A stretch of DNA of 64,000 bases from the IMG/VR virus record IMGVR_UViG_3300049174_000047, positions 7,731-71,730 of that record. One strand, given 5' to 3'. The notes below the pieces were generated by a model that had not been told where the DNA came from, did not search any database, and saw only the letters and a program-made list of their open reading frames with translations. Both the position numbers and the translations under genes were made by a program. Below, one piece after another: positions 1-64,000 of this stretch. Numbering within the stretch: position 1 is the stretch's first letter; each line of letters begins with the position of its first letter. This stretch comes from a virus (Duplodnaviria > Caudoviricetes).

Positions 1-289
1 TGGCCGCGGCGCACGGCACGTAGCCCTGCCGGGCCGCCCAGTCCTCGAAGTAGCGGTCGGAGTCCAGCATGGCGTCCCGCGCCCGCTCCCGGAAGAACGC
101 CAGCACCGAGTCGGGGTGGGGCTCGCCCCACTCGCCCAGGCTGGCCAGGGTGAGCCGGTAGGGCAGCTGCTCCTCCCAGTGGTCACCGACCCAGGTCAAC
201 GGCGGGTTGCGCCAGCCGTGCTTGGCCGGGCGGCCGGGGTAGACGCTGTCGAACGGCTCGCGTTCGCGCTGATCAAAGGTAGTGGTCAT
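1..289 (-). CDS. Hypothetical protein, truncated by the window start
   Basis: ATG at 289 (MTTTFDQREREPFDSVYPGRP...) preceded by ACCAGGAAGGGATCGAG; the frame stays open to the window edge. Confidence 0.7.
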   Translation of the reverse strand, partial: MTTTFDQREREPFDSVYPGRPAKHGWRNPPLTWVGDHWEEQLPYRLTLASLGEWGEPHPDSVLAFFRERARDAMLDSDRYFEDWAARQGYVPCAAA

Positions 290-416
290 CTCGATCCCTT
301 CCTGGTTATTTCAATCTGGATGATGGTTGGTCCTGGTTGGTTGGCCAGGATGCTGGGCAGCGCTATCATGGCCGCCCCGACGAGCGCGAGGACCCCCGCG
401 CCCGCCAGTATCGGCA

Positions 417-1220
417 TCACTTCTTCTTGCCCTTCTTGCCCTTCTTGGCCACGCTGGCCTTGAGGAGCGCGAGCAGGTCGCTCACGTCCTCGGTCACCTC
501 GACCTCGCCGGGAGTGGCGACGTACTCGGTGTCATTCGCCTTGGACTGGATGAGGTCATCCAGCCGCTGGGTGTAGCCGTCGGCGAAGTCGCTGATGTTG
601 AACTCGCCCATCATCGAATCGACCAGCGCGTGGGCCATCTTGACCTCTTCGGGGTCCAGCGCCACGTTGATCGGGATGTTCAGCTCGTCGGTGGAGCGCA
701 CTTCGTCGGCCCAGCGCATGGTGTGGATCACCAGCGAATCGCCGATCACCCGCAACGCGCCCAGGTGGACCTTGGTGCGGTAGGCGAACTGCACGATGCC
801 GATCCGATTGGACTCGGTCAGCGTCCGGTGCAGCAGGGCGTAGCCCTTGGCACCGCCCTTCTTGGGCTCCAAGAAGTAGGTGTCCTCGAACAGGATCGGG
901 TCAACCTCGCCCGCCTGGACGAACTGCAGCACCTCGATGCCGTTGTCCACCTCGTCCTCCAACGACTTCTTCTCGTCGTTGGACACGGTGACGAGCTTGC
1001 CGTCAACCTCGATGCCGTCGATGACATCCTGATACTTGACGACCAGCGGGTTGCCTTCGCTGTCGGTCTGGCCCTCGGCGATGAGCTGCTGCCGGATCGG
1101 ACTCAGGGTGGCCGCGTGGTAGCGGTGGAAGTGGATGTCGTGGTCATCGGTGGCCTTGTACATCCCGACGGGCACGTTGACGAGCCCGAAGTAGACAGAC
1201 GTGTTCTTGATCGACTTCAT
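417..1220 (-). CDS. ku: Ku (NHEJ DNA end-binding) protein
   Basis: Bacterial Ku signature: FGLVNVPVGMYKAT, F...H.....PIRQQ, EVDPILFEDTYFLEP, GYALL..TL, R...ALR.....LVIHTMRWADEVR, A..LVDSM, F..SDF.DGY..RL..LI..K, DL.ALLKASV, basic C-terminal tail. Confidence 0.95.
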   Translation of the reverse strand: MKSIKNTSVYFGLVNVPVGMYKATDDHDIHFHRYHAATLSPIRQQLIAEGQTDSEGNPLVVKYQDVIDGIEVDGKLVTVSNDEKKSLEDEVDNGIEVLQFVQAGEVDPILFEDTYFLEPKKGGAKGYALLHRTLTESNRIGIVQFAYRTKVHLGALRVIGDSLVIHTMRWADEVRSTDELNIPINVALDPEEVKMAHALVDSMMGEFNISDFADGYTQRLDDLIQSKANDTEYVATPGEVEVTEDVSDLLALLKASVAKKGKKGKKK

Positions 1221-1221
1221 A

Positions 1222-1241
1222 GTGGTCCTCGATTCCTGGTG
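1222..1241 (-). promoter_or_regulatory. 20-nt translation leader/RBS CACCAGGAATCGAGGACCAC, copy 1 (upstream of ku)
   Basis: Identical to 3783-3802, in the opposite orientation; both lie 1 nt before an ATG. Confidence 0.75.
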
Positions 1242-1260
1242 GTCCTACGTGGGGTTCAAC

Positions 1261-1275
1261 CCCTATGGCGTTTGT
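1261..1275. promoter_or_regulatory. CCTATRGCGTTTGT motif, copy 1
   Basis: CCCTATGGCGTTTGT; recurs at 2202, 3754 and 6094, all intergenic. Confidence 0.6.
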
Positions 1276-1305
1276 AATATTCCCCAGCCCGGCTGGCTTG
1301 GAGAC

Positions 1306-2130
1306 TCAGTTGTTGAGTCCCCAGAAGTCCAGCAGGTCCTCGGCCTTCTCAGCCTTCTTGGGAGCCGCGGCCACGGCCGCGGGCTCCTCGGTGATGGTCT
1401 GGCCGAGAAGGCCCTCGCCGTCGCCCACCGCCACGGCCTTGGGGGCCTTGAGCATGGTGGTCTCCGAGCCCTTGTAGGTGTCGTGGCTGCGCACCTCACC
1501 CTCGATGGTGATGTGCTGGCCCTGGCTCAGGCCCCAGAAGGACTTGGCGTTGGAGAAGGCCTTGATCTCCTGGCCGCCCGCGGTGCGGACGACGATCAGG
1601 TTGGTCTCGCCGAACTTGGACGGGATCTTCTTGAACACGACCAGCTCACCGGAAACCGAGATCTTCTCGCCCACCTCGCCGACGAAGCCCTCTGCGGGTG
1701 CGGGAGCGCCGATGGCGGGACGCTCGAACAGGAAGTCGAGGATGCGCCCGGCGTGACGGCCGGTCAGGCCCTCATCGAGGAATGCCTGGACCGCAGTCGC
1801 GTCAACATCGTCCACGGCCTTCTCGATGAGCAGCTTCTGAACCCATTCCAGCTGCTTGGGCGATGCCATCTTGCCCGGCTCCTGGGGGCCCAGGACAGAC
1901 GGGGGAATGATCACGCTCTTGGCTGCGAGCAGGTTGTCGATGAGCACGCGGGCGTTCTGACCACTCAGCTCGTCTTGCCCGAAGGCGTCGATGAGGCTCT
2001 GGGTGTAATCGTCAGTGACGACCTTCTCCGCGACCAGTTTGTCGAGCAGGTTGGTCTGGCCCTCCGAGGGGCCGCGGTCGGTGACGAGCTTGCCGTACTG
2101 GTTGCGGTAGGTGCCGTAATTCTTAGCCAT
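1306..2130 (-). CDS. Hypothetical protein with probable C-terminal OB-fold (nucleic-acid binding)
   Basis: RBS ACCAGGAGG; two S/A-x-x-Q helical repeats (PSEGQTNLLDKL, ASPKQLEWVQKLL); FVGEVGEK...FG...L....G...F......G..I.IEG.V..H..YKG...T.L beta pattern. Confidence 0.6.
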   Translation of the reverse strand: MAKNYGTYRNQYGKLVTDRGPSEGQTNLLDKLVAEKVVTDDYTQSLIDAFGQDELSGQNARVLIDNLLAAKSVIIPPSVLGPQEPGKMASPKQLEWVQKLLIEKAVDDVDATAVQAFLDEGLTGRHAGRILDFLFERPAIGAPAPAEGFVGEVGEKISVSGELVVFKKIPSKFGETNLIVVRTAGGQEIKAFSNAKSFWGLSQGQHITIEGEVRSHDTYKGSETTMLKAPKAVAVGDGEGLLGQTITEEPAAVAAAPKKAEKAEDLLDFWGLNN

Positions 2131-2201
2131 GGTGGTCCTCCTGGTTGTGATGGCGTCTTACACGTCGTATAACCGACGAGCTGACCAGAATGTTCCCGAA
2201 A

Positions 2202-2215
2202 CCTATAGCGTTTGT
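2202..2215. promoter_or_regulatory. CCTATRGCGTTTGT motif, copy 2 (divergent intergenic region)
   Basis: CCTATAGCGTTTGT followed by AATATT, as at 1261; an inverted half-site TATAGGG lies at about 2243-2249. Confidence 0.6.
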
Positions 2216-2276
2216 GAAATATTTTCCGGGCCTGCGCTGTTATATAGGGCACATGCACAACGAAGGGAGACCGAAT

Positions 2277-3353
2277 ATGAGCAATAACGCCTGGTCAAAC
2301 ATGGTCCGTGGTGTCGCCCTCGGTGACGCCTGGGGCGATCCCGTCGAGTTCGCCTCGATCAAGACCATCACCGCAACGGACCCCAAGGGCCCGGATATTC
2401 CCCTGGAACTGCGGATCACCGACGACACCCAGATGACCCTCTACTTAGGCAGCGCCCTGGACGAGACCTGGGACGAGCCGGTGAGCAAGGTCCAGTGGGG
2501 CATCATCCAGGCCTTCTTGGAGTACTACGACGACCCGGACAACAACCGGGCCCCCGGCATCACCGTGATGGGCAGCCTGGGGCGGCTGAAGAACGCCGTG
2601 CACTGGCAGGATGCCACCAGCTCGACCTCCGATGGTTCGGGCACCGTGATGCGGACCAGTCCGTGTGCGCTTCTTCCCGAGGACCGCTGGGTGGGCGCGA
2701 CTGCGTTCGCAGCTGCTCTGACCCACGGCTCCCCCACCGGGATCGCCGCGGCCATCCTCAACGTCAAGATCCTTCGGGACATCCTGACGGGCAAGGTCGG
2801 CCCCGGTGGTCTGCTCTGGCATGCGCTAGAGCTGTGCTCGGCGGCCGAGGAGTACGGGCTGACCGATACCGGCGAGTGGCTGGACGGCTACCAGGTCAAT
2901 CTGGTCGAGGGTTTCGACTTCATCTACTCCCTGGTGGAGAAGGCGTTGTCGGCGCTACCCGAGCTGCGGGGCGATCCATGGGCGCTGACCTCCGACCCGT
3001 CGCTGGCGGTCCCGGAGGCCGGTGGCAAGGGTGGTGGCTGGCGTGCACCGTTCACTCTGGTGATCGCGCTGCTGACGGCCGACATGCTGCCGGGCGAGCC
3101 GATGGAGGCGCTGCGGCGCTCCGTGGCCACCGACGGCGACTCCGACACCATCGGTGCGGTGACGGGTGCGCTGCTGGGTGCTCTGTACCCCGGCGTGTTC
3201 ACCTTTGCCTGGGAGCACGGGCTGGCCGAGGCCTTCGAGCCGCGGTACATCGCCTGGATCGAGAACGAGGCCGACGACTATCCGTTCGAGGACCTCGCCC
3301 CGGTCAAGCAGCCCAAGCAGCGCTGGCTCAGGAAGCTGTTGAGGCTGATCTGA
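2277..3353 (+). CDS. ADP-ribosylglycohydrolase (DraG/ARH family)
   Basis: GDAWG, TDDTQMT, DGSG..MR.SP, LTH and GDSDTIGAVTGALLGA motifs; RBS GAAGGGAG before ATG 2277. Confidence 0.9.
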   Translation: MSNNAWSNMVRGVALGDAWGDPVEFASIKTITATDPKGPDIPLELRITDDTQMTLYLGSALDETWDEPVSKVQWGIIQAFLEYYDDPDNNRAPGITVMGSLGRLKNAVHWQDATSSTSDGSGTVMRTSPCALLPEDRWVGATAFAAALTHGSPTGIAAAILNVKILRDILTGKVGPGGLLWHALELCSAAEEYGLTDTGEWLDGYQVNLVEGFDFIYSLVEKALSALPELRGDPWALTSDPSLAVPEAGGKGGGWRAPFTLVIALLTADMLPGEPMEALRRSVATDGDSDTIGAVTGALLGALYPGVFTFAWEHGLAEAFEPRYIAWIENEADDYPFEDLAPVKQPKQRWLRKLLRLI

Positions 3354-3748
3354 TGGCCGACCTCGTCAAGATGACCGACGAGCTGGCGGGCGACATCGCC
3401 CGCCGGTTCGGGGTCACTCCCGAGTACGTCTGGGAGCAGTACCGGGCGGCCCAGGAGGCGGGCCCGGAGGCTGCGCTGGCCGACATGGATCGCTACATGG
3501 GTGACGTGGAGGAGGAGATCGAGGGGGTGCTTGAAGTGGCCACCGACCATCTCGCCACCGAGCCCCGCAACCGCGGCATGGCCAACTTCTACCAGGAGGT
3601 CATGGACGCGCTGGACGACCCCGAGCGGATGCCCGACACCACCGATCTGCTGATGAAGTTGTCGGTGGCCTTGTACAAACTGGCAGAAGCACAGCAGCGC
3701 ATCGCCGAGCTGAGCGACGGCCAACACCGAACCAGGAGGGAGCCATGA
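3353..3748 (+). CDS. Hypothetical helical protein (131 aa)
   Basis: TGATG coupling to the upstream gene; GC3-rich codons (MADLVKMTDELAGDIARRFG...). Confidence 0.75.
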   Translation: MADLVKMTDELAGDIARRFGVTPEYVWEQYRAAQEAGPEAALADMDRYMGDVEEEIEGVLEVATDHLATEPRNRGMANFYQEVMDALDDPERMPDTTDLLMKLSVALYKLAEAQQRIAELSDGQHRTRREP

Positions 3749-3753
3749 CCTAG

Positions 3754-3762
3754 CCCTATGGC
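3754..3762. promoter_or_regulatory. CCTATRGC motif, copy 3
   Basis: CCCTATGGC, 10 nt upstream of a -10-like TACACT (3773-3778). Confidence 0.5.
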
Positions 3763-3782
3763 AAAAGTAATGTACACTTTCG

Positions 3783-3802
3783 CACCAGGAATCGAGGACC
3801 AC
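3783..3802 (+). promoter_or_regulatory. 20-nt translation leader/RBS CACCAGGAATCGAGGACCAC, copy 2
   Basis: Exact match to the reverse complement of 1222-1241. Confidence 0.75.
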
Positions 3803-3803
3803 C

Positions 3804-4976
3804 ATGTTCAGTGCCAATAACGCCATCACCTCGGCCCGCCGGATCTTGGAGTCGATCCAGACCGAGGCCGAGTTCTATCGCGCCCTGCAGGACGACGACC
3901 CCCGCGCCAAGCTCGTAGCTCTCAACGCCTTCAACAAGCAGAACATGGCTCGCTGTCAGCTGATGGCGGTGCAGTGGCGTCGGATCGGCCGCAAGACCCT
4001 GGCCATGCACCCCGAGATAGTCGAGGAGGTCAAGGTCGCGTCCTCGGCTCCCATCCCGACCGACCATCTGGCCACGCTGCCTTTCCTCAATCCCATGGTG
4101 GTGTTCGCCGACCCTCCGGTGTTCAAGACCTGGATGGCCGGGGACCAGGTGCACCCCGTCACCGGCAAGCATGAGACTCACATGCGCCTCTTGGGCTTCT
4201 TGACGTGTGGCATCGGCGACGGCATCACCACCCAGAATCCCGACGGCCGGGTGCGTGTCGAGCAGCGCATCTACCCCACCAATGACACCGCGGCCGACCG
4301 CTTCGGGATGATGGTGGTGCTCGAAGCCCTGGACGAGAACGGCAAGGGCGTGGGCATCGAGTTCAACACCCTGACGCTGCGCTACGGGGCCGAGCTGACT
4401 TTCGCCCAGACCGTCGATGATGTGATGAGCCGGTTTCACTGGGACGACAACTCCAACGGCCAGGCCGCCCGCAACAAGCGCTGGATGCGCGAGCTGCTCT
4501 CGGTCTGCGTGGGCTCTCTCTTCTACTTGTGCAGCACCACCTGCGAGGCCGAGCCCGTACCCGCCCGTTCGGTGGCCAAGCATATTCCTAAGAAGGTGCT
4601 GCGCCAGCCCATGAGCATGTACCGCATCGGCTGGACCACCGGGGCGGCGATCTCTCGTATCCGACAGGAGCGCAAGAGCGCCTGGAAGGAGTCCGAGCAG
4701 TCGGACATCGGCCATGAGCAGGACCCCCAGCACCGCCGGGCGCACTTCAAGATGCAGTGGTACGGGCCCCGCGACGGGGTCCGGTGTGAGAACCCCCGCA
4801 ACCACTGCGAGTGCGGTGGTCAGCACCGGGAGATGATCTTCGTGTCGGCCTACTGGACGCACATCGAGCGCCTGGGCGAAGCCGGGATGAACATGGCCCA
4901 CATCGTGCCCACGCTGGGCAAGGGTGAGCCCCGTCGGTCGCTGGAAGCGACCCTGAACATGAAGGTGGAACGCTGA
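3804..4976 (+). CDS. Hypothetical protein (390 aa)
   Basis: Good RBS and codon bias; C-terminal HRRAHFKMQWYGP...IFVSAYWT motif with a C-x7-C-x-C loop. Confidence 0.8.
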   Translation: MFSANNAITSARRILESIQTEAEFYRALQDDDPRAKLVALNAFNKQNMARCQLMAVQWRRIGRKTLAMHPEIVEEVKVASSAPIPTDHLATLPFLNPMVVFADPPVFKTWMAGDQVHPVTGKHETHMRLLGFLTCGIGDGITTQNPDGRVRVEQRIYPTNDTAADRFGMMVVLEALDENGKGVGIEFNTLTLRYGAELTFAQTVDDVMSRFHWDDNSNGQAARNKRWMRELLSVCVGSLFYLCSTTCEAEPVPARSVAKHIPKKVLRQPMSMYRIGWTTGAAISRIRQERKSAWKESEQSDIGHEQDPQHRRAHFKMQWYGPRDGVRCENPRNHCECGGQHREMIFVSAYWTHIERLGEAGMNMAHIVPTLGKGEPRRSLEATLNMKVER

Positions 4977-5638
4977 TGATGCAACATCCGGTCAAGGAGT
5001 ACTTGGCGATCCCTGCGATGGAGGAGGAGTCGGCCAACGGCTCCCCCCTCCCCACCATGACGTGGAAGCCGGTGGTGCACCAGCTGGTGCCCGAGGGCGT
5101 CTACGAGGTGAGCGATAACGGGATCGTGGCCAACAAGGTCACCGGCAAGCTGCTCAAGAACCGCCCGGCCGGGGCCGGGGGCAACCTGGTGGTCAGCCTC
5201 AAAGGTCTCAACGAGTCCGGGGTGACCTCGATGCGGGTGGACAAGATGGTGTTGATGGCCTTCAGGGGCGAGTCGGGGGTGCAGGGCTTCGTGCCCATCC
5301 ACGCCGACGGCGACACCAACAACTGTCACCTGATCAACCTGAGCTGGGGTCCACCGCCGGAAGGTGAGCGGGCACCGGCCGGGTCGGCCCGTCCCAAGAA
5401 GAAGCGCACCAAGAAGCGGGCCCCGGCCCCCGCCGGGGGCCCGCAGGTCGAGGCCGAGGTCTCGGTGGACCGGCGCTACCGCTTCCGCGGCGTCGTGCTC
5501 GAAGTGCACCAGGACGGCTCGGTGGATCTGACCATCCCCGGCAGCAGCCGCACCGTCAGGATGGCACCGACGACGTTCGCCGCCCTGGCGCGGGTGGTGG
5601 CTCGCGCCGACGAGATGAACAAGTTGGTGGGGCCATGA
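4976..5638 (+). CDS. NUMOD4/HNH-like protein, probably degenerate
   Basis: WKPV....YEVSDNG.V (NUMOD4-like) and IHADGDTNNCHLINLSW (HNH-like); the usual RVHRLV..AF reads RVDKMVLMAF. Confidence 0.6.
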   Translation: MMQHPVKEYLAIPAMEEESANGSPLPTMTWKPVVHQLVPEGVYEVSDNGIVANKVTGKLLKNRPAGAGGNLVVSLKGLNESGVTSMRVDKMVLMAFRGESGVQGFVPIHADGDTNNCHLINLSWGPPPEGERAPAGSARPKKKRTKKRAPAPAGGPQVEAEVSVDRRYRFRGVVLEVHQDGSVDLTIPGSSRTVRMAPTTFAALARVVARADEMNKLVGP

Positions 5639-6069
5639 CCAATGAGCGACTGGACCGCATCGCGCTGATGCCGTGGGTGGTGCGGCTGCCCAAGAAGGGC
5701 ACCGTGGTCAGAGACATGTACGGCGAGGCGCGTCAGGTCACCGTGCACGCCTGCGAGGAGTTCTGCTACGGCCGGATGCCGCTGTACGCGGGCTATGTCA
5801 TGAGCGTGCGCGAGGAGCGCATCAAGCGGGCCCTGGACGCGGGGGAGCCGATCTCCGAGGAGGACCAGCAGTACTGGGACGCCTGCCGGGAGAAGTCGGC
5901 CAAGGCCCGCGAGAAGGGCCGCTGCAGGCTCAATGCCGGGTGGCTCTATGTCGATGTCTACGGTGACGTGCACTACCTGTGCACCCACCACCTCGACAGC
6001 TACCTGGCCGACCGGGACTACACCCGTGCTCACGCCTGGTGGTCTCAACTTGTCGGTACCCCCAGTTAG
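5635..6069 (+). CDS. Hypothetical protein (144 aa, Cys/His-containing)
   Basis: ATGA overlap with the upstream gene; GC3-biased codons. Confidence 0.7.
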   Translation: MTNERLDRIALMPWVVRLPKKGTVVRDMYGEARQVTVHACEEFCYGRMPLYAGYVMSVREERIKRALDAGEPISEEDQQYWDACREKSAKAREKGRCRLNAGWLYVDVYGDVHYLCTHHLDSYLADRDYTRAHAWWSQLVGTPS

Positions 6070-6093
6070 TCTGGGGTCGGAATAAATCGGGAA

Positions 6094-6124
6094 CCCTATA
6101 GCGTTATTCAAGCGATGCTATAGT
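6094..6124 (+). promoter_or_regulatory. Putative host-sigma promoter with CCTATAGCGTT motif (copy 4) at the -35 position
   Basis: CCCTATAGCGTT at 6094-6105; extended -10 TG-C-TATAGT at 6116-6124; RBS ACCAGGAGG. Confidence 0.6.
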
Positions 6125-6149
6125 CAAACCCACAACCAGGAGGTACATC

Positions 6150-7382
6150 ATGACTGCAGCTGCAACTCTCATCCCCACCACCCGCGCTCTGCCGACCCGG
6201 TTTGGTCGTGCCGTCGAGTTCCCGGCGATGGTGGACATCCTGCGCACGCAGGACTGGCACAAGCTCGACATCGTCGTGCCGCTCTCCAACGTCGTGTTCC
6301 ATCAGGGCCTGCTCATCGTGGCCGGGGTGGACCCAGTCCTCTGCGAGGACGGCGTCGTGGAGGTGTCGGGGGCCTATCGGCTCACCGATCACGCTCTGCA
6401 ACAGCTCGCCTCGCTCAAAGAGGTGGACATCCCCATCCGGTATCTGCGCCGGATGCGCGACGGCGATGCCGGTGACGTGGGCCTGTTCGACACCACGGTC
6501 AATCACTGGACCGCCAAGGGCGAGCGCAAGGTGCTCCTGCGCCTGATCTGGGGCGAGGACCCCAAGTTCCCCGGCACTATCGGCATCTGCCGTGCAGTGC
6601 TCTCCGACCGCTACGGCATTCGGGACAACTACGACACGGTGCTGGCCATCCTGGCGGGCATGAAGGCCGCGGGTCTGGACCCGGCGTCGGTCAACATGCG
6701 TCCGGGTGACCTCTCCGACGACCGGCTCTACCTGCGGGTGGAGGCCCCCGGCCTGTCGGTGATCGCCGACAAGTTCCTTGAGAACTACGTCGGTCCCTAC
6801 GCCAACCGCCACGGCGGCGAGCTGGGCATGCACCCCAAGGTGGTGTGGGCCGGGTTCCTGGCGCAGAACTCCGAGGTCGGCCGCGGCAAGACCAAGATCA
6901 CCCCGGAGATCCGCATCGGCATCTGCGACAACGGGGCCCAGATCACCTACGACGCGGTGGAGAAGGTGCACGTCGGCGGTCAGCTGGACGAGGGCCAGAT
7001 CGTGTGGTCACACCAGACCCGCGAGGCGGCCAACGCCCTGACCCAGTCGATGGTCAAGGACGCCGTCGAGCGGTTCCTGAGCGTCGAGTACGTGCAGGCC
7101 ACCATCGACAAGCTGGAAGAGAAGTCTGGCACCACGGTGTCCGACATCCCCAAGACGGTGGAGGTGGTTGCCAAGCAGCTGTCCTACACCGACGTGGAGG
7201 CGAAGGGTCTGCTGGACCACTTCATCCGCGGTGGGCAGCACACCTCGGGCGGCATCTTCCAGGCCGTCACCAGTTGGGCCCAGGAGATCCAAGACCCGGA
7301 TCGGTCCAACGAGTTCGCTGCGACCGGCCTACAGGCGATGGACATCGCCCATGAGGCCAACTTCATGAAGGTCCCGGCCTGA
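6150..7382 (+). CDS. DUF932-like phage protein
   Basis: AVLSDRY...DN, NSEVGRG, ICDNG and ..H.G motifs recalled for the DUF932 family. Confidence 0.7.
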   Translation: MTAAATLIPTTRALPTRFGRAVEFPAMVDILRTQDWHKLDIVVPLSNVVFHQGLLIVAGVDPVLCEDGVVEVSGAYRLTDHALQQLASLKEVDIPIRYLRRMRDGDAGDVGLFDTTVNHWTAKGERKVLLRLIWGEDPKFPGTIGICRAVLSDRYGIRDNYDTVLAILAGMKAAGLDPASVNMRPGDLSDDRLYLRVEAPGLSVIADKFLENYVGPYANRHGGELGMHPKVVWAGFLAQNSEVGRGKTKITPEIRIGICDNGAQITYDAVEKVHVGGQLDEGQIVWSHQTREAANALTQSMVKDAVERFLSVEYVQATIDKLEEKSGTTVSDIPKTVEVVAKQLSYTDVEAKGLLDHFIRGGQHTSGGIFQAVTSWAQEIQDPDRSNEFAATGLQAMDIAHEANFMKVPA

Positions 7383-7455
7383 TCGGTCGGGTGTCCGCAA
7401 GCCGGATGGCCGCGGGGAGCGTTGAGGAAGGCGTTCCCTTCGGGCATCCTCTTGG

Positions 7456-7501
7456 GGGAGGTCGGTGTGGTGAGTGGTCCTCCCACCCGGCCTCCCTCTT
7501 T
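7456..7501 (+). terminator. Putative intrinsic terminator hairpin
   Basis: GGGAGGTCGG (7456-7465) pairs with CCGGCCTCCC (7487-7496), followed by TCTTT. Confidence 0.55.
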
Positions 7502-7518
7502 CATGTGAAAGGGATCTG

Positions 7519-7839
7519 ATGGCCAGAAAGGCCAAGGCCAAGCTCGATGTCGAGAAGTATGCGTTCGCCGACTGCCGCGACATGCGACATCACTGGGAGC
7601 CCTACGACGCCGTCATGGACGACACCGCCAAGCTGGTCTACCGGGTGCTCAAGTGCGCCCACTGCGAGACCAAGCGGCATAGTGTCATCTCGGCCAAGAA
7701 GGGCCCCATGTACGGCCGCACGTTGTCCAATTCCTACACCTATGCCAAGGGCTATCAGGTCCCTGGCGGCATGGGGGCCGACAACATGGCCCTGATCAGG
7801 ATGAACAACGTGCTCAACGAGGTCTCCCGCCATACCTGA
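7519..7839 (+). CDS. Small zinc-binding hypothetical protein
   Basis: RBS AAAGGGA; C...HHW and CAHC motifs. Confidence 0.7.
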   Translation: MARKAKAKLDVEKYAFADCRDMRHHWEPYDAVMDDTAKLVYRVLKCAHCETKRHSVISAKKGPMYGRTLSNSYTYAKGYQVPGGMGADNMALIRMNNVLNEVSRHT

Positions 7840-7875
7840 CCTGCAAACTCGCCGACTTCCCACCGTAAAAAGTGA
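7840..7875 (+). promoter_or_regulatory. Putative phage late promoter
   Basis: CCTGCA-N20-TAAAAAGTGA. Confidence 0.5.
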
Positions 7876-7895
7876 GGAGATCGGAGGTGGTCTCG

Positions 7896-8171
7896 ATGGC
7901 CAAGATGATCCTCTACGGCGGCGAGAAGGACGGGTACGGACAGGACGGCGAGCTGAAACTCTCGGCCCGCGACCGCCCCGACGTGTTCTACGCGGTGCCC
8001 AATGCCGACGACGAGCGCATCAGAACCACCAGGGGTAACGACGCCAAGCGCGAGCTGCGCGACCGTCTTGCCGTGCTCGCCTATGAGTACGACCCCACCG
8101 ACCAAGCCGAGCACCCCGACGTGTTCGTGATGCGCCGCAACCCCTCACTGGACAAGGTGCGTCAGCCCTAG
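7896..8171 (+). CDS. Hypothetical protein (91 aa)
   Basis: RBS GGAGGT; GC3 bias. Confidence 0.7.
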   Translation: MAKMILYGGEKDGYGQDGELKLSARDRPDVFYAVPNADDERIRTTRGNDAKRELRDRLAVLAYEYDPTDQAEHPDVFVMRRNPSLDKVRQP

Positions 8172-8207
8172 CTGTAGTTTCCCCGACGAGCGACCCCTAA
8201 TTACTAG
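8172..8207 (+). promoter_or_regulatory. Putative phage late promoter
   Basis: CTGTA-N21-TAATTACTAG, directly followed by RBS GGAGG. Confidence 0.5.
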
Positions 8208-8216
8208 GAGGTCGCC

Positions 8217-9203
8217 ATGTTCAAAGACGCTCGCGAGCTGGATGTCCAGCGCACCGACGCCAGCTTCCGGCAGGCTCTGCGCCGCTACGCCGACGCGGCC
8301 GAGAGCTGGTTCGACGGCACCCCCGGTTCGGTGGAGGCCCGGTTCGCGGCCTGCAGTCGGTTGCTGCACTCGGTACGCGCCACCACCGCCCGGCTCAATG
8401 TCAGCGATGCCGTTCCGTTCATCCGGGCGGCCAGCCAGCTGGAAGCCGACCGTCGCGCCCTGGTGGCCCTCCACGACGATCTCATGACTGGGGCCTCCAA
8501 CCGGGAGGATGTCGCAGGGCCTCCCGGATGGAGGCTCGCCCAGTCACAGGGCATCCCGACCAGCGGCACGCCCGGCAGCTCCACGCTGCCCGGTACCGGC
8601 TCCTCCGCGCCGCCCGCCAGCTCGCCGCTGGGGCAGCCCTATGCCCCCAACCAGATGCCCATGGCCACCCCGCAGGTCTCTCCGCAGCCGGGTGCCGGGC
8701 CGATGACCCCCACCGCCAGCCTGCGCAAGCAGGCCCCCAACGCCAACCCCAAGTCCAAGCGGCTGCACGGCCCGTTCGCGGGCTTCACCGACTTCGAGGA
8801 CTGCAAGGAGAAGGCACCGGCCGGTGACCCCGACAAGTACTGCGGGAAGATCTATCACCAGGTCACCAAGGGTCGCAAGCGCAAGGGCGAGCCGCTCTCG
8901 AACTTCCAAGACAAGCAGTCCAGCCTCGAAGGCTCCGACCGGCGTTGGGTCACGCTGGAAGCGGCCAAGTTCGTCGCGGCCAACACCGACACGCTGGACG
9001 ACTCCCAAGAGCTGGCCACCCGCGCCTATCACCACGCCCAGGTGAAAACCTCGACCTTCACCCCGGCGCGGTCGGCGGCCGTCAGCGAGGCCTTCGTGAC
9101 ACAGGTGACCAGCCTGGGACTGCGGTCCCATCGTCCCGCCGTGGTCCGCACGGCCTCGATTCCCAACGTCGATGCTGTCGATCCCGCGGCGCTGTTCTTG
9201 TAA
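8217..9203 (+). CDS. Putative head-internal protein with R-x-A motifs and a PF.G..DF..C-x12-C module
   Basis: RRYA, RLA, RKQA and RTAS motifs; Cys module shared with CDS 11509-16650. Confidence 0.7.
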   Translation: MFKDARELDVQRTDASFRQALRRYADAAESWFDGTPGSVEARFAACSRLLHSVRATTARLNVSDAVPFIRAASQLEADRRALVALHDDLMTGASNREDVAGPPGWRLAQSQGIPTSGTPGSSTLPGTGSSAPPASSPLGQPYAPNQMPMATPQVSPQPGAGPMTPTASLRKQAPNANPKSKRLHGPFAGFTDFEDCKEKAPAGDPDKYCGKIYHQVTKGRKRKGEPLSNFQDKQSSLEGSDRRWVTLEAAKFVAANTDTLDDSQELATRAYHHAQVKTSTFTPARSAAVSEAFVTQVTSLGLRSHRPAVVRTASIPNVDAVDPAALFL

Positions 9204-9234
9204 ACCCACAAGGGCTTTAAGGAAGAGGCCCACC

Positions 9235-9429
9235 ATGCTCACCCAGACCGAGCGAGAAGAGATCCGACAGGTTGTTGATCAGGAACTTGCCGAAATCGAG
9301 GACCAGTGCGCCCATGCCGGTAGCTACACCTACCTGTGTCGCGTGGCCGGGCTGCACATTCTGACCCACCACCCGGTGGGCCAGGTGATACGTCACATCC
9401 CACATATCGAGAAACAGGAGGCATCATGA
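9235..9429 (+). CDS. Hypothetical protein (64 aa)
   Basis: RBS AAGGAAGAGG; ATG at 9235. Confidence 0.55.
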   Translation: MLTQTEREEIRQVVDQELAEIEDQCAHAGSYTYLCRVAGLHILTHHPVGQVIRHIPHIEKQEAS

Positions 9430-9713
9430 GCCAGCTATCCCCCGAGGTAGAGGCCCAACTCAAAGAGGCCGTGCAGGTCGCGCTGGCCAAGGGCCAGGAT
9501 CAGCCGCTGGTGGCTCAGGGCTTCCTGGGCCTGCCCACCCCCAGCCTCAACCTGGGTGACGCCAAGAGCACGGCCATCACTGTGCTGGACGACACCATCA
9601 AGGCGCTGGAAGCGGTGCTCAAGTACGGCAGCTGGATCATTCCCGACCAGTACGAGCTGCCGCTCAAGGCTCTCGATGAGGCGCTGAACAAGGTCAAGGG
9701 GCTGATCAGCTGA
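9426..9713 (+). CDS. Hypothetical protein in the lysis region
   Basis: RBS AGGAGG; ATGA overlap. Confidence 0.7.
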   Translation: MSQLSPEVEAQLKEAVQVALAKGQDQPLVAQGFLGLPTPSLNLGDAKSTAITVLDDTIKALEAVLKYGSWIIPDQYELPLKALDEALNKVKGLIS

Positions 9714-10051
9714 TGGCCGCCATTGACGACGTAAATTTGCAGTTCGTCAATGCAAATGACCAGATCCCGATGTACGACGGGGCCACCGCGGATGACTTCC
9801 CCGGCCCCCACGGCAACGGCAGCTGGCATGCCTGGGACATCCGGGGCTGGCTCAACCGGATGGTCTGGGACTATCTGCGCTTTCAGGACTGGACGACCTA
9901 CAACAAGACCAAGCCCAATCCGAAGAGCAATCGCTGGGGCATGCGCGACTCGGTGAGCCGTCAGCACAACATCGCCGAGCAGAACAACTACATGCTGCGC
10001 AAGCTCTGCGAGGCCGCCAAGATCGACCTCTCGGGCATGCCGGGGCAGTGA
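9713..10051 (+). CDS. Hypothetical protein in the lysis region
   Basis: TGATG coupling; coding-like composition. Confidence 0.7.
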   Translation: MAAIDDVNLQFVNANDQIPMYDGATADDFPGPHGNGSWHAWDIRGWLNRMVWDYLRFQDWTTYNKTKPNPKSNRWGMRDSVSRQHNIAEQNNYMLRKLCEAAKIDLSGMPGQ

Positions 10052-10052
10052 C

Positions 10053-10952
10053 ATGGCACTGGTGCTGCTCACCGTCGCAGGCACCGGGGCGGCCTGGGAC
10101 AACCCTGTCGGCCAGTATCCCGCCCAGGCGGGGTACGCGCTGGCCGACCCGGCGCTGATCGCCCGCGGTCAGTGCTGGGGGCTGCCCAACGGGATGAACT
10201 GGCGTTGGCAGGGTGTGGGCTACCCGGCCGCGGTGACGCCGATGCGGCCCAGCGTGAACGCCGGGGTCGAGGAGGTGGTGCGGCTGCTGCTGCCGTCCAA
10301 CTTCGACCCATTCGTCTACCCTCACCCCTGGCAGTTCGTGCTCGACGGCTACAGCCAGGGGGCCATCGTGGTGTGCAAGATCTGGCGCGACGAGATCCTG
10401 TCCCCAGCTGGGCGGCTGCACGACCGCGTCAACGACTGCTTGGGCGTGATCACCTACGGCAACCCCATGCGCAGCCCCGGCGTGGCCTACGGCAACACGC
10501 TGCTGTGGCACCACCCGGTGCCCGACCACCTGGACGGCTACGTCACGGGCGGGATCGCGGGCCCGGACTGCCTGCGTCCCGAGGAGTGTCTGTTCCCGGC
10601 CGGGCACCCGCTGGCCGGGAAGGTGGCCGTGTTCGACTTCGCGAACGCTGGTGACTTGTACGCGGCAGCTCCTATCAATTCAGACCCCTGGACCAAGGAG
10701 ACCGTTGTCGGACACGATGAGCGGCTCATCTACGAGATGGTGATGCAGTTCTCGGGCAAGAGCCTGTTCGGGTTCATGAAGGAGATGGTCGATCTGTTCA
10801 CCATGCCCTTCAGCCACGTCTGGCCGCTCGCCGAGGCCATCTACAACGGCATCCTGTTCGCCGGGCAGGGGTCCAACGCCCCGCATTGGCAGTACGACTC
10901 CACCCCGGCCATCACCCACCTGGACGCGCTCGGTAAGGAGCTGGCGGCATGA
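10053..10952 (+). CDS. lysB: Lysin B (cutinase-like mycolylarabinogalactan esterase)
   Basis: LDGYSQGAIV nucleophile elbow, ITYGNPMR, GDLYA (Asp), APHWQY (His). Confidence 0.88.
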   Translation: MALVLLTVAGTGAAWDNPVGQYPAQAGYALADPALIARGQCWGLPNGMNWRWQGVGYPAAVTPMRPSVNAGVEEVVRLLLPSNFDPFVYPHPWQFVLDGYSQGAIVVCKIWRDEILSPAGRLHDRVNDCLGVITYGNPMRSPGVAYGNTLLWHHPVPDHLDGYVTGGIAGPDCLRPEECLFPAGHPLAGKVAVFDFANAGDLYAAAPINSDPWTKETVVGHDERLIYEMVMQFSGKSLFGFMKEMVDLFTMPFSHVWPLAEAIYNGILFAGQGSNAPHWQYDSTPAITHLDALGKELAA

Positions 10953-11320
10953 GCTTCGGCGACTGGATCAACAAGAACATCGTCCAGCCCGTCATTGACG
11001 AGCTGCTCAAGCCCGAGAACATGGAGCGGCTGGCCCAAGGCCTGGCGCAGGGCGTGACCGAGGGGGTGGCCAAGACCATCTCCGACGAGAGCACGCGGGT
11101 GATCCGGGAGATCAGCGCCGACGCGGCCTCCAACGCCTCCAAGATCGTTGACGACATCAGCCTCAACGTCGAGCATGTCGGCGACAGCATCACCGGCAAC
11201 ATCAACAGCGTCGAGACCAACCTGATGAACAACCTCAACACCATGGTCAGCAACATCGTTCAGCAGTTCAAGGCGCTGATCCCGCAGTTCCCTCACATCC
11301 CCGGATTCGGAGGCTCCTGA
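10949..11320 (+). CDS. Amphipathic helical protein after lysB
   Basis: ATGA overlap; heptad-like pattern with no clear TM segment. Confidence 0.7.
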   Translation: MSFGDWINKNIVQPVIDELLKPENMERLAQGLAQGVTEGVAKTISDESTRVIREISADAASNASKIVDDISLNVEHVGDSITGNINSVETNLMNNLNTMVSNIVQQFKALIPQFPHIPGFGGS

Positions 11321-11436
11321 TGTGCTGGCAGAAGATCAAGGACTTCGTCCACGGAATCACCTACATGGACGTGGTGCCCCCGCCGCCCGAGGAGGAGCCG
11401 CCTCCCCCACCGGAGGATGAGTCCCCGCCCGCCTGA
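11320..11436 (+). CDS. 38-aa Pro/Glu-rich peptide
   Basis: TGATG coupling; MCWQKIKDFVHGITYMDVVPPPPEEEPPPPPEDESPPA; not in the ORF track. Confidence 0.45.
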   Translation: MCWQKIKDFVHGITYMDVVPPPPEEEPPPPPEDESPPA

Positions 11437-11438
11437 AA

Positions 11439-11475
11439 CCTGTAGAACGCCCGTCCAGCCACCAAGAAGAAGCAG
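11439..11475 (+). promoter_or_regulatory. Putative phage late promoter
   Basis: CCTGTA-N21-GAAGAAGCAG; nearly identical to 60995-61031. Confidence 0.7.
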
Positions 11476-11508
11476 AAGGACTGTACCGGCTGGATGTAGG
11501 GAGTCGAA

Positions 11509-14500
11509 GTGTCATTCGGGATTTTCGAGGCAGCAGTGTCCTCTGAGGCAGAGGCTGGGATCGCCAAGCAGGCTGCCAAGGACAGCTTCGACGCCGCGGT
11601 CTACGACGTGCGGGCCAAGCTGGGCCCCAGCCTGTTCCAGGCCAGCTCGGTCGATGAGTTCCGCGACCGGGTCGCGATGATGAAGCGCGACCAGTCGGTG
11701 TTCAAGATCATCGGCCAGCACCTGATGCCGGTCACCGGGGTGGTGCGCCGCATCGTGGGCGAGCGGGGCATCTTGGAGAAGGAGTTCAGGCGCACCCTGA
11801 TGGCCTGTGGGGGAGCCTGCGAGGGCAGCAAGGAGAAGTGCGAGGCCTGCAAGGCCCGCGAGGCCCGGCTCGTCCGCGGCGGCCCGCAGGGCCCAATGCC
11901 CGAGACCGGCGGCGAGAACATAGATGACTGGGAGCACTGGGGTACCGGCGGTCATGTGATAGACCCCTCCTCTGCCGAGGCGGGTCTGATGCACGCGGGG
12001 GGCCGTTACCGTCAGGCCGGGGAACACGATGTGGAGTGGTTCAACCACACTCAGGTCAACCCTTACAGCGGTCGGTCTGGGCCAGATGTCACGCCCAAAG
12101 GTCGTAGCCCAGGTCCAGCAGGTGAGTTTTGGGGCGAGGAGGACGAGCCGTACTGGAAGCCTCCTAAGAGTAAGGGCCGTCACCGTCAGGCCGACTTCGA
12201 CAACGGCACCGTCAACGTCAAGAGCACTTTCAGCCCGTCGGAGGGCGAGCTGCACCCCGAGGGCAACTGGGACGGCTACCTCAACAGCGTGGACCAGGGT
12301 GCCGAAGGCAAGGTGGACCGCAACTTCGAGAGCCGTCGCTACGCCCAGAGCGGGGACGCCTGGGGGATGGATGCCCCCGACAAGACCAGCGGTATGGCGG
12401 GGCCGACCGCACCCGGTTCGAGCCCGGCCAGGGGCTCTGTCAACCCTGCGCCGGGCAGCGTTCCCGCGGGCCCTGGCACACCGCTTGGTCCACAACCTCC
12501 CATGACGCCCGGTGGCGCTCCGACACCTGGTGGTGCGGTCCCGCCCGTGAGTCCAGGCCTCGGCCCAACGTCACCCGGTACCCGAGCTGGCTCGGTGGAT
12601 TATGCGGTGTACCACGACTGGTGTGAGGCCAACGGCCGCTCCCCGGCCCGGCTGTCGAGCCTGGACGTGTACGCGGCCAACCTGCCCGACGACCGCTACA
12701 TGCGGCTGGCGGCCATCATTACCTCTGTTGGAGTCGGGGTGCCCGGTCAAACCCGGCCCAAGCCGGTGCAGTCCCCCTCGGTGACCCCGGCCGTCAAGCC
12801 CGCGCCCACCAAGCTCCCGGCCACCAACGTCCAGCGCGGGGTGACCCAGAAGTGGCCCGACCAGGCCAACGTGCAGAACTGGAACCGTCGGGTGACCCAA
12901 GCCTGCAACGACACCGACTGGGAAGGGCAGCACATGCCTAAGACCCCGTCCACCAAGCTAAAGAAAAAGGACAAAGTGTCGGGCCGTCGGGGCATGATGG
13001 GCGACCCCTTCGAGCCGGGCGGCAAGCGGACTGGGCCGATACCGACTTCTTGGCGCAAGGACCCCGACCAGCGACTTCCCAAGGGCGTGCCCTCCACCAG
13101 ACTCAAGAAGAAGGACAAGGTGGCCGGGGCCCACACCGACTATATGGCCGAGGACAACCCCCAGTGGGACAAGTTCGTGGAGAGGTCCACCGTCAAGAGA
13201 CCGGCCGAGTTGGAAAAAAATGGCATTGAGCAGCTCAGGGTCAAGCGCAAGCTCAACAGCTCTCGTCAGGACCCGATGCGGGCCTACGTGGCTTGGTGCC
13301 GGGCCAACAACCTGACCAAGCTCAGTGCCCGCAACATCGCCTACTTCGCCGGGAACGACGCCGGGCTGGCCTACCACCTGGCGTACCGCGCTCGCCAGGC
13401 CATCCGGGTGGCGCGGAGGCGCTATGCCGGGGAGCACTCCATCGAGAACTATCCCCGAGATGAACCGAGGTTCCGGTCGGAAGGTCATCCCCGGCGTTAT
13501 ATGGACCCCACCGTCATGGGACCAGACGATCAGGATTCCTATGCCCAGGCCGTCACCGATCCCAGTGGGGCCCGTGGTTACCCGTCGCTGCCCAAGCACC
13601 GGGCTCCCCAGCATCGAAGTGGCGGTCGCTATGCCGGGCAGCACGACATCGAAATGGGAGTTGGCAGGACGCGGTATCGCAACCAGCGCAATCCCTACAC
13701 CGGGGACTACCCCAGCGGCTATAACGAGCAGGTTAGGCAGCGGGACTGGAATGGTGGTCCCACCCAGGAGGGGTACTGGCCTGAGCCAGAGCGCCCCGGC
13801 AAGCATCGTGCTTCCAGCTATCGCTACGCTCAGCCCGACTACCTGCAGAAGGCCGACGACGCCTTGTCCCAGCTCCTCAACCAGAAAGCTGAAGAATTTC
13901 AGGAGACCATCGCTCCGTTGCAGCAGGCGCTGGTGACCGTGCAGCAGGCCGAGCAGATCCAGCAGCAGCAGAACCCCATGAACGTCCTCCCGCCGCCGGG
14001 CACCGTTAACGTGATGCCGGGCGGGGACCAGGGGCCAGCTGGGATGCCAGCTCCTGGTGCCGAGGATCTCGGTGCTTCAGCTCAGGCCCTGGCCGGGCCG
14101 CTTGGTGGCGGTGGCGGTGGGGAAATGGGCGCTGACCAGGGAGCCCCCGGCGGGGGCCCCCCACCGGCCGCCGGGCCGGGTGGGGGCATGCCTCCTGAGA
14201 TGCAGATGGCTGCCAACCGAAGGCGTGGTGGTCGGGGAAAAGGTAGAGGGGCCATGAGGCCCCGCCAAGGGGCCAGCAACGATCCCCGTCCCGGTGAGGG
14301 CCCGGAGGAGTGGGCCCGCCGCAACAACTACGACCTGGGCCACCAGGACACCAAGACCGAGTGGCACCGGCTCAAGGGCGACCCCGAGCCCCGCGGGGGC
14401 TACGAGGCTTACCCCGGTCCCAAGCGCCGCCAGGGGGCCAACGTCAATGAGCTGTGGGAGAAGTTCCAGGCGACCCCCGGCAACACCCTGCGGGGCAGCG

Positions 14501-16650
14501 ACGACGACTACCGGGCCTTTCAGGAGCGCTTCAAGGTCGGTCCCCAGGCGCTACAGCGACTGAAGCGTCAGCACAGCACCACGGTAGGCCGCCGCGGGCG
14601 GCGCAAGCCAGCTGGAAGGCACGGCCCCACCGAGCGCAGTCATGAGGATGTCTACCAGGACTGGGCGGCCCGCCACGGGCACGACCCCGATGACTGGGCG
14701 ACATTCTTCGAGCAGATGTACACCCCCGGCCGCCATGAGCGGGAGAGCCGTCGCCGCCGTCGGCTCGCGGCCCGTCGCCGCCGGGCCAGCGAGCCCACCT
14801 TCGGCGAGAAGCTCAACGCCATCGCCGAGCAGTTCCACCCCTACACCTGGGACGTGCACGAACAGCACAACGGTCCCCAGTGGGCGCTGAACACGCTGCA
14901 GACTCATATCGACAAGGCCGATGAGCACTACGGCCCCGGCGCGATCTCCCCGGAGCAGAAGGCCGCCCTGCAGCAGCTGCACAGCGACTATCGCCAGAAG
15001 CATTTCCCGCAGGGGCGTCAGGGCATGCGTAAGCAGGCCTGGTCGGGCTGGGGCCCGGCCCAGTTTCCTAAGACCCGCCAGGTCCCCGGCTGGGACTGGG
15101 ACAAGCACCTGCTGGCCTACACCGCCGCCCGCCCCCAGCACTTCGCCTGCGACTGCGGGGAGGCCTTCTCCACCCCCGGCGGCTTCCGGGTGTGCGGGGG
15201 CTGCGGCAAGCAGTGGAACTCCTACGTGATCGGCACCGGGGGCACCAACCGCAACGCCTCGGCCGACAAGTTCCTGGTGCGCGAGATCCCCGCCCGCAAG
15301 GAGGGCGATGTGATCGTGGCCAGCCGCCGCACAGCTGGCATCTCGGAGATCTTGGAGAAGCACCGCGGCAATCGCCCTGTCAACGCCATCGAGGCCCAGG
15401 ACGCCGACTCGGACTGGCATCTGGACCGGGGCAACACCTCGGCCGCCTGGACGCTGCATAAGGAGAAGCAGCTGGGCAGGCCGATGAGTCAATGGTCCCA
15501 GGACGACTGGGCCATCGCGGGCGAGCCGCCGAAGCGAAAGGCCAGCCGCAGGCCTAATTTCAGGATGGCACTTCCTCAGATTCGTCAGCCATTGGGCAGT
15601 ATGCGCAAGCAGGCCCCGTTCGGGGGCTACAAGGACTTCGATGCCTGCACCGACGCCAACTCCGATAAACGCTCGCCTGACGCCTATTGCGGCTACATCA
15701 AGCACAAGGTGGAGGGCGGGAAGCATGAGGGCCCGCCTGGGACATTCCGTGACTACGACTGGATGCACAATCCGGTCAAGCCTCCTAAATTGGACCGCAG
15801 GCAAAACGGCACCCCGGTCATGCGAACGACGCCGAATACCGGCCCTGGCTATCCCGATGCTTATGGTGCTGACGAGTGGAATGAGGGTGGCTACTTCACC
15901 ACCCCGCCAAAGAAGCATCGCCGGGGCAGAGCCACGCGCAGGCGGGCCGAGGCCGAGGACATGGGTCTCAATCGGTTCCGGCAAGGCCCGGAGTATGGGA
16001 ATCAGAAGGGCCGTCCGGTCAATCCCAAGGCCTTCAAGCAGGAGTACAACCCCCACGTCGAGTACACCGACGAGCCTGATTACCCCGAGATGAGGGGTGA
16101 CCCCATGAATCCTGATCGCGGCGGCCCGGAATACGAGAAGAAGATGCGTGAGTATGGCCCGAGCGCCAAGGGGATTCGTGATCTCTACAAGGGCAAGCAC
16201 CCCCCTGGTGCCTACCCTCATGGCGGGTTCTGGGGGCCGAGTGGCCCCGCGGAGGCACGCTGGCCCGGACATGCCCCCGGCCAGATGGACCCGCACTTCG
16301 ACTGGTATCACGACTGGTCCCAGGAATATGTCCCGGACAGAAGGGCCGTTGATTTTCGTCCCGGCTCCCCCCGGCTCAGCGGGCGGCATCGCCTGACCGG
16401 CCCCAAGCACCAGCCCAGTAAAAGCCGTCCTTCGGTGGAGGATGCCCCCCGCCGGGCCTATCCCTCGCACCAGGAGCCGCCGCCCTACGTGACGCTGGTG
16501 GACCGCACCGGGGCCCTGCACAATCTCATCGACCCTGGTGAGATCGGCGAGGGCCAGGACACCGGCATCCCCACTATGGGTCAGATGGGCCGTGACTGGG
16601 CCCGTCGTGGTGACGGCGGGCGCTACGTGATGGGCCCGGCCCCGCGATGA
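11509..16650 (+). CDS. Giant (1713 aa) modular head-region protein A; candidate polyprotein
   Basis: Mosaic of short modules separated by basic R/K-x-A motifs; includes a CDC...C..C zinc ribbon and a coiled coil (LQKADDALSQLLNQKAEEFQ). Confidence 0.85.
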   Translation: MSFGIFEAAVSSEAEAGIAKQAAKDSFDAAVYDVRAKLGPSLFQASSVDEFRDRVAMMKRDQSVFKIIGQHLMPVTGVVRRIVGERGILEKEFRRTLMACGGACEGSKEKCEACKAREARLVRGGPQGPMPETGGENIDDWEHWGTGGHVIDPSSAEAGLMHAGGRYRQAGEHDVEWFNHTQVNPYSGRSGPDVTPKGRSPGPAGEFWGEEDEPYWKPPKSKGRHRQADFDNGTVNVKSTFSPSEGELHPEGNWDGYLNSVDQGAEGKVDRNFESRRYAQSGDAWGMDAPDKTSGMAGPTAPGSSPARGSVNPAPGSVPAGPGTPLGPQPPMTPGGAPTPGGAVPPVSPGLGPTSPGTRAGSVDYAVYHDWCEANGRSPARLSSLDVYAANLPDDRYMRLAAIITSVGVGVPGQTRPKPVQSPSVTPAVKPAPTKLPATNVQRGVTQKWPDQANVQNWNRRVTQACNDTDWEGQHMPKTPSTKLKKKDKVSGRRGMMGDPFEPGGKRTGPIPTSWRKDPDQRLPKGVPSTRLKKKDKVAGAHTDYMAEDNPQWDKFVERSTVKRPAELEKNGIEQLRVKRKLNSSRQDPMRAYVAWCRANNLTKLSARNIAYFAGNDAGLAYHLAYRARQAIRVARRRYAGEHSIENYPRDEPRFRSEGHPRRYMDPTVMGPDDQDSYAQAVTDPSGARGYPSLPKHRAPQHRSGGRYAGQHDIEMGVGRTRYRNQRNPYTGDYPSGYNEQVRQRDWNGGPTQEGYWPEPERPGKHRASSYRYAQPDYLQKADDALSQLLNQKAEEFQETIAPLQQALVTVQQAEQIQQQQNPMNVLPPPGTVNVMPGGDQGPAGMPAPGAEDLGASAQALAGPLGGGGGGEMGADQGAPGGGPPPAAGPGGGMPPEMQMAANRRRGGRGKGRGAMRPRQGASNDPRPGEGPEEWARRNNYDLGHQDTKTEWHRLKGDPEPRGGYEAYPGPKRRQGANVNELWEKFQATPGNTLRGSDDDYRAFQERFKVGPQALQRLKRQHSTTVGRRGRRKPAGRHGPTERSHEDVYQDWAARHGHDPDDWATFFEQMYTPGRHERESRRRRRLAARRRRASEPTFGEKLNAIAEQFHPYTWDVHEQHNGPQWALNTLQTHIDKADEHYGPGAISPEQKAALQQLHSDYRQKHFPQGRQGMRKQAWSGWGPAQFPKTRQVPGWDWDKHLLAYTAARPQHFACDCGEAFSTPGGFRVCGGCGKQWNSYVIGTGGTNRNASADKFLVREIPARKEGDVIVASRRTAGISEILEKHRGNRPVNAIEAQDADSDWHLDRGNTSAAWTLHKEKQLGRPMSQWSQDDWAIAGEPPKRKASRRPNFRMALPQIRQPLGSMRKQAPFGGYKDFDACTDANSDKRSPDAYCGYIKHKVEGGKHEGPPGTFRDYDWMHNPVKPPKLDRRQNGTPVMRTTPNTGPGYPDAYGADEWNEGGYFTTPPKKHRRGRATRRRAEAEDMGLNRFRQGPEYGNQKGRPVNPKAFKQEYNPHVEYTDEPDYPEMRGDPMNPDRGGPEYEKKMREYGPSAKGIRDLYKGKHPPGAYPHGGFWGPSGPAEARWPGHAPGQMDPHFDWYHDWSQEYVPDRRAVDFRPGSPRLSGRHRLTGPKHQPSKSRPSVEDAPRRAYPSHQEPPPYVTLVDRTGALHNLIDPGEIGEGQDTGIPTMGQMGRDWARRGDGGRYVMGPAPR

Positions 16651-17015
16651 TGACCGACACCCTCGGCGTCTGTGAGTCCTGCAAGGAACTCAAGGAGATC
16701 GTCTACGCCGACTCGGTGGGCCGGGAGTACTGCGACAGCTGCTTCTCCACCATGCCGGTGCCCACCCCCACCCGGATCATGGACTACCTGCTGCGCACTA
16801 TCCCGTTCCGGGTGGGCGACCGGGTGGAGGCTCGTACCGCCGCGGTGATCTTCGACGGTATCGGGACCATTGCGGAGATCTCCATCGAGCCCGAGAAGTT
16901 CGGCACCCCGGTCTACCCCAGCTTCCGGGTGGTCATCGAGGAGAAGGCGTACCCCGAGGCCCCAGACGAGCGCTGGTATATGGAGGCGCAGCTCAAGAAG
17001 GTGAAGGGTGACTAA
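16647..17015 (+). CDS. Hypothetical protein (two CxxC plus SH3-like FRVGDRV motif)
   Basis: CESC, CDSC and FRVGDRVEA. Confidence 0.7.
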   Translation: MMTDTLGVCESCKELKEIVYADSVGREYCDSCFSTMPVPTPTRIMDYLLRTIPFRVGDRVEARTAAVIFDGIGTIAEISIEPEKFGTPVYPSFRVVIEEKAYPEAPDERWYMEAQLKKVKGD

Positions 17016-19503
17016 CCCGATCATCCCGGCAGGAGGCAACTGGTCGGCCGAGGCGGCCCGGCTCAAGCAGGCGGGCTTCCCCGGCCTGCCGCGTAACCCC
17101 GCCATGGCCCGTATCGAGGCCCGCCAGATCGCCGAGACCGTACAGACCCGCGGCTCGCTGACCGACCTGACCAATCGCAAGCTGGCCGCCGACATGAATC
17201 GCCGTCGGGCTTCCACCCGCGGCTCGGTGGGCGGGGGCACCATCCGGGTGGCCAGCGACCTGCAGATGGCGCTGCCGAAGATCCGGCAGCCGCTGTCGAG
17301 CCTGATGGACAAGGGCATTCCCTTCGACATCACCGACCCGAAACAGCTCATTGAATTGCGCAGATGGTGCCGTCTGTTTTATGCCACGCATGATTTGGTG
17401 CCGCTATTGGTTGATATTTACAGCAAATTCCCAGTGACCGGGATCGAGTTTTCTTCAAAAGACCCGTTGATCGAGAAATTCTATACCGAGATGTTTCTCG
17501 ACAAGCTCAATTATGAAGAGTTCCTCCCCGATGCCATCGGCCGTGAGTATTTCGTTGCCGGGGAGGTTACCACGCTGGCCCACTTCAGCGAGGAGCTGGG
17601 GGTATGGAGCAGCGAAGAGGTCCTCAATCCCGACATGGTGGCCATTTCCAAGAGCCTCTTTGTCGAGGAGGAGCGGGTGCAGCTGCTCGTCAAGGAGTTG
17701 GTGGACGCGCTGCGCTCAGGCCCCTCCGGGCACCCCGACTCCCAGGAGCGGCCCAGCGAGCGCCTGGAACGCACCTTCGAGTATCAGCAACTGCAGAAGT
17801 ACTACCCCGAGATCATCCAGGCGGCCTCCCGCGATGACGGCCTGGACATCGCCGACGCTCTGGTATCCCGTCTGGTCAACAAGGCCAGTCCGTGGGACCT
17901 GCGCGGCACCCCGCCTTTGCTGAGATCCTTCCGCACCCTGCTGATGGAGGAGTCGCTGAACTGCGCCCAGGACGCCGTCTGCGACCGGCTCTACGCCCCG
18001 ATGATCCTGGCCACCATGGGCATCGAGAACATGGGCGACGGCGAGCCCTGGATACCCAGCGCCTCCGAGCTGGACGACCTGCGCGATGATCTGCAAAGCG
18101 CCCTGGCTGCCGACTTCAAGATCCTCGTCCACAACTTCGGTGTTCAGGTCACCCCTGTTTTCGGCCGGGAAAGTGTCCCCCGTTTCGATCAGGATTACGA
18201 CCGGGTGGACGCAAAACTTATGCAGGCGTGGGGGATTGGTCAGGCTTTGATTATGGGTGGCACCGGGGCGTCGGGCACCTACGCTTCATCTGCCATTAAC
18301 CGTGAGGTCTGCGAACAGCTGATGATGGGCTTCCAAAAGAAGGTCATCAGGCACATGCGCAAACGGATGGCCGTAATTGCCGAGGCCCAGGAACACTACG
18401 ACTACGAATTGAAGGGCGGGCAACGGATTCCGCTCTACCGAGAGATTGTGGTGGAGGACCCCGAGACCGGCGAGAAGCGCATCGAGCGCGTCCCTAAGCT
18501 GCTGGTGCCTGAGGTGCACTTCGCGACCCTGAATTTGCGCGACGAGGCCACCGAGCGCAACTTCGTGATGACGCTCAAGCAGGCCGGTGTGCCGGTCTCC
18601 GACAAGACGCTGGCGATCAACATCCAGCTCGACGCCGAGCAGGAGCTGGAACGCGAGGCGCAGGAGACCGTGGACAAGGCGCTAGCCAAGGCCCAGGCGT
18701 GGAAGAAGGTTCAGGACCTCTGCGACCTGGAAGGCCTGCCGTACCCACCGGAGCTGGCGGCGCACCTGGAATCCACCCTGCAGCTGCGCCAGATGCTGCA
18801 GCAGACCAACCAGCTCGATCTGCAGACCAAGATGCTGCAGATGCAGAAGGACCAGATGACCCCGGCCGGTCAGGTGGGGGCCATCCAGCCCGGCCAGCAG
18901 CCGATGCAGGGGGTGCCTCCCGAGCAGGCACAGCAGGAGGAGCCCGACGAGCAGCAGCTCATCCAGCAGGCCCTGCAGCTGGTTCAATCGACAGAGGCCC
19001 AGTCGGTGAGCGCCAACGCCCAGGCCGAGCCACCGATGGCCTCGGGCCCCTCGTCCTCCCCGCTCACCGAGTCCAGTCAGGTCGGCACCGGGGGAGCCAC
19101 CGAGCCCTCGCGCAACCGCAGCCGTCCGGTGGAGTCCGACGAGCAGCGAGCCGGTGCCCCCAAGGCCGCCTCCCAGCGCTGGGCTGAGCGGGTGCACGGC
19201 AATCACCGCTTCGCCCGCGGCCCGTCCAGTCTGGGGCACTCCCTACACGCCAGCGAGGAGGACGTGCAGGCCGCCATCCAGCGCCGGGAGATGTACGCCC
19301 GCCATCCGGGCACCCCCTTCGTCAGTCAGCTGATCGAGGACCCCGGCTTCTGGCGCATGCTCAACGCCACCGGGGACGAGGACGCCATCCGTGCCGACTG
19401 GCCCGAGATCCGGGCCGGGAAGGCCAGCGAGTCGGGGCGGCTGTTGCAGGACTTGGTCAGCCAGTACGAGGAGGTTACGGGGGTTCAGCCGATATGGGAC
19501 TGA
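17008..19503 (+). CDS. Portal protein
   Basis: 831 aa in the head module; WCRLFY..H.LVP.L.DIYS.FP, REYF..GE and ....PLL.S.....E..L..AQ..V..R patterns; N-terminal basic leader ending RVAS. Confidence 0.75.
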   Translation: MTNPIIPAGGNWSAEAARLKQAGFPGLPRNPAMARIEARQIAETVQTRGSLTDLTNRKLAADMNRRRASTRGSVGGGTIRVASDLQMALPKIRQPLSSLMDKGIPFDITDPKQLIELRRWCRLFYATHDLVPLLVDIYSKFPVTGIEFSSKDPLIEKFYTEMFLDKLNYEEFLPDAIGREYFVAGEVTTLAHFSEELGVWSSEEVLNPDMVAISKSLFVEEERVQLLVKELVDALRSGPSGHPDSQERPSERLERTFEYQQLQKYYPEIIQAASRDDGLDIADALVSRLVNKASPWDLRGTPPLLRSFRTLLMEESLNCAQDAVCDRLYAPMILATMGIENMGDGEPWIPSASELDDLRDDLQSALAADFKILVHNFGVQVTPVFGRESVPRFDQDYDRVDAKLMQAWGIGQALIMGGTGASGTYASSAINREVCEQLMMGFQKKVIRHMRKRMAVIAEAQEHYDYELKGGQRIPLYREIVVEDPETGEKRIERVPKLLVPEVHFATLNLRDEATERNFVMTLKQAGVPVSDKTLAINIQLDAEQELEREAQETVDKALAKAQAWKKVQDLCDLEGLPYPPELAAHLESTLQLRQMLQQTNQLDLQTKMLQMQKDQMTPAGQVGAIQPGQQPMQGVPPEQAQQEEPDEQQLIQQALQLVQSTEAQSVSANAQAEPPMASGPSSSPLTESSQVGTGGATEPSRNRSRPVESDEQRAGAPKAASQRWAERVHGNHRFARGPSSLGHSLHASEEDVQAAIQRREMYARHPGTPFVSQLIEDPGFWRMLNATGDEDAIRADWPEIRAGKASESGRLLQDLVSQYEEVTGVQPIWD

Positions 19504-20111
19504 TCAATGTGGCCCGCCACAGTATCGCGGTCACCCTCGGGATCGCCGATGCAATGTGGACCCTCTTCGAGCGCGAGTACCTCGGCGGCCCCCGCCAGGG
19601 GCTGGCCGCCGAGGGGGAGTTCGACTGGTCGGGCCCCGACGATATGTGGCCCGACATCCCCTGGCCCGAGGAGCCGGTCATCGCCGACACCGAGAGCGAG
19701 CCCGAGCTGCTCGTTACCAGGCAGTGGGGACTGGTGCTGCCCAGCGGCGAGATCGCCTGGAACTGTTGGGCGGGCATCAGCTTCGGAGACCCCTTCAACC
19801 GCACGCTGATGGTTGCCAAGCTCAAGAAAACCGGCATGGATGTCGGCTTTGCCGAGGAGCAGCTGGGGGAGTGGCTCAGCAACTACGCCTGGGTGACGCG
19901 CAATGAGATCGCCACCATCGTCTACGAGGACACGGGGGGTTATGATCTGACCGATCCCCAAGTCTCTGCCCTGGACGACGCTGGTCTAGGCCTACAGCGT
20001 TGTGAAAACGAAAGTGAAAATGACCCTGGACCTGGACCCTCTACAAACGGCAACGGGCCCGATCCCGCTCCCGACCTTCACCGCGGACCTCTGGGAGGTT
20101 CAGCGCCGTGA
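19494..20111 (+). CDS. Hypothetical protein
   Basis: GC3 bias; overlaps the portal stop. Confidence 0.7.
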   Translation: MGLINVARHSIAVTLGIADAMWTLFEREYLGGPRQGLAAEGEFDWSGPDDMWPDIPWPEEPVIADTESEPELLVTRQWGLVLPSGEIAWNCWAGISFGDPFNRTLMVAKLKKTGMDVGFAEEQLGEWLSNYAWVTRNEIATIVYEDTGGYDLTDPQVSALDDAGLGLQRCENESENDPGPGPSTNGNGPDPAPDLHRGPLGGSAP

Positions 20112-20310
20112 GGTCCTCGAAGGCCTCGGCGAGATGGGCATCAACGAGTTCGACAAGCACTTCCCCCCGTGGGAGCAGCTCTCCCCTGACGACCAGGAGT
20201 CCAAGATCGCCATCGCCCGCGAGGAGCTGCGACTGCTGGACCGCGCAGGGTATCAGGTTCATAGGAAAAAAGAGCACAACACGCTGGCGGGCGACCAGGC
20301 TAAGGTCTAA
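20002..20310 (+). CDS. Hypothetical protein overlapping the upstream CDS
   Basis: Globular-looking second half (FPPWEQLSPDDQESKIAIAREELRLLDRAGY); start uncertain. Confidence 0.55.
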   Translation: MKTKVKMTLDLDPLQTATGPIPLPTFTADLWEVQRREVLEGLGEMGINEFDKHFPPWEQLSPDDQESKIAIAREELRLLDRAGYQVHRKKEHNTLAGDQAKV

Positions 20311-20417
20311 TGTGCAATTTGAAAACCTGCGGTTACGTCGATGTGTACTGGCCTCTTGGCGTGGGTTGTCATGAATGTGGCTAGCAAACACCTAGTTGAT
20401 CGAGCAGAGGTCAGCCC

Positions 20418-20687
20418 ATGATTGGTAACGGGGTACGGGTCCATTATCACGTCGAGCCAGTAGAGTCCAGCGATCAAGCAATTAGTCTGTCGGCGTATTT
20501 CCAGCGCCACGGCCAGCTGGCGTACAAGGAGAGCGACGAAGAGGTCGTAGTTCCGCTGGAATGCCCGACCCGTGAGATTGCTGCCGAGAAGGAGGCCCAG
20601 GTGCATCTGCTGCGCACGACCTGGGAGTTGTTCTGGGAGCACAGCGACCAGGGAGTCTTTGACCTCCCGGTCTACCTCGTTGACTGA
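20418..20687 (+). CDS. Hypothetical protein (89 aa)
   Basis: RBS AGAGG; complete ORF. Confidence 0.6.
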   Translation: MIGNGVRVHYHVEPVESSDQAISLSAYFQRHGQLAYKESDEEVVVPLECPTREIAAEKEAQVHLLRTTWELFWEHSDQGVFDLPVYLVD

Positions 20688-20693
20688 CCTCAA

Positions 20694-20730
20694 CCTGTAA
20701 CCGCTCGGCCGAGCCACCAGGAATAGGTGA
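20694..20730 (+). promoter_or_regulatory. Putative phage late promoter
   Basis: CCTGTA-N21-GAATAGGTGA; the downstream box lies in a hairpin ATAGGTG-ACAA-CACCTAT. Confidence 0.7.
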
Positions 20731-20754
20731 CAACACCTATCCCCGGAGGCTGTC

Positions 20755-23700
20755 ATGGCGAATGTCGGCGACTCGGCGCACACCGATCACGGTCTGGGCG
20801 TCATTACCGAGATCGACACGGTGCGCGGCCGATCCTCCTTCCGAGTGGCGGGCCGCGGGTTCAACGTCTGGGTCGATGAGACTAAGCTGCGGGTGGCCAA
20901 GGACGGCAATCCATGGGGTGCCCCCTACGACCTGCAGACCACCGTGGACTCCGGTGTCCATGAGGTCAACAAGGACAACTCGACCGTCCTGCCCTACGAC
21001 TACACCCCCCAGTTCTCGGTGGACCAGTTCCGCGCCGACCAGAACATCCAGCCCGGCGAGCAGGAGATCAACGCCGACGACCGGCTGCGCTCCTCGGACT
21101 CGCTGAGCGGCAACAGCGCCAGCCCCAACCGGCCCTACCCCGGTCCCAACCCCGACCTGTTCGCCAAGAGCGCCGGGGCCTTTGACCGTAGTCACGGTCC
21201 TTGGAGTGGTCGGCCGCAGCCTGATCGTTCTGCTATCAAGGCAATGGGTACCCAGGAACTCATTGATCTTCACGATCAAGGGATTCAGGCTCCCAACCAC
21301 ACCAATGAATTGGTGCTGCGCAGCAATACCGGCGATCACCTGGCAACCGGATGGCGTAAGCGTAGGGAGTCGGCCCGCTACGCCGAGTTCGAGGACGAGC
21401 CCTCCTACCCCGACTGGGGCTCCGACGAGTGGCACACCGACTTGCCCGACGGTCCCGAGCGCACCATGCAGCAGACCGCCAGCGCTCCCGTCCAAGAGCG
21501 TCACTACCGCCCGTCGAAGTGGGACGAGCCCGTCGATCCGCTCACCTCCGAGCTGCGGCGGCACTTTGAGCGCAACCCGCACCACCAGCTGGAAGAGGAC
21601 GATCCGGCTCGCTACTCGGCCCGCCAGGACTGGTTCGAGCGCCCGGCCGGGCTCTCCGACCGCTACGCCTACTTGGAACCCGAGGTCGATCAGGACAGCC
21701 CGGCGGCGTCCTTCAAGCGCGACCCGGTGGCCTTCATCGAGGCCGCGGCCTACTTCGGGTCCTCGCGTTACAGCGACGACGCGCTAGAGGCCCACTTCGG
21801 CAGCTACTCCGACCTACTGGGTGCCGACAAGCTGATGAAGGTCGGCAAGTGGTCCGACGTGCGAGAGAAGGCAATGCGGCTGCGCCGTGACGGGGCGGTG
21901 CACATCCACGACATCGACCACGACCGTATCTACGCCACCGTCCAGGGCGACCACGGCACCTACGACTGCATGATCAAGAAGGGCGGCTCGATGGGTGGCT
22001 GGGGTGGCGGCCAGTCCATCACCAACTGGTACTGCGGCTGCGACTGGGGCAACTGGGCCTTCAAGCGCCGCTACAGCTACGTCGGCCGCCTGTGCTCCCA
22101 TGCTTACGCGGCCTACCTGGACATGCAGTCCAAGCACATGAAGGCCAACCCGTCGCACTTCAAGCCCAAGAAGTACCTGCCCGGCGCGGCCTGGGGCAAG
22201 ACCGGCTCCTTCGACCGGCTGGCCGGGGTGGTCGAGGACTACAAGAAGTTCTGCGAGGACAACGACAAGGGCCCCGAGCCCTCGTCGGTGGCCGACTTCG
22301 TGTCCATCTCCAACGAGGACCTCTCCGACGAGGACGTGGAGAAGCTCTACGACTACATCCATGAGAACCCGGCGATGGTGCCCGAGCGCGAGTTCGACGT
22401 GCCCTACACCTTCGATGAGGACAAGGTCTACAAGCAGTCCGACCTGCTGCGCACCCAGCCCCGAGGGCTGGTGCCCAACCTGCGTCAGGTGCCCCCGCCC
22501 GAGGACTCCGAGTTCGTGGATGTCACCAAGGACGAGCGCAAAACGACCGGGCCCGACCAGATCGTGCACTTTTCCAACCTGCAGCGTCAGATCGTGGCGG
22601 CCCTGCACCGCACCGCTGCCGGGGGAGAGCCCGCGGTCCAGGCACCATCGCCGCCCACCTATTCGACCTATCAAGACCGCGGTCGCACGGTGTACCGCCA
22701 GAACGGGACCAACAAGGGCTACGTCTTGGAGAACGACCCGAACAGTCCTAACCGCGGGCAGATCCGGGAGGTTGACTTCACCACCCAAGCGCCCGCCGGT
22801 ACCGAGCTTCAGGGAAACACACCGGGCTACCAGGGTGGTCAGTACGTCTTTCGGCCGGGCGGGGCGACCTGGACCCGGCCCGATGCGGGCAAGGACCCCA
22901 ATTTGTGGCGTAGCACCGATCCGAACAACACTCGGGGCTATCAGGTCAACTCGCAAAATCCCGCCGATGTCCGCGGGGTCAATTTCCAAGAAACGGCTCC
23001 ATGGGCACCGAACACCATCCAGGGACCGGAGGGGAACAAGTACATCTTCCACACCGGGGTTGGCACGGTTGGTGGTGACGAGTTCGGCCAGTTCCTGCAG
23101 AGCAGGCCTGATGTAAGCGGCAACTTCGGGCAACAGGGCCCGGCTCCCGGTCCCAACGGGCCTCAGGTCCCTCCCGGCGTCCCGCCTATCGGTGGCGGCC
23201 CCAACGACAAGGGCCCTGGTGCTCCCTATTCGGCGGCGGGCCTGCCCCGGATGCTGACCCAGCCGGGCCAGGGTGTCCCGGCCGGGGGCAACGTCGATTG
23301 GGCGGTCAACCCGATCCTCAATCCCGAGGCGGGGGCCACCCCGTTCAACCGCGATCCCAAGGCCTACGGCGGTGGCGAGGAGAACTACAACCGCATGATG
23401 GGCATCACCAACCGCCCCGGTGCCACCGGCACGGGCGCGGGGGAGAAGGGTTCGGTGGGCACCGGCCAGGGCTTCGGCGGTGCCGGGTTCCAGCAGGGCG
23501 GCGAGTGGTTGCGCAGCCGGGAATCCACCCCCATCGACGTGGCCCACGGCTACAGCAACCAGGGCGGCTACCAGATCAACCAGGGCGAGACCCTCACTGA
23601 CTTGTCTCACCGGATGGGCGAGAGCGGCAACCTGAACAATCTGCGCTACATCGACCCCACCACGGGCAAGCTCAGCGACATCACCGACCCCAACAACATC

Positions 23701-25959
23701 CAGCAGGGCCAGCATGTCACGCGGGTCAATGCGCAGGGCCAGTCCGAGCTGCGGCCTGGTGAGACTCCCGCCGGTTTGTCGAATCAGCCGAAGCAGGGGG
23801 AAACGGTGCCAGCGGGTCAGCCCCCCGCCGCTGCGGTGGCTCCGGATGTCACCAAGCCAGCCCCGGCGGCTCAGACCAACGTGCCCCCGCCCGTCGGGGC
23901 GAGGCCGCCGAACACTCCCCAACTGCCACCGGCACCTCCTCCTCCCGCACCCACTACTCCGGGTGCACACGCCCGGTTCCAGATCACTCCGGGGCACAGC
24001 CTGCGCAGTCTGCACTACGCGGCCGACGAGCCCGACGACGACGACGAGGACGACAAGGACAAGGACAAGAGCAAGGCCCCGGCCGGATCGCCGGGCGGCG
24101 ATCCCAACAAGGCCACCCCGACCCCACCGGCCGCCAACCCCACCGGCACCCCGCAGACGGGAATGCCTCCGGGCATGGTCCCGCAGGGCCAGGTGCCAGG
24201 CAATCCGGCCGACGTGGCCGGGGCCATCGGGCCCGCGGCCAACGCCGGTCTGGACATCGCCCAGCAGGTGGCTCCCGCGGTCAGCAACTTCGCCCCGTGG
24301 AACGCCATCCTCCAAGGCGGCGGGGGCGACCTGGCCGGTATCGGCAGCAACATCGGCAATGCCATCGGTAGCGGCCTGGGCGGCCTGTTGCATCTGTTCG
24401 GGTCAACCGACCAGGACCCCGACACCCGGCCCGACACCGGAGAGGCTGCGGCCGACCTGGACCGGATGCGCGATCTCTCGGCCGAGACCCCCGACGAGCA
24501 CTACCAGCACATGGACTCATGGAACCAGGAGTTCCGTGACCTAGAGGACGACCTGCACGACGCCGGGGTGATGGCCAGCCCGTTCGTGGCCAGCCTGCAC
24601 TACGCGGCCGACGACGACGACTACTCGTCCGACGCCATGGGCAACTACAAGGGCAAGTCCACTCCCAACTGGGCCGACATGGCCGCCGCGGGCTCGGGCC
24701 CCTCGCCCAAGGGCTACATCACCGATTCGATCTCTTACGTCGATGCCCATGAGGCCAAGGACATGCGCAACCTGCTGGCCGAGCCGCCCGACGACGACGG
24801 GATCATCAAGTTCAACGACGGCCGGTCCAAGCCCCCACAGGGACCACGACAGGGCAATGTCATGGGGCCGGGGTTAGAGGAGCAACTCACTGGCAAGCGA
24901 CCCGTTTATCGCCAGCTCAGTGACAATCCCGAGCCCGGTGGTCGCTATGAGATCACCTACGAGAACACGCGGAAGAAGAACACGCGCAGCAAGCCCCCGC
25001 GTTCGGCCGCAGCGCCTCCCAAGGGCCAGCCGCTGCGCGAGCGCTCCCGGATGCTCAACCCCCATGAGCCGGGCAGCCCGGACTGGCATGAGCGGATGAA
25101 CGAGCTGTACGTCCCCGACTACCAGAAGGGGAGCGACCCCAACATCCACCAGGGCTACTACCGCTACGCGGTGGACGCCGACGAGCAGAGTGGCTACTTC
25201 AACCCCGATCAGCCCTCCGAGGAGGACTGGAACTCCCCGCAGGAGTTCGGCGACGAGATGAGCAATGCCGCCGATCAGGTCATGCCCAGCGGCGGCACAC
25301 CGGGCAAGACACCCGGCGGCTCGGAGGACGCTGCCGAGGGTGGCGAAGCGGCAGCCGGGGGCGAGGCTGCTGCTGGTAGCGAGGCCGCTGAGTTGGCTCC
25401 GCTGTTGCTGGCAGCTGGCCGTGGCCAGGGCGGCGGCGGTGGCGGTTTCTCCTTGGAGGCCTTCGACCGCGGTGAGTTCGCCCCGGTGGGCTGGGACCAG
25501 GGGGCCGGTGGGCATGCCGTCGGCTCCGGGGAGCTACGGCGGGCCGCCCGCATCGGCGGCGGCCCCCGCCAGCAGGTGCGGATAGACCCCGGCATGCGCC
25601 AGGGCAACCGGCCACCCAGCCAACAGACCTACGCCAGCGTCATGAACGACACCTTCGGCAACGACGGCGAGCCCGAGCTGGCCAACTACGGCGAGCCAGC
25701 TGCCTCTCCGATGGGCTCCGACATCGTGGCCAACTTCCACCGGATGGGCGGGGCGCAGGCCATCTACCAGCAGGCCCCCGCCGGGGGCCGGGACGATTTC
25801 GCGTCCAGCCCCTTCGTACAGGCCATGATTCGCACCGCCGGGCGCAAGTTCAGCCCGGCCGAGCAGCGCGAGTTGGAACAGGAGGAGCACCACCTCGGGG
25901 CCCGCAACCTGCCCACCGACGAGGACCTCGAAGGCACCCACTACCTGCTGGGACTGTGA
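20755..25959 (+). CDS. Giant (1734 aa) modular head-region protein B with SWIM zinc finger and LysM
   Basis: SWIM-like WYCGC...LCSH (about 21930-22110); LysM-like YQINQGETLTDLS...ITDPNNIQQGQ (about 23569-23720); LHYAAD twice, plus RVA, RYA and RTA motifs. Confidence 0.85.
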   Translation: MANVGDSAHTDHGLGVITEIDTVRGRSSFRVAGRGFNVWVDETKLRVAKDGNPWGAPYDLQTTVDSGVHEVNKDNSTVLPYDYTPQFSVDQFRADQNIQPGEQEINADDRLRSSDSLSGNSASPNRPYPGPNPDLFAKSAGAFDRSHGPWSGRPQPDRSAIKAMGTQELIDLHDQGIQAPNHTNELVLRSNTGDHLATGWRKRRESARYAEFEDEPSYPDWGSDEWHTDLPDGPERTMQQTASAPVQERHYRPSKWDEPVDPLTSELRRHFERNPHHQLEEDDPARYSARQDWFERPAGLSDRYAYLEPEVDQDSPAASFKRDPVAFIEAAAYFGSSRYSDDALEAHFGSYSDLLGADKLMKVGKWSDVREKAMRLRRDGAVHIHDIDHDRIYATVQGDHGTYDCMIKKGGSMGGWGGGQSITNWYCGCDWGNWAFKRRYSYVGRLCSHAYAAYLDMQSKHMKANPSHFKPKKYLPGAAWGKTGSFDRLAGVVEDYKKFCEDNDKGPEPSSVADFVSISNEDLSDEDVEKLYDYIHENPAMVPEREFDVPYTFDEDKVYKQSDLLRTQPRGLVPNLRQVPPPEDSEFVDVTKDERKTTGPDQIVHFSNLQRQIVAALHRTAAGGEPAVQAPSPPTYSTYQDRGRTVYRQNGTNKGYVLENDPNSPNRGQIREVDFTTQAPAGTELQGNTPGYQGGQYVFRPGGATWTRPDAGKDPNLWRSTDPNNTRGYQVNSQNPADVRGVNFQETAPWAPNTIQGPEGNKYIFHTGVGTVGGDEFGQFLQSRPDVSGNFGQQGPAPGPNGPQVPPGVPPIGGGPNDKGPGAPYSAAGLPRMLTQPGQGVPAGGNVDWAVNPILNPEAGATPFNRDPKAYGGGEENYNRMMGITNRPGATGTGAGEKGSVGTGQGFGGAGFQQGGEWLRSRESTPIDVAHGYSNQGGYQINQGETLTDLSHRMGESGNLNNLRYIDPTTGKLSDITDPNNIQQGQHVTRVNAQGQSELRPGETPAGLSNQPKQGETVPAGQPPAAAVAPDVTKPAPAAQTNVPPPVGARPPNTPQLPPAPPPPAPTTPGAHARFQITPGHSLRSLHYAADEPDDDDEDDKDKDKSKAPAGSPGGDPNKATPTPPAANPTGTPQTGMPPGMVPQGQVPGNPADVAGAIGPAANAGLDIAQQVAPAVSNFAPWNAILQGGGGDLAGIGSNIGNAIGSGLGGLLHLFGSTDQDPDTRPDTGEAAADLDRMRDLSAETPDEHYQHMDSWNQEFRDLEDDLHDAGVMASPFVASLHYAADDDDYSSDAMGNYKGKSTPNWADMAAAGSGPSPKGYITDSISYVDAHEAKDMRNLLAEPPDDDGIIKFNDGRSKPPQGPRQGNVMGPGLEEQLTGKRPVYRQLSDNPEPGGRYEITYENTRKKNTRSKPPRSAAAPPKGQPLRERSRMLNPHEPGSPDWHERMNELYVPDYQKGSDPNIHQGYYRYAVDADEQSGYFNPDQPSEEDWNSPQEFGDEMSNAADQVMPSGGTPGKTPGGSEDAAEGGEAAAGGEAAAGSEAAELAPLLLAAGRGQGGGGGGFSLEAFDRGEFAPVGWDQGAGGHAVGSGELRRAARIGGGPRQQVRIDPGMRQGNRPPSQQTYASVMNDTFGNDGEPELANYGEPAASPMGSDIVANFHRMGGAQAIYQQAPAGGRDDFASSPFVQAMIRTAGRKFSPAEQRELEQEEHHLGARNLPTDEDLEGTHYLLGL

Positions 25960-25960
25960 T

Positions 25961-28810
25961 GTGAGAGGCGATGACTGGGGCGACCCCCACTTCCGTTCCT
26001 GCGACGAGCTGCCGGGAGACCGTCGCGAGCTGACGGCCGCGCATATCAAGTGGGCCGAATCCGACGCGGCCGAGGAGCAGCTGATCCGGCCCTATCGCGG
26101 GCGCTACGGGGCAATCCAGCGGGGCTTCCAGTTCAAGCCGGGCTTTCTCTACACCCAGGTGCGGGCCATCGCCGCTCGGATCAACCAGAACTTCGACGGG
26201 TGGCCGTCGGGTGAACTAAAGAAAAGCTATAGAACTTTTCTAGGTAAACCGTGCTTCGTCAATCATCAAAATTTTGACCCCGCCAAGGCCCGCGGCAAGG
26301 TCATCGCGGCCCGCTACATCGAGAACGGCCGGGACAAGTACGTGGACGTGATTCAGGAGATCGACGCCCAGCGCTTCCCCAAGCTGGCCCATGAGATCAA
26401 GACCGGCGGGATGGACTCGGTCTCGATGGGTGTCGAGGCGGGCTTCACGATCTGCAGTTATTGCGGAAACAAAGCGGTGGACGAGGACGACTTCTGCTCC
26501 CACGTCAAGTACCACAAGGGCCGTATCCTGCCGCGCATCAACGCCAAGACCGGGGCCCATGAGGACGTGCTGGTCTACGAGAAGTGCCACAAATTGGGGT
26601 TCTTCGAGTTGAGCTTCGTGTTCGACCCCGCCGACGAGACTGCCGTGGTCAGCCGGGTGCTCTCGGCCAGCCGCACCGCCCAGGCCCCGGCCGAGCAGAT
26701 CCCCGGTGAGATGCAGACCTACTCCGACTTCCCCTACGTCGATATGCCGAGCCCGATGATGCCTCAAGCCAGCCGACGCCGCGCTTACGGCGAGGCCGAG
26801 CAGCCCGACGATGACTGTTTCTGCACCTGTGAGGACCACCATCACGACGATCCCGAGTGGGAAGAGCAGTGGCGCGACACCGGGGAAGAGGCTCCCGAGG
26901 ACATCGACACTCTGCGCGACGACGACGAGTCCGAGGGCGAGGACTCATTTAAACACTACGTCGAGAGCCCTAAAGAGTTGAGAGGTCCTGATCTCGATCA
27001 GACCAAGCGCCTCGACCGAGCACAAGAGCAGGAAGGACTCGACGCGGATCGTCGCGTGGAGGACGTGGAAAACGTAGAAGGAGTTCCCATGCCCCGCACC
27101 GGACGCCGCACTCGAAGGAGCACCCGTATGAGCACGCTGGTCGATCCCCGCACCGGGCGGCGCTTCGTCGCCGCCGACGAGCTGCCTCCCGAGGTGCTGC
27201 AGGCCTTGATGGCTGGCGGCGGGGGTGGTGGTGCCCCCATGCCGATGGACGACGGCGGGGGCGGCTTCCCGCCTCCCGATGACGGTGGTTTCCCGCCCGA
27301 GGACGAGGGTGACTTCCCGCCGTCCGACGAGGGTGACGAGTTCCCCGAGGACGAGTTCGGCGGGGAGGACGAGGACGACTACGGCGACGAGGGCGACGAG
27401 GGCGACGAGGGTGAAGAGTCCGACGAGGACCTCATCGAGGAGGCCGAGGAGGACCTAGAGCAGGCCGAAGGCGAGGAGGGCTACGGCGAGGAAGAGGAAT
27501 ACCCCGAAGAGGGTGAGGACGAGTTCGGCGGCGAGGAGTACCCCGAGGACGAGGAAGAGGAAGGCCCGCCGCCAGAGTTTTTGGCCCGCCGTCATGGAAA
27601 TCGCCGCACTTCCTACCAGAAGAAGAGAAGGGCTCGGAAAGGAACGCCGATGAGTCTCGCAGCTCGCAACCGTGTGGCCAGCGTTGGCCGTCGCCGCCAC
27701 TACGCCGACGACTCGGGCCACTTCGACAGTGGGCCCTATGGCGAAGATAACCAGGGCCAGCAGGAGGACGTGTTCATCAGCCAGACGCCGGGCACCGAGC
27801 CGGTGGCAGACCCGACGCCGGGCGACGGCACGATCTCCAACACCGAGAAGAACCTGGTGGCCCGCATCCAGGCCCGCAACAACGAGCAGCGCCGCGACCT
27901 GATCGCCTACGAGCAGATCACCGGGCGGCGCATCCGCGCCGACGGGCACGCCACCGAGAACCCCGACGAGGTCAACCCGACCGTCAACACCGGGCCGGGC
28001 GGCGAGGAGCAGACCGGCGACGACTTCGAGTCGCTGGCCCTGGACAACGAGGAGACCCAGCCCAAGAACGCCTCGCTGGCTCCCTTCAAGGCCTTCAACA
28101 CCTGGCTGTACCAGACCACCGGCCGCCAGGCCCGCCAGCACGGCAACGCCACGTTCCTGCGCCGCCAGGCGGCCCGGTTCTGCCAGGCCTCCGGTTATTC
28201 AGTCGAGTCGCTGTTCCCGGCCATGGGGATGGTGTTGCGCGAGATCCGCGCCAATCAAGGGAGGACCGCCATGCGCCGGTACGCCGACGACAAGCTGGAT
28301 GTTGCGGCCCCGCAGGACCGCATCGACGTAGAGCAGCCGGTATCGGACACCACCGACGCCGACGCGCAGGCGAGTCAGTTCGGCCTGAGTGACTTCGGCG
28401 GCAACGCCGGGGACAACCTGGCCGATCCCAATCTCGACACCGACTCCCAGATCTGGGCTCCCGGAGAGAAGCCAGCTGGGTTCAAGAGTTCCAACCGCAA
28501 GGCTGACGGCATCACCGCGGTGCGTTACGCGGAGGCCTTCATCGAGGCGGGGCTGGCCCCCAACACTCCCGAGGAGAAATGGAAGCTCGCGGGGCTGGCA
28601 CAGACGATGCGCCACGGCACCATCGTGGATCGCATCCGATTGCTGGACGCCGTGAACACCGTTCACCAAGCCAGCAGACGCCGCACCGCAGGAGTCAGCG
28701 GTGCCGGTCGTGGTATTCCACAGGGCTTCGGTGGCCGTCAGTTGACCGCGGGAGTCGTGCGGGAGGCCGCAAACGACATCGCAACAGACAGCGCCATCTT
28801 CCTCAAGTAG
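25961..28810 (+). CDS. Prohead (capsid maturation) protease fused to scaffold
   Basis: F.GKP.FVNH (His), DSVSMG (Ser), C..C...C.H zinc insert, FFELSFV.DPAD.TA; long acidic/basic scaffold-like C-terminus; lies upstream of decoration and capsid genes. Confidence 0.85.
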   Translation: MRGDDWGDPHFRSCDELPGDRRELTAAHIKWAESDAAEEQLIRPYRGRYGAIQRGFQFKPGFLYTQVRAIAARINQNFDGWPSGELKKSYRTFLGKPCFVNHQNFDPAKARGKVIAARYIENGRDKYVDVIQEIDAQRFPKLAHEIKTGGMDSVSMGVEAGFTICSYCGNKAVDEDDFCSHVKYHKGRILPRINAKTGAHEDVLVYEKCHKLGFFELSFVFDPADETAVVSRVLSASRTAQAPAEQIPGEMQTYSDFPYVDMPSPMMPQASRRRAYGEAEQPDDDCFCTCEDHHHDDPEWEEQWRDTGEEAPEDIDTLRDDDESEGEDSFKHYVESPKELRGPDLDQTKRLDRAQEQEGLDADRRVEDVENVEGVPMPRTGRRTRRSTRMSTLVDPRTGRRFVAADELPPEVLQALMAGGGGGGAPMPMDDGGGGFPPPDDGGFPPEDEGDFPPSDEGDEFPEDEFGGEDEDDYGDEGDEGDEGEESDEDLIEEAEEDLEQAEGEEGYGEEEEYPEEGEDEFGGEEYPEDEEEEGPPPEFLARRHGNRRTSYQKKRRARKGTPMSLAARNRVASVGRRRHYADDSGHFDSGPYGEDNQGQQEDVFISQTPGTEPVADPTPGDGTISNTEKNLVARIQARNNEQRRDLIAYEQITGRRIRADGHATENPDEVNPTVNTGPGGEEQTGDDFESLALDNEETQPKNASLAPFKAFNTWLYQTTGRQARQHGNATFLRRQAARFCQASGYSVESLFPAMGMVLREIRANQGRTAMRRYADDKLDVAAPQDRIDVEQPVSDTTDADAQASQFGLSDFGGNAGDNLADPNLDTDSQIWAPGEKPAGFKSSNRKADGITAVRYAEAFIEAGLAPNTPEEKWKLAGLAQTMRHGTIVDRIRLLDAVNTVHQASRRRTAGVSGAGRGIPQGFGGRQLTAGVVREAANDIATDSAIFLK

Positions 28811-28840
28811 CGCGTAGACACCTGAAAGGAGGCGAACACC

Positions 28841-29374
28841 ATGTTTAGGCCACCCATCTCCAACCCGGCGCTCAAGCGTTCGATCCGACCGATCTACGCG
28901 CAGCACCAGGCGACGACATACGGGGGTTTCTTGGACCCTGCATGGGCCCGTTCGTTCGACATCTACCCCGGCACTGTGATGTGCCGACTCAACAAGGAGA
29001 TCTTCACCCCCTTCACCGGGGCCGGGAACCAGAAGCCTTTCGGGCTCTCTGCGCTCTTCCTGGCACCCCAGCTCGGGGTGGATGAATCCACGGCCACCGG
29101 CACCAACCTCTTCACGGTCTGGGTCGGCGGCGAGCAGGCGGTATTCGAGATCCTGGCCCCCGGCTTCGACTCGACGGCCAACTGGTCCTCGGCCAACGTC
29201 ACCGACGGCGGTTTCCAGCTGTTGACGGCGACCAACCAGGGCCTGCTCACCCCAACCGGCGCGAACAACAACAACGCCATCGCCGAGCTGATCGACGTGC
29301 CGACCACCGACAAGATCCTCATTCGACTGAATCGCTACAACTTCGCGACCTCAGTCGCCGTGGGACCGCTGTAA
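28841..29374 (+). CDS. Capsid decoration/stabilising protein
   Basis: Between protease and major capsid; RBS AAAGGAGG; beta-rich 177 aa. Confidence 0.65.
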   Translation: MFRPPISNPALKRSIRPIYAQHQATTYGGFLDPAWARSFDIYPGTVMCRLNKEIFTPFTGAGNQKPFGLSALFLAPQLGVDESTATGTNLFTVWVGGEQAVFEILAPGFDSTANWSSANVTDGGFQLLTATNQGLLTPTGANNNNAIAELIDVPTTDKILIRLNRYNFATSVAVGPL

Positions 29375-29390
29375 GGAGGCATTGAACATC

Positions 29391-30398
29391 ATGACTACGG
29401 CAATCCCGCAGGCCATCGGTTCCGGCCTGCAGCGCATCGCCCGCAACTCGGAGGACTACGTCGCCGACATCCAGCGGGTCATGGACCGGATGGGAGGCCA
29501 GAAGCTCAGCCATCGGCAGAAGCAAGCCAAATTGGCGCACATTCTGGGCGACCGTCAGAACGGAATGATGCGGCTCGGACAAAGCATGATCGGGCCAATT
29601 CAGCTCCAATTGCGTTACCAAGGTATTTTGAGAAACGTATTGCTGGAAGATACCCTCACTCCCGGCGTACCCATTCAGTACGATGTGCTGGATGACCTTG
29701 GTCAGGCCTACATGCTCCACGGCGACGAGGGTGAAATCAAAATCACGCCGTTTGAAGGCAAGCGCGTGGAGGTGCAATTGTTCCGAATTGCATCATTCCC
29801 GAAAATTAAAAAGGAGGATTTGTACTACCTCCGCAGTAATATCGTGGAATACACACAAGACATGACGAAGCAGGCCATTATGCGGCAGGAAGATAGCCGC
29901 CTGGTGACCTTGCTCGAAGTGTCGGCGGCTAATTACCGCCTGGTGGATACGACCGCCGTTCCTGGCACCGGCTCACTTCCCAACGAAATCACAATCGGTG
30001 GGTCCACGCTGATGCCGAGCGACCTCTACACCGCCGTGACCTTCACGGATCAGCGGATGTTGGACTCCTCGCGGTTGCTCTGCAATCCGCAAGAATACCG
30101 CGACTTTTACCGCTGGGAAATTGCGACCACGGGCTGGGCATTTAAAGACAGCGTGGTGGCCGGTGAAAAGATCGTGCAATTCGGCGAGTTCCAAATCGGC
30201 AAGAGCATCATCATCCCCCGCGGGACGGTGTACCTGACCCCCGAGCCGACCTTCCTCGGCGTATTCCCGGTCATGTATTCCTTGGATGTCGAGGAAAACA
30301 ACCAGGTGGAGCAATTCCACAAAGGCTGGGTTATGGACGAATTGGTTGGAATGGTGGTCCTAAACCCCCGCGGCATAATTATCCTGCGGAAGGCGTAA
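29391..30398 (+). CDS. Major capsid protein (HK97 fold)
   Basis: 335 aa after the decoration gene; RBS AAGGAGG; terminal GW...E.VG.VVLNPRGI motif. Confidence 0.85.
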   Translation: MTTAIPQAIGSGLQRIARNSEDYVADIQRVMDRMGGQKLSHRQKQAKLAHILGDRQNGMMRLGQSMIGPIQLQLRYQGILRNVLLEDTLTPGVPIQYDVLDDLGQAYMLHGDEGEIKITPFEGKRVEVQLFRIASFPKIKKEDLYYLRSNIVEYTQDMTKQAIMRQEDSRLVTLLEVSAANYRLVDTTAVPGTGSLPNEITIGGSTLMPSDLYTAVTFTDQRMLDSSRLLCNPQEYRDFYRWEIATTGWAFKDSVVAGEKIVQFGEFQIGKSIIIPRGTVYLTPEPTFLGVFPVMYSLDVEENNQVEQFHKGWVMDELVGMVVLNPRGIIILRKA

Positions 30399-30420
30399 TT
30401 CGCAGGAACCGACCCCGAAT

Positions 30421-30468
30421 TGGAAATGCCCGACCCCAGAATAAGCACCTTTGGGGCGGGCATTTCCA
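30421..30468 (+). terminator. Strong hairpin after the capsid gene (terminator or mRNA stabiliser)
   Basis: TGGAAATGCCCG / CGGGCATTTCCA perfect 12-bp stem plus inner CCCCA/TGGGG; no U-tract; abuts the next RBS. Confidence 0.6.
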
Positions 30469-30480
30469 TAGGAGGACCGA

Positions 30481-31047
30481 ATGGAATTGCACAATTCACG
30501 GGGGCGATTGCAATTAATCCTGTGGGTTGTCGGTTTTATCATTCTCGTCATTCTGTTTCTCGATCCCAAGGCCCAGGCCGACAGTGGGGCAGCCCCGGTT
30601 CAGCCCATCGCCCCCGGCGGGGGCCTCGGCGGCGGCATCGGTGACATCAACTTCAACCCTGAGATCTCCACCCCCGAGATCGCCCCCCAGGAGGCGGTGT
30701 TCCTGTGCCCCGGCGTCGGCGGTGCGGCCGTCGTGCTCGGCATGGGCGGGGGCTACTGCGACTTCGACTTCACCAAGAACCCCAGCGGTCCCGGCTGGAA
30801 TCACATCCACTGCGAGTGGGGCGGGGCTTCCCCGCTGATCTCCATGTGGAACTGTTGGACTGTCTTTCCGGGCCAGCCAGATCACCCGGCCCATCAGGAC
30901 CCCCGGATCATCCCTGATGGCATGGGCGTGCCGTGGGCCATCCTGGGCCCGGACAAGGCCGACCAGTGGCCACCGCCCGGCCTGGCCCCCGCGGCCGACT
31001 TGATCCCGCCCCCGGCTCCCGAGGAAGCCCCGCCGCCGGGACCATGA
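30481..31047 (+). CDS. Secreted/exported Cys-containing protein
   Basis: N-terminal hydrophobic stretch ending KAQA-DS (signal peptide); four Cys (FLCPG, GYCDF, IHCEW, WNCW); Pro-rich tail. Confidence 0.75.
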   Translation: MELHNSRGRLQLILWVVGFIILVILFLDPKAQADSGAAPVQPIAPGGGLGGGIGDINFNPEISTPEIAPQEAVFLCPGVGGAAVVLGMGGGYCDFDFTKNPSGPGWNHIHCEWGGASPLISMWNCWTVFPGQPDHPAHQDPRIIPDGMGVPWAILGPDKADQWPPPGLAPAADLIPPPAPEEAPPPGP

Positions 31048-31048
31048 G

Positions 31049-31210
31049 GTGCGCCACTTCACCTGTCAGCGGTGTCACGTCAACTGGTCGGGTCGGCGCA
31101 ACAGCTGCTGGATGTGCAAGCGCACCGACAAGGTGATGCGGACCTGGGGCAGCTGCTGCTGGGCCAAGGTGGACTGCATGCTCTGCGCCTACGACGGTCC
31201 CCAGGATTAG
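31049..31210 (+). CDS. 53-aa Cys-rich (zinc-ribbon-like) protein
   Basis: GTG start; CQRC, CWMC, CC, CMLC; missed by the ORF track. Confidence 0.55.
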   Translation: MRHFTCQRCHVNWSGRRNSCWMCKRTDKVMRTWGSCCWAKVDCMLCAYDGPQD

Positions 31211-31908
31211 TACCAGGAGCCCTGCCGGGCCCCCGCGGGGGGCCCCGGCTGCTGGGGCTGCTGTTGCGGGCCGCTCAGGGTCTTGATGCCCAGGTCGTTG
31301 TAGTGGATCAGCGGGTGGTAGGGAACGCCCAGCTGTTTGAATTGTGCTGCAGTCTTGTCTCCGCGCTCGACCACCGGCATCACCGCGGCCACGTTGGCCC
31401 CGCTCTCGCGCACCTTGTGGTAGGCGTCCACCAAGCTCTTGCCCGAGTCGGCGACATCGTCGGTGAGGATGACGTTGTGGTTGGGCCCGATCTCGGTGCC
31501 CTCGATCCATTTGCCCAGCCCGTGCGTCTTGGCGTTGTCGCGCACCGTGTACCAGCCCATGTCGGGATTGGGGTGGTGGGCCACCATGGAGTGGCTGATC
31601 ACGTCGGCCCCCATCGTCGGCCCGCCGACGGCGTTGTAGTCGATGCCCAGCGCATGGGCGTGCTCAATCATGGCCTTGGCCAGGTTGTTCATGTGCCGCC
31701 CCGAGCTGAACACGTTCTTGGGGTCCAGGTAGACGTTGGTGGTGCGGCCGTCCTTGAGGGGCACCGGGGTCTCGCGGTACCGGCCGCCGATGTCGCGCAG
31801 GGCGTCCACGGTGGGTTGCCAGTGCGGCAACCGGGCCGCCTTCTCCTCGGGGGTCATTGACCCCAGACGATAGGCGAAGGACTCGGACTGGCGCTGGATT
31901 CTGAGCAT
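31207..31908 (-). CDS. pyrE: Orotate phosphoribosyltransferase-like type I PRTase
   Basis: VYLD, AVGGPTMGAD, R..AK.HG..KWIEG loop, VILTDDVADSGKS PRPP loop, VVERG; RBS AGGAGG. Confidence 0.85.
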   Translation of the reverse strand: MLRIQRQSESFAYRLGSMTPEEKAARLPHWQPTVDALRDIGGRYRETPVPLKDGRTTNVYLDPKNVFSSGRHMNNLAKAMIEHAHALGIDYNAVGGPTMGADVISHSMVAHHPNPDMGWYTVRDNAKTHGLGKWIEGTEIGPNHNVILTDDVADSGKSLVDAYHKVRESGANVAAVMPVVERGDKTAAQFKQLGVPYHPLIHYNDLGIKTLSGPQQQPQQPGPPAGARQGSWY

Positions 31909-31963
31909 GTTTGCCCTCCTCACTTATTTAGGGTCTCGTCGCCGAACATTCACCGCAGGCCGT

Positions 31964-31999
31964 CCTGTAATCCGATGCGGGAGCAAGGAGAAAGGGTGA
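31964..31999 (+). promoter_or_regulatory. Putative phage late promoter
   Basis: CCTGTA-N20-GAAAGGGTGA. Confidence 0.55.
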
Positions 32000-32020
32000 G
32001 AGGTTTCAAAGGAGGTGGCC

Positions 32021-32869
32021 ATGCCCGGCTTCAACGAGGACCTGCAACACCTGCTCCAAGATCTCTTCGGGCATCATCACCACGGCCTACATCAGAAACT
32101 AGACCAGATCGACAATAAATTGGAGGGCATCATGGCCGCGATACCGGACCTTCAGGCGTTGGGTGCAGCCATTCAGCAGATCGCTTCCAGCTTGAGCAGC
32201 TTCACCGCCACGGTGACCTCGCTGCAGAGCCAGGTAGCCACGCTACAGGCTCAGGCCACCGACCTGAGCACACAGTTGGACGCCGCCAAGGCCGACGACG
32301 CCGCCGACGAGGCGACCATCGCGAGCTACGAGGCACAGGCCCAGGCGCAGACCGATCAGGTGGCCGCGCTGACCGAGCAGCTGACCAGCCTGCAGGAGAC
32401 CGTGGACGCGCTCAACTCGGTCCTCAATCCCCCGGCCCCGGAGCCGCCGACCCCGGACGAGCCCCCGGCTCCCGATCAGCCCCCGGTCCCGGACGAGCCC
32501 CCGGTAGACACTCCTCCCGACGAGCCCCCGGTAGACACTCCTCCCGACGCCCCGCCCGAGGAGCCGCCGACCGACGACACTCCCCCGGACACTCCTCCGG
32601 TGGACACCCCGCCCGAGCCGCCGGTACCGACCGACCCCGAGGCCCCGGCGCAGCCAGCTGGCGACCTGCCACCGGACACCCCGGTAGTCGAGGTGCCCCC
32701 GGACTCCGAGCCACCGCACGACATCCCGCCGGATGCCCCGGTGGTCCCCGCTGGTGACCTTCCCCCGGACAGCACCGTGGTCCCGGTGGAGCCACCGGCC
32801 GAGCCAGCTGACGAGCCACCGGCCGACGAGGTTGTCGCCTCGAAGAGCCGGTCCCGCAAGCGCAAGTAG
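32021..32869 (+). CDS. Coiled-coil plus Pro/Asp-rich protein
   Basis: RBS AAAGGAGG; long heptad segment, then PPD/PPVDT repeats and a basic C-terminus. Confidence 0.75.
   Translation: MPGFNEDLQHLLQDLFGHHHHGLHQKLDQIDNKLEGIMAAIPDLQALGAAIQQIASSLSSFTATVTSLQSQVATLQAQATDLSTQLDAAKADDAADEATIASYEAQAQAQTDQVAALTEQLTSLQETVDALNSVLNPPAPEPPTPDEPPAPDQPPVPDEPPVDTPPDEPPVDTPPDAPPEEPPTDDTPPDTPPVDTPPEPPVPTDPEAPAQPAGDLPPDTPVVEVPPDSEPPHDIPPDAPVVPAGDLPPDSTVVPVEPPAEPADEPPADEVVASKSRSRKRK
32492..32545 (+). repeat. Exact 27-nt tandem duplication (DEPPVDTPP x2)
   Basis: GACGAGCCCCCGGTAGACACTCCTCCC twice. Confidence 0.95.
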
Positions 32870-32885
32870 CGCGGCCACAAACGAG

Positions 32886-32918
32886 AGCACGGGGCCCCCT
32901 GCGGGGGTGCCCCGTGCT
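32886..32918. terminator. GC-rich hairpin terminator
   Basis: AGCACGGGGC/GCCCCGTGCT stem with inner CCCC/GGGG. Confidence 0.65.
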
Positions 32919-33044
32919 GTGGCGTGTTTCATTGCCCGTTCTGATTGGAAATCCTCTACAGTTAGGGGCATCAGTACGAACCGCTTGAAGAAACGCGCCA
33001 GACACCGCCGCGACTGTTCACACGGCCTGGGAGGGGCCGCGACC

Positions 33045-33290
33045 ATGAGCACGGAAAAGCACAGCTACCTCATTGACCTGCTCGACACCGAGACCGCTCG
33101 GTGGGGGCAGTGCGTGTTCCAGTCCGAGTGCCCACACGGCATGCAGGAGTGGGCTGAGTACCTGGCGTCGAAGAATGACCTTCACGTCGTTGGCCCCGTC
33201 ACCAAGGAGAAGTTCCAGATGCGTCACCCCCAGGTGATGAAGGTCGATCCGCACGCCGCGGCCCACATCCCCATCGTGGACCCCGTCTAA
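33045..33290 (+). CDS. Hypothetical protein (81 aa)
   Basis: RBS GGGAGG; flanked by terminators. Confidence 0.7.
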   Translation: MSTEKHSYLIDLLDTETARWGQCVFQSECPHGMQEWAEYLASKNDLHVVGPVTKEKFQMRHPQVMKVDPHAAAHIPIVDPV

Positions 33291-33306
33291 AAGATCCCGA
33301 GACAAG

Positions 33307-33337
33307 CCCCCTGATCCCCCGGTCAGGGGGTTTTGTT
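33307..33337 (+). terminator. Rho-independent terminator
   Basis: CCCCCTGA/TCAGGGGG stem followed by TTTTGTT. Confidence 0.85.
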
Positions 33338-33346
33338 ATGCCCGGA

Positions 33347-33382
33347 CCTGTAGTCGGGCCTCTCAGCGTCCTGAATAAGTGA
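33347..33382 (+). promoter_or_regulatory. Putative phage late promoter
   Basis: CCTGTA-N20-GAATAAGTGA immediately after a terminator. Confidence 0.7.
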
Positions 33383-33424
33383 AGCCGCTACCCCTCGAAC
33401 GCGGCCTTACCGAAGAAGGACACC

Positions 33425-34036
33425 GTGACCGCTATCGAACCGACCGAGCTGGACTACGAGCCGCCGGTCAAGAAAGAGATGACCCTCCCTGAGCTGCGCA
33501 AGTACGACGGGCAGCTGTTCATCATGAACAACACCCCGAAGTACATCACCTTCCGTGAGAAGCGCGGCGACAAGACCGTTGACTTCGACCTGGAACCCGC
33601 GGGCGAACCCGACTCCATCACCTTCCTCCCGAAGGAGGCCCTCGACATGAGAGGGCTGCAGAAGATGTGGATGCGCGGCGACGTGACCATCTCCACCGAC
33701 CCGGAGATGGAGGACCAGATCATGCTGCTCAACGCGCAGGCCGTGGGGCTCTCGGAGCGGCGCATGGCCGAGATCATGGGCAAGACCACCGAGGCCGCCA
33801 ACCATCGCGACCTCGAAGAGAAGATGTGCCTGGTCTGCGGCCGGAAGAATCCGGTATCCGGCGTGGTGGAGCGCGGCCGGGTGCTGCAGAGCCGCCGCCA
33901 GGTCAAGGAGGGCTCCCCGCCGCTGTGCCCCGAGCACATCGACTCGGCCCGCAACTACGTTCCCCGGCTGGTCAACGTCAAGGGCGAGGACCACTGGGAG
34001 TTCGATCCCATCCAGATGACCGGACCCGTCCGCTAA
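33425..34036 (+). CDS. Hypothetical protein with C-terminal zinc-binding motif
   Basis: RBS GAAGGA; CLVC and CPEH. Confidence 0.8.
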   Translation: MTAIEPTELDYEPPVKKEMTLPELRKYDGQLFIMNNTPKYITFREKRGDKTVDFDLEPAGEPDSITFLPKEALDMRGLQKMWMRGDVTISTDPEMEDQIMLLNAQAVGLSERRMAEIMGKTTEAANHRDLEEKMCLVCGRKNPVSGVVERGRVLQSRRQVKEGSPPLCPEHIDSARNYVPRLVNVKGEDHWEFDPIQMTGPVR

Positions 34037-34046
34037 GGAGGCCATC

Positions 34047-34325
34047 ATGACCGCACCAGTGCCATTGCAAGGCGGCACCAACCCCTACACCGGGATGTAC
34101 ATGGCCCGCCAGTTCGACAACTGGATCGGCGGCGGCAGCCATCCCTACGCCGAGCAGACGGTGTTCGATCAGATGGTCACCCCGCCCACGACCGGGGCCA
34201 ACGCCGACGACTCGCCGGGCAAGCTGTTCGCCGAGAACACCAACCCGGTGGATCAGCACTCCTCGTCGTTCATGACGCAGGGCAACCCGGTGCCCAACCC
34301 GTACAGCAGACCGGCTGGGCAGTGA
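34047..34325 (+). CDS. Small virion-region protein
   Basis: RBS AAGGAGG. Confidence 0.75.
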   Translation: MTAPVPLQGGTNPYTGMYMARQFDNWIGGGSHPYAEQTVFDQMVTPPTTGANADDSPGKLFAENTNPVDQHSSSFMTQGNPVPNPYSRPAGQ

Positions 34326-34594
34326 GCGCACCCTTCGGCGACCCGGCCTACAACCCCAACGCCTGGAAGTTGGGGTATCAGAGCCGTCAGTTCGGGGTGG
34401 GTCAGGACCCCACCCCGACGGGGAGCGCTAACACCACTTCGCCGTCGGGAGTGCCGTCCAGCGTGCAGCCCTCACTGACCAGCCCGCCAGCCGCCATGAC
34501 GACGGCTGCCGGTAAAGCCCTGCCGCTGACCCAAGCGGGCGGCAAGTCCACTCCGCTCGCCACGCCTGAAGTAGTGACCACCCCGTCCCCCTAG
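34322..34594 (+). CDS. Small Ser/Thr/Pro-rich virion-region protein
   Basis: GTGA overlap. Confidence 0.6.
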   Translation: MSAPFGDPAYNPNAWKLGYQSRQFGVGQDPTPTGSANTTSPSGVPSSVQPSLTSPPAAMTTAAGKALPLTQAGGKSTPLATPEVVTTPSP

Positions 34595-34609
34595 TAAGGA
34601 GTCCCTCCC

Positions 34610-35533
34610 GTGACCCAGCCACTGATCCCCCCGTTCGGTATCACTGCGTCCTACCAGAAGGACCAGTACGGCACTGGCCCCTACAACGTGGGTGGCAGCC
34701 AGGTGTTCAGCCACCTGGTAAGCCCGCCCGCGGCCGGGGTGGCTGCGGAGAACTCCTCCAACGCCAAGGCCCAGGCGGCTGGCTTCACCGGCTCCGGGGC
34801 GGCCAACGAGGTCCAGACCATCACGATCACCGGCACTCCCACCGGGGGCACGTTCTACCTGATCTGGAACGACGCGGTGACCGCACCGATTGCCTACAAC
34901 GCCGCGGCGGCGGCTGTGCAGACGGCCCTGAACGCCCTGCCCGGCATGACCTACGGCACCAATGCCATCCAGTCGGTGACCATCACCGGAGCCCCGGCCG
35001 CAGGCACCTTCACGCTGACTTTCGGCGGCCAGACCACTCCCGCGCTGGCCATCACCGCCACCGCGGCCCAGGTCCAGCTGGCCCTGCAGGGGCTGTCCTC
35101 CATCGGTCTGGGCAACGTGCTCGTCACGGGCCCCGCCGGGGGGCCGTGGCAGGTCACCTTCCAGGGCACCAAGGGCAACCAGCCGCAGACCCTGATGACC
35201 ACGGCCAACACCTTCACGGGTGGCACCACCCCAGGTGTGACCGTGGCCAACGTGGTGGTGGGCGTGGGCCCGACCGCCAACACCGTGGTCTCCGGTGGCC
35301 CCGGCCCCGGCACCCCCTACACGGTGACCTTCGGCGGGCGGCTCACGGGCGTCAACGTGGCTCCCATCGGGGCCAACGGCGGCAAGCTGACCGGCGGCAC
35401 CAACCCGACGGTCACGGTGACCACCCCGACGAGCGGGAAGTCGAGCTTCAGCAACCAAGCGCTGGCCAACCGCTCCCAGCAGTACGACGGGATGCGGAAC
35501 TTCTACGACTCCGGTTCGGGCAACCACTGGTAA
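34610..35533 (+). CDS. Structural protein with two tandem beta domains (EVQTITITG.PTGGTF.L type)
   Basis: NEVQTITITGTPTGGTFYL...VQTALNAL and NAIQSVTITGAPAAGTFTL...VQLALQGL; typical of surface appendage domains. Confidence 0.7.
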   Translation: MTQPLIPPFGITASYQKDQYGTGPYNVGGSQVFSHLVSPPAAGVAAENSSNAKAQAAGFTGSGAANEVQTITITGTPTGGTFYLIWNDAVTAPIAYNAAAAAVQTALNALPGMTYGTNAIQSVTITGAPAAGTFTLTFGGQTTPALAITATAAQVQLALQGLSSIGLGNVLVTGPAGGPWQVTFQGTKGNQPQTLMTTANTFTGGTTPGVTVANVVVGVGPTANTVVSGGPGPGTPYTVTFGGRLTGVNVAPIGANGGKLTGGTNPTVTVTTPTSGKSSFSNQALANRSQQYDGMRNFYDSGSGNHW

Positions 35534-35575
35534 GCCTGGGAGGTCCCGAGCACCGAGGAGCGATAGGAGGCGGCG

Positions 35576-37216
35576 GTGGGGATCAACTATCCGGGCACCC
35601 CGCCAGGGACCGGGTTTGACGACTTCAGTGTGCCCTCAGAACCCGAGGGCACGCCGTTGTCGGAGGCGGGTACTTCCAATCGCAACCACCCCGAGCTGCA
35701 TGAGGACATCAACTCGGCGGTAGAGGCCCTGCAGCACTGGGCGGCGCTGCGCTCCCACGACCACTCCGGGGCCGACGACATTCGGCACGGGCCCAAGCTG
35801 CCCCAGGCCTCCACCCATGAGAACGCCGACACCGACTCCGGGCCCACCGCGATCCACCACACCATCGGGACGGGCCCAGGACAGGTCGCTGCGGGTAATC
35901 ACACCCACGCTGCGCCCACGCTGCCGCAGGCTCCCTACGTCATCTGCACCTCCACCACTCGTCCACCCAATCCGTGGGTGGGCATGCAGATCTACGAGAC
36001 CGATCTCAAGTGCGTGCGGATCTGGGACAGCTTCGGCACCGACGACCCGGTCACCGGCCTGAACGCCCAGGACACCTTCCCCACCACCTTCACCGACGCC
36101 TATGGCCGCCACGCGCTGGACCCGGCCAGCTGGGAGCAGTGGTACGAGGATGACCCGGCCGACCGCGACCACGGCGCGATGGGCGTGGTGGCCCCCGGCG
36201 TGCTCACCTGGACCGACCAGGGCACCGACAACAACCGCTGCATCGCCCGGCGCATCGCGACGGCCGATAAGCAGACCATCACCGACGACCAGGTGCTGAC
36301 CTGGAAGGGCGGCGACATCGTCATCGAGCCCCAAGGCATCGACAGCCTGTGGGCCTCCAACGACGGCCTGCTGCGGATGAGCGCCGACCGGCAGAACTAC
36401 TGGCGGGTGAAGGTGGGCTCGGGCCACGTCAAGGTCACCTACACCACCACCGGACCCGGCGGCGAACAGGACCTGGGACTGCTGACCTGGATCGACACCC
36501 GCGACCCTGACCTGGAATGGCGCTTCGAGCTGGTGGGCCGGGGCCTGACCATCTATCGCAACGGGCAGAGCCTGGGCACCGTCAAGGACACCAAGTCGCT
36601 GACCGCCATGGGGGCCAACTTCCGCGGCTGGGGCATCGGCATGGAGGCCGACGACGGCCTGCTCGCCCAGATCACGCCGGGCTCCATCCAGTGGGTGCGG
36701 ATTCAGGATTACATTTACTACACCTCGGTCAACCACTGGACCATCCTGCCGGTGGCCCGCGTGCCCATCGTGCGGCTGCGCCAGAACTCGCGCCAGCAGC
36801 TGCAGACCGCGGGCTCGATGCTGGTCTGGGACCAGGAGTTGGAGGACAACTTCGGCTACTTCAACCCGGCCGCCAACACCAACATCGTCATCGCCGACCC
36901 CGGCATGTACCACATCGACGCGGCCATCCAGTGGGACCTGTCCGTGGTGCCCGACATCGCCGCGATCATCCTGGTGATCAACGGCTTGGAGACCACCACC
37001 CGCTCCCACTGGTTCCAGCGCGGCGGCACCAGCTACAACCCCGGCTTCTCCCAGACGCTGTCCTTCTCGGGCATGCTGCGGCTCAAGACCAACGACGTGC
37101 TCTCGGTCAAGGTCAAGTACACCGTGGCGGCCTCCCTGCTGGGGCAGATCTTCAGCTACGTGGACGGTCCCGGCCGGGTCACCAGCAGGATCGACCTGCA
37201 GTACACGGCGGTCTAA
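35576..37216 (+). CDS. Virion fibre/whisker-like protein with lectin-like and C1q-like C-terminal regions
   Basis: HDH.G fibre motif, ICTSTTRP.NP.VG..IYETD, beta-sandwich C-terminus (WD.E..DN.G.F....G.Y.I.A.I.W). Confidence 0.6.
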   Translation: MGINYPGTPPGTGFDDFSVPSEPEGTPLSEAGTSNRNHPELHEDINSAVEALQHWAALRSHDHSGADDIRHGPKLPQASTHENADTDSGPTAIHHTIGTGPGQVAAGNHTHAAPTLPQAPYVICTSTTRPPNPWVGMQIYETDLKCVRIWDSFGTDDPVTGLNAQDTFPTTFTDAYGRHALDPASWEQWYEDDPADRDHGAMGVVAPGVLTWTDQGTDNNRCIARRIATADKQTITDDQVLTWKGGDIVIEPQGIDSLWASNDGLLRMSADRQNYWRVKVGSGHVKVTYTTTGPGGEQDLGLLTWIDTRDPDLEWRFELVGRGLTIYRNGQSLGTVKDTKSLTAMGANFRGWGIGMEADDGLLAQITPGSIQWVRIQDYIYYTSVNHWTILPVARVPIVRLRQNSRQQLQTAGSMLVWDQELEDNFGYFNPAANTNIVIADPGMYHIDAAIQWDLSVVPDIAAIILVINGLETTTRSHWFQRGGTSYNPGFSQTLSFSGMLRLKTNDVLSVKVKYTVAASLLGQIFSYVDGPGRVTSRIDLQYTAV

Positions 37217-37225
37217 GGAGGTGTG

Positions 37226-38341
37226 ATGGCCACCGAACCAACCGGAGTGAGTGTCTGGACCCCCAAGATCCGCGATGCGGCGCTGGCCCGTAAGTTCGTC
37301 AGTCAGGGTGGTAGTGGCTATGTGGCCATCTCCATTCAGGACGGGGCCGGGGCCCAGGCCAAGGCCATGGACGCCGACGCGGGCACGCTCAGCCTGGATA
37401 TGTTCTTCAATGACGTTCTCGCCAGCCCGGCCCCGCCTTCAAGCCCCTACGGCACCCAGGTGCTCACGGTCACCGAGCCCGACATCGTCCGCACCGATGT
37501 CGGCAAGTATTACTACAACATTGACCCGAGCATCACCCAGAACCGCGGGCTGATCACCGCGGTGTGGAATTACCAGGTCAATGGCGTCCCCTTCACCTTC
37601 ACCGACCACCTGCAGGTGCTGGACTCGATGCCTCTCTACGACACCCTCTCCGACCAGGAGAGGGGCACCGTCGAGCAGGTCACCTGGATGTTCGCCGACA
37701 TGTACGACAGCACCGAAGGCGGCCCGCACCTGATCGAGGAGTTCCAGACGCACTGGGGCTACGAGCGCATCGCCCAGCTGATGCGGATCGCGGTGATGAA
37801 AGCCAACTACATCGGCAACTACGGCAACCCACCGACCTCCTGGTCGGTGGGTGGGGGCACCGACGCCACCACGGTGGCGGGCCAGCAGGTCACCAACACC
37901 CAGACGCTGCCCGACGGCACCACGACGACGACCACCTACTACACCAGCTCGTCCAGCTCGGGCGGTAGCTCGGGGGTGCCCGCCAATTTCTACGGCCTGG
38001 TGGTGTGGGGTACCTACATCGAGTGCCTGCGGCACTTCCGCGACTCCTACACCGAGCTGCCCGCCCGGCCGGGGATGGACGTGGTCTACACCGACCGCCG
38101 CGACTATTGGAACCGCTGGGCGCAGAACCTGCAGACCGAGGAGCAGGCCTACAACCAGGCGCTGGCGCGAGCCAAGCGCTCCCTGCTGTCGATGTCCCGC
38201 GGCTCGCTGCTGGTGGCCGGTGGCATCTACGGTGGCTCCGCGCTGGGCATCTTCCAGGCGGGTACCTACGCCTCCCAGGTCCGCTCCTGGCGCTTCTACC
38301 CGGCCGCCCCGGCCATCAGTTGGGGTGCAACCCGTCACTAA
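37226..38341 (+). CDS. Head-to-tail adaptor (neck) protein
   Basis: Position and helical C-terminus with DRRDY..RW; inferred from synteny. Confidence 0.55.
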   Translation: MATEPTGVSVWTPKIRDAALARKFVSQGGSGYVAISIQDGAGAQAKAMDADAGTLSLDMFFNDVLASPAPPSSPYGTQVLTVTEPDIVRTDVGKYYYNIDPSITQNRGLITAVWNYQVNGVPFTFTDHLQVLDSMPLYDTLSDQERGTVEQVTWMFADMYDSTEGGPHLIEEFQTHWGYERIAQLMRIAVMKANYIGNYGNPPTSWSVGGGTDATTVAGQQVTNTQTLPDGTTTTTTYYTSSSSSGGSSGVPANFYGLVVWGTYIECLRHFRDSYTELPARPGMDVVYTDRRDYWNRWAQNLQTEEQAYNQALARAKRSLLSMSRGSLLVAGGIYGGSALGIFQAGTYASQVRSWRFYPAAPAISWGATRH

Positions 38342-38350
38342 GGAGATCCC

Positions 38351-38575
38351 ATGTCCTACCCCCTCAACATCCCCACACCCACCGGCCTGGCCCCGCTTCG
38401 ACATCAGACCGCCCTGGTCCAGGCGGCACAGTACCTCGAAGGAAGTGGCCCCACCATGGCTGCCAACCCCGACAACTCCCCCCTGGACGGCATCGCCTCG
38501 GGTGTCGCTGCCGGTGTCTCCACGGGAACCGTCACGCTCAAGCACGGTCAGAAGGGTCCTGCGAAACACGGATGA
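38351..38575 (+). CDS. Small hypothetical protein
   Basis: RBS AAGGAG. Confidence 0.65.
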   Translation: MSYPLNIPTPTGLAPLRHQTALVQAAQYLEGSGPTMAANPDNSPLDGIASGVAAGVSTGTVTLKHGQKGPAKHG

Positions 38576-39603
38576 TCCTCAAGCAGGCCGAGCAGTGGCC
38601 CTACCGTATCCCCGACGAGCAGATGCCGCCGTGGCTCTCCTCGGTGCCCTCTGACCCGCTGAACCCCGACGCCATCCTGCACAGCTTCCTGCTGGGCCCC
38701 GAGGATGCCTACGACCAGTGGGACTGGAAGAAGCGCCATGAGGACTCCCCGCCGATCCCCACCCCCAACGACGTGCACTGGTACCACGCCACCCCCGTCG
38801 AGCTGCCGGTGGGCACCGTGCTGGCCCCGCACCACAAGCCGCCCTGGACCGACAATCCCTACCACGGCGGCCTGGACAACCGGGCCAACTTCATCTGGGT
38901 CGAGCACGACCTGTCTCATTCGGGGGACTGGATCGGCTACATGGTGCGCGACCACGGCCAGTGCTTCCTGTACCGGGTCAAGCCGCGCATCGGGCCCTTC
39001 GCCTGGAACGGCTCTGGTCATGAGGGCTGGGTGAGCGACTCCGCGGTGATCACCGACCTGCTGGCGGCCTACAAGGGCACCGAGGGACACGTCAGGAGGG
39101 TGGCCGTCAACAACCAGGGCGGCTTGTCGGCAGCTGTCGAATCGTTTCGCAACACGCCAATGGCGCGGCACACCGAGAGTCCTGAGTGTGCGGAGGGGAT
39201 GTGTGAGGGGGTGATGGACCGCTTTGTTCACCATGCCCAGCAGCAGGGGCTGAAGGCCGAACGCCGCGAGTTCAATTATCCCCTGAAGTCGGCCTTCCCT
39301 AATCCGCACGCTGGCCTCTCAGAGCGTGAGGACGACGGCGACAATCCCCCCGCCTGGGACGGCTGGCACCACGCCGCCGTGGTGCGGCATCAGGGAACGC
39401 CTTACGTGGTGGACTGGTCATTGCGTCAGTTCGATCCTGGGGCCGAGCACCCGCACATCGAGCCGCTAGAGACTTACGGACAGAAGTTTCTCTATCACAA
39501 CGAGATGGATTATCCCGCCGAAGATCCCGCCGACCGAGCCGACTGGGATCAGAAGAACCTGAACGCCAATGGGACCTGGCGTCATCCGTGGATGAGGTCC
39601 TGA
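38572..39603 (+). CDS. Two-domain protein: Arr-like ADP-ribosyltransferase fold plus papain/transglutaminase-like Cys-His-Asp domain
   Basis: WYHAT..ELP.G.VL.P...NFIWV...LYRVKP resembles Arr-type ART strands; GMC (39202), HHAAV (39370), VVDWS.RQFD (39412); ATGA overlap. Confidence 0.55.
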   Translation: MILKQAEQWPYRIPDEQMPPWLSSVPSDPLNPDAILHSFLLGPEDAYDQWDWKKRHEDSPPIPTPNDVHWYHATPVELPVGTVLAPHHKPPWTDNPYHGGLDNRANFIWVEHDLSHSGDWIGYMVRDHGQCFLYRVKPRIGPFAWNGSGHEGWVSDSAVITDLLAAYKGTEGHVRRVAVNNQGGLSAAVESFRNTPMARHTESPECAEGMCEGVMDRFVHHAQQQGLKAERREFNYPLKSAFPNPHAGLSEREDDGDNPPAWDGWHHAAVVRHQGTPYVVDWSLRQFDPGAEHPHIEPLETYGQKFLYHNEMDYPAEDPADRADWDQKNLNANGTWRHPWMRS

Positions 39604-40223
39604 TGGCAGTCATCAAGCTGGTCGAGGACTACGCGGTCTCCCAATTGCGCAAGGACGTGCGCGATGCGCTCACCCTGGCCGGGGAGCAGTCGGTGCTGCT
39701 GCAGCTGTTCCACTCCACCGACAAGGACACCACGCCCTGCCCGCAGTGCGGCGACGACATCTACCAGTCCCCCGAGGCCGACTGCTCCTCCTGCTACGGC
39801 ACCATGTTCGAGGGCGGGGTGCGCTCGGCCTGCCGGATCTGGGCCATGTACACCGACAAGCAGGCCCCCGAGCAGCGCGGCCCCCGCGGCGAGTTCGAGC
39901 CCGACGCCCGCAGCGTGCAGTTCGAGGCCTTCCCGATCATCGTGGAGCACGACGTGCTGGTGCGGGTGCGGCACTGGAACGCCGACGGCACCGTCAAGGA
40001 GCTAGAGGGTTTCTACATGTTGTCTGTCCCCGAGCGCCGCAGCCTGCGCACCGGCACCCGGTTCGGTCAGTATGGCTGGGACGTGGTGGGCCAGAAGGCC
40101 CAGTTGGGTGAGCTGCCGCCCACTCACAAGATGATCACCACCTACCCCATCCTGGGCAAGGTCTTTGATGAGGCTCCCCAGCTGCCGCCGGGAATCCCCC
40201 CGCCGATTCCGGGGTACCGATGA
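39603..40223 (+). CDS. Head closure/stopper-like neck protein with zinc insert
   Basis: CPQC...CSSC; neck-region synteny. Confidence 0.55.
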   Translation: MAVIKLVEDYAVSQLRKDVRDALTLAGEQSVLLQLFHSTDKDTTPCPQCGDDIYQSPEADCSSCYGTMFEGGVRSACRIWAMYTDKQAPEQRGPRGEFEPDARSVQFEAFPIIVEHDVLVRVRHWNADGTVKELEGFYMLSVPERRSLRTGTRFGQYGWDVVGQKAQLGELPPTHKMITTYPILGKVFDEAPQLPPGIPPPIPGYR

Positions 40224-40681
40224 AGGTCCCCGTCCCCCAGCACCTGGCCCAGAAGGTCTCCAACGACGCGGTGGCCAACGCCCGCAATGCCATGAAGGGC
40301 TACGGGTGGAGTGACCGTGCTTTACAAGCGCTACAGCCCATGCCGGGCGAGGGCTCGGTGGGAATCAAGACCACGCTGAAGTACCTGATGTACCAGGAGC
40401 GTGGCACCAAGCCCTACCTGATGTGGTGGGTGAACGGGCGAACCATCCCCCTGTCCTGCTCCCAAGGGGATGGTCCGCACTTCCGGCGCGGCGGCCACGT
40501 CGGCGAGCCCGGCTACGTTGACATCCCCCACCAGGGCAAGGTCTGGCGCACCGAGCGCTGGAAGCACCCCGGCGTGCAGGCCCGCAACTTCATGCGCGAC
40601 GGCCTGAGCCAGGCCATCGAGGACAACAAGCCCGTCATCCAGCAGTGGGTCCGCGGGCTGATCACAGGAGGTGGGCAATGA
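40220..40681 (+). CDS. Neck/tail completion protein (HK97 gp10-like)
   Basis: Y..YQE.GT.P and HPG.QARNFMRD.L motifs. Confidence 0.65.
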   Translation: MKVPVPQHLAQKVSNDAVANARNAMKGYGWSDRALQALQPMPGEGSVGIKTTLKYLMYQERGTKPYLMWWVNGRTIPLSCSQGDGPHFRRGGHVGEPGYVDIPHQGKVWRTERWKHPGVQARNFMRDGLSQAIEDNKPVIQQWVRGLITGGGQ

Positions 40682-41523
40682 CCCAGCCCGTCTACGGTCC
40701 CGACATGTTCGCGATGGACCTGGACCTGCCCGATCCCGAGACCGTGCTCAACCCCGCCATGCCCCGCGCTTGGAGCGCGGGGGGCGTGATTGAAAGCGTC
40801 AAGACCGCCGTCGTGATGGGCGTGCGCGATGCCTTCCGCAGGACCACCATGCAGTCCTCGCAGGACGAGGGCGAGCCCTTCCACGTCAGCATCGAGTATC
40901 CGGTCAAGGAGACCGAGTACCCCGGCATCTGGGTGCAGTTCGCCATCGAGCAGCTGCAGCGGGCCGGGCTGTCCATGGAGCACTGGACCAAGGACGACCG
41001 CGGGGAGTGGGGCCCCATCCAGACCTGGGCCTTCAACGGCCGGATCACCCTGACCATCGCCGCGCTCACCTCCAAGGACCGCGACCGCCTGGCCGACACC
41101 GTGATCGCCCAGCTCGCCTTCTCCCGCCCGCCGGATCTGATCATCACCAACCCCCGCAAGGACGCCAAGCAGATGAAGGGCCTGCTGGGGACCATCAACG
41201 ACAACCCCTTCGTGCAGATGACGCTGAACACCGACATCGTCAACTCGGGCGGGGCGACGGTGACCGGGGGAACCCCGTGGGCCCAGAACATCCTGCTCTA
41301 CGAGGACAACTACTCCATCGCCTGCACCGGGCACTTCAACATCCGTTTTTCCTACGACGGTGTCTACGAGCTGCGCGAGATCCGGCAGGACCCCACCATC
41401 GAGGAGGCCGGGCTGCTCTACGACCCCAGGCAGTGGGGCTCCGAGATCGTCGTGGAGCGCACCAGGGACGCCTACCCCATCGGGCACCCCGGCCAATACA
41501 ATTCTGGGTTTGGGGCTCGGTAG
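40678..41523 (+). CDS. Tail terminator-like protein
   Basis: V.IEYP....YP.I.V and ...I.ALTS.DRDRL.D patterns; last neck gene before the sheath. Confidence 0.55.
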   Translation: MTQPVYGPDMFAMDLDLPDPETVLNPAMPRAWSAGGVIESVKTAVVMGVRDAFRRTTMQSSQDEGEPFHVSIEYPVKETEYPGIWVQFAIEQLQRAGLSMEHWTKDDRGEWGPIQTWAFNGRITLTIAALTSKDRDRLADTVIAQLAFSRPPDLIITNPRKDAKQMKGLLGTINDNPFVQMTLNTDIVNSGGATVTGGTPWAQNILLYEDNYSIACTGHFNIRFSYDGVYELREIRQDPTIEEAGLLYDPRQWGSEIVVERTRDAYPIGHPGQYNSGFGAR

Positions 41524-41587
41524 CCCAATTGGCAGAGGCCCCGGACTCAAAATCCGGTATATGTGGGTCCGAATCCCACCCGAGCTA
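41514..41587 (+). tRNA. tRNA-Leu: tRNA-Leu(CAA), short variable arm
   Basis: Acceptor GGCTCGG/CCGAGCT, D arm GCC..AATTGGCAG..GGC, anticodon stem CCGGA/TCCGG with CT-CAA-AA (41548-41550), T stem GTGGG/CCCAC; T loop TCCGAAT and CCA offset by 2 nt. Confidence 0.85.
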
Positions 41588-42064
41588 CACCAGGCCTGCC
41601 TTCTTGCGGGCCCTATGGTTGGCGATGGCTATCCGAGTGCAAATCTTGCACTGACGAAAGGTCTTGCCGTCACCTCTGCGGCAATGCCTGGTGTTCTCCG
41701 GGGTGTAGTCATGACCCTGCGGGCACTGGGTTTTGACTGTCTGCCAATGGGTGCCGCGCCGTACTTCATCAAGGGCATTTTCGGAGTGGGTGTCGTAGCG
41801 CAGGTTGCTCAGGTGACAGTTCAGCTTGTTCCCGTCGTTGTGACAGACCTCCATGCCTTCCGGGCACTCGCCCAGGAAGGTCCGGGCCATCAGAACGTGC
41901 ACCCTCACCATCGTCAGCTGACCGTCTTTGGTCAGGTTCACCCGGAGATACTCCCCTCGCACGCTGGGTTGGAGTAGGCGCGGCTCGTTGCGTTTGAGCG
42001 ACAGGATGTCGGCCGTGTGGCTGATCCGATACCCCGGCCAGCCAGGGATTTCGTACCAGATCAT
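41585..42064 (-). CDS. Free-standing NUMOD4-HNH homing endonuclease
   Basis: W.EIPG.PGY.IS, RVH.LMA..FLG, VCHNDGN..NC.LSNLRYDT.SEN, C-terminal CPQGH...C..C. Confidence 0.9.
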   Translation of the reverse strand: MIWYEIPGWPGYRISHTADILSLKRNEPRLLQPSVRGEYLRVNLTKDGQLTMVRVHVLMARTFLGECPEGMEVCHNDGNKLNCHLSNLRYDTHSENALDEVRRGTHWQTVKTQCPQGHDYTPENTRHCRRGDGKTFRQCKICTRIAIANHRARKKAGLV

Positions 42065-42098
42065 GTAAAACGCCTCTCAGCCGCCCAAGAAGAGATAG
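42062..42098 (+). promoter_or_regulatory. Putative phage late promoter (sheath operon)
   Basis: CATGTA-N21-GAAGAGATAG; the upstream box overlaps the HNH start codon. Confidence 0.65.
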
Positions 42099-42162
42099 AA
42101 GGACCTGTTCCAGATGATAGTGCATCACGGGAACGGATCGTAACCGCTGGCAGGAGGCTGAA

Positions 42163-43782
42163 ATGTCCTCACCCACACAGATCGCGCAAGAGGCCATCGA
42201 CTTCAGTCACTACATGAGCCCAGGGGTGTATACGCAGAGCTTTGGCGGTCCCCAGCTCGCGGTGAATACCAGCCTCCCCACGGCCGTCGGCATCATCGGG
42301 CAGACCATCGGGTACGAGACCTTCGTCCAGACGGTCCAGATCAACCCCGACGTGGACGACACCACCCCCTCGCTCACCCAGACGCTGGCGCAGCAGGGCA
42401 TCGACATCTCCAACCCGTGGGTCTCCGACGCCACCATCAACCCGACCTTCGTGGTGGCCGAGCCCAACACCGGGGCCAAATACGTGTTCGGCACCGACTA
42501 CACCATCGTCTGTGTGGGCGGCACCTCGGGCGAGCAGGACGCGCTCTACGCCGTGCAGCGGGTGCTACCGGCCAACGGTGGGCACCTGGACGAGGGCGAC
42601 TATATCCAGATCCGCTATCAGTACACCAACGAGCAGTACTACCAGCCCTACATCTTCTACGACTACGCCGACGTGGTGGCCGCCTATGGCCCGCCGTTCG
42701 ACACCAAGACCGGGGTGATCATCTCCGGGCTCACGCTGGCTTCCCACTTCGCCTTCCTCAACGGGGCCTACCAGGTGGTGGCGGTGGCCGTGAAGTCCAG
42801 CGCGGGGGTGGGACACGCCACCGTGGGCGACTACGGCGGGGCCCTGGAACTGCTCAAGGACCAGCCCATGGTCGCGGTGATCGTCACCGACTCCGGGGAG
42901 CAGCCGCTGCACCAGCTCGTTCAGGAGCACGTCGATCAGCAGAGCGCGGCACGCCATGAGCGCCGGGCCATCGTGGCCCTGGACGGCACCGTGGCCCCCG
43001 CGGCCTCGGCCCAGCGCATCATCGACGCCCAGGCGCTCTCCGACCGGCGCATCTGTCTGGTGTGCCCCAACAGCTTCAACTACTTCAGCCCCGAGCTGAA
43101 CCAGACCATCCTGCTGGGCGGGCAGTACATGGCCGCCAGCCTGGCCGGGGTGACGGTGTCGATGTCCTACGCCCAGCCGCTGACCCGCAAGACGGTGACC
43201 GGGTGGATCGGCATCGGCGAGCTGGAACGCGAGGGGCAGAAGAACTTGGAGTCCCAGAACGGGCTGCTCGTCGTGGAGAAAACCCGCACCCAGAAGATCC
43301 AGGTTCGCCACGGCGTAACCACCGACCCCACCGACATGCTCAGCCGGGAGTGGTCGATCATCGGGCAGCAGGACGCCATGTGCTACCGGCTCCGGGACTA
43401 CCTGGAATCCGACAATTTGATCGGCCAGCCTATTTATCCCTTCACACTGATAAATGTAAAGGGTAGTGCCGACGCCGCATTGCAGAGTCTTATCCGGGAC
43501 GGTTTGATTGTCGATTACACCGCATTGAAAGTGCGACAATTGGCGACCAATCCCGACGTGCTGGAAGTAAGTTTCGCCTGGCTCCCCGCATTCCCGCTGA
43601 ATTACATTGTCGTGACATTCTCGGTGAGTCTCACAACCGGCAATTTGACTTCGACAACCGGCACCGGGGCCAACGTCGCCAACGTGACCTCGGCCAGCCA
43701 GACCTCCACCCAGGTGGGCATCCCGTCCAGCTCGGTGATCAACGACTTCGGCGGCCCGAGCAACACACTGCAATCGCTGTAA
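42163..43782 (+). CDS. Tail sheath protein
   Basis: Y..PGVY, Y.....A.G.PF, ER.AIV, LTRK...G, G....E......VRHG.TT, RD.L....IG, ..PLNYI.V motifs. Confidence 0.9.
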   Translation: MSSPTQIAQEAIDFSHYMSPGVYTQSFGGPQLAVNTSLPTAVGIIGQTIGYETFVQTVQINPDVDDTTPSLTQTLAQQGIDISNPWVSDATINPTFVVAEPNTGAKYVFGTDYTIVCVGGTSGEQDALYAVQRVLPANGGHLDEGDYIQIRYQYTNEQYYQPYIFYDYADVVAAYGPPFDTKTGVIISGLTLASHFAFLNGAYQVVAVAVKSSAGVGHATVGDYGGALELLKDQPMVAVIVTDSGEQPLHQLVQEHVDQQSAARHERRAIVALDGTVAPAASAQRIIDAQALSDRRICLVCPNSFNYFSPELNQTILLGGQYMAASLAGVTVSMSYAQPLTRKTVTGWIGIGELEREGQKNLESQNGLLVVEKTRTQKIQVRHGVTTDPTDMLSREWSIIGQQDAMCYRLRDYLESDNLIGQPIYPFTLINVKGSADAALQSLIRDGLIVDYTALKVRQLATNPDVLEVSFAWLPAFPLNYIVVTFSVSLTTGNLTSTTGTGANVANVTSASQTSTQVGIPSSSVINDFGGPSNTLQSL

Positions 43783-43831
43783 CAACCATGGGTCAGGCCG
43801 GTCCTGTCCCTAGTCAAGGAGGTGAGCACCG

Positions 43832-44299
43832 ATGGAGTCACAGACGAGGATCGCGGGCTCAGGATTTACCACGATGCTCTTCCAGAACAAGAGGCTGGCC
43901 TATCTACAGGTCATCCAAGACACCGCTCCCACCGCGGTGGCACAGGCACAAGCGGTCCAACCGATAGACGAATCCGTGCCTCTGGAAATTGTTACGGCAA
44001 TGGCGGTCGGAGTCGGAAGTCTCCGCTGTACATTCTACGAATTGTGGAATTTCCCGGTATGGTCAACTCTGCCTGGTTTGCAGGGCACATTTAATTTGCT
44101 CGACGTGCTCAAAAGGCAGGTATCTTTGGGCACAATTACCATGCAGAAAATAATCAAATCACCGTCCGGGATAATGCGTGCCCGTGTTTATCACAACGTG
44201 GTGATCACCGACATGGACGAGGGCGAGAACGTCACCATCGGGTCGATGACCATCCCGCGTGCGCTGACCTTCCAGTACTGCTACACGACCCCGGTCTAA
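43832..44299 (+). CDS. Tail tube protein
   Basis: 155 aa directly after the sheath; I...I.SP.G..R..VYH..VI...D.GE pattern. Confidence 0.8.
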   Translation: MESQTRIAGSGFTTMLFQNKRLAYLQVIQDTAPTAVAQAQAVQPIDESVPLEIVTAMAVGVGSLRCTFYELWNFPVWSTLPGLQGTFNLLDVLKRQVSLGTITMQKIIKSPSGIMRARVYHNVVITDMDEGENVTIGSMTIPRALTFQYCYTTPV

Positions 44300-44436
44300 T
44301 GGACGACTCCATCGTGTGTCCGGGCTGCCACGACCGCTTCGTGCCGCAGCCCCCGCCGCACTACCTCGATGGCCCCGACGGGGCGGTTCTGTGCACCATG
44401 AAAGAGGAGCTACCAGCGCAAACGTCCTCGGTTTGA
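44299..44436 (+). CDS. 45-aa CxxC/H/C peptide
   Basis: TAATG coupling; MDDSIVCPGCHDRF...HYL...LC. Confidence 0.45.
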   Translation: MDDSIVCPGCHDRFVPQPPPHYLDGPDGAVLCTMKEELPAQTSSV

Positions 44437-44478
44437 GTTTCAGCCAGACGCATTTGCGCAAAGTTATAGGTTGGGCTC

Positions 44479-44515
44479 CCCTGTGCCCGTCCTCCTGCCC
44501 CGCCCGAATAGGTGA
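44479..44515 (+). promoter_or_regulatory. Putative phage late promoter
   Basis: CCTGTG-N20-GAATAGGTGA, directly followed by RBS GGAGG. Confidence 0.65.
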
Positions 44516-44525
44516 GGAGGTCTCC

Positions 44526-45173
44526 ATGGAAATCACACGCCAGGCCGACTACTACGGCCTACCGGCCCCCGAGCGGGGCCCGGCCCCACCGCCCGAGAAG
44601 GTCGCCGAGCAGCTGCGCCCACCCACCCCGTGGTCGGGGCCGATCAAGGTGGCCGCTCCCGAGCCATCGGGACCTGAGCCACCGGGACCACTCGGTCAAC
44701 CCAGCGGGCCGCTGCCGGGTCCTCCCTCTTATTCGGACGACGACGAGAACTTCCTGCGGTCGAACTTCGCGGGCCAGATGCACATGACTGCGCCTGGGGC
44801 GCAGGCGTTCGGCACCGGCACTCAGGAGGATTTCGACAAGTGGAAGGGCGAGCACCAGGACATCCTCAACGCGGGTGGCCCGAATGCCCCCGCCGACTGG
44901 GCGCAGAGCAACTACCTGGGCCAGACCGGCAAGCTGGCTCCGGGGATGCAGGGGGCTGGTGCGGCCACCGACGAGCAGTACAACGCCTGGAAAGCGCAGA
45001 ACGCCCAGTCGTTACTCAACAACCGCAACAACCCAGCTGGCGCAGGACTGCCGCCGTTGCCCGGACAGGCCGGTAATCAGCCTGCCGGGGCAGCACCTCC
45101 GCAGAACCTCCCCAAGCCACCCAAGCCACCTGGGGCGACCTCGTTGCCCAATCAGCCCCACGGTCCACGATGA
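44526..45173 (+). CDS. Pro/Gly-rich protein with MEITRQA leader and a duplicated ~45-aa module
   Basis: RBS GAGGAGG; F.RSNF.GQ...APG.Q..G..T.E.F..WK repeated as WAQSNYLGQ...APGMQ..G..TDEQY..WK. Confidence 0.75.
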   Translation: MEITRQADYYGLPAPERGPAPPPEKVAEQLRPPTPWSGPIKVAAPEPSGPEPPGPLGQPSGPLPGPPSYSDDDENFLRSNFAGQMHMTAPGAQAFGTGTQEDFDKWKGEHQDILNAGGPNAPADWAQSNYLGQTGKLAPGMQGAGAATDEQYNAWKAQNAQSLLNNRNNPAGAGLPPLPGQAGNQPAGAAPPQNLPKPPKPPGATSLPNQPHGPR

Positions 45174-45775
45174 CCACCCGACGCCACCTTCCCCCGCCCC
45201 AGCCCAATCCGGCCGGGCCCAATCCCTCCCTGATGGACGAGGGAACGCCTCCGCTCATGGCCCCCACTCCTCCTGGGCAGGAGCCTGAAGAGTGGGGGCC
45301 CCCGCCGGGGGCCGGGGAGGACCGTCACCTGGTGGGCGACCAGGGCCCGGCCGCCGCTCCGGTGGTCGAGCACGTCGAGCTGTCCCCCGAGGAGCAGATC
45401 ATGTTCGCCAGCCTGCTCACCTGCGGGCGGCGCTCCAAGACCATTCGGCTGTTCGACCACACCGTGGTGGTGCAGACGCTGTGCTGCGACGACGACCTGC
45501 GGGTGGGTCTGTATGCCAAGGACTTCGTCGGCTCCCTCGGCGAGCAGCGGGCCTACCAGGTGGCCGTGGCGGCAGCTGGTATCCGCACCATCGACGGCCG
45601 CCCGGTGGTGGAAGGTCTGTTCGAGCAGGTCGGGGACGACGCGCTGTTCGACCAGAAGGTGCTCAAGGTGGCGTCCATGTACCCCCATGTGGTCAACCGG
45701 ATCTACCGGGCCATCTTGGAGGCCGAACAGGAGTTCATCGAGTTGAGCACCAAGTTGGGAAAATTCGACGGCTAG
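45170..45775 (+). CDS. Tail assembly chaperone (G)
   Basis: Between tube and tape measure; ends at slippery G GGA AAA. Confidence 0.8.
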   Translation: MTTRRHLPPPQPNPAGPNPSLMDEGTPPLMAPTPPGQEPEEWGPPPGAGEDRHLVGDQGPAAAPVVEHVELSPEEQIMFASLLTCGRRSKTIRLFDHTVVVQTLCCDDDLRVGLYAKDFVGSLGEQRAYQVAVAAAGIRTIDGRPVVEGLFEQVGDDALFDQKVLKVASMYPHVVNRIYRAILEAEQEFIELSTKLGKFDG

Positions 45776-46164
45776 ACGATGCGGGCGAGCTTCAGGTTCG
45801 TCTAGCCCACGCGCAGGGAGTGCTGACTCGCCCCTCGCTGAACGTGATTCAGCACTGGGCGCTGCAGTACTGGTTCTTCATGTCCCGGCGCATCCAGATC
45901 GAGGACGCCGACAAGGAGTTGGAGGCCTTCTGCTCGGTGATGTGGCCCGAGCGCTGGCAGCAGCTCTACGCCAGCCCGGTGGCCGCCGAGGGCGACCACG
46001 GCCAGGCCTTCGGCGGGCAGCCCGAGATCCCGGTCACCGACCCGCGGGACCTGGACGCCTGGTTCGAGGGGCTGGCCAACGAGCGCGGTATGACCGGGGC
46101 CGAGGTCGAGGCCTCCTTCAGCAACATTCTGGGCTGGGCCGAAGGTGAGGGGGTGAAGGTATGA
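45170..46164 (+). CDS. Tail assembly chaperone GT (-1 programmed frameshift product, about 331 aa)
   Basis: X XXY YYZ heptamer G GGA AAA at 45757-45763 in the correct phase; the -1 frame stays open to 46164 with no good start of its own. Confidence 0.85.
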
Positions 46165-48404
46165 CCGCTCCTCCCGGTGGCGGTGGCGGCTCGGGCATGG
46201 ACTACGGCTCCGACTACGTCGCCGCACGGCTGTCCATCGACATCCCCGAGGGCACCGCCGCGGGCCTGCGCGAGATCACCCAGGAGGTGGACAAGTTCCG
46301 CACCGCCATGGAGTTGGCCGTGCACGCCGAGTCCGATGTCACCCGCTACCTCAACGACATGGCGACGGCCTCCCAGCACGCCGCTCAGGCCCAGACCCAG
46401 CTCATCGAGAACCTGCAGAACTTCCTGTCGCTGGCCGGGCGGGCCTCGGCGATGCCCGGCGGGCTCGGTGGTGTCCCCGGCGGCACCTTCCAGCAGCCCT
46501 TCCCCGGCACCGGGCCCGGCACCGGCCAGGTGCCCGGTGCCTACGGTCAGAGCCAGCGCCCGCCGTCGCCGACCGACATCGCCAACCAGATGAGCCGGAT
46601 GCCCGGTGCCAGCCCGGCCGAGTACCTCAACATGCAGCAGCAGCGCGGTGCGCTCACCGCCCAGGACACCCTCACCCTGAGCAAGGAGACCATCCGCGAC
46701 CTGGCCATCGCCCTGGCCGCCCGCGAGAAGGCGATGAAGGAACAGGGCGACAAGACCGACCAGAACGAGAACATCCACACGCCCCTGCAGGGTGGGCCCG
46801 GCACCGAGAGCGCCGCCCAGCGTGTGCAGCGTGGCATGGGCATCGCCGAGCAGGTGATGAACGAGATGGGTCCGGGCGGCTCCACCAGGGGACGGTTGGG
46901 CCTGGGCGTGCGGGGAATCCAATGGGCCGCCAAGCGCTTCGGCGGCGGTGGTGGACGCTCAGCTGGCTCCCCCGGCCCGCACCCGGTGTCCTCCACCGAG
47001 GACTCGGCCGAAGAGGCCGCGAGCGACCCTACGGGCGGCGAGCGGCCCTCTGGCAAGGCCCGTCAGACCCAGGAGGGCGGCGACGAAGAGGATGCCCCGC
47101 CCGAACAGAAGGGGATGATCGGCCAGGCGCTGGCCATGTTCAAGAAGCTGCCGGTCATCGGCCAGATCGCCAGTGTCGCACTGGCCGGGTACGGGGCCTT
47201 CGAGGCTGGCGGCAAGATGGTCCAGGGCGCTCGCAACATCGGCTCGATCCGCGGCGGTGGCGGCGGCGAGGGTGCCCAGGTCATGTACAAGGCCCAGATG
47301 CTGGCGATGAATCCGTTCATCACCCAGGACCAGGCCCGTCAGATCTACCAGTCGGTGATGAGCGAGGGGTACGCGGACGCCAGCGGCTCCGGTGCCGACA
47401 ACGTCATCGACTTCATGAAGCACAACTTGACCTCGATGAACATCTCGGTGGCCGAGTCCACCAAGATGCTGCGCTCGACCATTGTGGGCAACGCCAAGGG
47501 CGACCCCGACTCGGTGGCCGGGGCGGTCAAGATGCTGCAGGAGGAGATGGACCAGATCCGCACGCTCTCCCGCGGCGGGGTGATGAGCCAGCCCGACTAC
47601 CGCCAGCATGTGGAGCACCTGCAGGATCAGCTGATTCGCCAGGGCGTCAGCCCGCAGGCCGCCGCCCGCCAGGCGATGGAGGCCACCCAGGTGGGCTCGG
47701 AGCGCCAGGATGTCAAGGGTCAGTTCGAGGAGATGACCTCGGAGACCACCGGCTCGATGAGCGGGTCCATGGGCCTGGTGATGTTCGGCGGGGCCAACGT
47801 CCCGGCCGGGCTGGACCCCGAGGGCTGGGGCGAGTACCTGGGCGAGCACGACGAGGGCGGCGCGGCCACCGAGAACATGCTCAAGAACATCGCCAGCCGG
47901 ATGTACAACATGTACCAGGCCCACGACCCCAACAACGAGCGCGGCTACATCAATGCCGTGGTGAATTTCCAGCGCTGGGTACGGCTCTATATGCCCGACA
48001 GCGAGATCGCCAAGAATCGCAGCGCGGCCAAGTCCTGGTACAACAACTACACCGGCCAGGGTGACAAGATCAGCGGCGTCGGCCAGGCCCGCCAGGCCAT
48101 CCAGTCCCAGCAGCCCGCCGGGCTGCCCTCTAGTGGCGGCCAGCAGGCCCCCGGTGGGTCCAATGTGATCGAGGTGGGGCAGCCGCCGACGCAGCAGGTC
48201 CCGGCCGCCAACACAGGCGACAGCTCTGCCCCGCAGCCTCCTCAGATCGGCACCACCAACGTCCAGATCAGCCTCACTCCCGACGCCGCCCGGCTGCTGG
48301 AAGTGCTGGGCCCCAAGGCCGCCACGGTCTCCACCAACAAGCAGGGCGCTAACCGCGGCATGAACGGCTACGCCCCCAACGCCACCCACGTAGGACCGAC
48401 CTGA
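46161..48404 (+). CDS. Tape measure protein
   Basis: Follows the frameshifted chaperones; Ala/Gly/Gln-rich helical 747 aa. Confidence 0.75.
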   Translation: MTAPPGGGGGSGMDYGSDYVAARLSIDIPEGTAAGLREITQEVDKFRTAMELAVHAESDVTRYLNDMATASQHAAQAQTQLIENLQNFLSLAGRASAMPGGLGGVPGGTFQQPFPGTGPGTGQVPGAYGQSQRPPSPTDIANQMSRMPGASPAEYLNMQQQRGALTAQDTLTLSKETIRDLAIALAAREKAMKEQGDKTDQNENIHTPLQGGPGTESAAQRVQRGMGIAEQVMNEMGPGGSTRGRLGLGVRGIQWAAKRFGGGGGRSAGSPGPHPVSSTEDSAEEAASDPTGGERPSGKARQTQEGGDEEDAPPEQKGMIGQALAMFKKLPVIGQIASVALAGYGAFEAGGKMVQGARNIGSIRGGGGGEGAQVMYKAQMLAMNPFITQDQARQIYQSVMSEGYADASGSGADNVIDFMKHNLTSMNISVAESTKMLRSTIVGNAKGDPDSVAGAVKMLQEEMDQIRTLSRGGVMSQPDYRQHVEHLQDQLIRQGVSPQAAARQAMEATQVGSERQDVKGQFEEMTSETTGSMSGSMGLVMFGGANVPAGLDPEGWGEYLGEHDEGGAATENMLKNIASRMYNMYQAHDPNNERGYINAVVNFQRWVRLYMPDSEIAKNRSAAKSWYNNYTGQGDKISGVGQARQAIQSQQPAGLPSSGGQQAPGGSNVIEVGQPPTQQVPAANTGDSSAPQPPQIGTTNVQISLTPDAARLLEVLGPKAATVSTNKQGANRGMNGYAPNATHVGPT

Positions 48405-49192
48405 TGACCACGTCACTGCTGGTACCCCCGTCCCAGGTGATGAGCGCCGGGGCCCCCACCGGGGGCACCGACTCCAACGCCCCGCTGCCTCCGGGCCCGC
48501 CGGGCATCGTGCGCGGGCTGTGCTCGTTGAGCTGGGGAGGGCGCACCTTCTCGTTTCGCACCAACCCCAATGAGATCTGGTGGTCCTACGAGCTGATCCG
48601 CAAGGTGGAGGACACCTACGGCGGCCGGGTGATCCAGCTGCTGGGCACCAAGATGGGCGACCTGCGGGTCAAGGTGGAGATCGGCCACGGCGGCTGGTCC
48701 TACCTCATGCAGGTGGTGCTGATGCTGCGCGACCTGCTCTCCGATCAGCGCAACGGCCAGACCGCGGACTTCCGTTACACCACCCGCAACTGGCACCTCA
48801 AGGTCTATGCGATGACCGTCCCGTTCGAGGACCGGGTGGAGGCCACCACCCGCGAGATCGAGCTGAGCTTTCGGATTCAGGAGGACGTGACCGGGGTGCT
48901 GTCCCGAGTCACCCTGGACGCCGAGCTGCTACGGCTGCAGGACGGTGTCTACGGTGCAGGCCGCCCGCCGCACAACCAGTACAACGACTACAACGCCCTG
49001 ATGGCCAACCAGCTGCTGAAGGGCGGGCCCAACAGCGACCCGGTGGTTCCCGGCGGTCCCAACTACGACCCCAGCGGCATCACCAACACCGTCGATGTCA
49101 ACCCGCTCGGGTCCAACCCGCAGGGCATCAACCCGCTGTCGAACTTCCCGTTCCTGTCCTCTATTCCGGGTCTGAGCGCATTGGGGTTGTGA
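48404..49192 (+). CDS. Baseplate/tube-initiator-like protein
   Basis: F.FRTNPN.I.W.Y......DTYGG.VIQLLG; post-TMP synteny. Confidence 0.6.
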   Translation: MTTSLLVPPSQVMSAGAPTGGTDSNAPLPPGPPGIVRGLCSLSWGGRTFSFRTNPNEIWWSYELIRKVEDTYGGRVIQLLGTKMGDLRVKVEIGHGGWSYLMQVVLMLRDLLSDQRNGQTADFRYTTRNWHLKVYAMTVPFEDRVEATTREIELSFRIQEDVTGVLSRVTLDAELLRLQDGVYGAGRPPHNQYNDYNALMANQLLKGGPNSDPVVPGGPNYDPSGITNTVDVNPLGSNPQGINPLSNFPFLSSIPGLSALGL

Positions 49193-49193
49193 G

Positions 49194-49367
49194 ATGGCTG
49201 ATTACGTGACCAACGGCGAGATCTCCCAGGCCATCTACCTGGCCGATCTCAAGGCCGACGTGGACCTGGGTGGCCCGATGTTCTCCTACATGTGGGGCAT
49301 GTTCTACCTGCCCAACGCCCAGGAGCTGCCGATCCGGCTGCCCCCGCCCTTCCAGGGCTCGCCGTGA
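49194..49367 (+). CDS. 57-aa hypothetical protein
   Basis: MADYVTNGEISQAIYLADL...PPFQGSP; fills the gap between coupled genes; not in the ORF track. Confidence 0.55.
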   Translation: MADYVTNGEISQAIYLADLKADVDLGGPMFSYMWGMFYLPNAQELPIRLPPPFQGSP

Positions 49368-49987
49368 GCAAGATGAGTCTGGCCTCGCGTTCGCAGCGCT
49401 GGGAGCTGAACGTGGTGAGCTTCACCTCGTCGCTGTATGGGCAGATGGGCGGCACTCAGACACGGGAGATCGCCGTCTGGTTCCCGACCAAACTGCTGCA
49501 GCCCGACATCCAGTTCGACGTGGTGTTCCGCAACGAGCGCGACTATGAGGACTTCCAGAAGTTCATCCGGCTGCATCAGCAGCAGGCCTCGGCGTCCTCG
49601 CAGCTGCTCAACATCAACTGGCCGCAGCGCAACATGGTCAACTGGACCGGCTTCATCCGGCGGTTCGAGGCCGGTGGCATGCGCTGGAACATCGCGCCGA
49701 AGGCCAGCTTCGTCATGGAACTGGTCGATTCCTTCGCCAGCTCGCGCACCTACCAGGGCTCGGTGTCGGCCAACTGGACCACCATCTTCGACCTGGGCAC
49801 CGTCGGCTCCGTGATGGCCCCGGCCGTGGGACAAGAGGCCCAGTATCTACTCAGTGCCTTCATGCCGGGGCAGTCCCAGGCGGTGGTCACCACCGGCAGC
49901 ACCCAGCCTCCGACGAACCAGGCTCCGGTCATTCCTCAACTGCCGGTCTCCAACATCCTGCCGGGCAGCGGGGTCACCATCCGATGA
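49364..49987 (+). CDS. Baseplate-region protein
   Basis: GTGA overlap; GC3 bias. Confidence 0.65.
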   Translation: MSKMSLASRSQRWELNVVSFTSSLYGQMGGTQTREIAVWFPTKLLQPDIQFDVVFRNERDYEDFQKFIRLHQQQASASSQLLNINWPQRNMVNWTGFIRRFEAGGMRWNIAPKASFVMELVDSFASSRTYQGSVSANWTTIFDLGTVGSVMAPAVGQEAQYLLSAFMPGQSQAVVTTGSTQPPTNQAPVIPQLPVSNILPGSGVTIR

Positions 49988-52900
49988 CCAACCCCGGCCC
50001 CACCAACCAGACCCCGATCACCGGCAACGCGGCCCAGGCGGGGCCCAACCAGACCGCGACCGGCATGGTGCTCAACGCCATCTACGACGCGGCCCGCGCC
50101 GCCACCACCGCGATGGGCATCAACAACCGCCAGATTGTCCCGCCGCACGGCGTGATCAACACCGGGCTGGTCAACCCACCTCCGCTCAAGACTTTCGTCT
50201 ACAGCCCCGAGGTCCGGGTGGTGATCGCCGCCCGTGCCGGGGTGGAGTGGGATGTCTCTGCAGATCTGGTGCGCTGCACGCTGATTCGCCCGGAGAACTC
50301 CGCGGCCACCTTCAGCTTCACCCTGCAGAACAAGCACCTGCGCTACACCCCGCCCTTCCCGCAGGTCCCTCCGTTCGCCCGGATGGACCGGATCGTGGTC
50401 TACATGAAGAGGATCAACTGGCTGCAGGTGTTCTCGGGCTACCTGGACTCCATCCCCTACATCCAGCTCTATCCCGGCGAGGTGACCTTCACGGCCACCT
50501 GCACGCTCAAACGCCTTATGCACCAATGGTTTAACCCGGCCATGCCCGACTCCGTAGCCCTGCTCGACCAGTTCGGCGCTCCCGGTGGTCTCCTGCAGGG
50601 CGACGGCCAGCTGGGCACCGACACCGGCCTGGGCTCGATCATCAAGCGGCTGCTGGTGAAGGTCGGCGGGTGGGCCGAGAGGGACGTGCACATCCAGAAC
50701 TTTCCGATGGTGTTCTACAACATGATCAAGGACGAGATCACTCGCCAGGAGTCGATCAACAACCCCGCGGTGCAGCAGGTCGAGCAGCTGCTGCTGGGCG
50801 GGGACACCAGTCCCGGCCCCGGAGCCTATGCCGGGACCAGTCCCGATGCCGGAACGCCGGGGCCCACCGCCGGGGCCCCCGGCGCGGCGGGGTGGGCCAC
50901 CTCGGCCGGTGCTGACGCGGGCACCGCGTTCTACGTCAGCCAGATCGTGTCGGCTTGCGACAACCGCGGCATGGGCCCACAGGTCACCGACAATAACCTG
51001 GGCGCGGCGCTGAACCAGGCCGGGCAGGACGGTGCGTCGGGATCGGCGGGCTCCTTCGGCACCAGCAATGACACCAAGGCCTGGCAGCAGGTGCAACAGC
51101 TGGGCTCCGACATCCAGCAGAACAACCGCAACTCCGACGGGGCCATCCTGGGCGTGGCCTGCGCCCTGGTGGAGACCGGCGGCGGCACCGCCATCCGTAA
51201 TCTCTACAACCCCTCGGTGCCGGGTAGCGAGACCTTCCCCAACGACGGGGCGGGCACCAACGGCAGCTCCTGCGGCATCTTCCAGCAGCAGAACTACGCC
51301 GAGTGGGGCACGGTGGCCCAGCGGATGAACCCGCTGCAAGCCAGCTCGATGTTCTTCGCCCACCTCAACGCGGTCCAGGGCTGGCGACAGATGGACGCGG
51401 GCCAGGCCATCCAGCAGGTGCAGCGTTCCGGGGACGCCAGCGGTGCCATCTACGACGCGGCCATGGAGCAGGCCACCAAGCTGGTGCAGGCCTTCCGCAC
51501 CAACGCCAATGCGGCCAGCCCGGCCGCGGCGGTCACCAACGGCAGCAGCGTGGCCGGGGCGACCACGACCGTCCCGGCCGCGGCCCCCAGCGCGAACGGT
51601 TCGGTGCCCGCTGCCAACGGGGCGACTCCCACAGGCTCGGGCCCGGTCCCGGCGATGCCGGTGGACCCCCAGCCCAACAGCGAGGGCGCGATCAACTTCG
51701 TCCTGCAGCAGGGAATGGGCAAGCCCTATGCGGCCAGTACCAGAGGGCCCGCGACCTACGACACCGCCGGGCTGGTCAGTGCGGCCTTCCAGGCCGTCGG
51801 GGTCTACGTGCCCACCACCACCTCTGCCATCCGTGATGCAGTGCCTCCGGTCCCCCAGGAGGGCGTGCAGCGCGGTGACATTATCGCGGTGGAGAGCGAC
51901 CAGGTGGGCATCTGGATGGGTGACGGGCAGATCCTCGAAGCCAGCGACCCGACCGGGGTGATTCTTGCCCCGGTCACCAAGCCGCAGGGCTCCTGGGCCT
52001 TCGCCGGGCGGGCCTGTCAGAACGGCGGTCCCAACCCCGCGGCTCCTTATAACCCGCCCTGGACGATGGGTCCGGGCGTACCTCCCAGCGCCCTGCAGCA
52101 GCAGGGCGGCACGGTGGGCACCGGGTCGAACGGGGCCAGCGAGCCGGTGGCCCGCAACCTGTTCTCCTACATGTTCAAGGGCGCGGCGATGTACACCGAA
52201 CTCGCCAAGAAGTGGCCCTCGGACAAGGTGTTCATCGACGGCCAGCCGCTGCTGCAGATGGTCTCGGCGGTCTGCACCGCCAGTCTGCGCTGCTTCTCCT
52301 CGGCACCGGACGGGTCGTTTATGGCCTGGTACCCGGACTATTTCGGGGTCGATGGCAAGCCAGCGGTGCTGACCTTGGCCGACATCGAACTCATCGACGT
52401 GCACATCGACTTCTCCGACGACCCGTTGACCACCCATGTCTACGTGAGCGGCGACTGGTCGATGGGCGGGGCCAACGCCCAGTACATCGGCTGGATGGAT
52501 ACCGCCGGGGTGGCCGGGGTGGAGTGGCCCTGGCTGTACTACCGGCTGACCGCCTTCGCCCCGAGCGACCTGGACTCCATCGCCCCCAAGGAGATCATGC
52601 AGCGCTTCGGGGTGCGCCCGCTGCAGCACATCGCGGCGATGGCCGGGAGCCACCAGTTGGAGTTCCTGATGGCGTGCCAGTTGTTCATGCAGAAGTGGGC
52701 TGAGCAGTACCAGACCTCAGTGTCGATGACCTTCATGCCCGAGCTGTTCCCCGGCATGCGGGTGCGGCTGGGCAATCACCAGCTCGATGTCTACGTCAGC
52801 CAGGTCACCCACGTCTGTGACTACACGCAGGGATTCCAGACCACCGCGGTGATCATGGCCCCGGCCAGTCCGTTCGCCAAGCAGCTGATGATGTCGGTCA

Positions 52901-53007
52901 ACTACGCCACCACCGACACCGACGCCAGTGGGCTGGCTTCTTGGTACCGCGCCTTCACCGAGACCGGCCCGTTGCCCCTTGCATCAGTACCGGGGCTGGG
53001 ACCGTGA
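49984..53007 (+). CDS. Baseplate hub/tail-associated lysin with lysozyme-like and NlpC/P60-like domains
   Basis: Hub-like N- and C-termini (PELFPGMRV.L....VYV.QVTH); ALVET...S.GIFQQQ...WGT...RMNP muramidase-like insert; GKPY....GP..YDTAGLV...GD....QVGIW.GDG..LEA. Confidence 0.75.
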   Translation: MTNPGPTNQTPITGNAAQAGPNQTATGMVLNAIYDAARAATTAMGINNRQIVPPHGVINTGLVNPPPLKTFVYSPEVRVVIAARAGVEWDVSADLVRCTLIRPENSAATFSFTLQNKHLRYTPPFPQVPPFARMDRIVVYMKRINWLQVFSGYLDSIPYIQLYPGEVTFTATCTLKRLMHQWFNPAMPDSVALLDQFGAPGGLLQGDGQLGTDTGLGSIIKRLLVKVGGWAERDVHIQNFPMVFYNMIKDEITRQESINNPAVQQVEQLLLGGDTSPGPGAYAGTSPDAGTPGPTAGAPGAAGWATSAGADAGTAFYVSQIVSACDNRGMGPQVTDNNLGAALNQAGQDGASGSAGSFGTSNDTKAWQQVQQLGSDIQQNNRNSDGAILGVACALVETGGGTAIRNLYNPSVPGSETFPNDGAGTNGSSCGIFQQQNYAEWGTVAQRMNPLQASSMFFAHLNAVQGWRQMDAGQAIQQVQRSGDASGAIYDAAMEQATKLVQAFRTNANAASPAAAVTNGSSVAGATTTVPAAAPSANGSVPAANGATPTGSGPVPAMPVDPQPNSEGAINFVLQQGMGKPYAASTRGPATYDTAGLVSAAFQAVGVYVPTTTSAIRDAVPPVPQEGVQRGDIIAVESDQVGIWMGDGQILEASDPTGVILAPVTKPQGSWAFAGRACQNGGPNPAAPYNPPWTMGPGVPPSALQQQGGTVGTGSNGASEPVARNLFSYMFKGAAMYTELAKKWPSDKVFIDGQPLLQMVSAVCTASLRCFSSAPDGSFMAWYPDYFGVDGKPAVLTLADIELIDVHIDFSDDPLTTHVYVSGDWSMGGANAQYIGWMDTAGVAGVEWPWLYYRLTAFAPSDLDSIAPKEIMQRFGVRPLQHIAAMAGSHQLEFLMACQLFMQKWAEQYQTSVSMTFMPELFPGMRVRLGNHQLDVYVSQVTHVCDYTQGFQTTAVIMAPASPFAKQLMMSVNYATTDTDASGLASWYRAFTETGPLPLASVPGLGP

Positions 53008-56000
53008 CCGCGCCCTCCGACTTCCGCACCGCCACCCAGACCCAACTGTGCTCGATCACCGCGGTGGACCTGTCCAATCCGGCCCGGCCGATGGCGCAGG
53101 GCTACATCCGGCAGGAGAGCTACATCCCCATCGACCTGCGCTACCACACGGGCGCGGTGCACGTCATCCCGGCCATCGGCGAGCAGTGGTACGTCAAGCG
53201 GCTGGGCCTGTGCTGGGTGCTGGACCGCAAGCTGCCCTTCAACACCGACGTACTGCTTAACGTCGCCGACAACCCGGTGCCCGGCCAGGTGCAGATCGGG
53301 TCCTCTGGCCCCCAAGCGGGGCCTCTGCAGCTGAGCGGCTCGTCGGTCAACGTCGGTGGCCCGCTGAGCTTCACCCCGGTGCCCGACGACCAGATGCCCG
53401 ACCCCACCACAGTCAAGCCCGGCACCATGATCTACAACGTCAGCCAGGGCCTGGTGGTCTCCGACGGCAGTGGCTGGGCCCCCGCCGGGAGCGGGGGCGG
53501 CCCGGACGTGGACAACTGGGACGACATCGTCCTGCCTCCCGACGGCGTTCCCCGTTCCGATCTGGACACCAGCACACGGGACTCCCTGGACAAGGCCGAC
53601 ACCGCGCTGCAGACCGTCCCGACCGACTCGGTGGGCACCACCCAGATTCAGGACGGCTCCATCACCATCTCCGACCTGGACCCGGCCACCATCAGTGCAC
53701 TCTCCGGTGGCATCAAGAGCTGGGACAGTAGTCACTGGAACTCCGGGTCGGTCACCGTCTACAACGGCAAGCTCTACCAGGCTCAGGCCGACATCCCCGC
53801 CGGGAGCGCACCGCCCGATGTCAACTCGAACTGGGTCCAGGTGGCGGGCAACAGCCTGCCCCCGGACGGCAACCCCGCCGACTACCTGGGCGGGGACGTG
53901 CTCTGGCACCCCCTGGACATCTCCTCGGTGGCAGGGCTGTCGGCCGCCCTGGCCGCGCTCTCGGCCGGGGGCGGCCTGCCGTTGACCACCAAGGGCGACA
54001 TCCTCACTCGCACCGCCACCGACCTGGTCCGCAAGGCGGTCGGCACCAACGGCTACGCGCTGCTGGCCGACGCCACCCAGACCGACGGGCTGCGCTGGGG
54101 GCAGATCGCCGCCAACAGCCTGCTGGGCATGCTGGACCCCAGCCAGGTCCCGAATCTGTCCGATCTGCTGGGCGGTGTGACCGCCGGGCAGTGCCCCCTG
54201 CTGTCCGATCTGCTGGGCGCTCTCAATCCCTCCCAGCTCTCGGGCGTCCTGACGCCCGGTCAGGTCCCGACGCTGAACAACCTGCTCGGTTCCCTGGTCC
54301 CCGGCCAGATCCTGGGCACCCTCTCCCCCTCCCAGGTGCCCATCCTGAGCGCACTCGGCGGGCTGCTGAACCCCTCCCAGCTCTCGGGTGTCCTTGGGGC
54401 CTCTCAGGTGCCCGCGCTCAGTGCGCTCACCGGCCTGCTCAACCCAACCCAGATCTTCGGTGCGTTGCTCCCCGCCCAGGTGCCCAACATCCAAGACCTG
54501 CTGGGTGCCCTGACCGCCGGGCAGATACCTAACCTGCCCGCCAGCATCATCAACGCGGGCACCTTCGACCCGACCCGTATCCCGCTGCTGAGCAACCTGC
54601 TCGGTTCCGTGACTGCCGGGCAGGTCCCGGCTCTGAGCGCCCTGTCGGGCCTGCTCAACCCGTCGCAGCTCAACGGTGCGCTCGGGGCCAGTCAGGTCCC
54701 GGCGCTGTCCGCGTTGACCGGCCTGCTGAATCCATCGCAGATCTTCGGTACGCTACTTCCGGCCCAGGTGCCCGGCTTGTCCAGCTTGACTGGCCTCCTT
54801 AACCCAGGCCAGATCACGGGCACCTTGGCCGCAGGTCAGGTCCCCACGCTGCAGAATCTGCTGGGCACCCTGACGGCCGGGCAGCTCGGCCCACTGCCCG
54901 CGGCCCAGATCACCTCGGGCCAGTTCCCCCAGTCGATGATCACCAACCTGATCACCGACCTCGGCGGCAAGGCACTGGGCACCGACCTCACCAGCCTGAT
55001 GAGCACGCTGGGCCTGGGCACGGCCACCAACACCGCCATCACCAACCGCTTCGCCAACATCAACGCCAGTGGCCTGCTGGCCCTGGTGGGCCTGGCCCCC
55101 GGCGCACTACCCTCCGGGATCACCCTGCCGGGTGGTCAGCTCACCGGGTCGGTTGCCGCGGCGCTGATCTCGGGCGTGCTGGGTGGGGCCAACATCCCCA
55201 GCCTGCCGCCCGGCCAGATCGTCGGGCCCGGCACCTTCGCGCAGGGGCTGATCCCCAGCCTGACGGGTGGCTGGGGCGGCACCATCGCGGGCTCGCTGCT
55301 CACCGGATCGGTTGCGAGCACCCTGCTCTCGGGCGTACTCAACCAGACCCTGATTCCCAGCCTGACCTCAGGGTGGGGCGGCACCATCGCCGGGTCATTG
55401 CTATCCGGCAACGTGGCAGCGTCTTTGATCAACGGTGCATTGACTGGTGCCACCATCGCGGGCTCGGCCCTGACGAGCGCGATCACCGCGGCCAACGTCC
55501 CGTCGCTGCCAGCTGGCTGGGGCAAGACCATCGACGGCTCCCTATTGGGCGGCTCAGTTCTCGGCTCGCTGATCTCCGGGGCCCTGTCGGGGGCCACGCT
55601 GGCGGCCTCGGCGCTGACGGCCGGGGCGATCCCCGCGGGCATCACGCTGCCGGGCTCGCAGTTATCCAGTGCCATCTCGGCCGCCAATGTCCCGGCACTG
55701 CCCGCCGGGTGGGGCAAGACGATTGACGGCAGTCTGCTGGGTGGCTCGGTGGCGGGCAGTCTGATCTCCGGGCTGCTGAACGCCAGCACCCTGCCCAGCC
55801 TCCCGGCCGGGTGGGGCAAGACCATCGACGCCAGCCTGATCATCAACGCGCTACTCCCGGCCAACATCCCGACCATCGACGCCTCCAAGGTGGTCGGCGG
55901 GATCTTCAACATCAACCAGATCCCGCAGACCCAGCTCGCCCTGGACGCCAGCCAGATCGTGTCCGGGGAGTTGGCCCGCTGGCTGATGCCCCTGGTGCCG

Positions 56001-58103
56001 GTGTCCTCCATCGGCAATGTCAGCCCCGAGCTGCTGGCCAACCCGAATTACGCCACCGCCGCCTCGGTTTCGGGCGCGGGCACCTGGACCTGGCTGGCCA
56101 CCCCCGACCACACCGGGGACGGCTCGGGCTGTGTCTCGGCCACCTGCAACGGCACGCTCAAGCAGTTGATGAGCGACCCGGACATCTCGGTGGCCGACGG
56201 CCAGGTGCTCAACTGCAGCCACTGGCTGCAGTGGTCCGGTGTCACCGGCTCGGGCGCGTGCTTCAAGCTCCAAGTCATCGCCTACCAGGGCACCGCCCTC
56301 TACAACACTACCGACCTGCAGACCATCTCCAACCCGGCGGCAAGCTCTGGCTGGCAACAGCTTTCGGGAACCTACTCGGTGCCCGCGGGGGCCGGTGTCA
56401 CCAGCATCCGGCTGGCCATCTGCATCACCGCTGCCGCCACCGCGGGGACCACCTACTGGGACGACGGCAGCGTCAAGAAGAGCCAGCTGATGCTGCCCGA
56501 CTGGGTCAACGGGCTGGTGGGATTCCAGAACAACACCAACACCCAGGTGGCCGCCCGCGCCCTGCAGACCGATGTCATGTCCCTGGTCAACAACCTCGGT
56601 TTGGGCAGTTTCGCAAGCGTGAGTGCTGGGCTCACGCCGATCACCAACCGGATGCAGAACCTCAACGCTTCCGGGCAGCTCCCCGGCAGTGCACTCATCG
56701 GATCAGTGGCGTCCACCCTGATCTCGGGCGTGTTGGGCATCGGAAACATCCCCACCAGCCAGCTCACCAAGGGCAACATCTCCGACCTACAGCTCATCAC
56801 CGACCAGCTCACCAATGGGCTGATCGGTGCTGGCAGCCAGTACAACTCGACCGCCATTCCGGTGGCGGGCAGTGCGAGCGCACGCGGGTCGATTGACCGT
56901 ATCTTCCAGCAGGTCTCCGACAACGTGTCGATGGTCCAGGCCATGCAGGTTGCGAACCAGCAGACCCAGCAGACGGCGGGCGTCAGCATCACCGTCGATT
57001 TCTCCACCGTGCCTGATGGTCCCGCACCTTCACAGTGGACGGTCACCTACAGCGGCTCGGGCACCTCGGTGGCTGGGGTCAAGGGCGGCATCGCCGGGTG
57101 GACGACGCTGAACAACGACGGCAACCGCACGGCGATCTGGCGCTACAACGTGCAGCCCACTGCGACCGACTGGCAGCAGATCTCCGGTTCGATGCAGGCC
57201 CCGCCAGCACAGGCATCGGGCAGCAGTGCCGCGCCCCGGCTGTACGCCATGGGCCGGGTCAACTCGACCTCCACCGACTATGTCTGGGCGCGAGGTTATT
57301 GCACGGGATTCCTTTCCTACGCCGCTGATCTGGGCTACACCAAGGCTGGCGTGGACACCGTCTGGGTCAGCGGCATCAACTTCGGGTGGAACCTGTCCAT
57401 CTCCATGCGCTGCGGGGCCAACAACAACGCCCGCGAGTATCAGGTGTTCGCCGGGACGACGTTGGTCAAGGACTACGTCGAGGTCGGCACCAACTCCATG
57501 ATGGACTCCTCGCACCGCTACTGGGGTTGCCGTTCAGAAATGACATCCGGCTCGGGTGGCGCATTAGATCCCGGTGGAATTGCTTCCGGCACTTGCTTCG
57601 ACAACATGCCGCCATCCTCGCTTGGCTCGACGTTCCGCGCTTCGCGGGCCAACACCGCCACCGTGAGTGTCGCCGGAACCGGCCAGCAGTTCTTGCCCGG
57701 TAGTTTCTTCGACACCGTGGAACGTATTACGGGCGACTACAGCTGGGATGCTGTGACAGCGGGTGGGGTACTCACGTTCCAAACCGAGGGCACCTTCTTG
57801 GTCAACATCGGGTATGGCCTGAACAACCTGCCCGGCAACAGCAAGCTCGACATCGCCATCATCGTCCAGTACGCCAGTGGCGGTGGGGCAACCTTGATTC
57901 GCCGCTGCGGCAGTACCTTTGCCGACTCCTATGCCGCCAACTCTGCGTACAACGCGACCGGCTGTGCGCTGATCTATTTCAAACCCGGCGACAGGATGGC
58001 CGTCGGGACCATCGCCACCAGTGGCAGCACCAGCTTGGTCGGCTCGACCGACCAGGCCCGGTCCTTCCTTGAGGTGGCCCTAGTGAACAGGAGTCTTGGA
58101 TGA
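53004..58103 (+). CDS. Spike/long tail fibre protein with CBM-like domains and internal repeats
   Basis: gpV-like N-terminus (P.IGEQWYV), chitin-binding-like W...G..V.YNGKLY.A..., LPLTTKGD motif, repeat stalk, ELLANP...W.W CBM-like domain, C-terminal beta-sandwich. Confidence 0.75.
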   Translation: MTAPSDFRTATQTQLCSITAVDLSNPARPMAQGYIRQESYIPIDLRYHTGAVHVIPAIGEQWYVKRLGLCWVLDRKLPFNTDVLLNVADNPVPGQVQIGSSGPQAGPLQLSGSSVNVGGPLSFTPVPDDQMPDPTTVKPGTMIYNVSQGLVVSDGSGWAPAGSGGGPDVDNWDDIVLPPDGVPRSDLDTSTRDSLDKADTALQTVPTDSVGTTQIQDGSITISDLDPATISALSGGIKSWDSSHWNSGSVTVYNGKLYQAQADIPAGSAPPDVNSNWVQVAGNSLPPDGNPADYLGGDVLWHPLDISSVAGLSAALAALSAGGGLPLTTKGDILTRTATDLVRKAVGTNGYALLADATQTDGLRWGQIAANSLLGMLDPSQVPNLSDLLGGVTAGQCPLLSDLLGALNPSQLSGVLTPGQVPTLNNLLGSLVPGQILGTLSPSQVPILSALGGLLNPSQLSGVLGASQVPALSALTGLLNPTQIFGALLPAQVPNIQDLLGALTAGQIPNLPASIINAGTFDPTRIPLLSNLLGSVTAGQVPALSALSGLLNPSQLNGALGASQVPALSALTGLLNPSQIFGTLLPAQVPGLSSLTGLLNPGQITGTLAAGQVPTLQNLLGTLTAGQLGPLPAAQITSGQFPQSMITNLITDLGGKALGTDLTSLMSTLGLGTATNTAITNRFANINASGLLALVGLAPGALPSGITLPGGQLTGSVAAALISGVLGGANIPSLPPGQIVGPGTFAQGLIPSLTGGWGGTIAGSLLTGSVASTLLSGVLNQTLIPSLTSGWGGTIAGSLLSGNVAASLINGALTGATIAGSALTSAITAANVPSLPAGWGKTIDGSLLGGSVLGSLISGALSGATLAASALTAGAIPAGITLPGSQLSSAISAANVPALPAGWGKTIDGSLLGGSVAGSLISGLLNASTLPSLPAGWGKTIDASLIINALLPANIPTIDASKVVGGIFNINQIPQTQLALDASQIVSGELARWLMPLVPVSSIGNVSPELLANPNYATAASVSGAGTWTWLATPDHTGDGSGCVSATCNGTLKQLMSDPDISVADGQVLNCSHWLQWSGVTGSGACFKLQVIAYQGTALYNTTDLQTISNPAASSGWQQLSGTYSVPAGAGVTSIRLAICITAAATAGTTYWDDGSVKKSQLMLPDWVNGLVGFQNNTNTQVAARALQTDVMSLVNNLGLGSFASVSAGLTPITNRMQNLNASGQLPGSALIGSVASTLISGVLGIGNIPTSQLTKGNISDLQLITDQLTNGLIGAGSQYNSTAIPVAGSASARGSIDRIFQQVSDNVSMVQAMQVANQQTQQTAGVSITVDFSTVPDGPAPSQWTVTYSGSGTSVAGVKGGIAGWTTLNNDGNRTAIWRYNVQPTATDWQQISGSMQAPPAQASGSSAAPRLYAMGRVNSTSTDYVWARGYCTGFLSYAADLGYTKAGVDTVWVSGINFGWNLSISMRCGANNNAREYQVFAGTTLVKDYVEVGTNSMMDSSHRYWGCRSEMTSGSGGALDPGGIASGTCFDNMPPSSLGSTFRASRANTATVSVAGTGQQFLPGSFFDTVERITGDYSWDAVTAGGVLTFQTEGTFLVNIGYGLNNLPGNSKLDIAIIVQYASGGGATLIRRCGSTFADSYAANSAYNATGCALIYFKPGDRMAVGTIATSGSTSLVGSTDQARSFLEVALVNRSLG
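54120..54930 (+). repeat. Coding 24-aa (72-nt) degenerate tandem repeats L.GLLNP.Q(L/I).G.L...QVP.L
   Basis: About 9-10 units visible in the translation, including a higher-order two-unit duplication. Confidence 0.85.
55240..55860 (+). repeat. Coding repeats P.L..GWG.TI.GSL (5 copies)
   Basis: IPSLTGGWGGTIAGSL, IPSLTSGWGGTIAGSL, VPSLPAGWGKTIDGSL, VPALPAGWGKTIDGSL, LPSLPAGWGKTIDASL. Confidence 0.9.
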
Positions 58104-58387
58104 TCGACCTCCCCGAACGTGGTGAGCTGGAACAGATTGCAGCATTGGCGAGTAAATCCGGCGAGCAGCATGAGCTGACGGCCAACGACGTGGCTGTGGT
58201 GCTGCAGGCCTACATCAATATCCATCAGGGTGACCCGATCACGACATTGCTGCGCAACCCGGAGACCGGAGAGATCGCACACCGGGTCGCCGAGGGTGGC
58301 GTGCACATGTGGCGTGTGAGCGGGCCTGACGGCAGCCAGTACAACGACCTAGAGCCCACTCTGCCCGGCTGGGAAAAGATCGGGTAG
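58100..58387 (+). CDS. Small tail-fibre-associated protein
   Basis: ATGA overlap; LLRNPETGEIAHRV...W motif. Confidence 0.65.
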   Translation: MIDLPERGELEQIAALASKSGEQHELTANDVAVVLQAYINIHQGDPITTLLRNPETGEIAHRVAEGGVHMWRVSGPDGSQYNDLEPTLPGWEKIG

Positions 58388-58389
58388 GT

Positions 58390-60981
58390 GTGTGGGTCAC
58401 CACGCCGTCGGGTAAGACCACCAGGCCGGTAACGGGCTGGGCGGTAGCTCCGAGCACGGGTGGTGAGCCTCCTGTACACGGTTGGACCACACCGGCTTTC
58501 GCGTTCTTCGGTGCGGAGGGTACCTTCGCGGCGTCGGTGTTCGCCAAGCCCGCCTACAACGTGCCGTTCTCTGCGACGGGCACCTTCGCGGCATCGCTGT
58601 TCGCCAGGTACAACTACTCGGTGCCGTTCTCGGCCGTCGGCACGATGGCGGCGAGCGTAACCCCAATTGTCCCAGCGCCTTTCGGTGCTGTCGGCACCTT
58701 CTCGGCGGGCATGATCCCCGGCCAGGCCATCTTCCCAAACTTCTCCGCGTCCGGTGCCATGGCCGCCAATGTGTCCCCGGTGGTTCCATCGGCGTTCTTG
58801 GGCTTGGGGACGATGGCCGCGACCGTTCAGCCGGTGGTCCCGCCCGCCTTCGGCGGGGCGGGGACCATGAGTGCCCTTGTCGCTCAGGCGATGGGCAACC
58901 TCACCGATGACTTTCAGACCCAGGACACCGTCAAGTGGAACTGGTCCTCGGCCAAGTGCTCGATCACCCCGGAGCAGCGTCTGCAGATCATCCCCGGCAC
59001 CGGGGTCAACGAGTACATCGGCAGCGCCCTGAACTACTCGCTGATCGGCCAGCAGGTCGAGGTCTGCATGTTCCAGGTGCCCGAGCAAGGCGGTGGCACC
59101 CTCGGCCAAACCCTTTCGCTGTTGGGGGCTTTCGACTCGAACGGCTACGGCTGGTCGATGTGGGAGGCCAACAACACCCTGGTCCTTCGGTACAACGGCA
59201 GCGCCGGGCTGAACGATGCGTCCGTCGCTTTCAACGCCACCAACCACAAGTTCTGGCGCATCAGGGAATCCGGCGGCAACATCTTCTACGACACGGCTCC
59301 CGACGGTGTGACGTGGACGAATCAGCGGACACTGGCGGTCAACCCCGAAGTCAACATCAATGCGCTGCAGGCTCAGTTGCTCGGGTACTGGACCGGCTCG
59401 GGATCGCCGGGCGTGGCGATCTTCGACAACTTCAACCTGCCGATCCTGACGAAGTTCATCACCGCGAGCTTCAGCGCCAGCGGCTCGATGTCAGGGCTGA
59501 CATTCGTGCCGTTTACCGAAACGAACACGGCACGCACCAATCAGGCTGTGCCAGCGAACATTCCGTCCAGTGGTGGTGCTTACGTCACCCTCATCGGCGC
59601 AGGCGGCGGTGGTGGTCGAGGTGGCGGCGGTACGTTCTCCAATGAGTGCGGCGGCGGCGGTGGTGGCGGGGCCGCGATCATCCCCCGTGTGCTGGTGCCT
59701 ATTTCGTCCCTCGGAGCCACCTACAGCGTCACTGTGCCGAGCGCAACAGCGCAGCAGACAGCCGGGGCGTCGGCGGTATTCAGTAGTGGTTCGGTGTCGA
59801 TGACCGCAGGAGGAGGCGGTCGAGGTGCGGACGGCACTACCACTGTCCAGGGTGCCGCGGGAAGTGGTGGCACCGCGACGATCAGTGGTGTCTCCGCGAC
59901 CAACATCCCAGGTGGTGCCGGTGGCATAGGTGGTTTCAACTCCGGTCCCGCACCGCCCGCTGCTGCGAATCAAACGACTGCCTGTCCAGGCGGTGGCGGC
60001 GGTGGTGGCCGGTCCAGCCTTGGGACGGCATATGCGAGTGGCAAGGGTGGGAACTCGAACTTCGCCACAGGTGGCGCGTCAAGCAGTGGCAGTGGTGCAG
60101 CGGGAGGCAGTGGTGGCACAGGCAATCCAGGCGGCGGTGGTGCCGGTGGCGCTGGTGGTAACGGCAATAGTTATACGGGTGGCTCAGGAGGCACCTACGG
60201 CGCTGGTGGTGGTGGGTCCGGTGGTGACAACTCGGGTGCTGCAGGCAACGCTGGCGGTGGTGCAGCTGGGTACACCCTGATCGAGTGGGTGCCGGGTGTT
60301 GTCGTCCCGCCGCTGCAGGTGTACTTCGACTCTCTCGGCACGGGGGTGCTCGGCAACAACACCAATGGCCTATCTTCGTGGAGCTACAACCACGCCATCG
60401 GCTCGGCAGCGCAGGCGATCCTCATTGGAGTCTCGTTCTCGGCCAACACCTCGTCAGGCCCGGCGATCTCGGTGACCGTTGGCGGGGTGGCGGCTACCCT
60501 GCTCGCGCAGATTCCCGTCTACAGCGCCTATTACACCGCCTACGGCACTCTTCAGTTGTGGGGGCTGCTCAACCCGCCCACCGGCAACCAGACCATCGCG
60601 ATCACCAGCAGCATCACAGGATTCCTGGCCGCTAATTCGGTCGCCTACCGCAAGGTCTCGACATTCCGGGCGGCGGCCACTAACACGGGTGGCACGGTGA
60701 CCTCGGTCTCGGTGACCGAGACATCGGCAGCCACCGACATGACGGTCGCGATATTCCAGCACATGGCAGGCAGCATGACGCAGGGCCAGGGTTCGGGCTG
60801 GGGGAGCTGGACCGGCAACGGGCGCGTCAATGTTCCGTTCAGCTCGTACTACTACCCGTCGCTGCTGATGGCCGACCAGCCTGGTGCTGCGCCCAACGTC
60901 ACCTCGACCGCCTCTATCGCCGGGGGCACATCTGCAGGCATGGCCGCGATTGCCGTCGATCTCATCGTGTCCGCGTCGTGA
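58390..60981 (+). CDS. Minor tail protein with F.A.GT(F/M).A repeats, lectin-like and Gly-rich domains
   Basis: Repeated FSA.GT.AA units, H.FWRIRESGG....DT.PDG..W domain, GAGGGGG tracts; start uncertain. Confidence 0.75.
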   Translation: MWVTTPSGKTTRPVTGWAVAPSTGGEPPVHGWTTPAFAFFGAEGTFAASVFAKPAYNVPFSATGTFAASLFARYNYSVPFSAVGTMAASVTPIVPAPFGAVGTFSAGMIPGQAIFPNFSASGAMAANVSPVVPSAFLGLGTMAATVQPVVPPAFGGAGTMSALVAQAMGNLTDDFQTQDTVKWNWSSAKCSITPEQRLQIIPGTGVNEYIGSALNYSLIGQQVEVCMFQVPEQGGGTLGQTLSLLGAFDSNGYGWSMWEANNTLVLRYNGSAGLNDASVAFNATNHKFWRIRESGGNIFYDTAPDGVTWTNQRTLAVNPEVNINALQAQLLGYWTGSGSPGVAIFDNFNLPILTKFITASFSASGSMSGLTFVPFTETNTARTNQAVPANIPSSGGAYVTLIGAGGGGGRGGGGTFSNECGGGGGGGAAIIPRVLVPISSLGATYSVTVPSATAQQTAGASAVFSSGSVSMTAGGGGRGADGTTTVQGAAGSGGTATISGVSATNIPGGAGGIGGFNSGPAPPAAANQTTACPGGGGGGGRSSLGTAYASGKGGNSNFATGGASSSGSGAAGGSGGTGNPGGGGAGGAGGNGNSYTGGSGGTYGAGGGGSGGDNSGAAGNAGGGAAGYTLIEWVPGVVVPPLQVYFDSLGTGVLGNNTNGLSSWSYNHAIGSAAQAILIGVSFSANTSSGPAISVTVGGVAATLLAQIPVYSAYYTAYGTLQLWGLLNPPTGNQTIAITSSITGFLAANSVAYRKVSTFRAAATNTGGTVTSVSVTETSAATDMTVAIFQHMAGSMTQGQGSGWGSWTGNGRVNVPFSSYYYPSLLMADQPGAAPNVTSTASIAGGTSAGMAAIAVDLIVSAS

Positions 60982-60994
60982 TTGGAGATTGCCA

Positions 60995-61031
60995 CATGTA
61001 AACGACCCCGCCAGCCAACAAGAAGAAGCAG
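60995..61031 (+). promoter_or_regulatory. Putative phage late promoter
   Basis: CATGTA-N21-GAAGAAGCAG; CCAGCCAACAAGAAGAAGCAGA matches 11455-11476 at 21 of 22 positions. Confidence 0.7.
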
Positions 61032-61056
61032 AGGAATCCATCAAAAGGAGGCCGAC

Positions 61057-61401
61057 ATGGCCGTAGCCGTCGCGGCGAGTCGCCAGACCGTCGCCAATGC
61101 CTGGGCCGGGCTTGGCACCTACATCGGTGTCTGCACGGGCGACCCCGGCACCACTGCCACCCCGAGCAATGAAACCTCGGGCGGTGGCTATACCCGCATC
61201 GCCACCACCTGGACTCCGGGGTCCACCGGCACCGAGTCCGGGTCGGCCGTCACCGTGTCGGTCCCGGCCGGAACCTTCACCTACGTTCTGCTCGCCTCGG
61301 CCGTGAGCGGAAACAACATGGTGGACAAGGCATCTGTGAGCAGCACGGGCATGGGCTCGCCCGGCCAGCTCGTCATCACACCGAGCTTCACACTCACATG
61401 A
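61057..61401 (+). CDS. Small minor tail/structural protein
   Basis: RBS AAAAGGAGG; TGDPGTT...E.SGGGY.R....W motif. Confidence 0.75.
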   Translation: MAVAVAASRQTVANAWAGLGTYIGVCTGDPGTTATPSNETSGGGYTRIATTWTPGSTGTESGSAVTVSVPAGTFTYVLLASAVSGNNMVDKASVSSTGMGSPGQLVITPSFTLT

Positions 61402-61757
61402 CCGAAGCCCCGATGGGTGCCATCGGCACCATGGAAGCCATCGTCTGGCCCACCTATGCAGGCGCGGTCAATGACCGTGGCGACGAGCCTATGTTCGACA
61501 TCGGCTATTCGCGGGGCCAGATCACCTGGGGGCTCAACGACAAGGGCGTCATCGAGGGACACACCACCATCGACGTGCCGCCGGGTACCTGGACCCACAT
61601 CATCTACTGCCGCAACGCCTTCAGCCCCGGCTTCGTCACGGCTCAGAAGCTGAGCCACCCGCTGGTGATCCATCCCCCCGACGATCACATCGACCTGTTC
61701 GGCATCAACGAGGACGACATCAAGCCGTTCACCCCCGACCCTGTTCTGCACGACTGA
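61398..61757 (+). CDS. Hypothetical tail-region protein
   Basis: ATGA overlap; Y.RGQI.W motif. Confidence 0.7.
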   Translation: MTEAPMGAIGTMEAIVWPTYAGAVNDRGDEPMFDIGYSRGQITWGLNDKGVIEGHTTIDVPPGTWTHIIYCRNAFSPGFVTAQKLSHPLVIHPPDDHIDLFGINEDDIKPFTPDPVLHD

Positions 61758-61767
61758 GGAGAACCCC

Positions 61768-62052
61768 ATGGCAACCGCCAAGTCAAAGACCGCCACCGCC
61801 ACTCCCGAGCCCGTCCCCGTCGAGGAGCCGGTGCCGGTGGCCCCGGCGGGGGCCACCCCGGCCCGCTATACCCCCGGCATGCTCAAGCAGGACCCGGAGA
61901 CCATGCAGGTGGCGATCCGCACCACCATCCCGCATCCCGAGGGCGACCACGACTGGGGCATCATGAGCCTCGACCGCGGCGGCTGGTATCTGTCCTACGC
62001 CAAGGTGGAGAGCTGGATCGACATCCCCAACACCCCGGTGAGCGGAGGCTGA
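61768..62052 (+). CDS. Small tail-region protein
   Basis: RBS GAGGAG; MLKQDPETMQVAIRT...W motif. Confidence 0.7.
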   Translation: MATAKSKTATATPEPVPVEEPVPVAPAGATPARYTPGMLKQDPETMQVAIRTTIPHPEGDHDWGIMSLDRGGWYLSYAKVESWIDIPNTPVSGG

Positions 62053-62053
62053 G

Positions 62054-62470
62054 ATGTCCTTCTCGCTGAGAGTGGCCAACGGCGACCTGGTGCTGCAGGG
62101 CAGTGCGCTGGCCATCGTCTATGGCACCGACAAGCTCATCCAAGACCTCACGCTGTGGATGACCGAGCGCTACGGCATCGACCGCTTCCATCCCGGCATG
62201 GGGAGCAACTTCCAGAACTTCATTGGCGGCATCATCAGCTACTCCACCCAGTCGGTGATCTACGGCGAGGCGATGCGGATTCTGGACAACTACCAGCGGG
62301 TGACCTTCGCCGGGCTGAAGAACAATCCCACCCTCTACAGCCTCGATGAGCTGTTGTGGAACATCAACAACGTCAACGTCGGCGTGGGCTACGACCAGGT
62401 CAATGTGGCCGTGGACGTGGCCAACGCCGTGCGCCAGCCCGTCCGCGTCGGTATCGCGCAAGGAGCCTGA
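62054..62470 (+). CDS. Baseplate wedge protein (T4 gp25-like)
   Basis: GDL.......V.GTDKLIQDL...M.E.YG.DRFHP..GS....IG. Confidence 0.85.
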   Translation: MSFSLRVANGDLVLQGSALAIVYGTDKLIQDLTLWMTERYGIDRFHPGMGSNFQNFIGGIISYSTQSVIYGEAMRILDNYQRVTFAGLKNNPTLYSLDELLWNINNVNVGVGYDQVNVAVDVANAVRQPVRVGIAQGA

Positions 62471-62471
62471 C

Positions 62472-64000
62472 ATGACCACCCCCGACCAGTACTCCCAGCA
62501 GATGCTGGCCACCCTGGCCCACACCATCCCCACGCTGAGCTGTGAGGTCGGCACCCCCGAGCGCAAGATCGTGGACGCGGTGGCCGAGGCCATCAGCGAG
62601 GCCTCGGTGGCCCAGTACCTCGTCGGCAGCTTGATGGACATCGACACCAAGAGCGGGTTGGAGCTGGAACAGTACGTCGCCACCTACGGCTTCGGCCGCC
62701 TGCAGGGCAAGGCCGCCAAGGGCGTGGTGCGGGTGCAGGTCAACATGCCCAGCGTCACCGACTACGTGTTCCAGCTGGGCACCCAGTTCTACACCACACC
62801 GGGACTGGCCGGGATGGCCACCACGCTGTACTTCGCCTCCACCCAGGCCGTGGTGCTCACCGCGGGCAATCTGACCACTGACGTGCCGGTGCAGTGCACC
62901 ATCGTGGGCAGCCAGGGCAACGTGCCGCCCAATTCGATCACCTACGTCGGCGACGTGATCGGCGGGTCCACGGTGACCAATCTGAGCGCGATGACCGGCG
63001 GGGTGGACACCGAGACCGACACCGAGCTGCGCCAGCGCTTCAAGGACACCCTGCTGCGCAACATGGCCGGGACGCGGGACTACTACGAGGCCTTGTGCCA
63101 GCAGAACAACAACGTGAGCCGGGTGGTGGTGTTCGGCCCGCTGTCCCTCTACAAGACCCAGATCCCGGTGCCCGACACCGAGCTGGTGCTCGATGTCAAC
63201 CAGGACGTGAAGTTCGCCTGGCACGAAATGGAGAGCGTGTTCACCAACCTGGGCCAGGAGGACGAGGCCTTCTACTCCCCGGTCTACGACTACACCTACG
63301 TCGGCGGGACCAGCCCCACCATCACCCGCACCGACACCGGGGCGCTCAACCCCGGCGACATCGTGGACGTGGAGTTCCAGTACACCACCCGCAGCTCACG
63401 CAATGACCCGATCAACGAGGTCACCAACAAGATCGACATCTTCGTGGACGGTGTCTCCCCGTATTCGGTCACCGAGGTGACGGTGGTCAGCGACGACGCG
63501 CTCTCCACGGCCTCCACCGACATGCTGTTCACCGGGAACTACCGGCGGGTGGGCTCGGCCGGGGCCCCGGTCTCGGGTCATCGGTTCATGCGCCTGGGGT
63601 CGGTGCCCATCGTGAGCTTCCCGTCCACTCTGACCGTGGGCGGGGTGGTCTACACACAGGGCACCCACTACTGGGTGCTGGCCCCCGATCCGACCAACGC
63701 CAACCCCTACACCCTGCTGGCGGGCAGCGCCCAGGAGGTCGGCGGGATCGAGTGGGATGCCACCGGGCCCCCGTCGGGGGCCGAGCTGACCTTGGAGTAC
63801 GTCTACAACCAGACCCCCGAGCTGCTCAACGCATTGATCACCCCGGCCAAGCAGATCACGTCGGACGTGCTGGTGCACCAGGGCCGGTTCGCCTACATCC
63901 AGCCCTGCCTGTCGGTGGAGTACGACCGCGCCTACTCGGTGGCCGTGGTCAACTCGAACATCATCCAGCGCATGCAGCAGTGGTGGAACCAGATGCCGTT
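62472..64000 (+). CDS. Baseplate J-like protein, truncated by the window end
   Basis: G..LE......G..R, G..GNV....I.....I....V.N..A..GG.D.ETD.ELR.R; frame open to 64000. Confidence 0.9.
   Translation, partial: MTTPDQYSQQMLATLAHTIPTLSCEVGTPERKIVDAVAEAISEASVAQYLVGSLMDIDTKSGLELEQYVATYGFGRLQGKAAKGVVRVQVNMPSVTDYVFQLGTQFYTTPGLAGMATTLYFASTQAVVLTAGNLTTDVPVQCTIVGSQGNVPPNSITYVGDVIGGSTVTNLSAMTGGVDTETDTELRQRFKDTLLRNMAGTRDYYEALCQQNNNVSRVVVFGPLSLYKTQIPVPDTELVLDVNQDVKFAWHEMESVFTNLGQEDEAFYSPVYDYTYVGGTSPTITRTDTGALNPGDIVDVEFQYTTRSSRNDPINEVTNKIDIFVDGVSPYSVTEVTVVSDDALSTASTDMLFTGNYRRVGSAGAPVSGHRFMRLGSVPIVSFPSTLTVGGVVYTQGTHYWVLAPDPTNANPYTLLAGSAQEVGGIEWDATGPPSGAELTLEYVYNQTPELLNALITPAKQITSDVLVHQGRFAYIQPCLSVEYDRAYSVAVVNSNIIQRMQQWWNQMP

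Follow-up and report, generated by a model that had tools for sequence, protein, structure and literature searches.

The herpesvirus protease assemblin (UL26/UL26.5) cleaves after Ala at its R and M sites. The prohead protease gp21 of phage T4 shares this fold but cleaves after Glu (L/I-x-E), and the fragments of the T4 core mostly leave the head. The pieces cut in T4 include small peptides (internal peptides II and VII), T4 has capsid-targeting propeptides, and its internal proteins enter the host (PMC7411985). The motif of the giant phages (phiKZ gp175, 201phi2-1, SPN3US gp245) is A/S/G-x-E: cleavage at this one motif affects many head proteins, among them the portal and abundant ejection proteins, and removes long propeptides; the protease bears a targeting extension (PMC7411985). 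A head protein that is cut at multiple sites would be a variation on this known theme of prohead proteolysis.

Here we describe a locus from a window of 64,000 nucleotides of a virus of the Caudoviricetes (the whole stretch analysed; IMG/VR record IMGVR_UViG_3300049174_000047, positions 7,731 to 71,730). The source phage resembles actinobacteriophages of the Bxz1/E3/Phrappuccino type and has a contractile tail. Six of its head-module proteins carry a basic-x-Ala motif (the bar marks the candidate cut after Ala):

8217–9203, + strand: CDS 8217, 328 aa, with RRYA|D and RKQA|P sites and a Cys-pair module; probably another head-internal protein
11509–16650, + strand: protein A gene, 1713 aa, phrog_2922, no Pfam family
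17008–19503, + strand: portal (phrog_2833), with MNRRRA|S and IRVA|S ahead of a conserved MALPKIRQPL segment
20755–25959, + strand: protein B, 1734 aa, phrog_2940, homologue of the 'LysM' proteins of E3 and Phrappuccino
25961–28810, + strand: protease-scaffold fusion, 949 aa, protease domain at about aa 31-241 (nucleotides 26051–26683)
29391–30398, + strand: major capsid protein, phrog_2522, matching phage G gp27 (PDB 6wkk, E 1e-24)

A preliminary description had read protein A as a head polyprotein cut at such sites; its observations are partly confirmed and its interpretation is partly supported. All 14 motif instances that it quoted in protein A are present. The motif is also found in the other proteins for which it was reported: as RRRA|S and IRVA|S in the portal, as QRIA|R in the capsid leader, and further in CDS 8217, protein B and the protease-scaffold.

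The protease-scaffold and its relation to known prohead proteases

The protease is encoded directly after protein B and is the sixth ORF after protein A, not two genes downstream as first stated. Its assignment as an assemblin-type His-Ser protease holds: judged from sequence conservation and an AlphaFold2 model (pLDDT 77), the domain is predicted to have the assemblin/T4 gp21 fold, with a Cys3-His zinc insert and with His102 (VNHQN) and Ser155 (DSVSMG) invariant in 31 protease sequences. The PHROG match is 'head maturation protease' (E 1.6e-18). Top Foldseek matches were all herpesvirus proteases, with weak E-values of 0.02-0.1, and structural alignment with VIA-align gave Z values only moderately above background, both for the protease of VZV (Z 8.7, rmsd 2.8 Å, 113 residues aligned) and for T4 gp21 (PDB 5jbl; Z 8.3, rmsd 2.9 Å, 123 aligned). 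A PDB sequence search with protein A and the protease returned no match.

With the herpesvirus system the locus shares its closest structural matches, the fusion of protease and scaffold and, in the candidate sites, Ala at P1. At the herpesvirus M site, cleavage detaches the scaffold from the shell; a similar site is found about 38 aa from the C-terminal end of both the protease-scaffold (RRRTA|G, 38 aa from the end, with RRTA|G conserved) and protein B (RTA|GR, 38 aa ahead of the C-terminus, in 8 of 8 relatives compared). The remainder of the protease-scaffold tail carries many further R-x-A sites, and among 39 non-redundant tails RTA (96 vs 15.6 expected) and RYA (50 vs 6.7) belong to the most enriched tripeptides. 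Some instances are in conserved segments that are probably folded, and these might escape cleavage altogether; an example is AVRYA|EAF in the tail of the scaffold. The phage enzyme differs from the herpesvirus proteases in its sequence (10-13% identity), in P3 (V/L/I there, Arg here) and in the many more substrates and sites implied. The preliminary description had derived Ala at P1 from the likeness to assemblin; the fold does not predict this residue, because T4 gp21 with the same fold cuts after Glu.

The processing of the T4 prohead core by gp21 (IPI-III, Alt, gp67, gp68, gp22) is similar in the protease fold, in the one short motif common to capsid protein, scaffold or core and internal proteins, and in being encoded in the head module. 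It differs in the motif (L/I-x-E there, Ala after Arg here), in the number of sites (a single N-terminal propeptide there, about 10-18 candidate sites in one 1713-aa protein here), in that the protease is here fused to the scaffold and in the hypervariable inserts between candidate sites; the processing described here is predicted computationally. In the giant phages P1 is Glu, where here it would be Ala, and SPN3US proteins mostly lose one propeptide of 111-130 aa, as opposed to the putative beads-on-a-string layout with multiple sites. Host group and capsid lineage differ too: the capsid protein of our phage resembles gp27 of phage G.

Protein A and its family

The ORF of protein A is open for the whole 1713 aa, as reported, and its GTG start codon agrees with the N-terminus (MSFGxFEA) of all homologues. 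The phrog_2922 profile matches it over four stretches (E 1.6e-58). The gene lies upstream of a DUF7245 gene, followed by the portal; this order is kept in Catera, Phrappuccino and E3 and is conserved in four phage groups. Direct homologues at the equivalent position are Catera gp87, Phrappuccino gp44 and E3 gp68-gp70, and the counterpart of the protease-scaffold in Cluster C/AA phages is phrog_2774.

Protein A was compared with about 70 metagenomic homologues and with the proteins of these three phages; family members range from about 690 to 1767 aa. The Catera, Phrappuccino and E3 proteins share five of the domains defined below (D1, D2, D5, D7 and D8) as well as the enrichment of R-x-A in head proteins, but with 779-1120 aa they have about half the length of protein A, in which lineage-specific inserts account for about 900 aa. 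In E3, the homologue is divided into gp68, gp69 and gp70, has GNAT-like modules, and the ends of the split genes fall in basic patches (terminating in ..VRRR and ..TRGAN). When shorter homologues were sought, those found were not split genes; they were compact but full-length, with 690-940 aa. The depositors of E3 labelled gp70, which is homologous to D7, as 'structural protein', the sole hint of a virion location; some Cluster C homologues carry the depositor annotation 'methyltransferase'.

Megablast of the protein A gene against phage records gave no match, a Pfam search with the whole protein and nine sub-domains gave nothing above threshold, and a related-locus search of IMG/VR with protein A gave no locus. 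For the zinc-ribbon domain D7, the ESM Atlas returned only unnamed viral clusters at 0.81, which is within the range attained in a third of cases with shuffled or reversed proteins.

Domains, inserts and candidate sites of protein A

Rather than the 'about 25 unrelated segments' first described, conservation and structure prediction point to about 7-9 small domains (D1-D8) on long, disordered and strongly variable linkers. The AlphaFold model has about seven small domains and about two-thirds disorder, with pLDDT below 50 for 786 of 1200 modelled residues; conserved domains make up about half of the protein. The features are, from N- to C-terminus:

11509–11805, + strand: D1, N-terminal domain (aa 1-99), in all homologues, with a [RK]-x-[LQ]-A-like end (RRTLMA|C here)
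12007–12018, + strand: candidate site YRQA|G (P1 Ala170), opening GEHD cassette 1
12019–12192, + strand: GEHD cassette 1 (aa 171-228), GEHDVE ... NPYSG ... YWKPP..GRHRQA
12193–12345, + strand: D2, conserved island (aa 229-279), terminating in RRYA|Q (P1 Ala279)
12346–12585, + strand: Pro/Gly-rich lineage-specific insert (aa 280-359), beginning directly after RRYA
12586–12735, + strand: D3, three-helix domain (aa 360-409, pLDDT 78-94), motif Y-x-D-W-C-x-A-N-G
13114–13125, + strand: candidate site DKVA|G (P1 Ala539), lineage-specific
13246–13434, + strand: D4, helical domain (aa 580-642, pLDDT 82-96), paralogue of D3
13417–13428, + strand: site RRYA|G (P1 Ala640), at the end of the last helix of D4
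13429–13830, + strand: GEHD cassettes 2 and 3 in tandem (aa 641-709 and 710-774), predicted disordered
13831–14043, + strand: D5, 46-residue helix plus PPPGTVNV (aa 775-845), most conserved block of the family
14275–14439, + strand: 55-aa insert (aa 923-977), missing from most homologues
14440–14598, + strand: D6, helical domain (aa 978-1030, pLDDT 84-96), beginning right after RRQGA|N
14776–14787, + strand: candidate site RRRA|S (P1 Ala1093), lineage-specific
15028–15336, + strand: site RKQA|W (P1 Ala1177, family-conserved), then D7 (aa 1178-1276)
15544–15615, + strand: 24-aa peptide (aa 1346-1369) copying the portal N-terminal MALPKIRQPL segment, flanked by KRKA|S and RKQA|P
15616–15753, + strand: Cys-pair module (aa 1370-1415)
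15937–15948, + strand: candidate site RRRA|E (P1 Ala1480)
16447–16458, + strand: candidate site PRRA|Y (P1 Ala1650)
16474–16647, + strand: D8, conserved C-terminal island (aa 1656-1713), ..DPGE..DWARR..

The three GEHD cassettes share boundary elements, and it is these boundaries that are conserved, not the contents; homologues have none or one. Cassette 1 terminates at the family-conserved site RRxA|DFxG (here HRQA|D, P1 Ala228), and the DNA around its opening site (12000–12019) is 95% identical to positions 12174–12193. The starts of cassettes 2 and 3 (13420–13445 and 13627–13652) share 88% DNA identity over 26 nt. The interval of these two cassettes ranges from about 0 to 232 aa among homologues, has R-x-A on either side and terminates at YRYA|Q (P1 Ala774). 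GEHD and DPSSAEAGL elements also occur inside the protease-scaffold of three relatives (L006-L008).

Most inserts are predicted to be disordered, are rich in Pro, Gly and Arg and have no conservation in their interior. D2 is followed by D3 with no intervening insert in most homologues, and the 55-aa insert is flanked by a duplicated motif (RPRQGA, 14263–14274; KRRQGA, 14428–14439). The lineage-specific DKVA|G site has a near-copy 57 residues upstream (KLKKKDKVSG), in which Ser replaces Ala. D7 is a beta-rich four-Cys zinc-ribbon domain common to Catera gp87, E3 gp70 and Phrappuccino gp44, and terminates in SRRTA|G (P1 Ala1276), for which the E3 counterpart is RERRTA. The sites RRRA|E and PRRA|Y both fall within a lineage-specific region of about 370 aa between D7 and D8; in Phrappuccino gp44, D8 comes straight after D7. 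The Cys-pair module with its preceding RKQA|P site is homologous to residues 149-232 of CDS 8217.

The candidate sites of protein A are predicted to fall in linkers between folded units: all 13 sites within the model are in 10-residue blocks with a mean pLDDT of at most 55 (chance about 0.007, as 68% of all blocks have values this low), and five of them (640, 774, 977, 1177 and 1276) lie directly at domain edges.

A basic-x-Ala motif specific to head-module proteins

The motif as originally defined, [RKH]-x-A, occurs in protein A at chance level (33 instances vs 26.9±4.5 in shuffled sequences, P=0.10), so that cutting the protein at every instance is largely self-fulfilling. Narrower forms exceed their expectation from shuffles: R-x-A (22 vs 14.4, P=0.02), [RH]YA (4 vs 0.7, P=0.006) and [RK][RK]-x-A (11 vs 3.2, P<0.0005), although shuffles underestimate [RK][RK] patterns because basic residues cluster, and the control [RK][RK]x[LV] is likewise about 2-fold up in head proteins. 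An unbiased tripeptide scan of protein A, protein B, the protease-scaffold and CDS 8217 ranks RYA first (10 vs 1.0 expected).

The motif is specific to proteins of the head module. Four head-module proteins of the window, among them protein B with five sites, contain 13 [RH]YA, compared with none in about 14,000 other residues. The refined pattern R-[TYQRVHK]-A-[AGDSEQ], which was defined post hoc, is found 26 times in the 5,893 aa of the six head proteins and 6 times in 14,121 aa elsewhere (odds ratio 10, P=2e-9). The same contrast between head and other proteins is seen in Catera (22 vs 5, P=8e-7) and Phrappuccino (18 vs 6, P=2e-5); many of the motif counts use homologous and therefore non-independent positions. 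The expected enrichment relative to tail proteins is borne out: tail proteins of comparable composition lack the motif. Protein A thus shares the motif with the capsid protein and the scaffold of its own phage. The capsid leader GSGLQRIA|R is kept as GSG[LF]xRxA in Catera, Phrappuccino and IMG/VR relatives, and R-x-A at the second portal site is retained in 4 of 6 relatives.

The favoured P2 residue is Tyr (RYA) in this phage and Thr (RTA) in Catera. A coherent switch of P2 from genome to genome, as in co-evolution, was considered and rejected: the P2 distributions overlap too much.

Conservation of the motif at domain and indel edges

Several motif instances of protein A are conserved in homologues directly ahead of a domain or conserved block: RRR-x-A-A ahead of PDYLQK (immediately before D5, in nearly all homologues), [SR]-R-K-x-A ahead of WSGWGP, RR-x-A ahead of DFxG and R-x-RQAA ahead of the D6 block. 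Upstream of each conserved motif-plus-domain start, the sequences of homologues are unrelated. In total, 2192 of 8235 starts of homology blocks are near [RK][RK]xA (845±111 expected).

In the protein A family, insertions and deletions also begin or terminate at the motif about three times as often as by chance. Across 130 unique indels of at least 20 aa, the motif is within 3 aa of the left edge in 54 (18.9±4.1 expected), of the right edge in 35 (17.7±4.0) and of both edges in 17 (2.8±1.5), values not attained in any of 500 randomisations. The control [RKH]x[LVI] shows no enrichment at these edges. The reversed pattern A-x-[RKH] is enriched too, and the signal is therefore that of an Ala-basic-Ala patch rather than of a cleanly oriented site. 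The predicted coincidence of indel edges with the motif is thus seen in the protein A family; in the protease-scaffold family, 70 indels have no enrichment at single edges (11 and 14 vs 11.6 and 13.2 expected).

Proposed processing of protein A and alternative explanations

The Arg-x-Ala motifs at domain edges are most likely where the capsid protease cuts, and we treat them as candidate sites. We consider it probable, with clear room for doubt, that protein A is an internal or core protein of the prohead that is multiply cut at R-x-A and tolerates variable inserts. Protein A would be a component of the prohead core of a Bxz1/E3/Phrappuccino-like actinobacteriophage and would share a recognition element with protein B, CDS 8217, the protease-scaffold, the portal N-terminus and the capsid leader: Arg or Lys at P3, often with more basic residues ahead, T/Y/Q/R/V at P2, Ala at P1 and then a small or acidic residue. 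Once the prohead is assembled, the assemblin/gp21-fold serine protease (25961–26683) would cut after Ala, freeing the conserved domains as separate polypeptides and excising the linkers; the pieces would stay in the head. Since the excised linkers are lost, sequence between two sites could be inserted, duplicated or exchanged with little harm, and the protein A family would consequently be hypervariable. Literature on the virions of Bxz1, Catera, Myrna and E3 (N-termini, proteomics) yielded no cleavage data, and the Myrna capsid paper and the phage G paper report no processing sites (PMC7150772; PMC12484599).

Alternatively, the Ala-basic-Ala patches could be flexible basic junctions, contacting DNA or balancing charge, or scars of recombination, with protein A remaining uncut; in the latter version, the GC-rich coding DNA (CGN-CGN-NNN-GCN) would serve as microhomology for the shuffling of modules. 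The direct DNA repeats of 20-26 nt at cassette starts, the presence of the same short elements in different genes, the enrichment of the reversed pattern at indel edges and the location of the patches in disordered, Arg-rich sequence all fit this. Yet the motif and the Ala in it are retained at constant positions even between proteins of only 35-55% identity (Catera, Phrappuccino, E3), indicating constraint at the protein level, and in two places that are no module junctions, the capsid leader and the C-terminal part of protein B, it is found with a single Arg. Its absence from tail proteins of similar composition and the lack of enrichment of [RKH]x[LVI] at indel edges speak against these explanations as well, which we regard as unlikely.

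Somewhat less likely still is the original proposal that the gene is an expandable array encoding a library of about 25 small bioactive peptides, packaged into the head and ejected as effectors or anti-defence agents. The part of this proposal that stands is that variable inserts are bounded by the motif. The three GEHD cassettes, their near-identical DNA at the starts, the elements shared with the protease-scaffold of L006-L008 and the wide length range of the family fit it too. The expandability is weakened, since the number of sites does not scale clearly with protein length (21 complete homologues, Spearman 0.31, P=0.17, not significant). Furthermore, the disordered inserts with their unconserved interior, the restriction of conservation to cassette boundaries with differing contents, the conserved domains that occupy about half of the protein, where unrelated peptides would be expected, and the precedent of T4, with core fragments that mostly exit the head, argue against a peptide library. 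In a related version, to which we give equally little weight, the inserts bounded by R-x-A would be diversifying cargo peptides or mini-domains packaged in the head, recombined among protein A, protein B and the protease-scaffold at the conserved DNA coding for the boundaries, released by the protease and delivered to the host together with the genome; if true, actinobacteriophages would possess a modular 'cargo rack' loaded with effectors or counter-defence factors.

That protein A is no head protein at all, but for example an early or regulatory multi-domain protein beside the portal for which the motif is irrelevant, is very improbable: the lack of a function from Pfam, PDB or Atlas matches and the 'methyltransferase' label would be compatible with it, but the conserved order of protein A, DUF7245 and portal genes in four phage groups, the annotation of E3 gp70 and the motif, Cys-pair module and portal peptide shared with other head-module proteins contradict it.

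Implications

If R-x-A is the code of the prohead protease, as our preferred reading of protein A as a multiply cut head protein assumes, the system would combine a T4 gp21-fold protease with herpesvirus-like Ala at P1. The great length and variability of these head proteins would be explained, and the pieces likely to be freed in the head, including cell-wall-binding and enzyme modules of relatives, would be marked. The mature forms of capsid protein, portal, scaffold and giant 'hypothetical' head proteins would become predictable, and these predictions would reach hundreds of actinobacteriophages with known genome sequences, among them the mycobacteriophages of Cluster C, which are widely used.

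Head module and relatives

The window takes up 64 kb of a 71.7-kb contig with a G+C content of about 65%, and its head and tail genes indicate kinship with contractile-tailed actinobacteriophages: the Bxz1/Catera group (Cluster C), Phrappuccino, Rhodococcus phage E3 and some Gordonia phages. For the portal, identity is about 56%, and tblastn matches were found in 223-227 records. A LysB-like gene (10053-10952) points to a host with mycolic acids. The head module has the following order:

8217-9203: CDS 8217 (328 aa)
lysis genes
11509-16650 (+): protein A (1713 aa)
DUF7245 gene
17008-19503: portal
two small ORFs
20755-25959: protein B (1734 aa)
25961-28810: protease-scaffold fusion (949 aa)
cement protein
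29391-30398: major capsid protein

In Catera (gp87), Phrappuccino (gp44) and E3 (gp68-70), too, the large protein is followed by DUF7245 and then the portal. By gene order, the protease is the sixth ORF after protein A and not two genes downstream, as a preliminary description had it.

Protein A is a mosaic of conserved islands and variable sequence

The ORF of protein A is open over 1713 codons and contains every motif instance quoted in the preliminary description. About 70 homologues from metagenomes and phages were identified (690-1767 aa), with scores of up to 722 bits, but any single local alignment spans just 5-34% of the protein. Instead of about 25 unrelated segments, we found eight conserved islands that make up about half of protein A; the sequence outside them is variable among homologues.

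Conserved islands of protein A and the motifs preceding them (arrow, candidate cut point after Ala)
D1: aa 1-99
D2: aa 229-279, preceded by RR-x-A↓DFxG
D3: aa 360-409
D4: aa 580-642
D5: aa 775-845, preceded by RRR-x-A↓APDYLQK
D6: aa 978-1030, preceded by R-x-RQA↓A.V..LW
D7: aa 1178-1276, preceded by [SR]RK-x-A↓WSGWGP
D8: aa 1656-1713

The motif stands immediately N-terminal to D2, D5, D6 and D7 in nearly all homologues, and upstream of these four motifs the homologues show no relatedness to each other. Starts of homology blocks adjoin [RK][RK]-x-A at 2.6 times the frequency seen in randomised data; a small number of conserved sites account for this figure. In an AlphaFold model covering aa 100-1299, with 41 sequences as input, 786 residues have pLDDT values below 50; the confident small domains are D3, D4, D5 (a single 46-residue helix), D6 and D7 (beta-rich, with four Cys). 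All 13 candidate sites inside the model lie in low-confidence blocks, and sites 640, 774, 977, 1177 and 1276 are exactly at domain edges.

In E3 (L002 9001-14150), the homologue is divided into gp68, gp69 and gp70, of which gp70 carries a pseudo tag and is itself annotated as a join of two pieces; the C-termini of gp68 (..VRRR) and gp69 (..TRGAN) are basic patches that resemble the motif. E3 gp70 (L002 10991-14150) has GNAT-like motifs, and some protein A homologues have LysM (PF01476).

Narrower forms of the motif are enriched in head proteins

[RKH]-x-A occurs 33 times in protein A, with about 27 expected from its composition (P=0.10), so its earlier-noted presence at almost all segment ends largely follows from the motif's own definition. 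For [RK][RK]-x-A, 11 instances in protein A compare with 3.2 expected. An unbiased scan of protein A, protein B, the protease and CDS 8217 ranked RYA as the top tripeptide (10 versus 1.0 expected), and [RH]-Y-A is found 13 times in these proteins and in none of the other ORFs of the window (about 60 in total). A refined pattern set post hoc on this same window, R-[TYQRVHK]-A-[AGDSEQ], has a ten-fold higher density in six head proteins than in the remaining window proteins. The bias was seen again in Catera and Phrappuccino, whose head proteins are homologous to those of the window, so that the replication is not fully independent.

Recurrence of the motif in other head proteins likewise stood. 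The capsid leader GSG[LF]-x-R-x-A is common to this phage, Catera, Phrappuccino and four relatives from IMG/VR. In the portal, MNR-x-R-x-A is present, and R-x-A immediately precedes S-[DN]-x-Q-[MI]-A-[LM]-P in four of six relatives. At the C-terminus, RTA↓GR lies about 38 aa from the end of protein B (8/8 relatives compared), and RRTA↓G is at a similar distance in the protease-scaffold tail. A distribution that takes in the capsid leader, the N-terminus of the portal, the scaffold tail and internal proteins is the classical prohead-protease footprint, of a kind known for T4 gp21 and SPN3US gp245 (PMC7411985).

For the capsid gene, the most likely start is ATG 29391 (MTTAIPQ..), as in four IMG/VR relatives, rather than the upstream TTG 29382 of the ORF list. 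Its only solved relative is phage G gp27 (PDB 6wkk, E 1e-24), whose alignment begins at residue 41 of the 338-aa ORF translation (start 29382); the first ~40 residues, including the candidate leader, thus have no counterpart in 6wkk.

The protease

Residues 31-241 of the protease-scaffold match a PHROG head-maturation protease (model pLDDT 77). The proposed assemblin type is supported: structural comparison places the domain closest to herpesvirus proteases (Foldseek E 0.02-0.1; VIA-align Z 8.7) and T4 gp21 (VIA-align Z 8.3), and all of 31 sequences have His102 and Ser155. The domain is kept at 63-84% identity in more than 330 homologues with total lengths of 768-1647 aa. It has a zinc-ribbon insert (CxxC...CxH; aa 160-185, window 26440-26510) with three Cys and one His invariant in 31 sequences; such an insert is unusual among assemblin/gp21-fold proteases.

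Insertions and mobile modules

As the preliminary description expected, indels of the protein A family do not ignore motif boundaries. Of 130 distinct indels of at least 20 aa whose flanks align well, 54 have the motif no more than 3 aa from their left edge (18.9 expected), 35 from their right edge (17.7 expected) and 17 from both edges (2.8 expected), counts matched by none of 500 randomisations. The typical insert has 40-230 aa between ..RRQA↓ and ..RRRTA↓APDY, an interval that in this genome contains two of the GEHD cassettes described below; a 55-aa insert in protein A has RPRQGA on one side and KRRQGA on the other. The reversed pattern A-x-[RKH] is likewise enriched, and the indel-edge feature is therefore an Ala-basic-Ala patch. 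Among protein A homologues, site number shows no significant increase with length. For 70 indels of the protease-scaffold family, the same test found no motif enrichment at single edges, despite clear cases of inserts between two motif copies in the alignment (SRTA↓Q versus HRTA↓Q ... RRRRA↓Q; RRRA↓YGE versus RRYA↓D ... RRRHA↓YGE).

Three segments of protein A (GEHD cassettes) begin with R-Y-(x-x-)A↓G-[EQ]-H-[DS]-[IV]-E and terminate in a K/R-H-R-x-A-type stretch; their starts have 88-95% DNA identity across 20-26 nt, and their interiors are unlike. Homologues have at most one such start each, versus three here, and a GEHD start is also found within the protease-scaffold of relatives L006-L008, as is the DPSSAEAGL element of protein A (aa 151-162). 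The portal's MALPKIRQPL segment recurs as a 24-aa copy, with motif sites at its bounds, at aa 1346-1369 (15544-15615) of protein A and in few homologues only: ..FRMALPQIRQPLGS.. compares with ..LQMALPKIRQPLSS.. of the conserved portal segment (17200-17330), which sits after the candidate cut sites. Possibly, the copy imitates the N-terminus of the mature portal. A Cys-pair module (RKQAP-FGGYxDFxxC ... DxYCGxIxHxV, two conserved Cys) is common to protein A (aa 1353-1415, 15565-15753), where it is bounded by motif sites, and CDS 8217 (aa 149-232, 8661-8912), with 35% identity (E 1e-6). Judging from these sequences, short modules move between head proteins, with boundaries conserved and contents not.

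Some protease-scaffold homologues (P0060, P0064, P0104, P0106, P0108 and others) have extra Pfam domains in their tails: PF26571/PF25735 (ARB-07466-like), PF06737 or PF00857. For one homologue, a source gives the label SAM-dependent methyltransferase. The extra modules of relatives suggest that head proteins may be carriers of enzyme cargo.

Interpretation

The most economical reading, and one that we consider fairly probable, is that protein A belongs to the prohead core or the internal head proteins and is putatively cleaved by the phage-encoded protease at numerous R-x-A sites. Three points weaken this reading: homologous sites are not independent, basic residues cluster, and the indel test of the protease-scaffold family was negative. 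The stronger claim of an expandable array encoding about 25 unrelated, hypothetically ejected peptides is possible but goes beyond the evidence: conserved domains occupy about half of protein A, and its variable parts resemble disordered spacers.

Prohead proteolysis with multiple substrates and packaged internal proteins is well known from T4, phiKZ and SPN3US. These systems use an x-x-Glu element, whereas the candidate element here is Arg-x-Ala; further differences are how many candidate sites a single protein has and the hypervariable inserts bounded by the motif. A literature search found no description of these features, which is not proof of absence. If protein A is cleaved as an internal head protein, the phage's own protease would cut it at many R-x-A sites, and the stretch between two such sites would thereby be free to vary.

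Follow-up and report, generated by a model that had tools for sequence, protein, structure and literature searches.

The free-standing Seg and Mob endonucleases of phage T4 bring about intronless homing and marker exclusion; a target with silent polymorphism is immune, and co-conversion extends to the markers on either side. In yeast mitochondria, exon diversity and co-conversion gradients adjoin mobile introns (PMC5378118), and co-conversion tracts are also reported for the cox1 intron of angiosperms (PMC3192709). Actinophage portal proteins are known to harbour inteins of several independent groups; the passages of a recent preprint on which we draw do not mention synonymous, co-conversion or GC-content effects (bioRxiv 10.1101/2025.01.02.630785). 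A different process, xenogeneic silencing of A/T-rich DNA by Lsr2, operates in high-GC actinobacteria (PMC10066036).

The stretch of viral DNA analysed here (64 000 nucleotides, 'the window') is from an uncultured GC-rich relative of Cluster C mycobacteriophages. Its portal, protease, capsid, sheath and tube genes contain real patches of A/T-ending silent codons (Table 1). The patches look like lineage-specific scars of recombination and homing-endonuclease activity rather than conserved functional sites; the cause is not proven.

The patches resemble the co-conversion left by homing introns and inteins: silent sites are altered over short tracts where highly conserved coding sequence surrounds insertion sites. 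No donor can be identified, just as in yeast, and the same two candidates apply, an imported template or mutagenic repair. Unlike the co-conversion systems, most patches here are in element-free alleles, one of about nine lies on known insertion sites, and the shift to A/T is strong and occurs in structural genes of a phage virion. Known actinobacteriophage inteins have a counterpart in the cultured relative Cane17, which has a LAGLIDADG intein at portal site f; the difference is that uncultured relatives here give a single portal family six sites, of which three fall within 190 nt. A free-standing HNH/NUMOD4 gene wedged between conserved genes of the window recalls the Seg and Mob enzymes of T4, although relative G002 has the gene twice and lacks the sheath patch. 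The patches also resemble Lsr2 targets, being A/T-rich islands of 100-300 bp in an actinophage-like genome of high GC; unlike silenced DNA, they fall within late genes that are essential to what is probably a lytic myovirus, without positional conservation, on a contig without a phage Lsr2.

Table 1. Genes, patches of A/T-ending codons and empty intein sites in the window (positions from its first nucleotide)
Feature	Position	Strand	Remarks
Similar patch, 1713-aa protein	12070..12130	+	13/20 A/T-ending codons; outside any G001 nucleotide match
Portal gene	17008..19503	+	matches annotated portals of Cluster C, Gordonia and Rhodococcus phages
Portal patch 1	17323..17553	+	A/T third positions (AT3) 0.37; flanks 0.09-0.12
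Empty intein site a	17368	+	W120/C121; occupied in L284, L285, L255
Empty intein site b	17455	+	S149/S150; occupied in L255; LAGLIDADG_3 match
Empty intein site c	17557	+	before A184; occupied in L257; Intein_splicing, Hint_2, LAGLIDADG_3
Empty intein site d	17785	+	Y259/Q260; occupied in L279; no patch
Empty intein site e	17980	+	V324/C325; occupied in L272; weak Vint match; no patch
Portal patch 2	18118..18330	+	AT3 0.33; also in G001, stronger in G003
Empty intein site f	18526	+	A506/T507; in Cane17, L258, L259, L272, L279; LAGLIDADG/Hint Pfam matches, alignment
Similar mid-gene patch, 1734-aa protein	21217..21319	+	13/20 A/T-ending codons
Prohead protease/scaffold-type gene	25961..28810	+	E3 and RedWattleHog homologues annotated prohead or capsid maturation protease
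Protease patch 1	26178..26293	+	up to 14/20 A/T-ending codons; includes AGA, CTA
Protease patch 2	26936..27110	+	GC3 0.50-0.62; common to G001, G002, G003
Major capsid gene	29382..30398	+	GC3 0.73; 12 AATT
Capsid patch 1	29562..29700	+	
Capsid patch 2	29730..29900	+	GC 0.42-0.46
Capsid 3' patches	30090..30366	+	GC3 0.60-0.73
tRNA-Leu(CAA)	41514..41588	+	sole tRNA of 71.7-kb contig (about 48% complete)
Free-standing homing-type endonuclease gene	41585..42064	-	HNH_3 + NUMOD4 (Pfam 1.7e-13, 3.3e-05)
Tail sheath gene	42163..43782	+	
Sheath C-terminal patch	43380..43650	+	GC3 0.50-0.65; flanks 0.95-1.0
Tail tube gene	43832..44299	+	GC3 0.68
Tube patch	43890..44180	+	GC3 0.45-0.65
Similar patch, 1720-aa tail-region protein	57525..57585	+	13/20 A/T-ending codons

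A preliminary description of this DNA gave G+C counts per 60 nt at five sites, and a recount returned exactly the same values (25, 22, 26, 26 and 27); over the window the mean is 39.4, with an SD of 4.1 and a minimum of 19. Amino-acid composition also contributes much to such 60-nt minima (GC2 of the patches is 0.14-0.42). About one-third of the low-GC stretches of the window fall at gene starts or between genes, and in three the amino acids alone account for the low GC. The 12 AATT words reported in the capsid gene are indeed present, where its own codons predict 4.6 (P<0.001, synonymous shuffles), and the five genes together hold 30 against 19-22 from local block shuffles (z 2.9-4.0). A/T-ending codons are clustered beyond synonymous shuffles in a variance test at P<0.001 for the portal, protease and sheath genes and at P<0.01 for the capsid and tube genes; their clustering in the cement gene is not significant by this test. 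Comparable patches exist in non-hallmark genes too (Table 1). The silent changes were also said to run from G/C to A/T, and so they mostly do. Compared with the relatives' consensus, 193 of about 254 changes in eight patches are in this direction, for the most part transitions (C>T 83, plus 17 CTG>TTG; G>A 59; C>A 23; G>T 11), and C>G and G>C together account for 51.

Patches are absent from the cultured relatives Alice, E3, Skog and RedWattleHog, all four of which encode the same amino acids at these places with GC3 of 0.9-1.0; whole-gene GC3 in these phages is 0.88-0.93, against the much lower capsid and tube values of the window. Uncultured relatives do have patches, of varying strength. 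When the landscape of A/T third positions is compared between the window and its relatives, rho is 0.46 for G001, 0.21 for G002, 0.15 for G003, 0.07 for G007 and 0.04-0.10 for cultured phages; non-patchy phages compared with one another give a baseline of 0.23-0.28. This correlation decays with relatedness and therefore points to contingent history, not conserved architecture; in the orthologue comparison, distant relatives do not have their patches at the positions seen here (rho ~0.07).

The link to homing endonucleases is direct for portal patch 1 only. Across the portal genes of 46 high-GC loci, segments with AT3 of at least 45% fall almost only in the two regions that are patched in the window. 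Relatives have inteins at six sites of the portal gene, which makes it an intein hot spot, and three of these sites (a, b and c) fall inside portal patch 1 or at its edge. Close relatives often have an intein at site a; from the pattern of coverage we infer occupation in about seven protein clusters. Its inserts are in-frame and stop-free, with Cys1 and an N/C junction, and a Pfam search with the site-a insert gave no match. Inserts at sites b to e have 58-61% GC, lower than their loci. Two occupied alleles have A/T-rich tracts next to the intein: directly 3' of the site-a intein of L284, 8 of 12 codons are A/T-ending, as are 7 of 12 in the C-extein flank at site b of L255, in genes with AT3 of 0.08-0.13. 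L255 has a further patch at its empty site f, where the window has none. Such flanks are strong in 2 (perhaps 3) of 12 intein junctions, and the rest are at background. No insertion site was found inside portal patch 2 in 64 loci and 120 protein clusters. An origin of portal patch 1 from the intein-bearing L284 or L285 is not supported, since identity to the window in the patch (0.71-0.74) is no higher than in the flanks. That three of six intein sites are in or beside patches has a rough binomial P of about 0.02-0.13, and the overlap could be explained by a common preference for conserved sequence.

Homing endonuclease genes exist in the window (HNH_3 + NUMOD4) and in the family, as LAGLIDADG inteins and HNH genes of relatives. 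The HNH/NUMOD4 gene sits just upstream of the sheath gene, and homologues occupy the corresponding position in G002 (two copies), L178, L215 and L216; in relatives, endonuclease-type genes also adjoin the portal and capsid genes. Searches of 28-80 loci per gene, together with protein searches, found no inserts at the protease, capsid, sheath and tube patches. Escape from homing nucleases, one of the explanations first offered, has some support for portal patch 1 only, from the three intein sites there and the HNH gene of the window.

The sheath patch has sharp edges, with GC3 falling from 0.95-1.0 to 0.5 and then going back up. The segment is A/T-rich in L178, L186, L192 and L198 and not in G002, L180 or the cultured phages, so that within one clade the patch is present in L178 and lacking in G002, where the segment is unpatched despite the two HNH genes. 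Sharp breakpoints in composition with presence and absence among relatives are as expected of mosaic import. The A/T states are, however, partly common to two clades site by site, and selection could be an alternative source of these. Protease patch 1 spans the invariant H102 (26264-26266), which is probably catalytic; it is partly common to L094 (G005) and G003 and absent from G001 and G002. It has Leu (not Ile) codons and rare codons in common with lower-GC lineages. Along the capsid gene the nearest neighbour alternates between L006, L005, L014 and others in a fine mosaic. An A/T-rich segment of 98 nt (29610-29707, in capsid patch 1) matches G001 with an identity of at least 95%, although the sequence on both sides has diverged, and the top identity for capsid patch 2 is 0.84-0.87 among about 52 relatives.

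The range of GC in the family, about 40-71%, and these fine mosaic relationships make recombination with a lower-GC relative plausible; donors with a weaker GC bias therefore exist in principle. The sharp edges add to the case for this part of the preliminary description. Two observations are against it. No donor was found among 50-80 relatives per gene (top patch identity 0.75-0.87), low-GC lineages are never clearly nearest to the patches, and a metagenome scan gave no close relative; a donor outside this limited sampling is possible. The codon signature also differs: A- and T-ending 4-fold codons are 1:1 in the window and AAA is 43%, whereas in the sampled low-GC lineages T-ending codons are far above A-ending ones and AAA is low.

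Selection on the DNA itself has been proposed in two forms. Patches may be selected A/T-rich elements at which a host nucleoid protein (e.g. Lsr2) binds or nucleates, for silencing or recruitment, or some other duplex-level signal. This is rather improbable, even though AATT, a word with a narrow minor groove, is commoner than in shuffles that keep codons and positions, two clades have an A/T-rich sheath segment despite turnover of its silent sites, and patches are where amino acids already lower GC, the cheapest place for an A/T island. Many mycobacteriophages do need host Lsr2 (PMC10066036), but this source gives no binding map, and cultured relatives growing on Lsr2-bearing hosts have no patches. 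The positions are conserved only as far as close relatives. Phage-encoded Lsr2 has reportedly been found; the domain (PF11774) is absent from the contig, from patchy G006 and G007 and from G008, and was seen only in non-patchy G009. The original proposal of silencer sites has no support here. Alternatively, pure escape recoding, i.e. diversifying selection on core silent sites to depart from the sequence common to relatives and so evade CRISPR spacers or endonucleases without a conversion tract, would move a GC3-saturated gene in the sole direction open to it, towards A/T. It would account for patches coinciding with the segments where patchless relatives are most alike in nucleotides (codon identity 0.63-0.81) and for A/T positions that differ between lineages within one region. 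We consider it quite unlikely: C<->G changes, which would make the sequence differ as well, show no concentration in the capsid patches, half of the codons are altered over 200-300 nt, far beyond need, and lineages partly agree on A/T states site by site.

Translational or RNA-level selection, through ribosome-slowing rare codons, tRNA-matched codons or unstructured A/U-rich mRNA, is very unlikely. In its favour, the patched genes encode abundant, oligomeric proteins, 34% of the Leu codons of the capsid and tube genes are TTG against 11% elsewhere, the A-ending GAA, AAA and CAA rise most strongly in these two genes, and the tRNA-Leu of the contig reads TTG. But patchy relatives have 0-1 tRNA (G006 none, G007, 96% complete, one) against 31 in the non-patchy Cluster C phage G010, the abundant cement protein has no patch, large non-hallmark proteins are patched too, and no Rfam element was found. 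The remark that highly expressed genes usually show the opposite bias is a fair one, and adaptation to phage tRNAs was rejected as its explanation, only the one tRNA being present in this incomplete contig. Conserved clusters of rare codons for folding were likewise rejected, as cultured relatives do not have them and the correlation falls to baseline in more distant phages. Local mutation without recombination, either clustered cytosine deamination of transient ssDNA or relaxed selection for G/C-ending codons in constrained segments, fits the excess of GC>AT transitions and the rise of A/T-ending codons with conservation, seen in this lineage only (t = 5). It is nonetheless distinctly improbable given the sharp edges, the many C>A transversions (11 in the tube gene) and the intermixing of C>T and G>A, with no strand or left/right polarity in any of the eight patches; nor is low GC at positions 1-2 generally tied to A/T at position 3, the correlation being positive. 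A chimeric assembly of strains differing in GC is scarcely credible. The contig is a metagenome assembly, and relatives G001 and G005 share one sample (3300047160), but many assemblies made independently have such patches, none is identical to a co-occurring contig (maximum 0.96 over 90 nt), and conserved residues and reading frames are intact throughout.

The explanation we prefer, tentatively and with a confidence somewhat short of even, is that the patches are scars of gene conversion or repair in conserved cores, partly seeded by homing endonucleases. In tracts of 60-300 nt, recombinational repair would have swapped or re-mutated silent sites. The patches lie in the most conserved parts of the virion genes, which may be the sole places where diverged relatives can still recombine, and inteins and free-standing homing endonucleases would target those same parts. 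With silent sites of the genome about 90% G/C, a tract could be driven towards A/T by copying from a relative with a weaker GC bias, by repair with the usual AT-biased error spectrum or by selection for endonuclease-resistant silent variants, and would afterwards drift towards G/C again. The lineage specificity of the patches, the decay of their landscape with phylogenetic distance, the recurring hot regions, the coincidence of the portal hot region with intein sites and the endonuclease genes are observed; an origin of the patches in double-strand breaks or gene conversion, and the route taken to A/T, we infer. Against scars of this kind, patches of 200-300 nt exceed what an endonuclease site needs.

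A wider possibility, which we regard as unlikely, is that silent recoding against the genome's GC bias is a general footprint of conflict with homing endonucleases and inteins in phages, A/T-rich in GC-rich genomes and G/C-rich in AT-rich ones. If this is true, cut sites would be mappable from composition alone, and the capsid, sheath, tube and protease patches would mark the targets of unrecognised endonucleases, including the HNH enzyme beside the sheath gene.

The 71.7-kb contig, a viral metagenome record of 65.7% G+C of which the window makes up 64 kb, is distantly related to the Cluster C mycobacteriophages (Bixzunavirus) and to myoviruses of Gordonia and Rhodococcus. Protein identity to phage Alice is ~84% for the capsid, ~52% for the portal and ~48% for the sheath. 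Patches, here meaning short stretches of silent codons ending in A or T, interrupt five of the structural genes. The five 60-nt G+C counts of the preliminary description all proved exact on recount, against a mean across the window of 39.4 (SD 4.1), with the caveats that second codon positions poor in GC account for much of each 60-nt minimum, that about one-third of the low-GC stretches in the window are just gene starts or spacers and that three are purely amino-acid driven. The patch observation stands and exceeds chance. A/T-ending codons are more clustered than in synonymous shuffles in the portal, protease and sheath genes (P<0.001) and in the capsid and tube genes (P<0.01); those of the cement gene showed no clustering in this test. 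Whole-gene GC3 is 0.73 for the capsid and 0.68 for the tube, compared with 0.88-0.93 in the cultured relatives Alice, E3, Skog and RedWattleHog. The excess of AATT claimed for the capsid gene is also borne out (12 observed, 4.6 expected from its own codons), and AATT pooled over the five genes occurs 30 times versus 19-22 in shuffles kept within blocks of 30 or 60 codons. The codons enriched are GAA, AAA, CAA, TTG, TCA, GCA and GGA; T-ending ones rise less. Silent C>T and G>A recoding, as originally proposed, describes most but not all of the changes: measured against the relatives' consensus, the eight main patches hold 193 GC>AT and ~10 AT>GC changes but also 51 C<->G changes. Patches of a similar kind are found mid-gene in three very large non-hallmark proteins of the window.

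At the very codons where the window's GC3 falls to 0.3-0.6, the cultured relatives encode the same amino acids with a GC3 of 0.9-1.0, as codon alignments show. Many uncultured relatives are found in IMG/VR, spanning ~40-71% G+C, and the closest four genomes (G001, G005, G002 and G003) are heavily diverged at silent sites, with four-fold-site identity of 0.46-0.63 versus a random expectation of 0.32-0.39. G001 and G005 derive from a single sample (IMG 3300047160). G001 shares both portal patches, which are stronger in G003 (GC3 0.25-0.5), the second protease patch is common to G001-G003 and the first is found only in G005 and G003. The sheath C-terminal patch, whose edges are very sharp in the window, recurs in the IMG/VR loci L178, L186, L192 and L198 (67-82% protein identity) and is missing from G002, L180 and every cultured phage compared. 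Site-by-site sharing of A/T states in this patch is somewhat above chance; codon identity among its bearers is only ~0.5, so a recently shared mobile cassette is rejected. In G007, a 96%-complete relative, patchiness extends all through the genome. A metagenome scan for close relatives, meant for a presence/absence test, gave a best match of 78% amino-acid identity. For the portal, a relative with 96% identity (P0003) is known. Sheath homologues also vary by an inserted domain at window 42340-42400 (sheath aa ~56-80), from ~300 nt up to ~500 aa in size (database proteins P0243-P0245) and unconnected with the patches. The capsid/protease family (loci L005-L177) spans ~40-71% G+C, yet capsid protein identity is at least 72%, and capsid GC3 falls far under that of the flanks in several lineages (L020, L025, L073-L082).

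The preliminary description had suggested that patch positions be compared between orthologues, and correlation of A/T third-position profiles over all shared genes reveals no conserved architecture. The rho value for the window is 0.46 with G001, 0.21 with G002, 0.15 with G003, 0.07 with the patchy but distant G007 and 0.04-0.10 with cultured phages; the baseline among non-patchy phages is 0.23-0.28. This decay with distance means that the landscape is passed on among close relatives and lost beyond them, which fits contingent events followed by decay and speaks against binding sites or folding pauses at conserved positions.

Coordinates of the structural genes, portal patches, intein sites of relatives (all empty here) and neighbouring genes, in window positions
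Feature	Position	Strand	Remarks
Portal gene	17008-19503		
Portal patch 1	17323-17553		
Intein site a	17368		inside portal patch 1; insert without clear Pfam match of its own
Intein site b	17455		inside portal patch 1
Intein site c	17557		4 nt past end of portal patch 1
Intein site d	17785		no patch in window; insert without clear Pfam match of its own
Intein site e	17980		no patch in window; only a weak Hint-type (Vint) match
Portal patch 2	18118-18330		
Intein site f	18526		no patch in window
Prohead protease gene	25961-28810		
Cement protein gene	28841-29374		Pfam PF23968
Major capsid gene	29382-30398		
tRNA-Leu gene	41514-41588		only tRNA gene
HNH_3/NUMOD4 endonuclease gene	41585-42064	minus	between tRNA-Leu and sheath gene
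Sheath gene	42163-43782		
Tube gene	43832-44299		

In this phage family, inteins concentrate in the portal gene, a hot spot with at least six distinct sites, three of them within 190 nt. The cultured relative Cane17 has a LAGLIDADG intein in its portal gene, and 64 portal loci from IMG/VR show in-frame, stop-free inserts at six sites, most of which give Hint, intein-splicing or LAGLIDADG Pfam matches. The site-a insert of L284 possesses Cys1 and a terminal Asn followed by Cys. Inserts are borne by L219, L255, L257, L258, L259, L272, L279, L284 and L285, with two-intein alleles in L255 (a and b), L272 (e and f) and L279 (d and f). In a large protein collection with more than 100 portal clusters, where occupancy was inferred from alignment coverage, site a is occupied in ~7 clusters, d in 7, b in 2 and f in 1, and no cluster is interrupted inside portal patch 2. 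The window's own portal gene has no intein. Inteins in actinophage portal proteins had been described before (bioRxiv 10.1101/2025.01.02.630785).

Escape from homing nucleases, one of the explanations first put forward, draws its support from sites a, b and c in or beside portal patch 1. A/T codons are densest around sites a and b, and in 46 high-GC portal loci A/T third positions reach at least 45% almost only at 17338-17518 and 18118-18298, the window's two patches. An A/T-rich tract directly follows the intein at site a of L284 (8 of 12 codons) and site b of L255 (7 of 12), the gene background being 0.08-0.13; ordinary flanks are seen at 10 of the 12 intein junctions, and L255 is also patched at site f, which is empty there. 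Half of the six sites lie in or beside patches that occupy about one-fifth of the portal's conserved core. This overlap is no more than suggestive; conserved sequence may simply be favoured by inteins and patches alike. Against homing elements as a general cause, the fetched loci contain no inteins or introns at any of the other patches (portal patch 2, protease, capsid, sheath and tube). A search for longer capsid proteins, itself weak evidence, gave no insertion, one with the protease N-domain gave none at the patch, and an exhaustive sheath search gave only the known N-terminal insertion domain and nothing at the patch. The patches are also longer than an endonuclease site needs. In L149, a ~1135-nt insert, probably another intein, splits the protease N-terminal domain at a position homologous to ~26600, where the window has no patch.

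Free-standing endonuclease genes are also present. The HNH_3/NUMOD4 gene shares 4 nt with the 3' end of the tRNA gene and points away from the sheath gene. Homologues occupy the same place in G002, L178, L215 and L216; G002 carries two tandem copies (L093 1426-2330) yet lacks the sheath patch, a further limit on the homing-element link. HNH-like genes adjoin the portal genes of several relatives. Another gene occurs sporadically 3' of the capsid gene (L001, L004, L005, L013, L016, L023, L027, L031, L047, L056-L061), is absent in the window and G001, and is annotated as an HNH endonuclease in Alice and as a Holliday junction resolvase in RedWattleHog. In L178, whose sheath patch is the strongest among the relatives, an extra 187-aa ORF (1938-2501) without a Pfam match lies between sheath and tube, genes separated by 20-50 nt in the window and most relatives. 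Pfam detects no endonuclease domain in this ORF or in the post-capsid gene of Alice.

Recombination with a lower-GC relative was another early suggestion, and it is plausible. An A/T-rich tract of 98 nt in the capsid gene (29610-29707) is almost identical to that of G001 between diverged flanks and the nearest neighbour switches repeatedly along the capsid gene, so short exchanges do occur. The protease patch has a Leu-for-Ile replacement and the rare codons AGA, CTA, ACT and TTT in common with lower-GC lineages. However, no low-GC donor emerged from sliding nearest-neighbour scans of ~52 relatives for the capsid, 77 for the protease and 28 for sheath/tube, the best identities inside patches being 0.75-0.87. 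The sampled low-GC lineages also differ in codon signature, as they favour T-ending four-fold codons and avoid AAA whereas the window does not.

Silencing by Lsr2 or a phage equivalent had also been envisaged. The phage-encoded form fails, being absent from the contig and from patchy genomes and present only in the non-patchy uncultured relative G009 (an Lsr2-domain protein, PF11774, E 4.5e-13, at G009:C1:42560-42709, minus strand). Binding of the patches by a host nucleoid protein such as Lsr2 may occur but draws no support from the sequence, and the present data do not favour it. Translation-based explanations are disfavoured. Adaptation to phage tRNAs is rejected on tRNA counts, the contig having only tRNA-Leu(CAA), the patchy G006 and G007 none and one, and the non-patchy Cluster C genome G010 31. 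Near-complete uncultured relatives (G006, G007, G009) have 0-1 tRNA genes against the 31 of cultured G010, so the tRNA island is a Cluster C speciality within the family. An Rfam search returned tRNA and no other known RNA family. Low GC at codon positions 1-2 does not drive A/T at position 3, the correlation being opposite in sign; with positions 1-2 controlled, third positions are more often A/T where the protein is more conserved, a trend of this lineage that cultured relatives lack. A resection or deamination signature is likewise rejected, as C>T and G>A are interleaved in the eight patches without left/right or strand polarity.

The best-supported reading, which we hold tentatively at somewhat short of an even chance, sees in the patches lineage-specific scars that recombinational repair left in the most conserved segments. 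Diverged relatives would recombine in these segments, and homing endonucleases would be drawn to them. The shift to A/T could stem from a less GC-biased template, from AT-biased repair or from selection of resistant silent variants. The endonuclease link has direct, circumstantial support for portal patch 1 only. The closest published analogues are the gradients of co-conversion and silent-site diversity next to mobile introns, for which donors were likewise not found (PMC5378118), and the finding adds a further case to a known kind of process. Silent patches running against the codon bias may possibly map endonuclease targets in general.

Local clusters of A/T-rich codons in GC-rich phage genes need be neither regulatory sites nor signs of recent foreign origin. 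Were a host nucleoid protein to bind the patches, they would represent a new kind of intragenic control element. If instead they are scars of endonuclease action or gene conversion, they would offer a cheap, sequence-only locator of selfish nucleases and recombination at work in uncultured phages, and the most conserved virion genes would be the main arena of that conflict.

What the first reader, a model, noticed from the sequence alone, without database searches (positions are those of the whole stretch)
27076..28810. Four in-frame internal RBS+ATG starts nested in the protease gene, each opening with a basic leader
AGAAGGAG-5nt-ATG 27089 (MPRTGRR), GAAGGAG-7nt-ATG 27128 (MSTLVDPRTGRRFVA|A), GAAAGGA-6nt-ATG 27650 (MSLAARNRVA|S...RHYA|D) and AAGGGAGGA-5nt-ATG 28271 (MRRYA|D) are all in the protease frame. 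They predict C-coterminal products of 573, 560, 386 and 179 aa. One nested scaffold start is known (lambda C/Nu3, herpes UL26/26.5); four, each followed by the putative cleavage motif, would be unusual.
Basis: partly seen in the sequence, partly recalled or inferred. Interest (0 to 1): 0.7.

Follow-up and report, generated by a model that had tools for sequence, protein, structure and literature searches.

The report
Nested start sites in phage protease-scaffold gene
One 949-codon phage head gene (capsid protease at the front, scaffold-like tail) carries internal ribosome-binding sites with start codons that selection has kept across dozens of distant relatives, so it very probably makes a ladder of three to five proteins sharing one C-terminus instead of the usual two.

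Summary
The ORF has a T4 gp21/herpes-assemblin-fold protease at its N-terminus. The rest is acidic, disordered and helical, like a scaffold. It belongs to an uncultured relative of the Bxz1 (Cluster C) and Phrappuccino mycobacteriophages.

- **27650 and 28271:** both are kept family-wide. A start codon with a strong SD is present in 12 of 12 and 14 of 17 lineages. Replaced Met codons seen at the DNA level are GTG in five lineages; two distant relatives have no start codon at 28271.
- **27089 and 27128:** these belong to a third module found in about half of the full-length relatives. It is doubled only in the window's clade.
- **Synonymous sites:** just upstream of the starts, Arg is AGG/AGA in 71% of cases against 10% elsewhere. 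In the Arg-rich leaders just downstream it is 5%.
- **Controls:** two similar basic R-x-A motifs without a start codon have no SD.
- **Full-length start:** it is GTG with a weak SD.

No experiment exists, and no paper or GenBank record describes this. Verdict: a new multi-start variant of the lambda C/Nu3 principle, testable in cultured mycobacteriophages. Another first-stage note of this scan flagged three such starts in a related 952-aa ORF from another genome.

The parts
25961..28810 (+). Full-length ORF, 949 aa: protease, linker, acidic region and scaffold-like C-terminal part. It is one continuous frame in every full-length relative.
25961..25963 (+). GTG start of the full-length product, 1 nt after the upstream gene's TGA (25957-25959). 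The SD is weak (-3.9 kcal/mol). There is no other ATG/GTG/TTG before the conserved domain.
26084..26698 (+). Prohead protease domain with the assemblin / T4 gp21 fold. His102, Ser155 and His181 are invariant in the protease-domain alignment A2, and a Cys-x2-Cys...Cys-x-His insert is present.
26771..26794 (+). SRRRAYGE motif at the end of the protease part (Gly277 and Glu278 invariant). It is a basic R-x-A motif without an SD, so it serves as an internal control and is a likely self-release site.
27076..27091 (+). Internal start 1: AGAAGGAG, 5 nt, ATG (M377), giving a 573-aa product. Start codon and SD are kept in the window's clade (L005, L006, L009, L012). It probably corresponds to the family-wide 'site C'.
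27114..27130 (+). Internal start 2: GAAGGAG, 7 nt, ATG (M390), giving a 560-aa product. It is a second start inside the leader of start 1 and is kept in the same clade.
27158..27178 (+). RRFVAAD, the motif that ends the basic leader of starts 1 and 2 (family consensus M-A-R-T-R-x-R-Y-A-A-E-E-D).
27173..27595 (+). Extremely acidic Asp/Glu/Gly/Pro-rich region (residues 405-545; 61 D+E against 2 K+R). It is present only in the full-length, 573-aa and 560-aa products.
27637..27652 (+). Internal start 3: GAAAGGA, 6 nt, ATG (M564), giving a 386-aa product. It is 'site A', kept in 12 of 12 lineages. In two lineages the start codon is GTG.
27668..27712 (+). NRVAS and RRRHYADD motifs that follow start 3. 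Ala582 is nearly invariant.
27923..27943 (+). GRRIRAD, a conserved RRxxA[DE] motif in the middle of the 386-aa part. It has no start codon and no SD and serves as a second internal control.
28257..28273 (+). Internal start 4: AAGGGAGGA, 5 nt, ATG (M771), giving a 179-aa product. It is 'site B', kept with a strong SD in 14 of 17 lineages. In three lineages the start codon is GTG.
28271..28291 (+). MRRYADD, a five-residue leader plus motif. Ala775 is nearly invariant.
28673..28693 (+). SRRRTAG motif about 40 residues before the C-terminus. It may be a release site for a capsid-binding tail, by analogy only.

Best explanation
The gene encodes a head-assembly polyprotein. It has an assemblin/T4-gp21-fold protease at the N-terminus, followed by a linker, a very acidic segment and a helical, largely disordered scaffold-like C-terminal part.

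Besides the full-length product, ribosomes most likely start at three conserved internal modules in the same frame. The full-length product starts from a weak GTG directly after the upstream gene's stop. The internal modules are site C (doubled in this window, ATG 27089 and 27128), site A (ATG 27650) and site B (ATG 28271).

The result would be a nested set of C-coterminal proteins of 949, 573/560, 386 and 179 aa. The C-terminal module would then be made in the largest amount and the protease in the smallest. This is a translational dosage staircase, an extension of the lambda C/Nu3 principle.

Each internal product opens with a short basic leader that ends in an R-(hydrophobic)-A motif. The same motif lies at two boundaries that have no start signal, and near the N-termini of the capsid and cement proteins. 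I infer that it is the protease's cleavage or targeting signal, so the leaders would be removed in the prohead.

Shown here: the signals exist and are under selection at the nucleotide level. Inferred: initiation in vivo, the relative amounts, cleavage at the motif, and scaffold function.
For: 1. **Family and fold.** PHROG 18299 'head maturation protease' matches with E 1.6e-18 and PHROG 2774 with E 9e-234. The model of residues 42-246 has pLDDT 86.7. Its best structural matches are T4 gp21 (Z 10.1, rmsd 2.7, 126 aligned) and herpesvirus proteases (Z 7-9.9). The gene lies between the portal gene and the cement and capsid genes.

2. **One frame everywhere.** All 36 unique full-length relatives keep one continuous ORF.

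3. **Conserved start codons.** In 120 homologues, Met is conserved at M564 (101/120) and M771 (113/120).

4. **SD at the DNA level.** In 74 related loci, a duplex of -8 kcal/mol or better occurs at site A in 25 of 27 unique contexts. The other two were mis-picked by the script and are -8.3 and -8.1 at the right codon. At site B it occurs in 39 of 50 contexts, or 39 of the 48 that carry a start codon. Two conserved control Met codons score 0 of 37, and about 5% of in-frame positions of the same ORFs reach that value.

5. **Lineage level.** Clustering at 65% identity gives 12 of 12 lineages for site A and 14 of 17 for site B, binomial P about 1e-12 each.

6. **Amino acids change, the SD stays.** The residues upstream vary (KG, RR, EGG, EKE, RS, TG), but the nucleotides keep GGAG, AGGA or GGGAG 3-9 nt before the start.

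7. **Synonymous sites.** At codons -6 to -2, Arg is AGG/AGA in 54 of 76 cases against 10% in the rest of the ORFs (P 1e-35). Gly is GGA/GGG in 84% against 27% (P 8e-23). In the Arg-rich leaders at +1 to +20, AGG/AGA falls to 16 of 343. At the two start-less RRxA motifs it is 6 of 74 and 2 of 74.

8. **GTG replacements.** Where Met is replaced, the codon is GTG with the SD kept, in five lineages.

9. **Open RNA.** 60-nt windows around the starts fold weakly, -12 to -13.5 against -17.8 kcal/mol for background.

10. **Site C.** It is present in 19 of 36 full-length ORFs, 16 of them with a strong SD, often as AGG-AGG coding for Arg-Arg. Both window ATGs are kept, with SD-like strings in most cases, in L005, L006, L009 and L012.

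11. **Strength of the starts.** The full-length start is GTG with -3.9. The internal starts have -8.4 to -11.8, in the range of the window's ordinary gene starts.

12. **Cultured phage.** In phage Cali gp93, the only three internal Met codons that reach -8 are a site before the AWGE motif, site A and site B.

13. **Gene callers.** On contigs cut at the 5' end, about 50 calls begin at site B (172-185 aa) or site A (383-477 aa).

14. **Scaffold-like shape.** The 386-aa part is predicted as helices within disorder.
Against: - There is no direct evidence of initiation: no ribosome profiling, N-terminal proteomics or Western data for any member of the family.
- Randomising only synonymous codons gives modest P values at single sites (median 0.07-0.18), because the amino acids themselves (K, G, E, R) already favour an SD.
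- A few lineages have weak or absent signals at site B (L026, L057, L015, L067, L073).
- The Bxz1-type clade lacks site C.
- 27089 and 27128 are conserved only within one clade of about five lineages, and one of them is weak in L009 (-6.3).
- Cleavage at R-x-A is inferred from recurrence alone. The capsid protein's N-terminal motif is not strictly conserved.
Confidence: 0.62

Rival explanations
1. Only the two family-wide sites (27650 and 28271) are real internal starts. The pair at 27089/27128 would be incidental purine-rich strings in a basic, Gly/Glu-rich linker, so the gene would make three proteins rather than five.
For: Sites A and B are kept in nearly all lineages. Site C is missing in 17 of 36 full-length ORFs, including the whole Bxz1-type clade. 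In L009 the second Met has only -6.3, and in L012 the first has a poor GGGTGG string. The window ORF also has three non-conserved Met codons with SD-like strings, so chance SD+ATG pairs do occur in this region.
Against: Site C carries AGG-AGG for Arg-Arg with energies of -11 to -12 in at least six divergent lineages (L021, L023, L024, L026, L032 clade, L050). Both window Mets, with SD-like strings in most cases, are kept in four further lineages at 56-80% identity. Gene callers also pick site C on truncated contigs (P0029, P0053, P0104).
Confidence: 0.2
2. None of the sites initiates translation. The conserved Met-basic-R-x-A strings would be protease recognition or cleavage signals only. The SD-like strings would be by-products of the Lys/Gly/Glu/Arg residues that precede them.
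For: The same kind of motif occurs at two boundaries without any start signal (26771, 27923) and near the N-termini of the capsid and cement proteins. Synonymous-only randomisation is not significant at many single sites.
Against: Arg and Gly codon choice switches to rare SD-forming codons only in the five codons before the start: 71% AGG/AGA there, 5% in the leaders and 3-8% at the start-less motifs. The upstream residues are not conserved, but the nucleotide motif and its spacing are. Replaced Met codons are GTG in five lineages. RNA structure is relaxed around the sites.
Confidence: 0.06
3. The SD-like strings act on elongating ribosomes, for example as pauses at domain borders that aid folding or cleavage. 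Alternatively, they are decaying relics of once-separate genes that fused, and are no longer used.
For: The sites lie at predicted domain borders. Relatives insert cargo domains and inteins at such borders, which shows a modular history.
Against: Pausing does not need an ATG or GTG at a fixed 3-9 nt distance, nor weak local RNA structure. Relics would not survive divergence down to 45-55% protein identity with turnover of the coding residues. No relative with split genes was found.
Confidence: 0.06

Closest known systems
Phage lambda genes C and Nu3, and phage Mu I and Z (established knowledge, not tested here)
   Same: A head protease gene whose C-terminal part is also translated on its own. 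Translation starts from an internal in-frame RBS and start codon and gives an abundant scaffold that shares the protease protein's C-terminus.
   Different: Those genes have one internal start. This one has two family-wide starts, a third module that is doubled in the window, and a weak GTG for the full-length form. The lambda protease is ClpP/SppA-like, whereas this one has the assemblin/gp21 fold. There is no sequence similarity.
Herpesvirus UL26 / UL26.5 (assemblin protease and scaffold; established knowledge)
   Same: The protease fold is the same (Z 7-9.9). The protease is fused in frame to the scaffold. A nested C-coterminal scaffold product exists. Herpes proteases cleave after Ala (Ala|Ser), including near the scaffold C-terminus. 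Here the putative motif also ends in Ala, and one copy lies about 40 residues from the C-terminus.
   Different: In herpesviruses the nested product comes from a separate internal transcript, not from an internal RBS, and there is only one. Cleavage is not demonstrated here.
Phage T4 gp21 protease with the core proteins gp22, IPI-III, gp67 and gp68
   Same: T4 gp21 is the closest solved fold (5jbl, Z 10.1). T4 core proteins carry short N-terminal targeting leaders that gp21 removes. This resembles the short basic leaders that end in a putative cleavage motif here.
   Different: T4 encodes these core components as separate genes and cleaves after Glu. Here the components are one frame with nested starts, and the motif ends in Ala.
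Cali gp93, Tonenili and Phrappuccino gp53 (cultured mycobacteriophages), each annotated as a single hypothetical protein, or as 'tape measure' in Cali
   Same: They are true homologues (tblastn E 1e-82 to 9e-97) with the same neighbouring genes. Sites A and B are present with an SD.
   Different: The Cluster C genes are longer (1236-1286 aa) and carry cargo domains. They lack site C, have another SD+ATG before the AWGE motif, and have a strong SD at their GTG start. No nested products are annotated in the records.

Membership tests
Assemblin / T4 gp21-fold prohead serine proteases | Characteristic beta-barrel protease fold | tested here: met
   The AlphaFold model has pLDDT 86.7. Foldseek's top hits are all T4 gp21 or herpes proteases (probability 0.97-1.0). 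VIA-align gives Z 10.1 for 5jbl and Z 7-9.9 for herpes proteases, above unrelated rows at about Z 6.
Assemblin / T4 gp21-fold prohead serine proteases | Conserved catalytic Ser and His residues | tested here: inconclusive
   His102, Ser155 and His181 are invariant in the 34-sequence alignment A2; Ser155 is only nearly invariant in A1. Their spacing is like that of the known triads. I did not obtain a residue-level superposition, and His181 could instead belong to the Cys/His insert.
Assemblin / T4 gp21-fold prohead serine proteases | Match to a curated sequence family | tested here: inconclusive
   There is no Pfam hit, no meaningful NCBIfam hit and no PDB sequence hit. PHROG 18299 'head maturation protease' matches with E 1.6e-18.
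Nested in-frame protease/scaffold genes (lambda C/Nu3 type; an organisation, not a homology family) | Protease and scaffold-like part in one frame, sharing the C-terminus | tested here: met
   The C-terminal 386 aa are predicted as helices within disorder.
Nested in-frame protease/scaffold genes (lambda C/Nu3 type; an organisation, not a homology family) | Internal RBS and start codon maintained by selection | tested here: met
Nested in-frame protease/scaffold genes (lambda C/Nu3 type; an organisation, not a homology family) | Shorter product detected, and shown to act as a scaffold that binds the capsid protein | not testable with these tools
   No proteomic or ribosome data were found.
Leader-directed head-core proteins (T4 capsid-targeting-sequence type) | Short N-terminal leader that ends at a protease site and is removed in the prohead | tested here: inconclusive
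   Leaders of 5 to about 29 residues end in R-x-A, and the Ala is nearly invariant at sites A and B. Similar strings occur near the capsid and cement N-termini. Cleavage itself is not shown.

The most novel reading that the evidence does not exclude
One reading frame would be translated from five start codons: a weak GTG plus four internal SD-ATG sites. This would produce a graded set of head-core proteins in which each successive module is more abundant than the one before. Every internally started product would carry a removable basic 'address and cut' leader. Together these features would let a single gene set the stoichiometry and layered make-up of the whole scaffold core of a large (T about 21) capsid. 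The same logic would be present, unannotated, in the hundreds of sequenced Bxz1-type mycobacteriophages.
Probability: 0.4. Interest if true: 0.7.

Novelty: new variant of a known kind. Interest (0 to 1): 0.62.

Why it matters
Nested protease/scaffold genes are a textbook way for a virus to set protein ratios, but the known cases have a single internal start. This family would use two to four. That would turn one gene into a stoichiometric ladder of head-core modules.

The members include more than 200 sequenced, easily grown mycobacteriophages, such as the Bxz1/Cali type and Phrappuccino. There the gene is annotated as one hypothetical protein, or wrongly as a tape measure. The prediction can therefore be tested directly in Mycobacterium smegmatis.

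It also bears on annotation. Internal genes of about 180 and 390 codons are missing from all these records. Finally, it gives a concrete candidate cleavage or targeting motif, R-(hydrophobic)-A, for an assemblin-fold phage protease.

Tried and rejected
- **Nucleotide search:** megablast against phage records found nothing.
- **Sequence families:** Pfam, NCBIfam and PDB sequence searches of the protease part gave no useful hit. The only hits were weak zinc-finger matches to the Cys/His insert.
- **Split forms:** I looked for relatives in which the parts are separate genes, which would prove the starts. None was found. All 36 full-length loci are one ORF. The 59 short database proteins that match residues 771-949 are gene calls on 5'-truncated contigs. 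P0164 lies 71 nt from a contig end. P0140 (246 aa, inside an 18.7-kb contig) starts within the middle domain and had no DNA available, so it was left unresolved.
- **Literature:** searches found no proteomic, ribosome-profiling or descriptive work on this gene family. The Myrna capsid paper (PMC7150772) covers only the capsid and cement proteins.
- **Mature capsid N-terminus:** I tried to read it from a solved homologue. Phage G gp27 (6wkk) aligns only from query residue 38, which is not informative.
- **Other SD-like strings:** Met417, Met427 and Met429 also have SD-like strings. I rejected them as starts because they lie in or beside a Gly-codon run and have no conserved counterpart.
Full report
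**What is there.** The window is part of a 71.7-kb IMG/VR viral contig, about half complete. ORF 25961-28810 on the + strand encodes 949 aa. It follows the portal gene (17008-19503) and a 1734-aa gene. It precedes a cement protein gene (PF23968) and the major capsid gene.

Residues 87-229 match PHROG 18299 'head maturation protease' (E 1.6e-18). Residues 310-947 match PHROG 2774 (E 9e-234). The nearest cultured relatives are mycobacteriophages Phrappuccino (gp53), Tonenili and the Bxz1-type Cluster C phages such as Cali (gp93). In those records the gene is one CDS, annotated as hypothetical or 'tape measure'.

A model of residues 42-246 (pLDDT 86.7) matches T4 gp21 best (Z 10.1, rmsd 2.7 over 126 residues), followed by herpesvirus proteases (Z 7-9.9). 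'Protease gene' is therefore correct.

**The observation.** All four strings and ATGs are at the stated coordinates and in frame. The product sizes of 573, 560, 386 and 179 aa are right. Energies against the anti-SD are -9.2, -8.8, -8.4 and -11.8 kcal/mol. These values are typical of the window's ordinary gene starts: the cement gene has -14.8, the capsid gene -11.1 and the 1734-aa gene -9.5.

The full-length start is different. It is a GTG one base after the upstream TGA and has only -3.9. In this ORF 9.3% of in-frame positions reach -8, and 7 of 16 internal Met codons do (P = 3e-4). Three of those seven lie in or beside a Gly-codon run and are not conserved.

**Comparative test.** A protein search gave more than 150 homologues. 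A scan of viral contigs gave 74 loci with DNA. Every one of the 36 unique full-length genes is one continuous frame of 730-1480 codons.

In the protein alignment, Met is conserved at M564 (101/120) and M771 (113/120). At the DNA level, I compared each site with all in-frame positions of the same ORFs and with two control Met codons:

| Site | Unique contexts reaching -8 kcal/mol | Source |
|---|---|---|
| Site A (window 27650) | 25 of 27; the other two were script mis-picks and are -8.3 and -8.1 at the correct codon | |
| Site B (window 28271) | 39 of 50, or 39 of the 48 that carry a start codon | |
| Two conserved control Met codons | 0 of 37 | |
| All in-frame positions of the same ORFs | about 5% | |

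After collapsing to lineages at 65% identity, the SD is strong in 12 of 12 lineages at site A and 14 of 17 at site B. Each has P of about 1e-12 against a 10% background.

The residues upstream differ between lineages (KG, RR, EGG, EKE, RS, TG). The nucleotides nevertheless always form GGAG, AGGA or GGGAG, 3-9 nt from the start codon.

| Position | Arg encoded by AGG/AGA |
|---|---|
| Codons -6 to -2 before the internal starts | 54 of 76 (71%) |
| Rest of the ORFs | 10% (P 1e-35) |
| Arg-rich leaders, codons +1 to +20 | 16 of 343 (5%) |
| Start-less motif ..RRRA[YW]GE | 6 of 74 |
| Start-less motif RRxxA[DE] in the middle domain | 2 of 74 |

Gly is GGA/GGG in 84% of cases before the starts, against 27% elsewhere (P 8e-23).

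In the five lineages where Met is replaced by Val at site A or B, the codon is GTG with the SD kept. RNA around the starts is predicted to be much less folded than elsewhere in the same genes: -12 to -13.5 against about -17.8 kcal/mol for 60-nt windows.

Gene callers working on contigs that lack the 5' part of the gene independently chose site B about 29 times (172-185 aa) and site A about 22 times (383-477 aa).

**The upstream pair.** A third module, site C, lies after the linker that ends in ..DRRVEDVE... It consists of an SD, an ATG and a leader of the form M-A-R-T-R-x-R-Y-A-A-E-E-D. It occurs in 19 of 36 full-length genes. Sixteen of these have a strong SD, often as AGG-AGG coding for Arg-Arg, with energies of -11 to -12.

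In the window's own clade (L005, L006, L009, L012/13; 56-80% identity) there are two Met codons, as in the window. Both mostly have an SD. The exceptions are -6.3 for the second one in L009 and a weak GGGTGG for the first one in L012.

The Bxz1-type clade lacks site C. It has a very strong SD+ATG (-14.8) before the AWGE motif instead. In Cali gp93 the only internal Met codons that reach -8 are that site, site A and site B.

**How it most likely works.** The full-length protease-containing protein starts from a poor site. In relatives the full-length start is often GTG or TTG, or has a weak SD, though not always. The internal sites have ordinary to strong signals.

The simplest reading is a nested, C-coterminal set of products. 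In that set the C-terminal module (179 aa) is present in every product. The middle module is present in all products but the shortest. The acidic segment (61 D+E against 2 K+R) is present only in the long forms. The protease is present only in the rarest form. This extends the lambda C/Nu3 and Mu I/Z logic (established knowledge) from one internal start to three or four.

The 386-aa part is predicted as long helices and small helical domains embedded in disorder, which is scaffold-like.

Each internal product begins with a basic leader that ends in R-(hydrophobic)-A. The Ala is nearly invariant at sites A and B. The motif recurs at 26771 (invariant Gly-Glu after it), at 27923 and at 28673. Similar strings lie near the N-termini of the capsid protein (..GLQRIA|R, conserved as GRFA in relatives) and the cement protein.

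I infer that the motif is the protease's recognition or cleavage signal. This fits the Ala-specific cleavage of herpes assemblins (my own knowledge), but it was not tested here. Another first-stage note on this window proposes the same motif for the two giant neighbouring ORFs. I did not test that claim.

**Rivals.**
- Only sites A and B are used (about 0.2).
- The strings are by-products of the protein motif (about 0.06). The sharp codon-choice switch, the GTG replacements and the fixed spacing argue against this.
- The strings are pause signals or decaying relics of a gene fusion (about 0.06). The fixed start codon, the open RNA structure and survival down to 45-55% identity argue against this.

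**Limits.** No literature on this gene family was found. No relatives with split genes exist in the data examined. Related sequences are not independent. The lineage-level test reduces that problem but does not remove it.

**Novelty.** The principle is known. The multiplicity is not described in any paper I could search, nor in the GenBank records of the cultured relatives. It comprises two family-wide starts, a third module that is doubled here, and a weak full-length start. Another first-stage note of this scan (e1-5812481) flagged three such starts in a related 952-aa ORF from another genome, so the scan has seen this family before. It was not followed up there.

Noticed in passing
window 26453-26506 (residues 165-182): The protease domain carries a Cys-x2-Cys ... 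Cys-x-His string (CSYCG ... FCSHV). These residues are invariant in 34 relatives. A profile of the domain gives only weak matches to C2H2 zinc fingers over these residues. This may be a zinc-binding insert in an assemblin-fold protease.
   Followed up: partly
relatives P0010, P0027, P0028, P0033, P0034, P0045, P0059, P0099 etc.; L026: Many homologues are 1100-1600 aa because extra domains sit between the protease and the scaffold-like part. These include PF26571 (ARB-07466-like / VldE), PF25735, lytic transglycosylase domains (PF01464, PF06737) and intein/Hint domains (PF14890, PF14528, PF05203). In L026 the protease domain itself appears to be interrupted by an intein-like insert. The gene seems to serve as a carrier for head-packaged cargo.
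   Followed up: no
window 28841-29374 and 29391-30398: The cement protein opens with ..KRSIRPIYA|QHQ and the capsid protein with ..GSGLQRIA|RNSEDYVAD. The latter is conserved as GSGLGRFA[KR] in about 40 relatives. Both resemble the R-x-A motif inside the protease gene, so both may lose a leader of about 17-20 residues.
   Followed up: partly
window 27209, 27239, 27245: Three further in-frame ATGs (Met417, 427, 429) have SD-like strings (-9.5, -13.1, -8.5). They sit in or beside a run of Gly codons (GGCGGCGGGGGTGGTGGTG) and have no conserved counterpart in relatives. They are probably compositional.
   Followed up: yes
window 29391-30398: The capsid protein is unusually conserved for this family: 72-99% identity across loci in which the protease-scaffold gene is only 45-80% identical. 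It is a sequence homologue of the giant phage G capsid protein gp27 (PDB 6wkk, E 1e-24).
   Followed up: no
L002 (Cali NC_011271.1) 46878; L003 (Tonenili) 50605; L036: Bxz1-type genes have a very strong SD (GAGAGGAGG, -14.8) with an ATG just before the conserved ..AWGETEAP motif that ends the cargo/protease part. In the window the equivalent place (Met266/267) has no SD. This looks like a lineage-specific extra nested start.
   Followed up: partly
window 25957-25963: The stop of the 1734-aa gene (TGA) and the GTG start of the protease gene are separated by one base (TGAtGTG). This suggests translational coupling as the way the rare full-length product is made.
   Followed up: no
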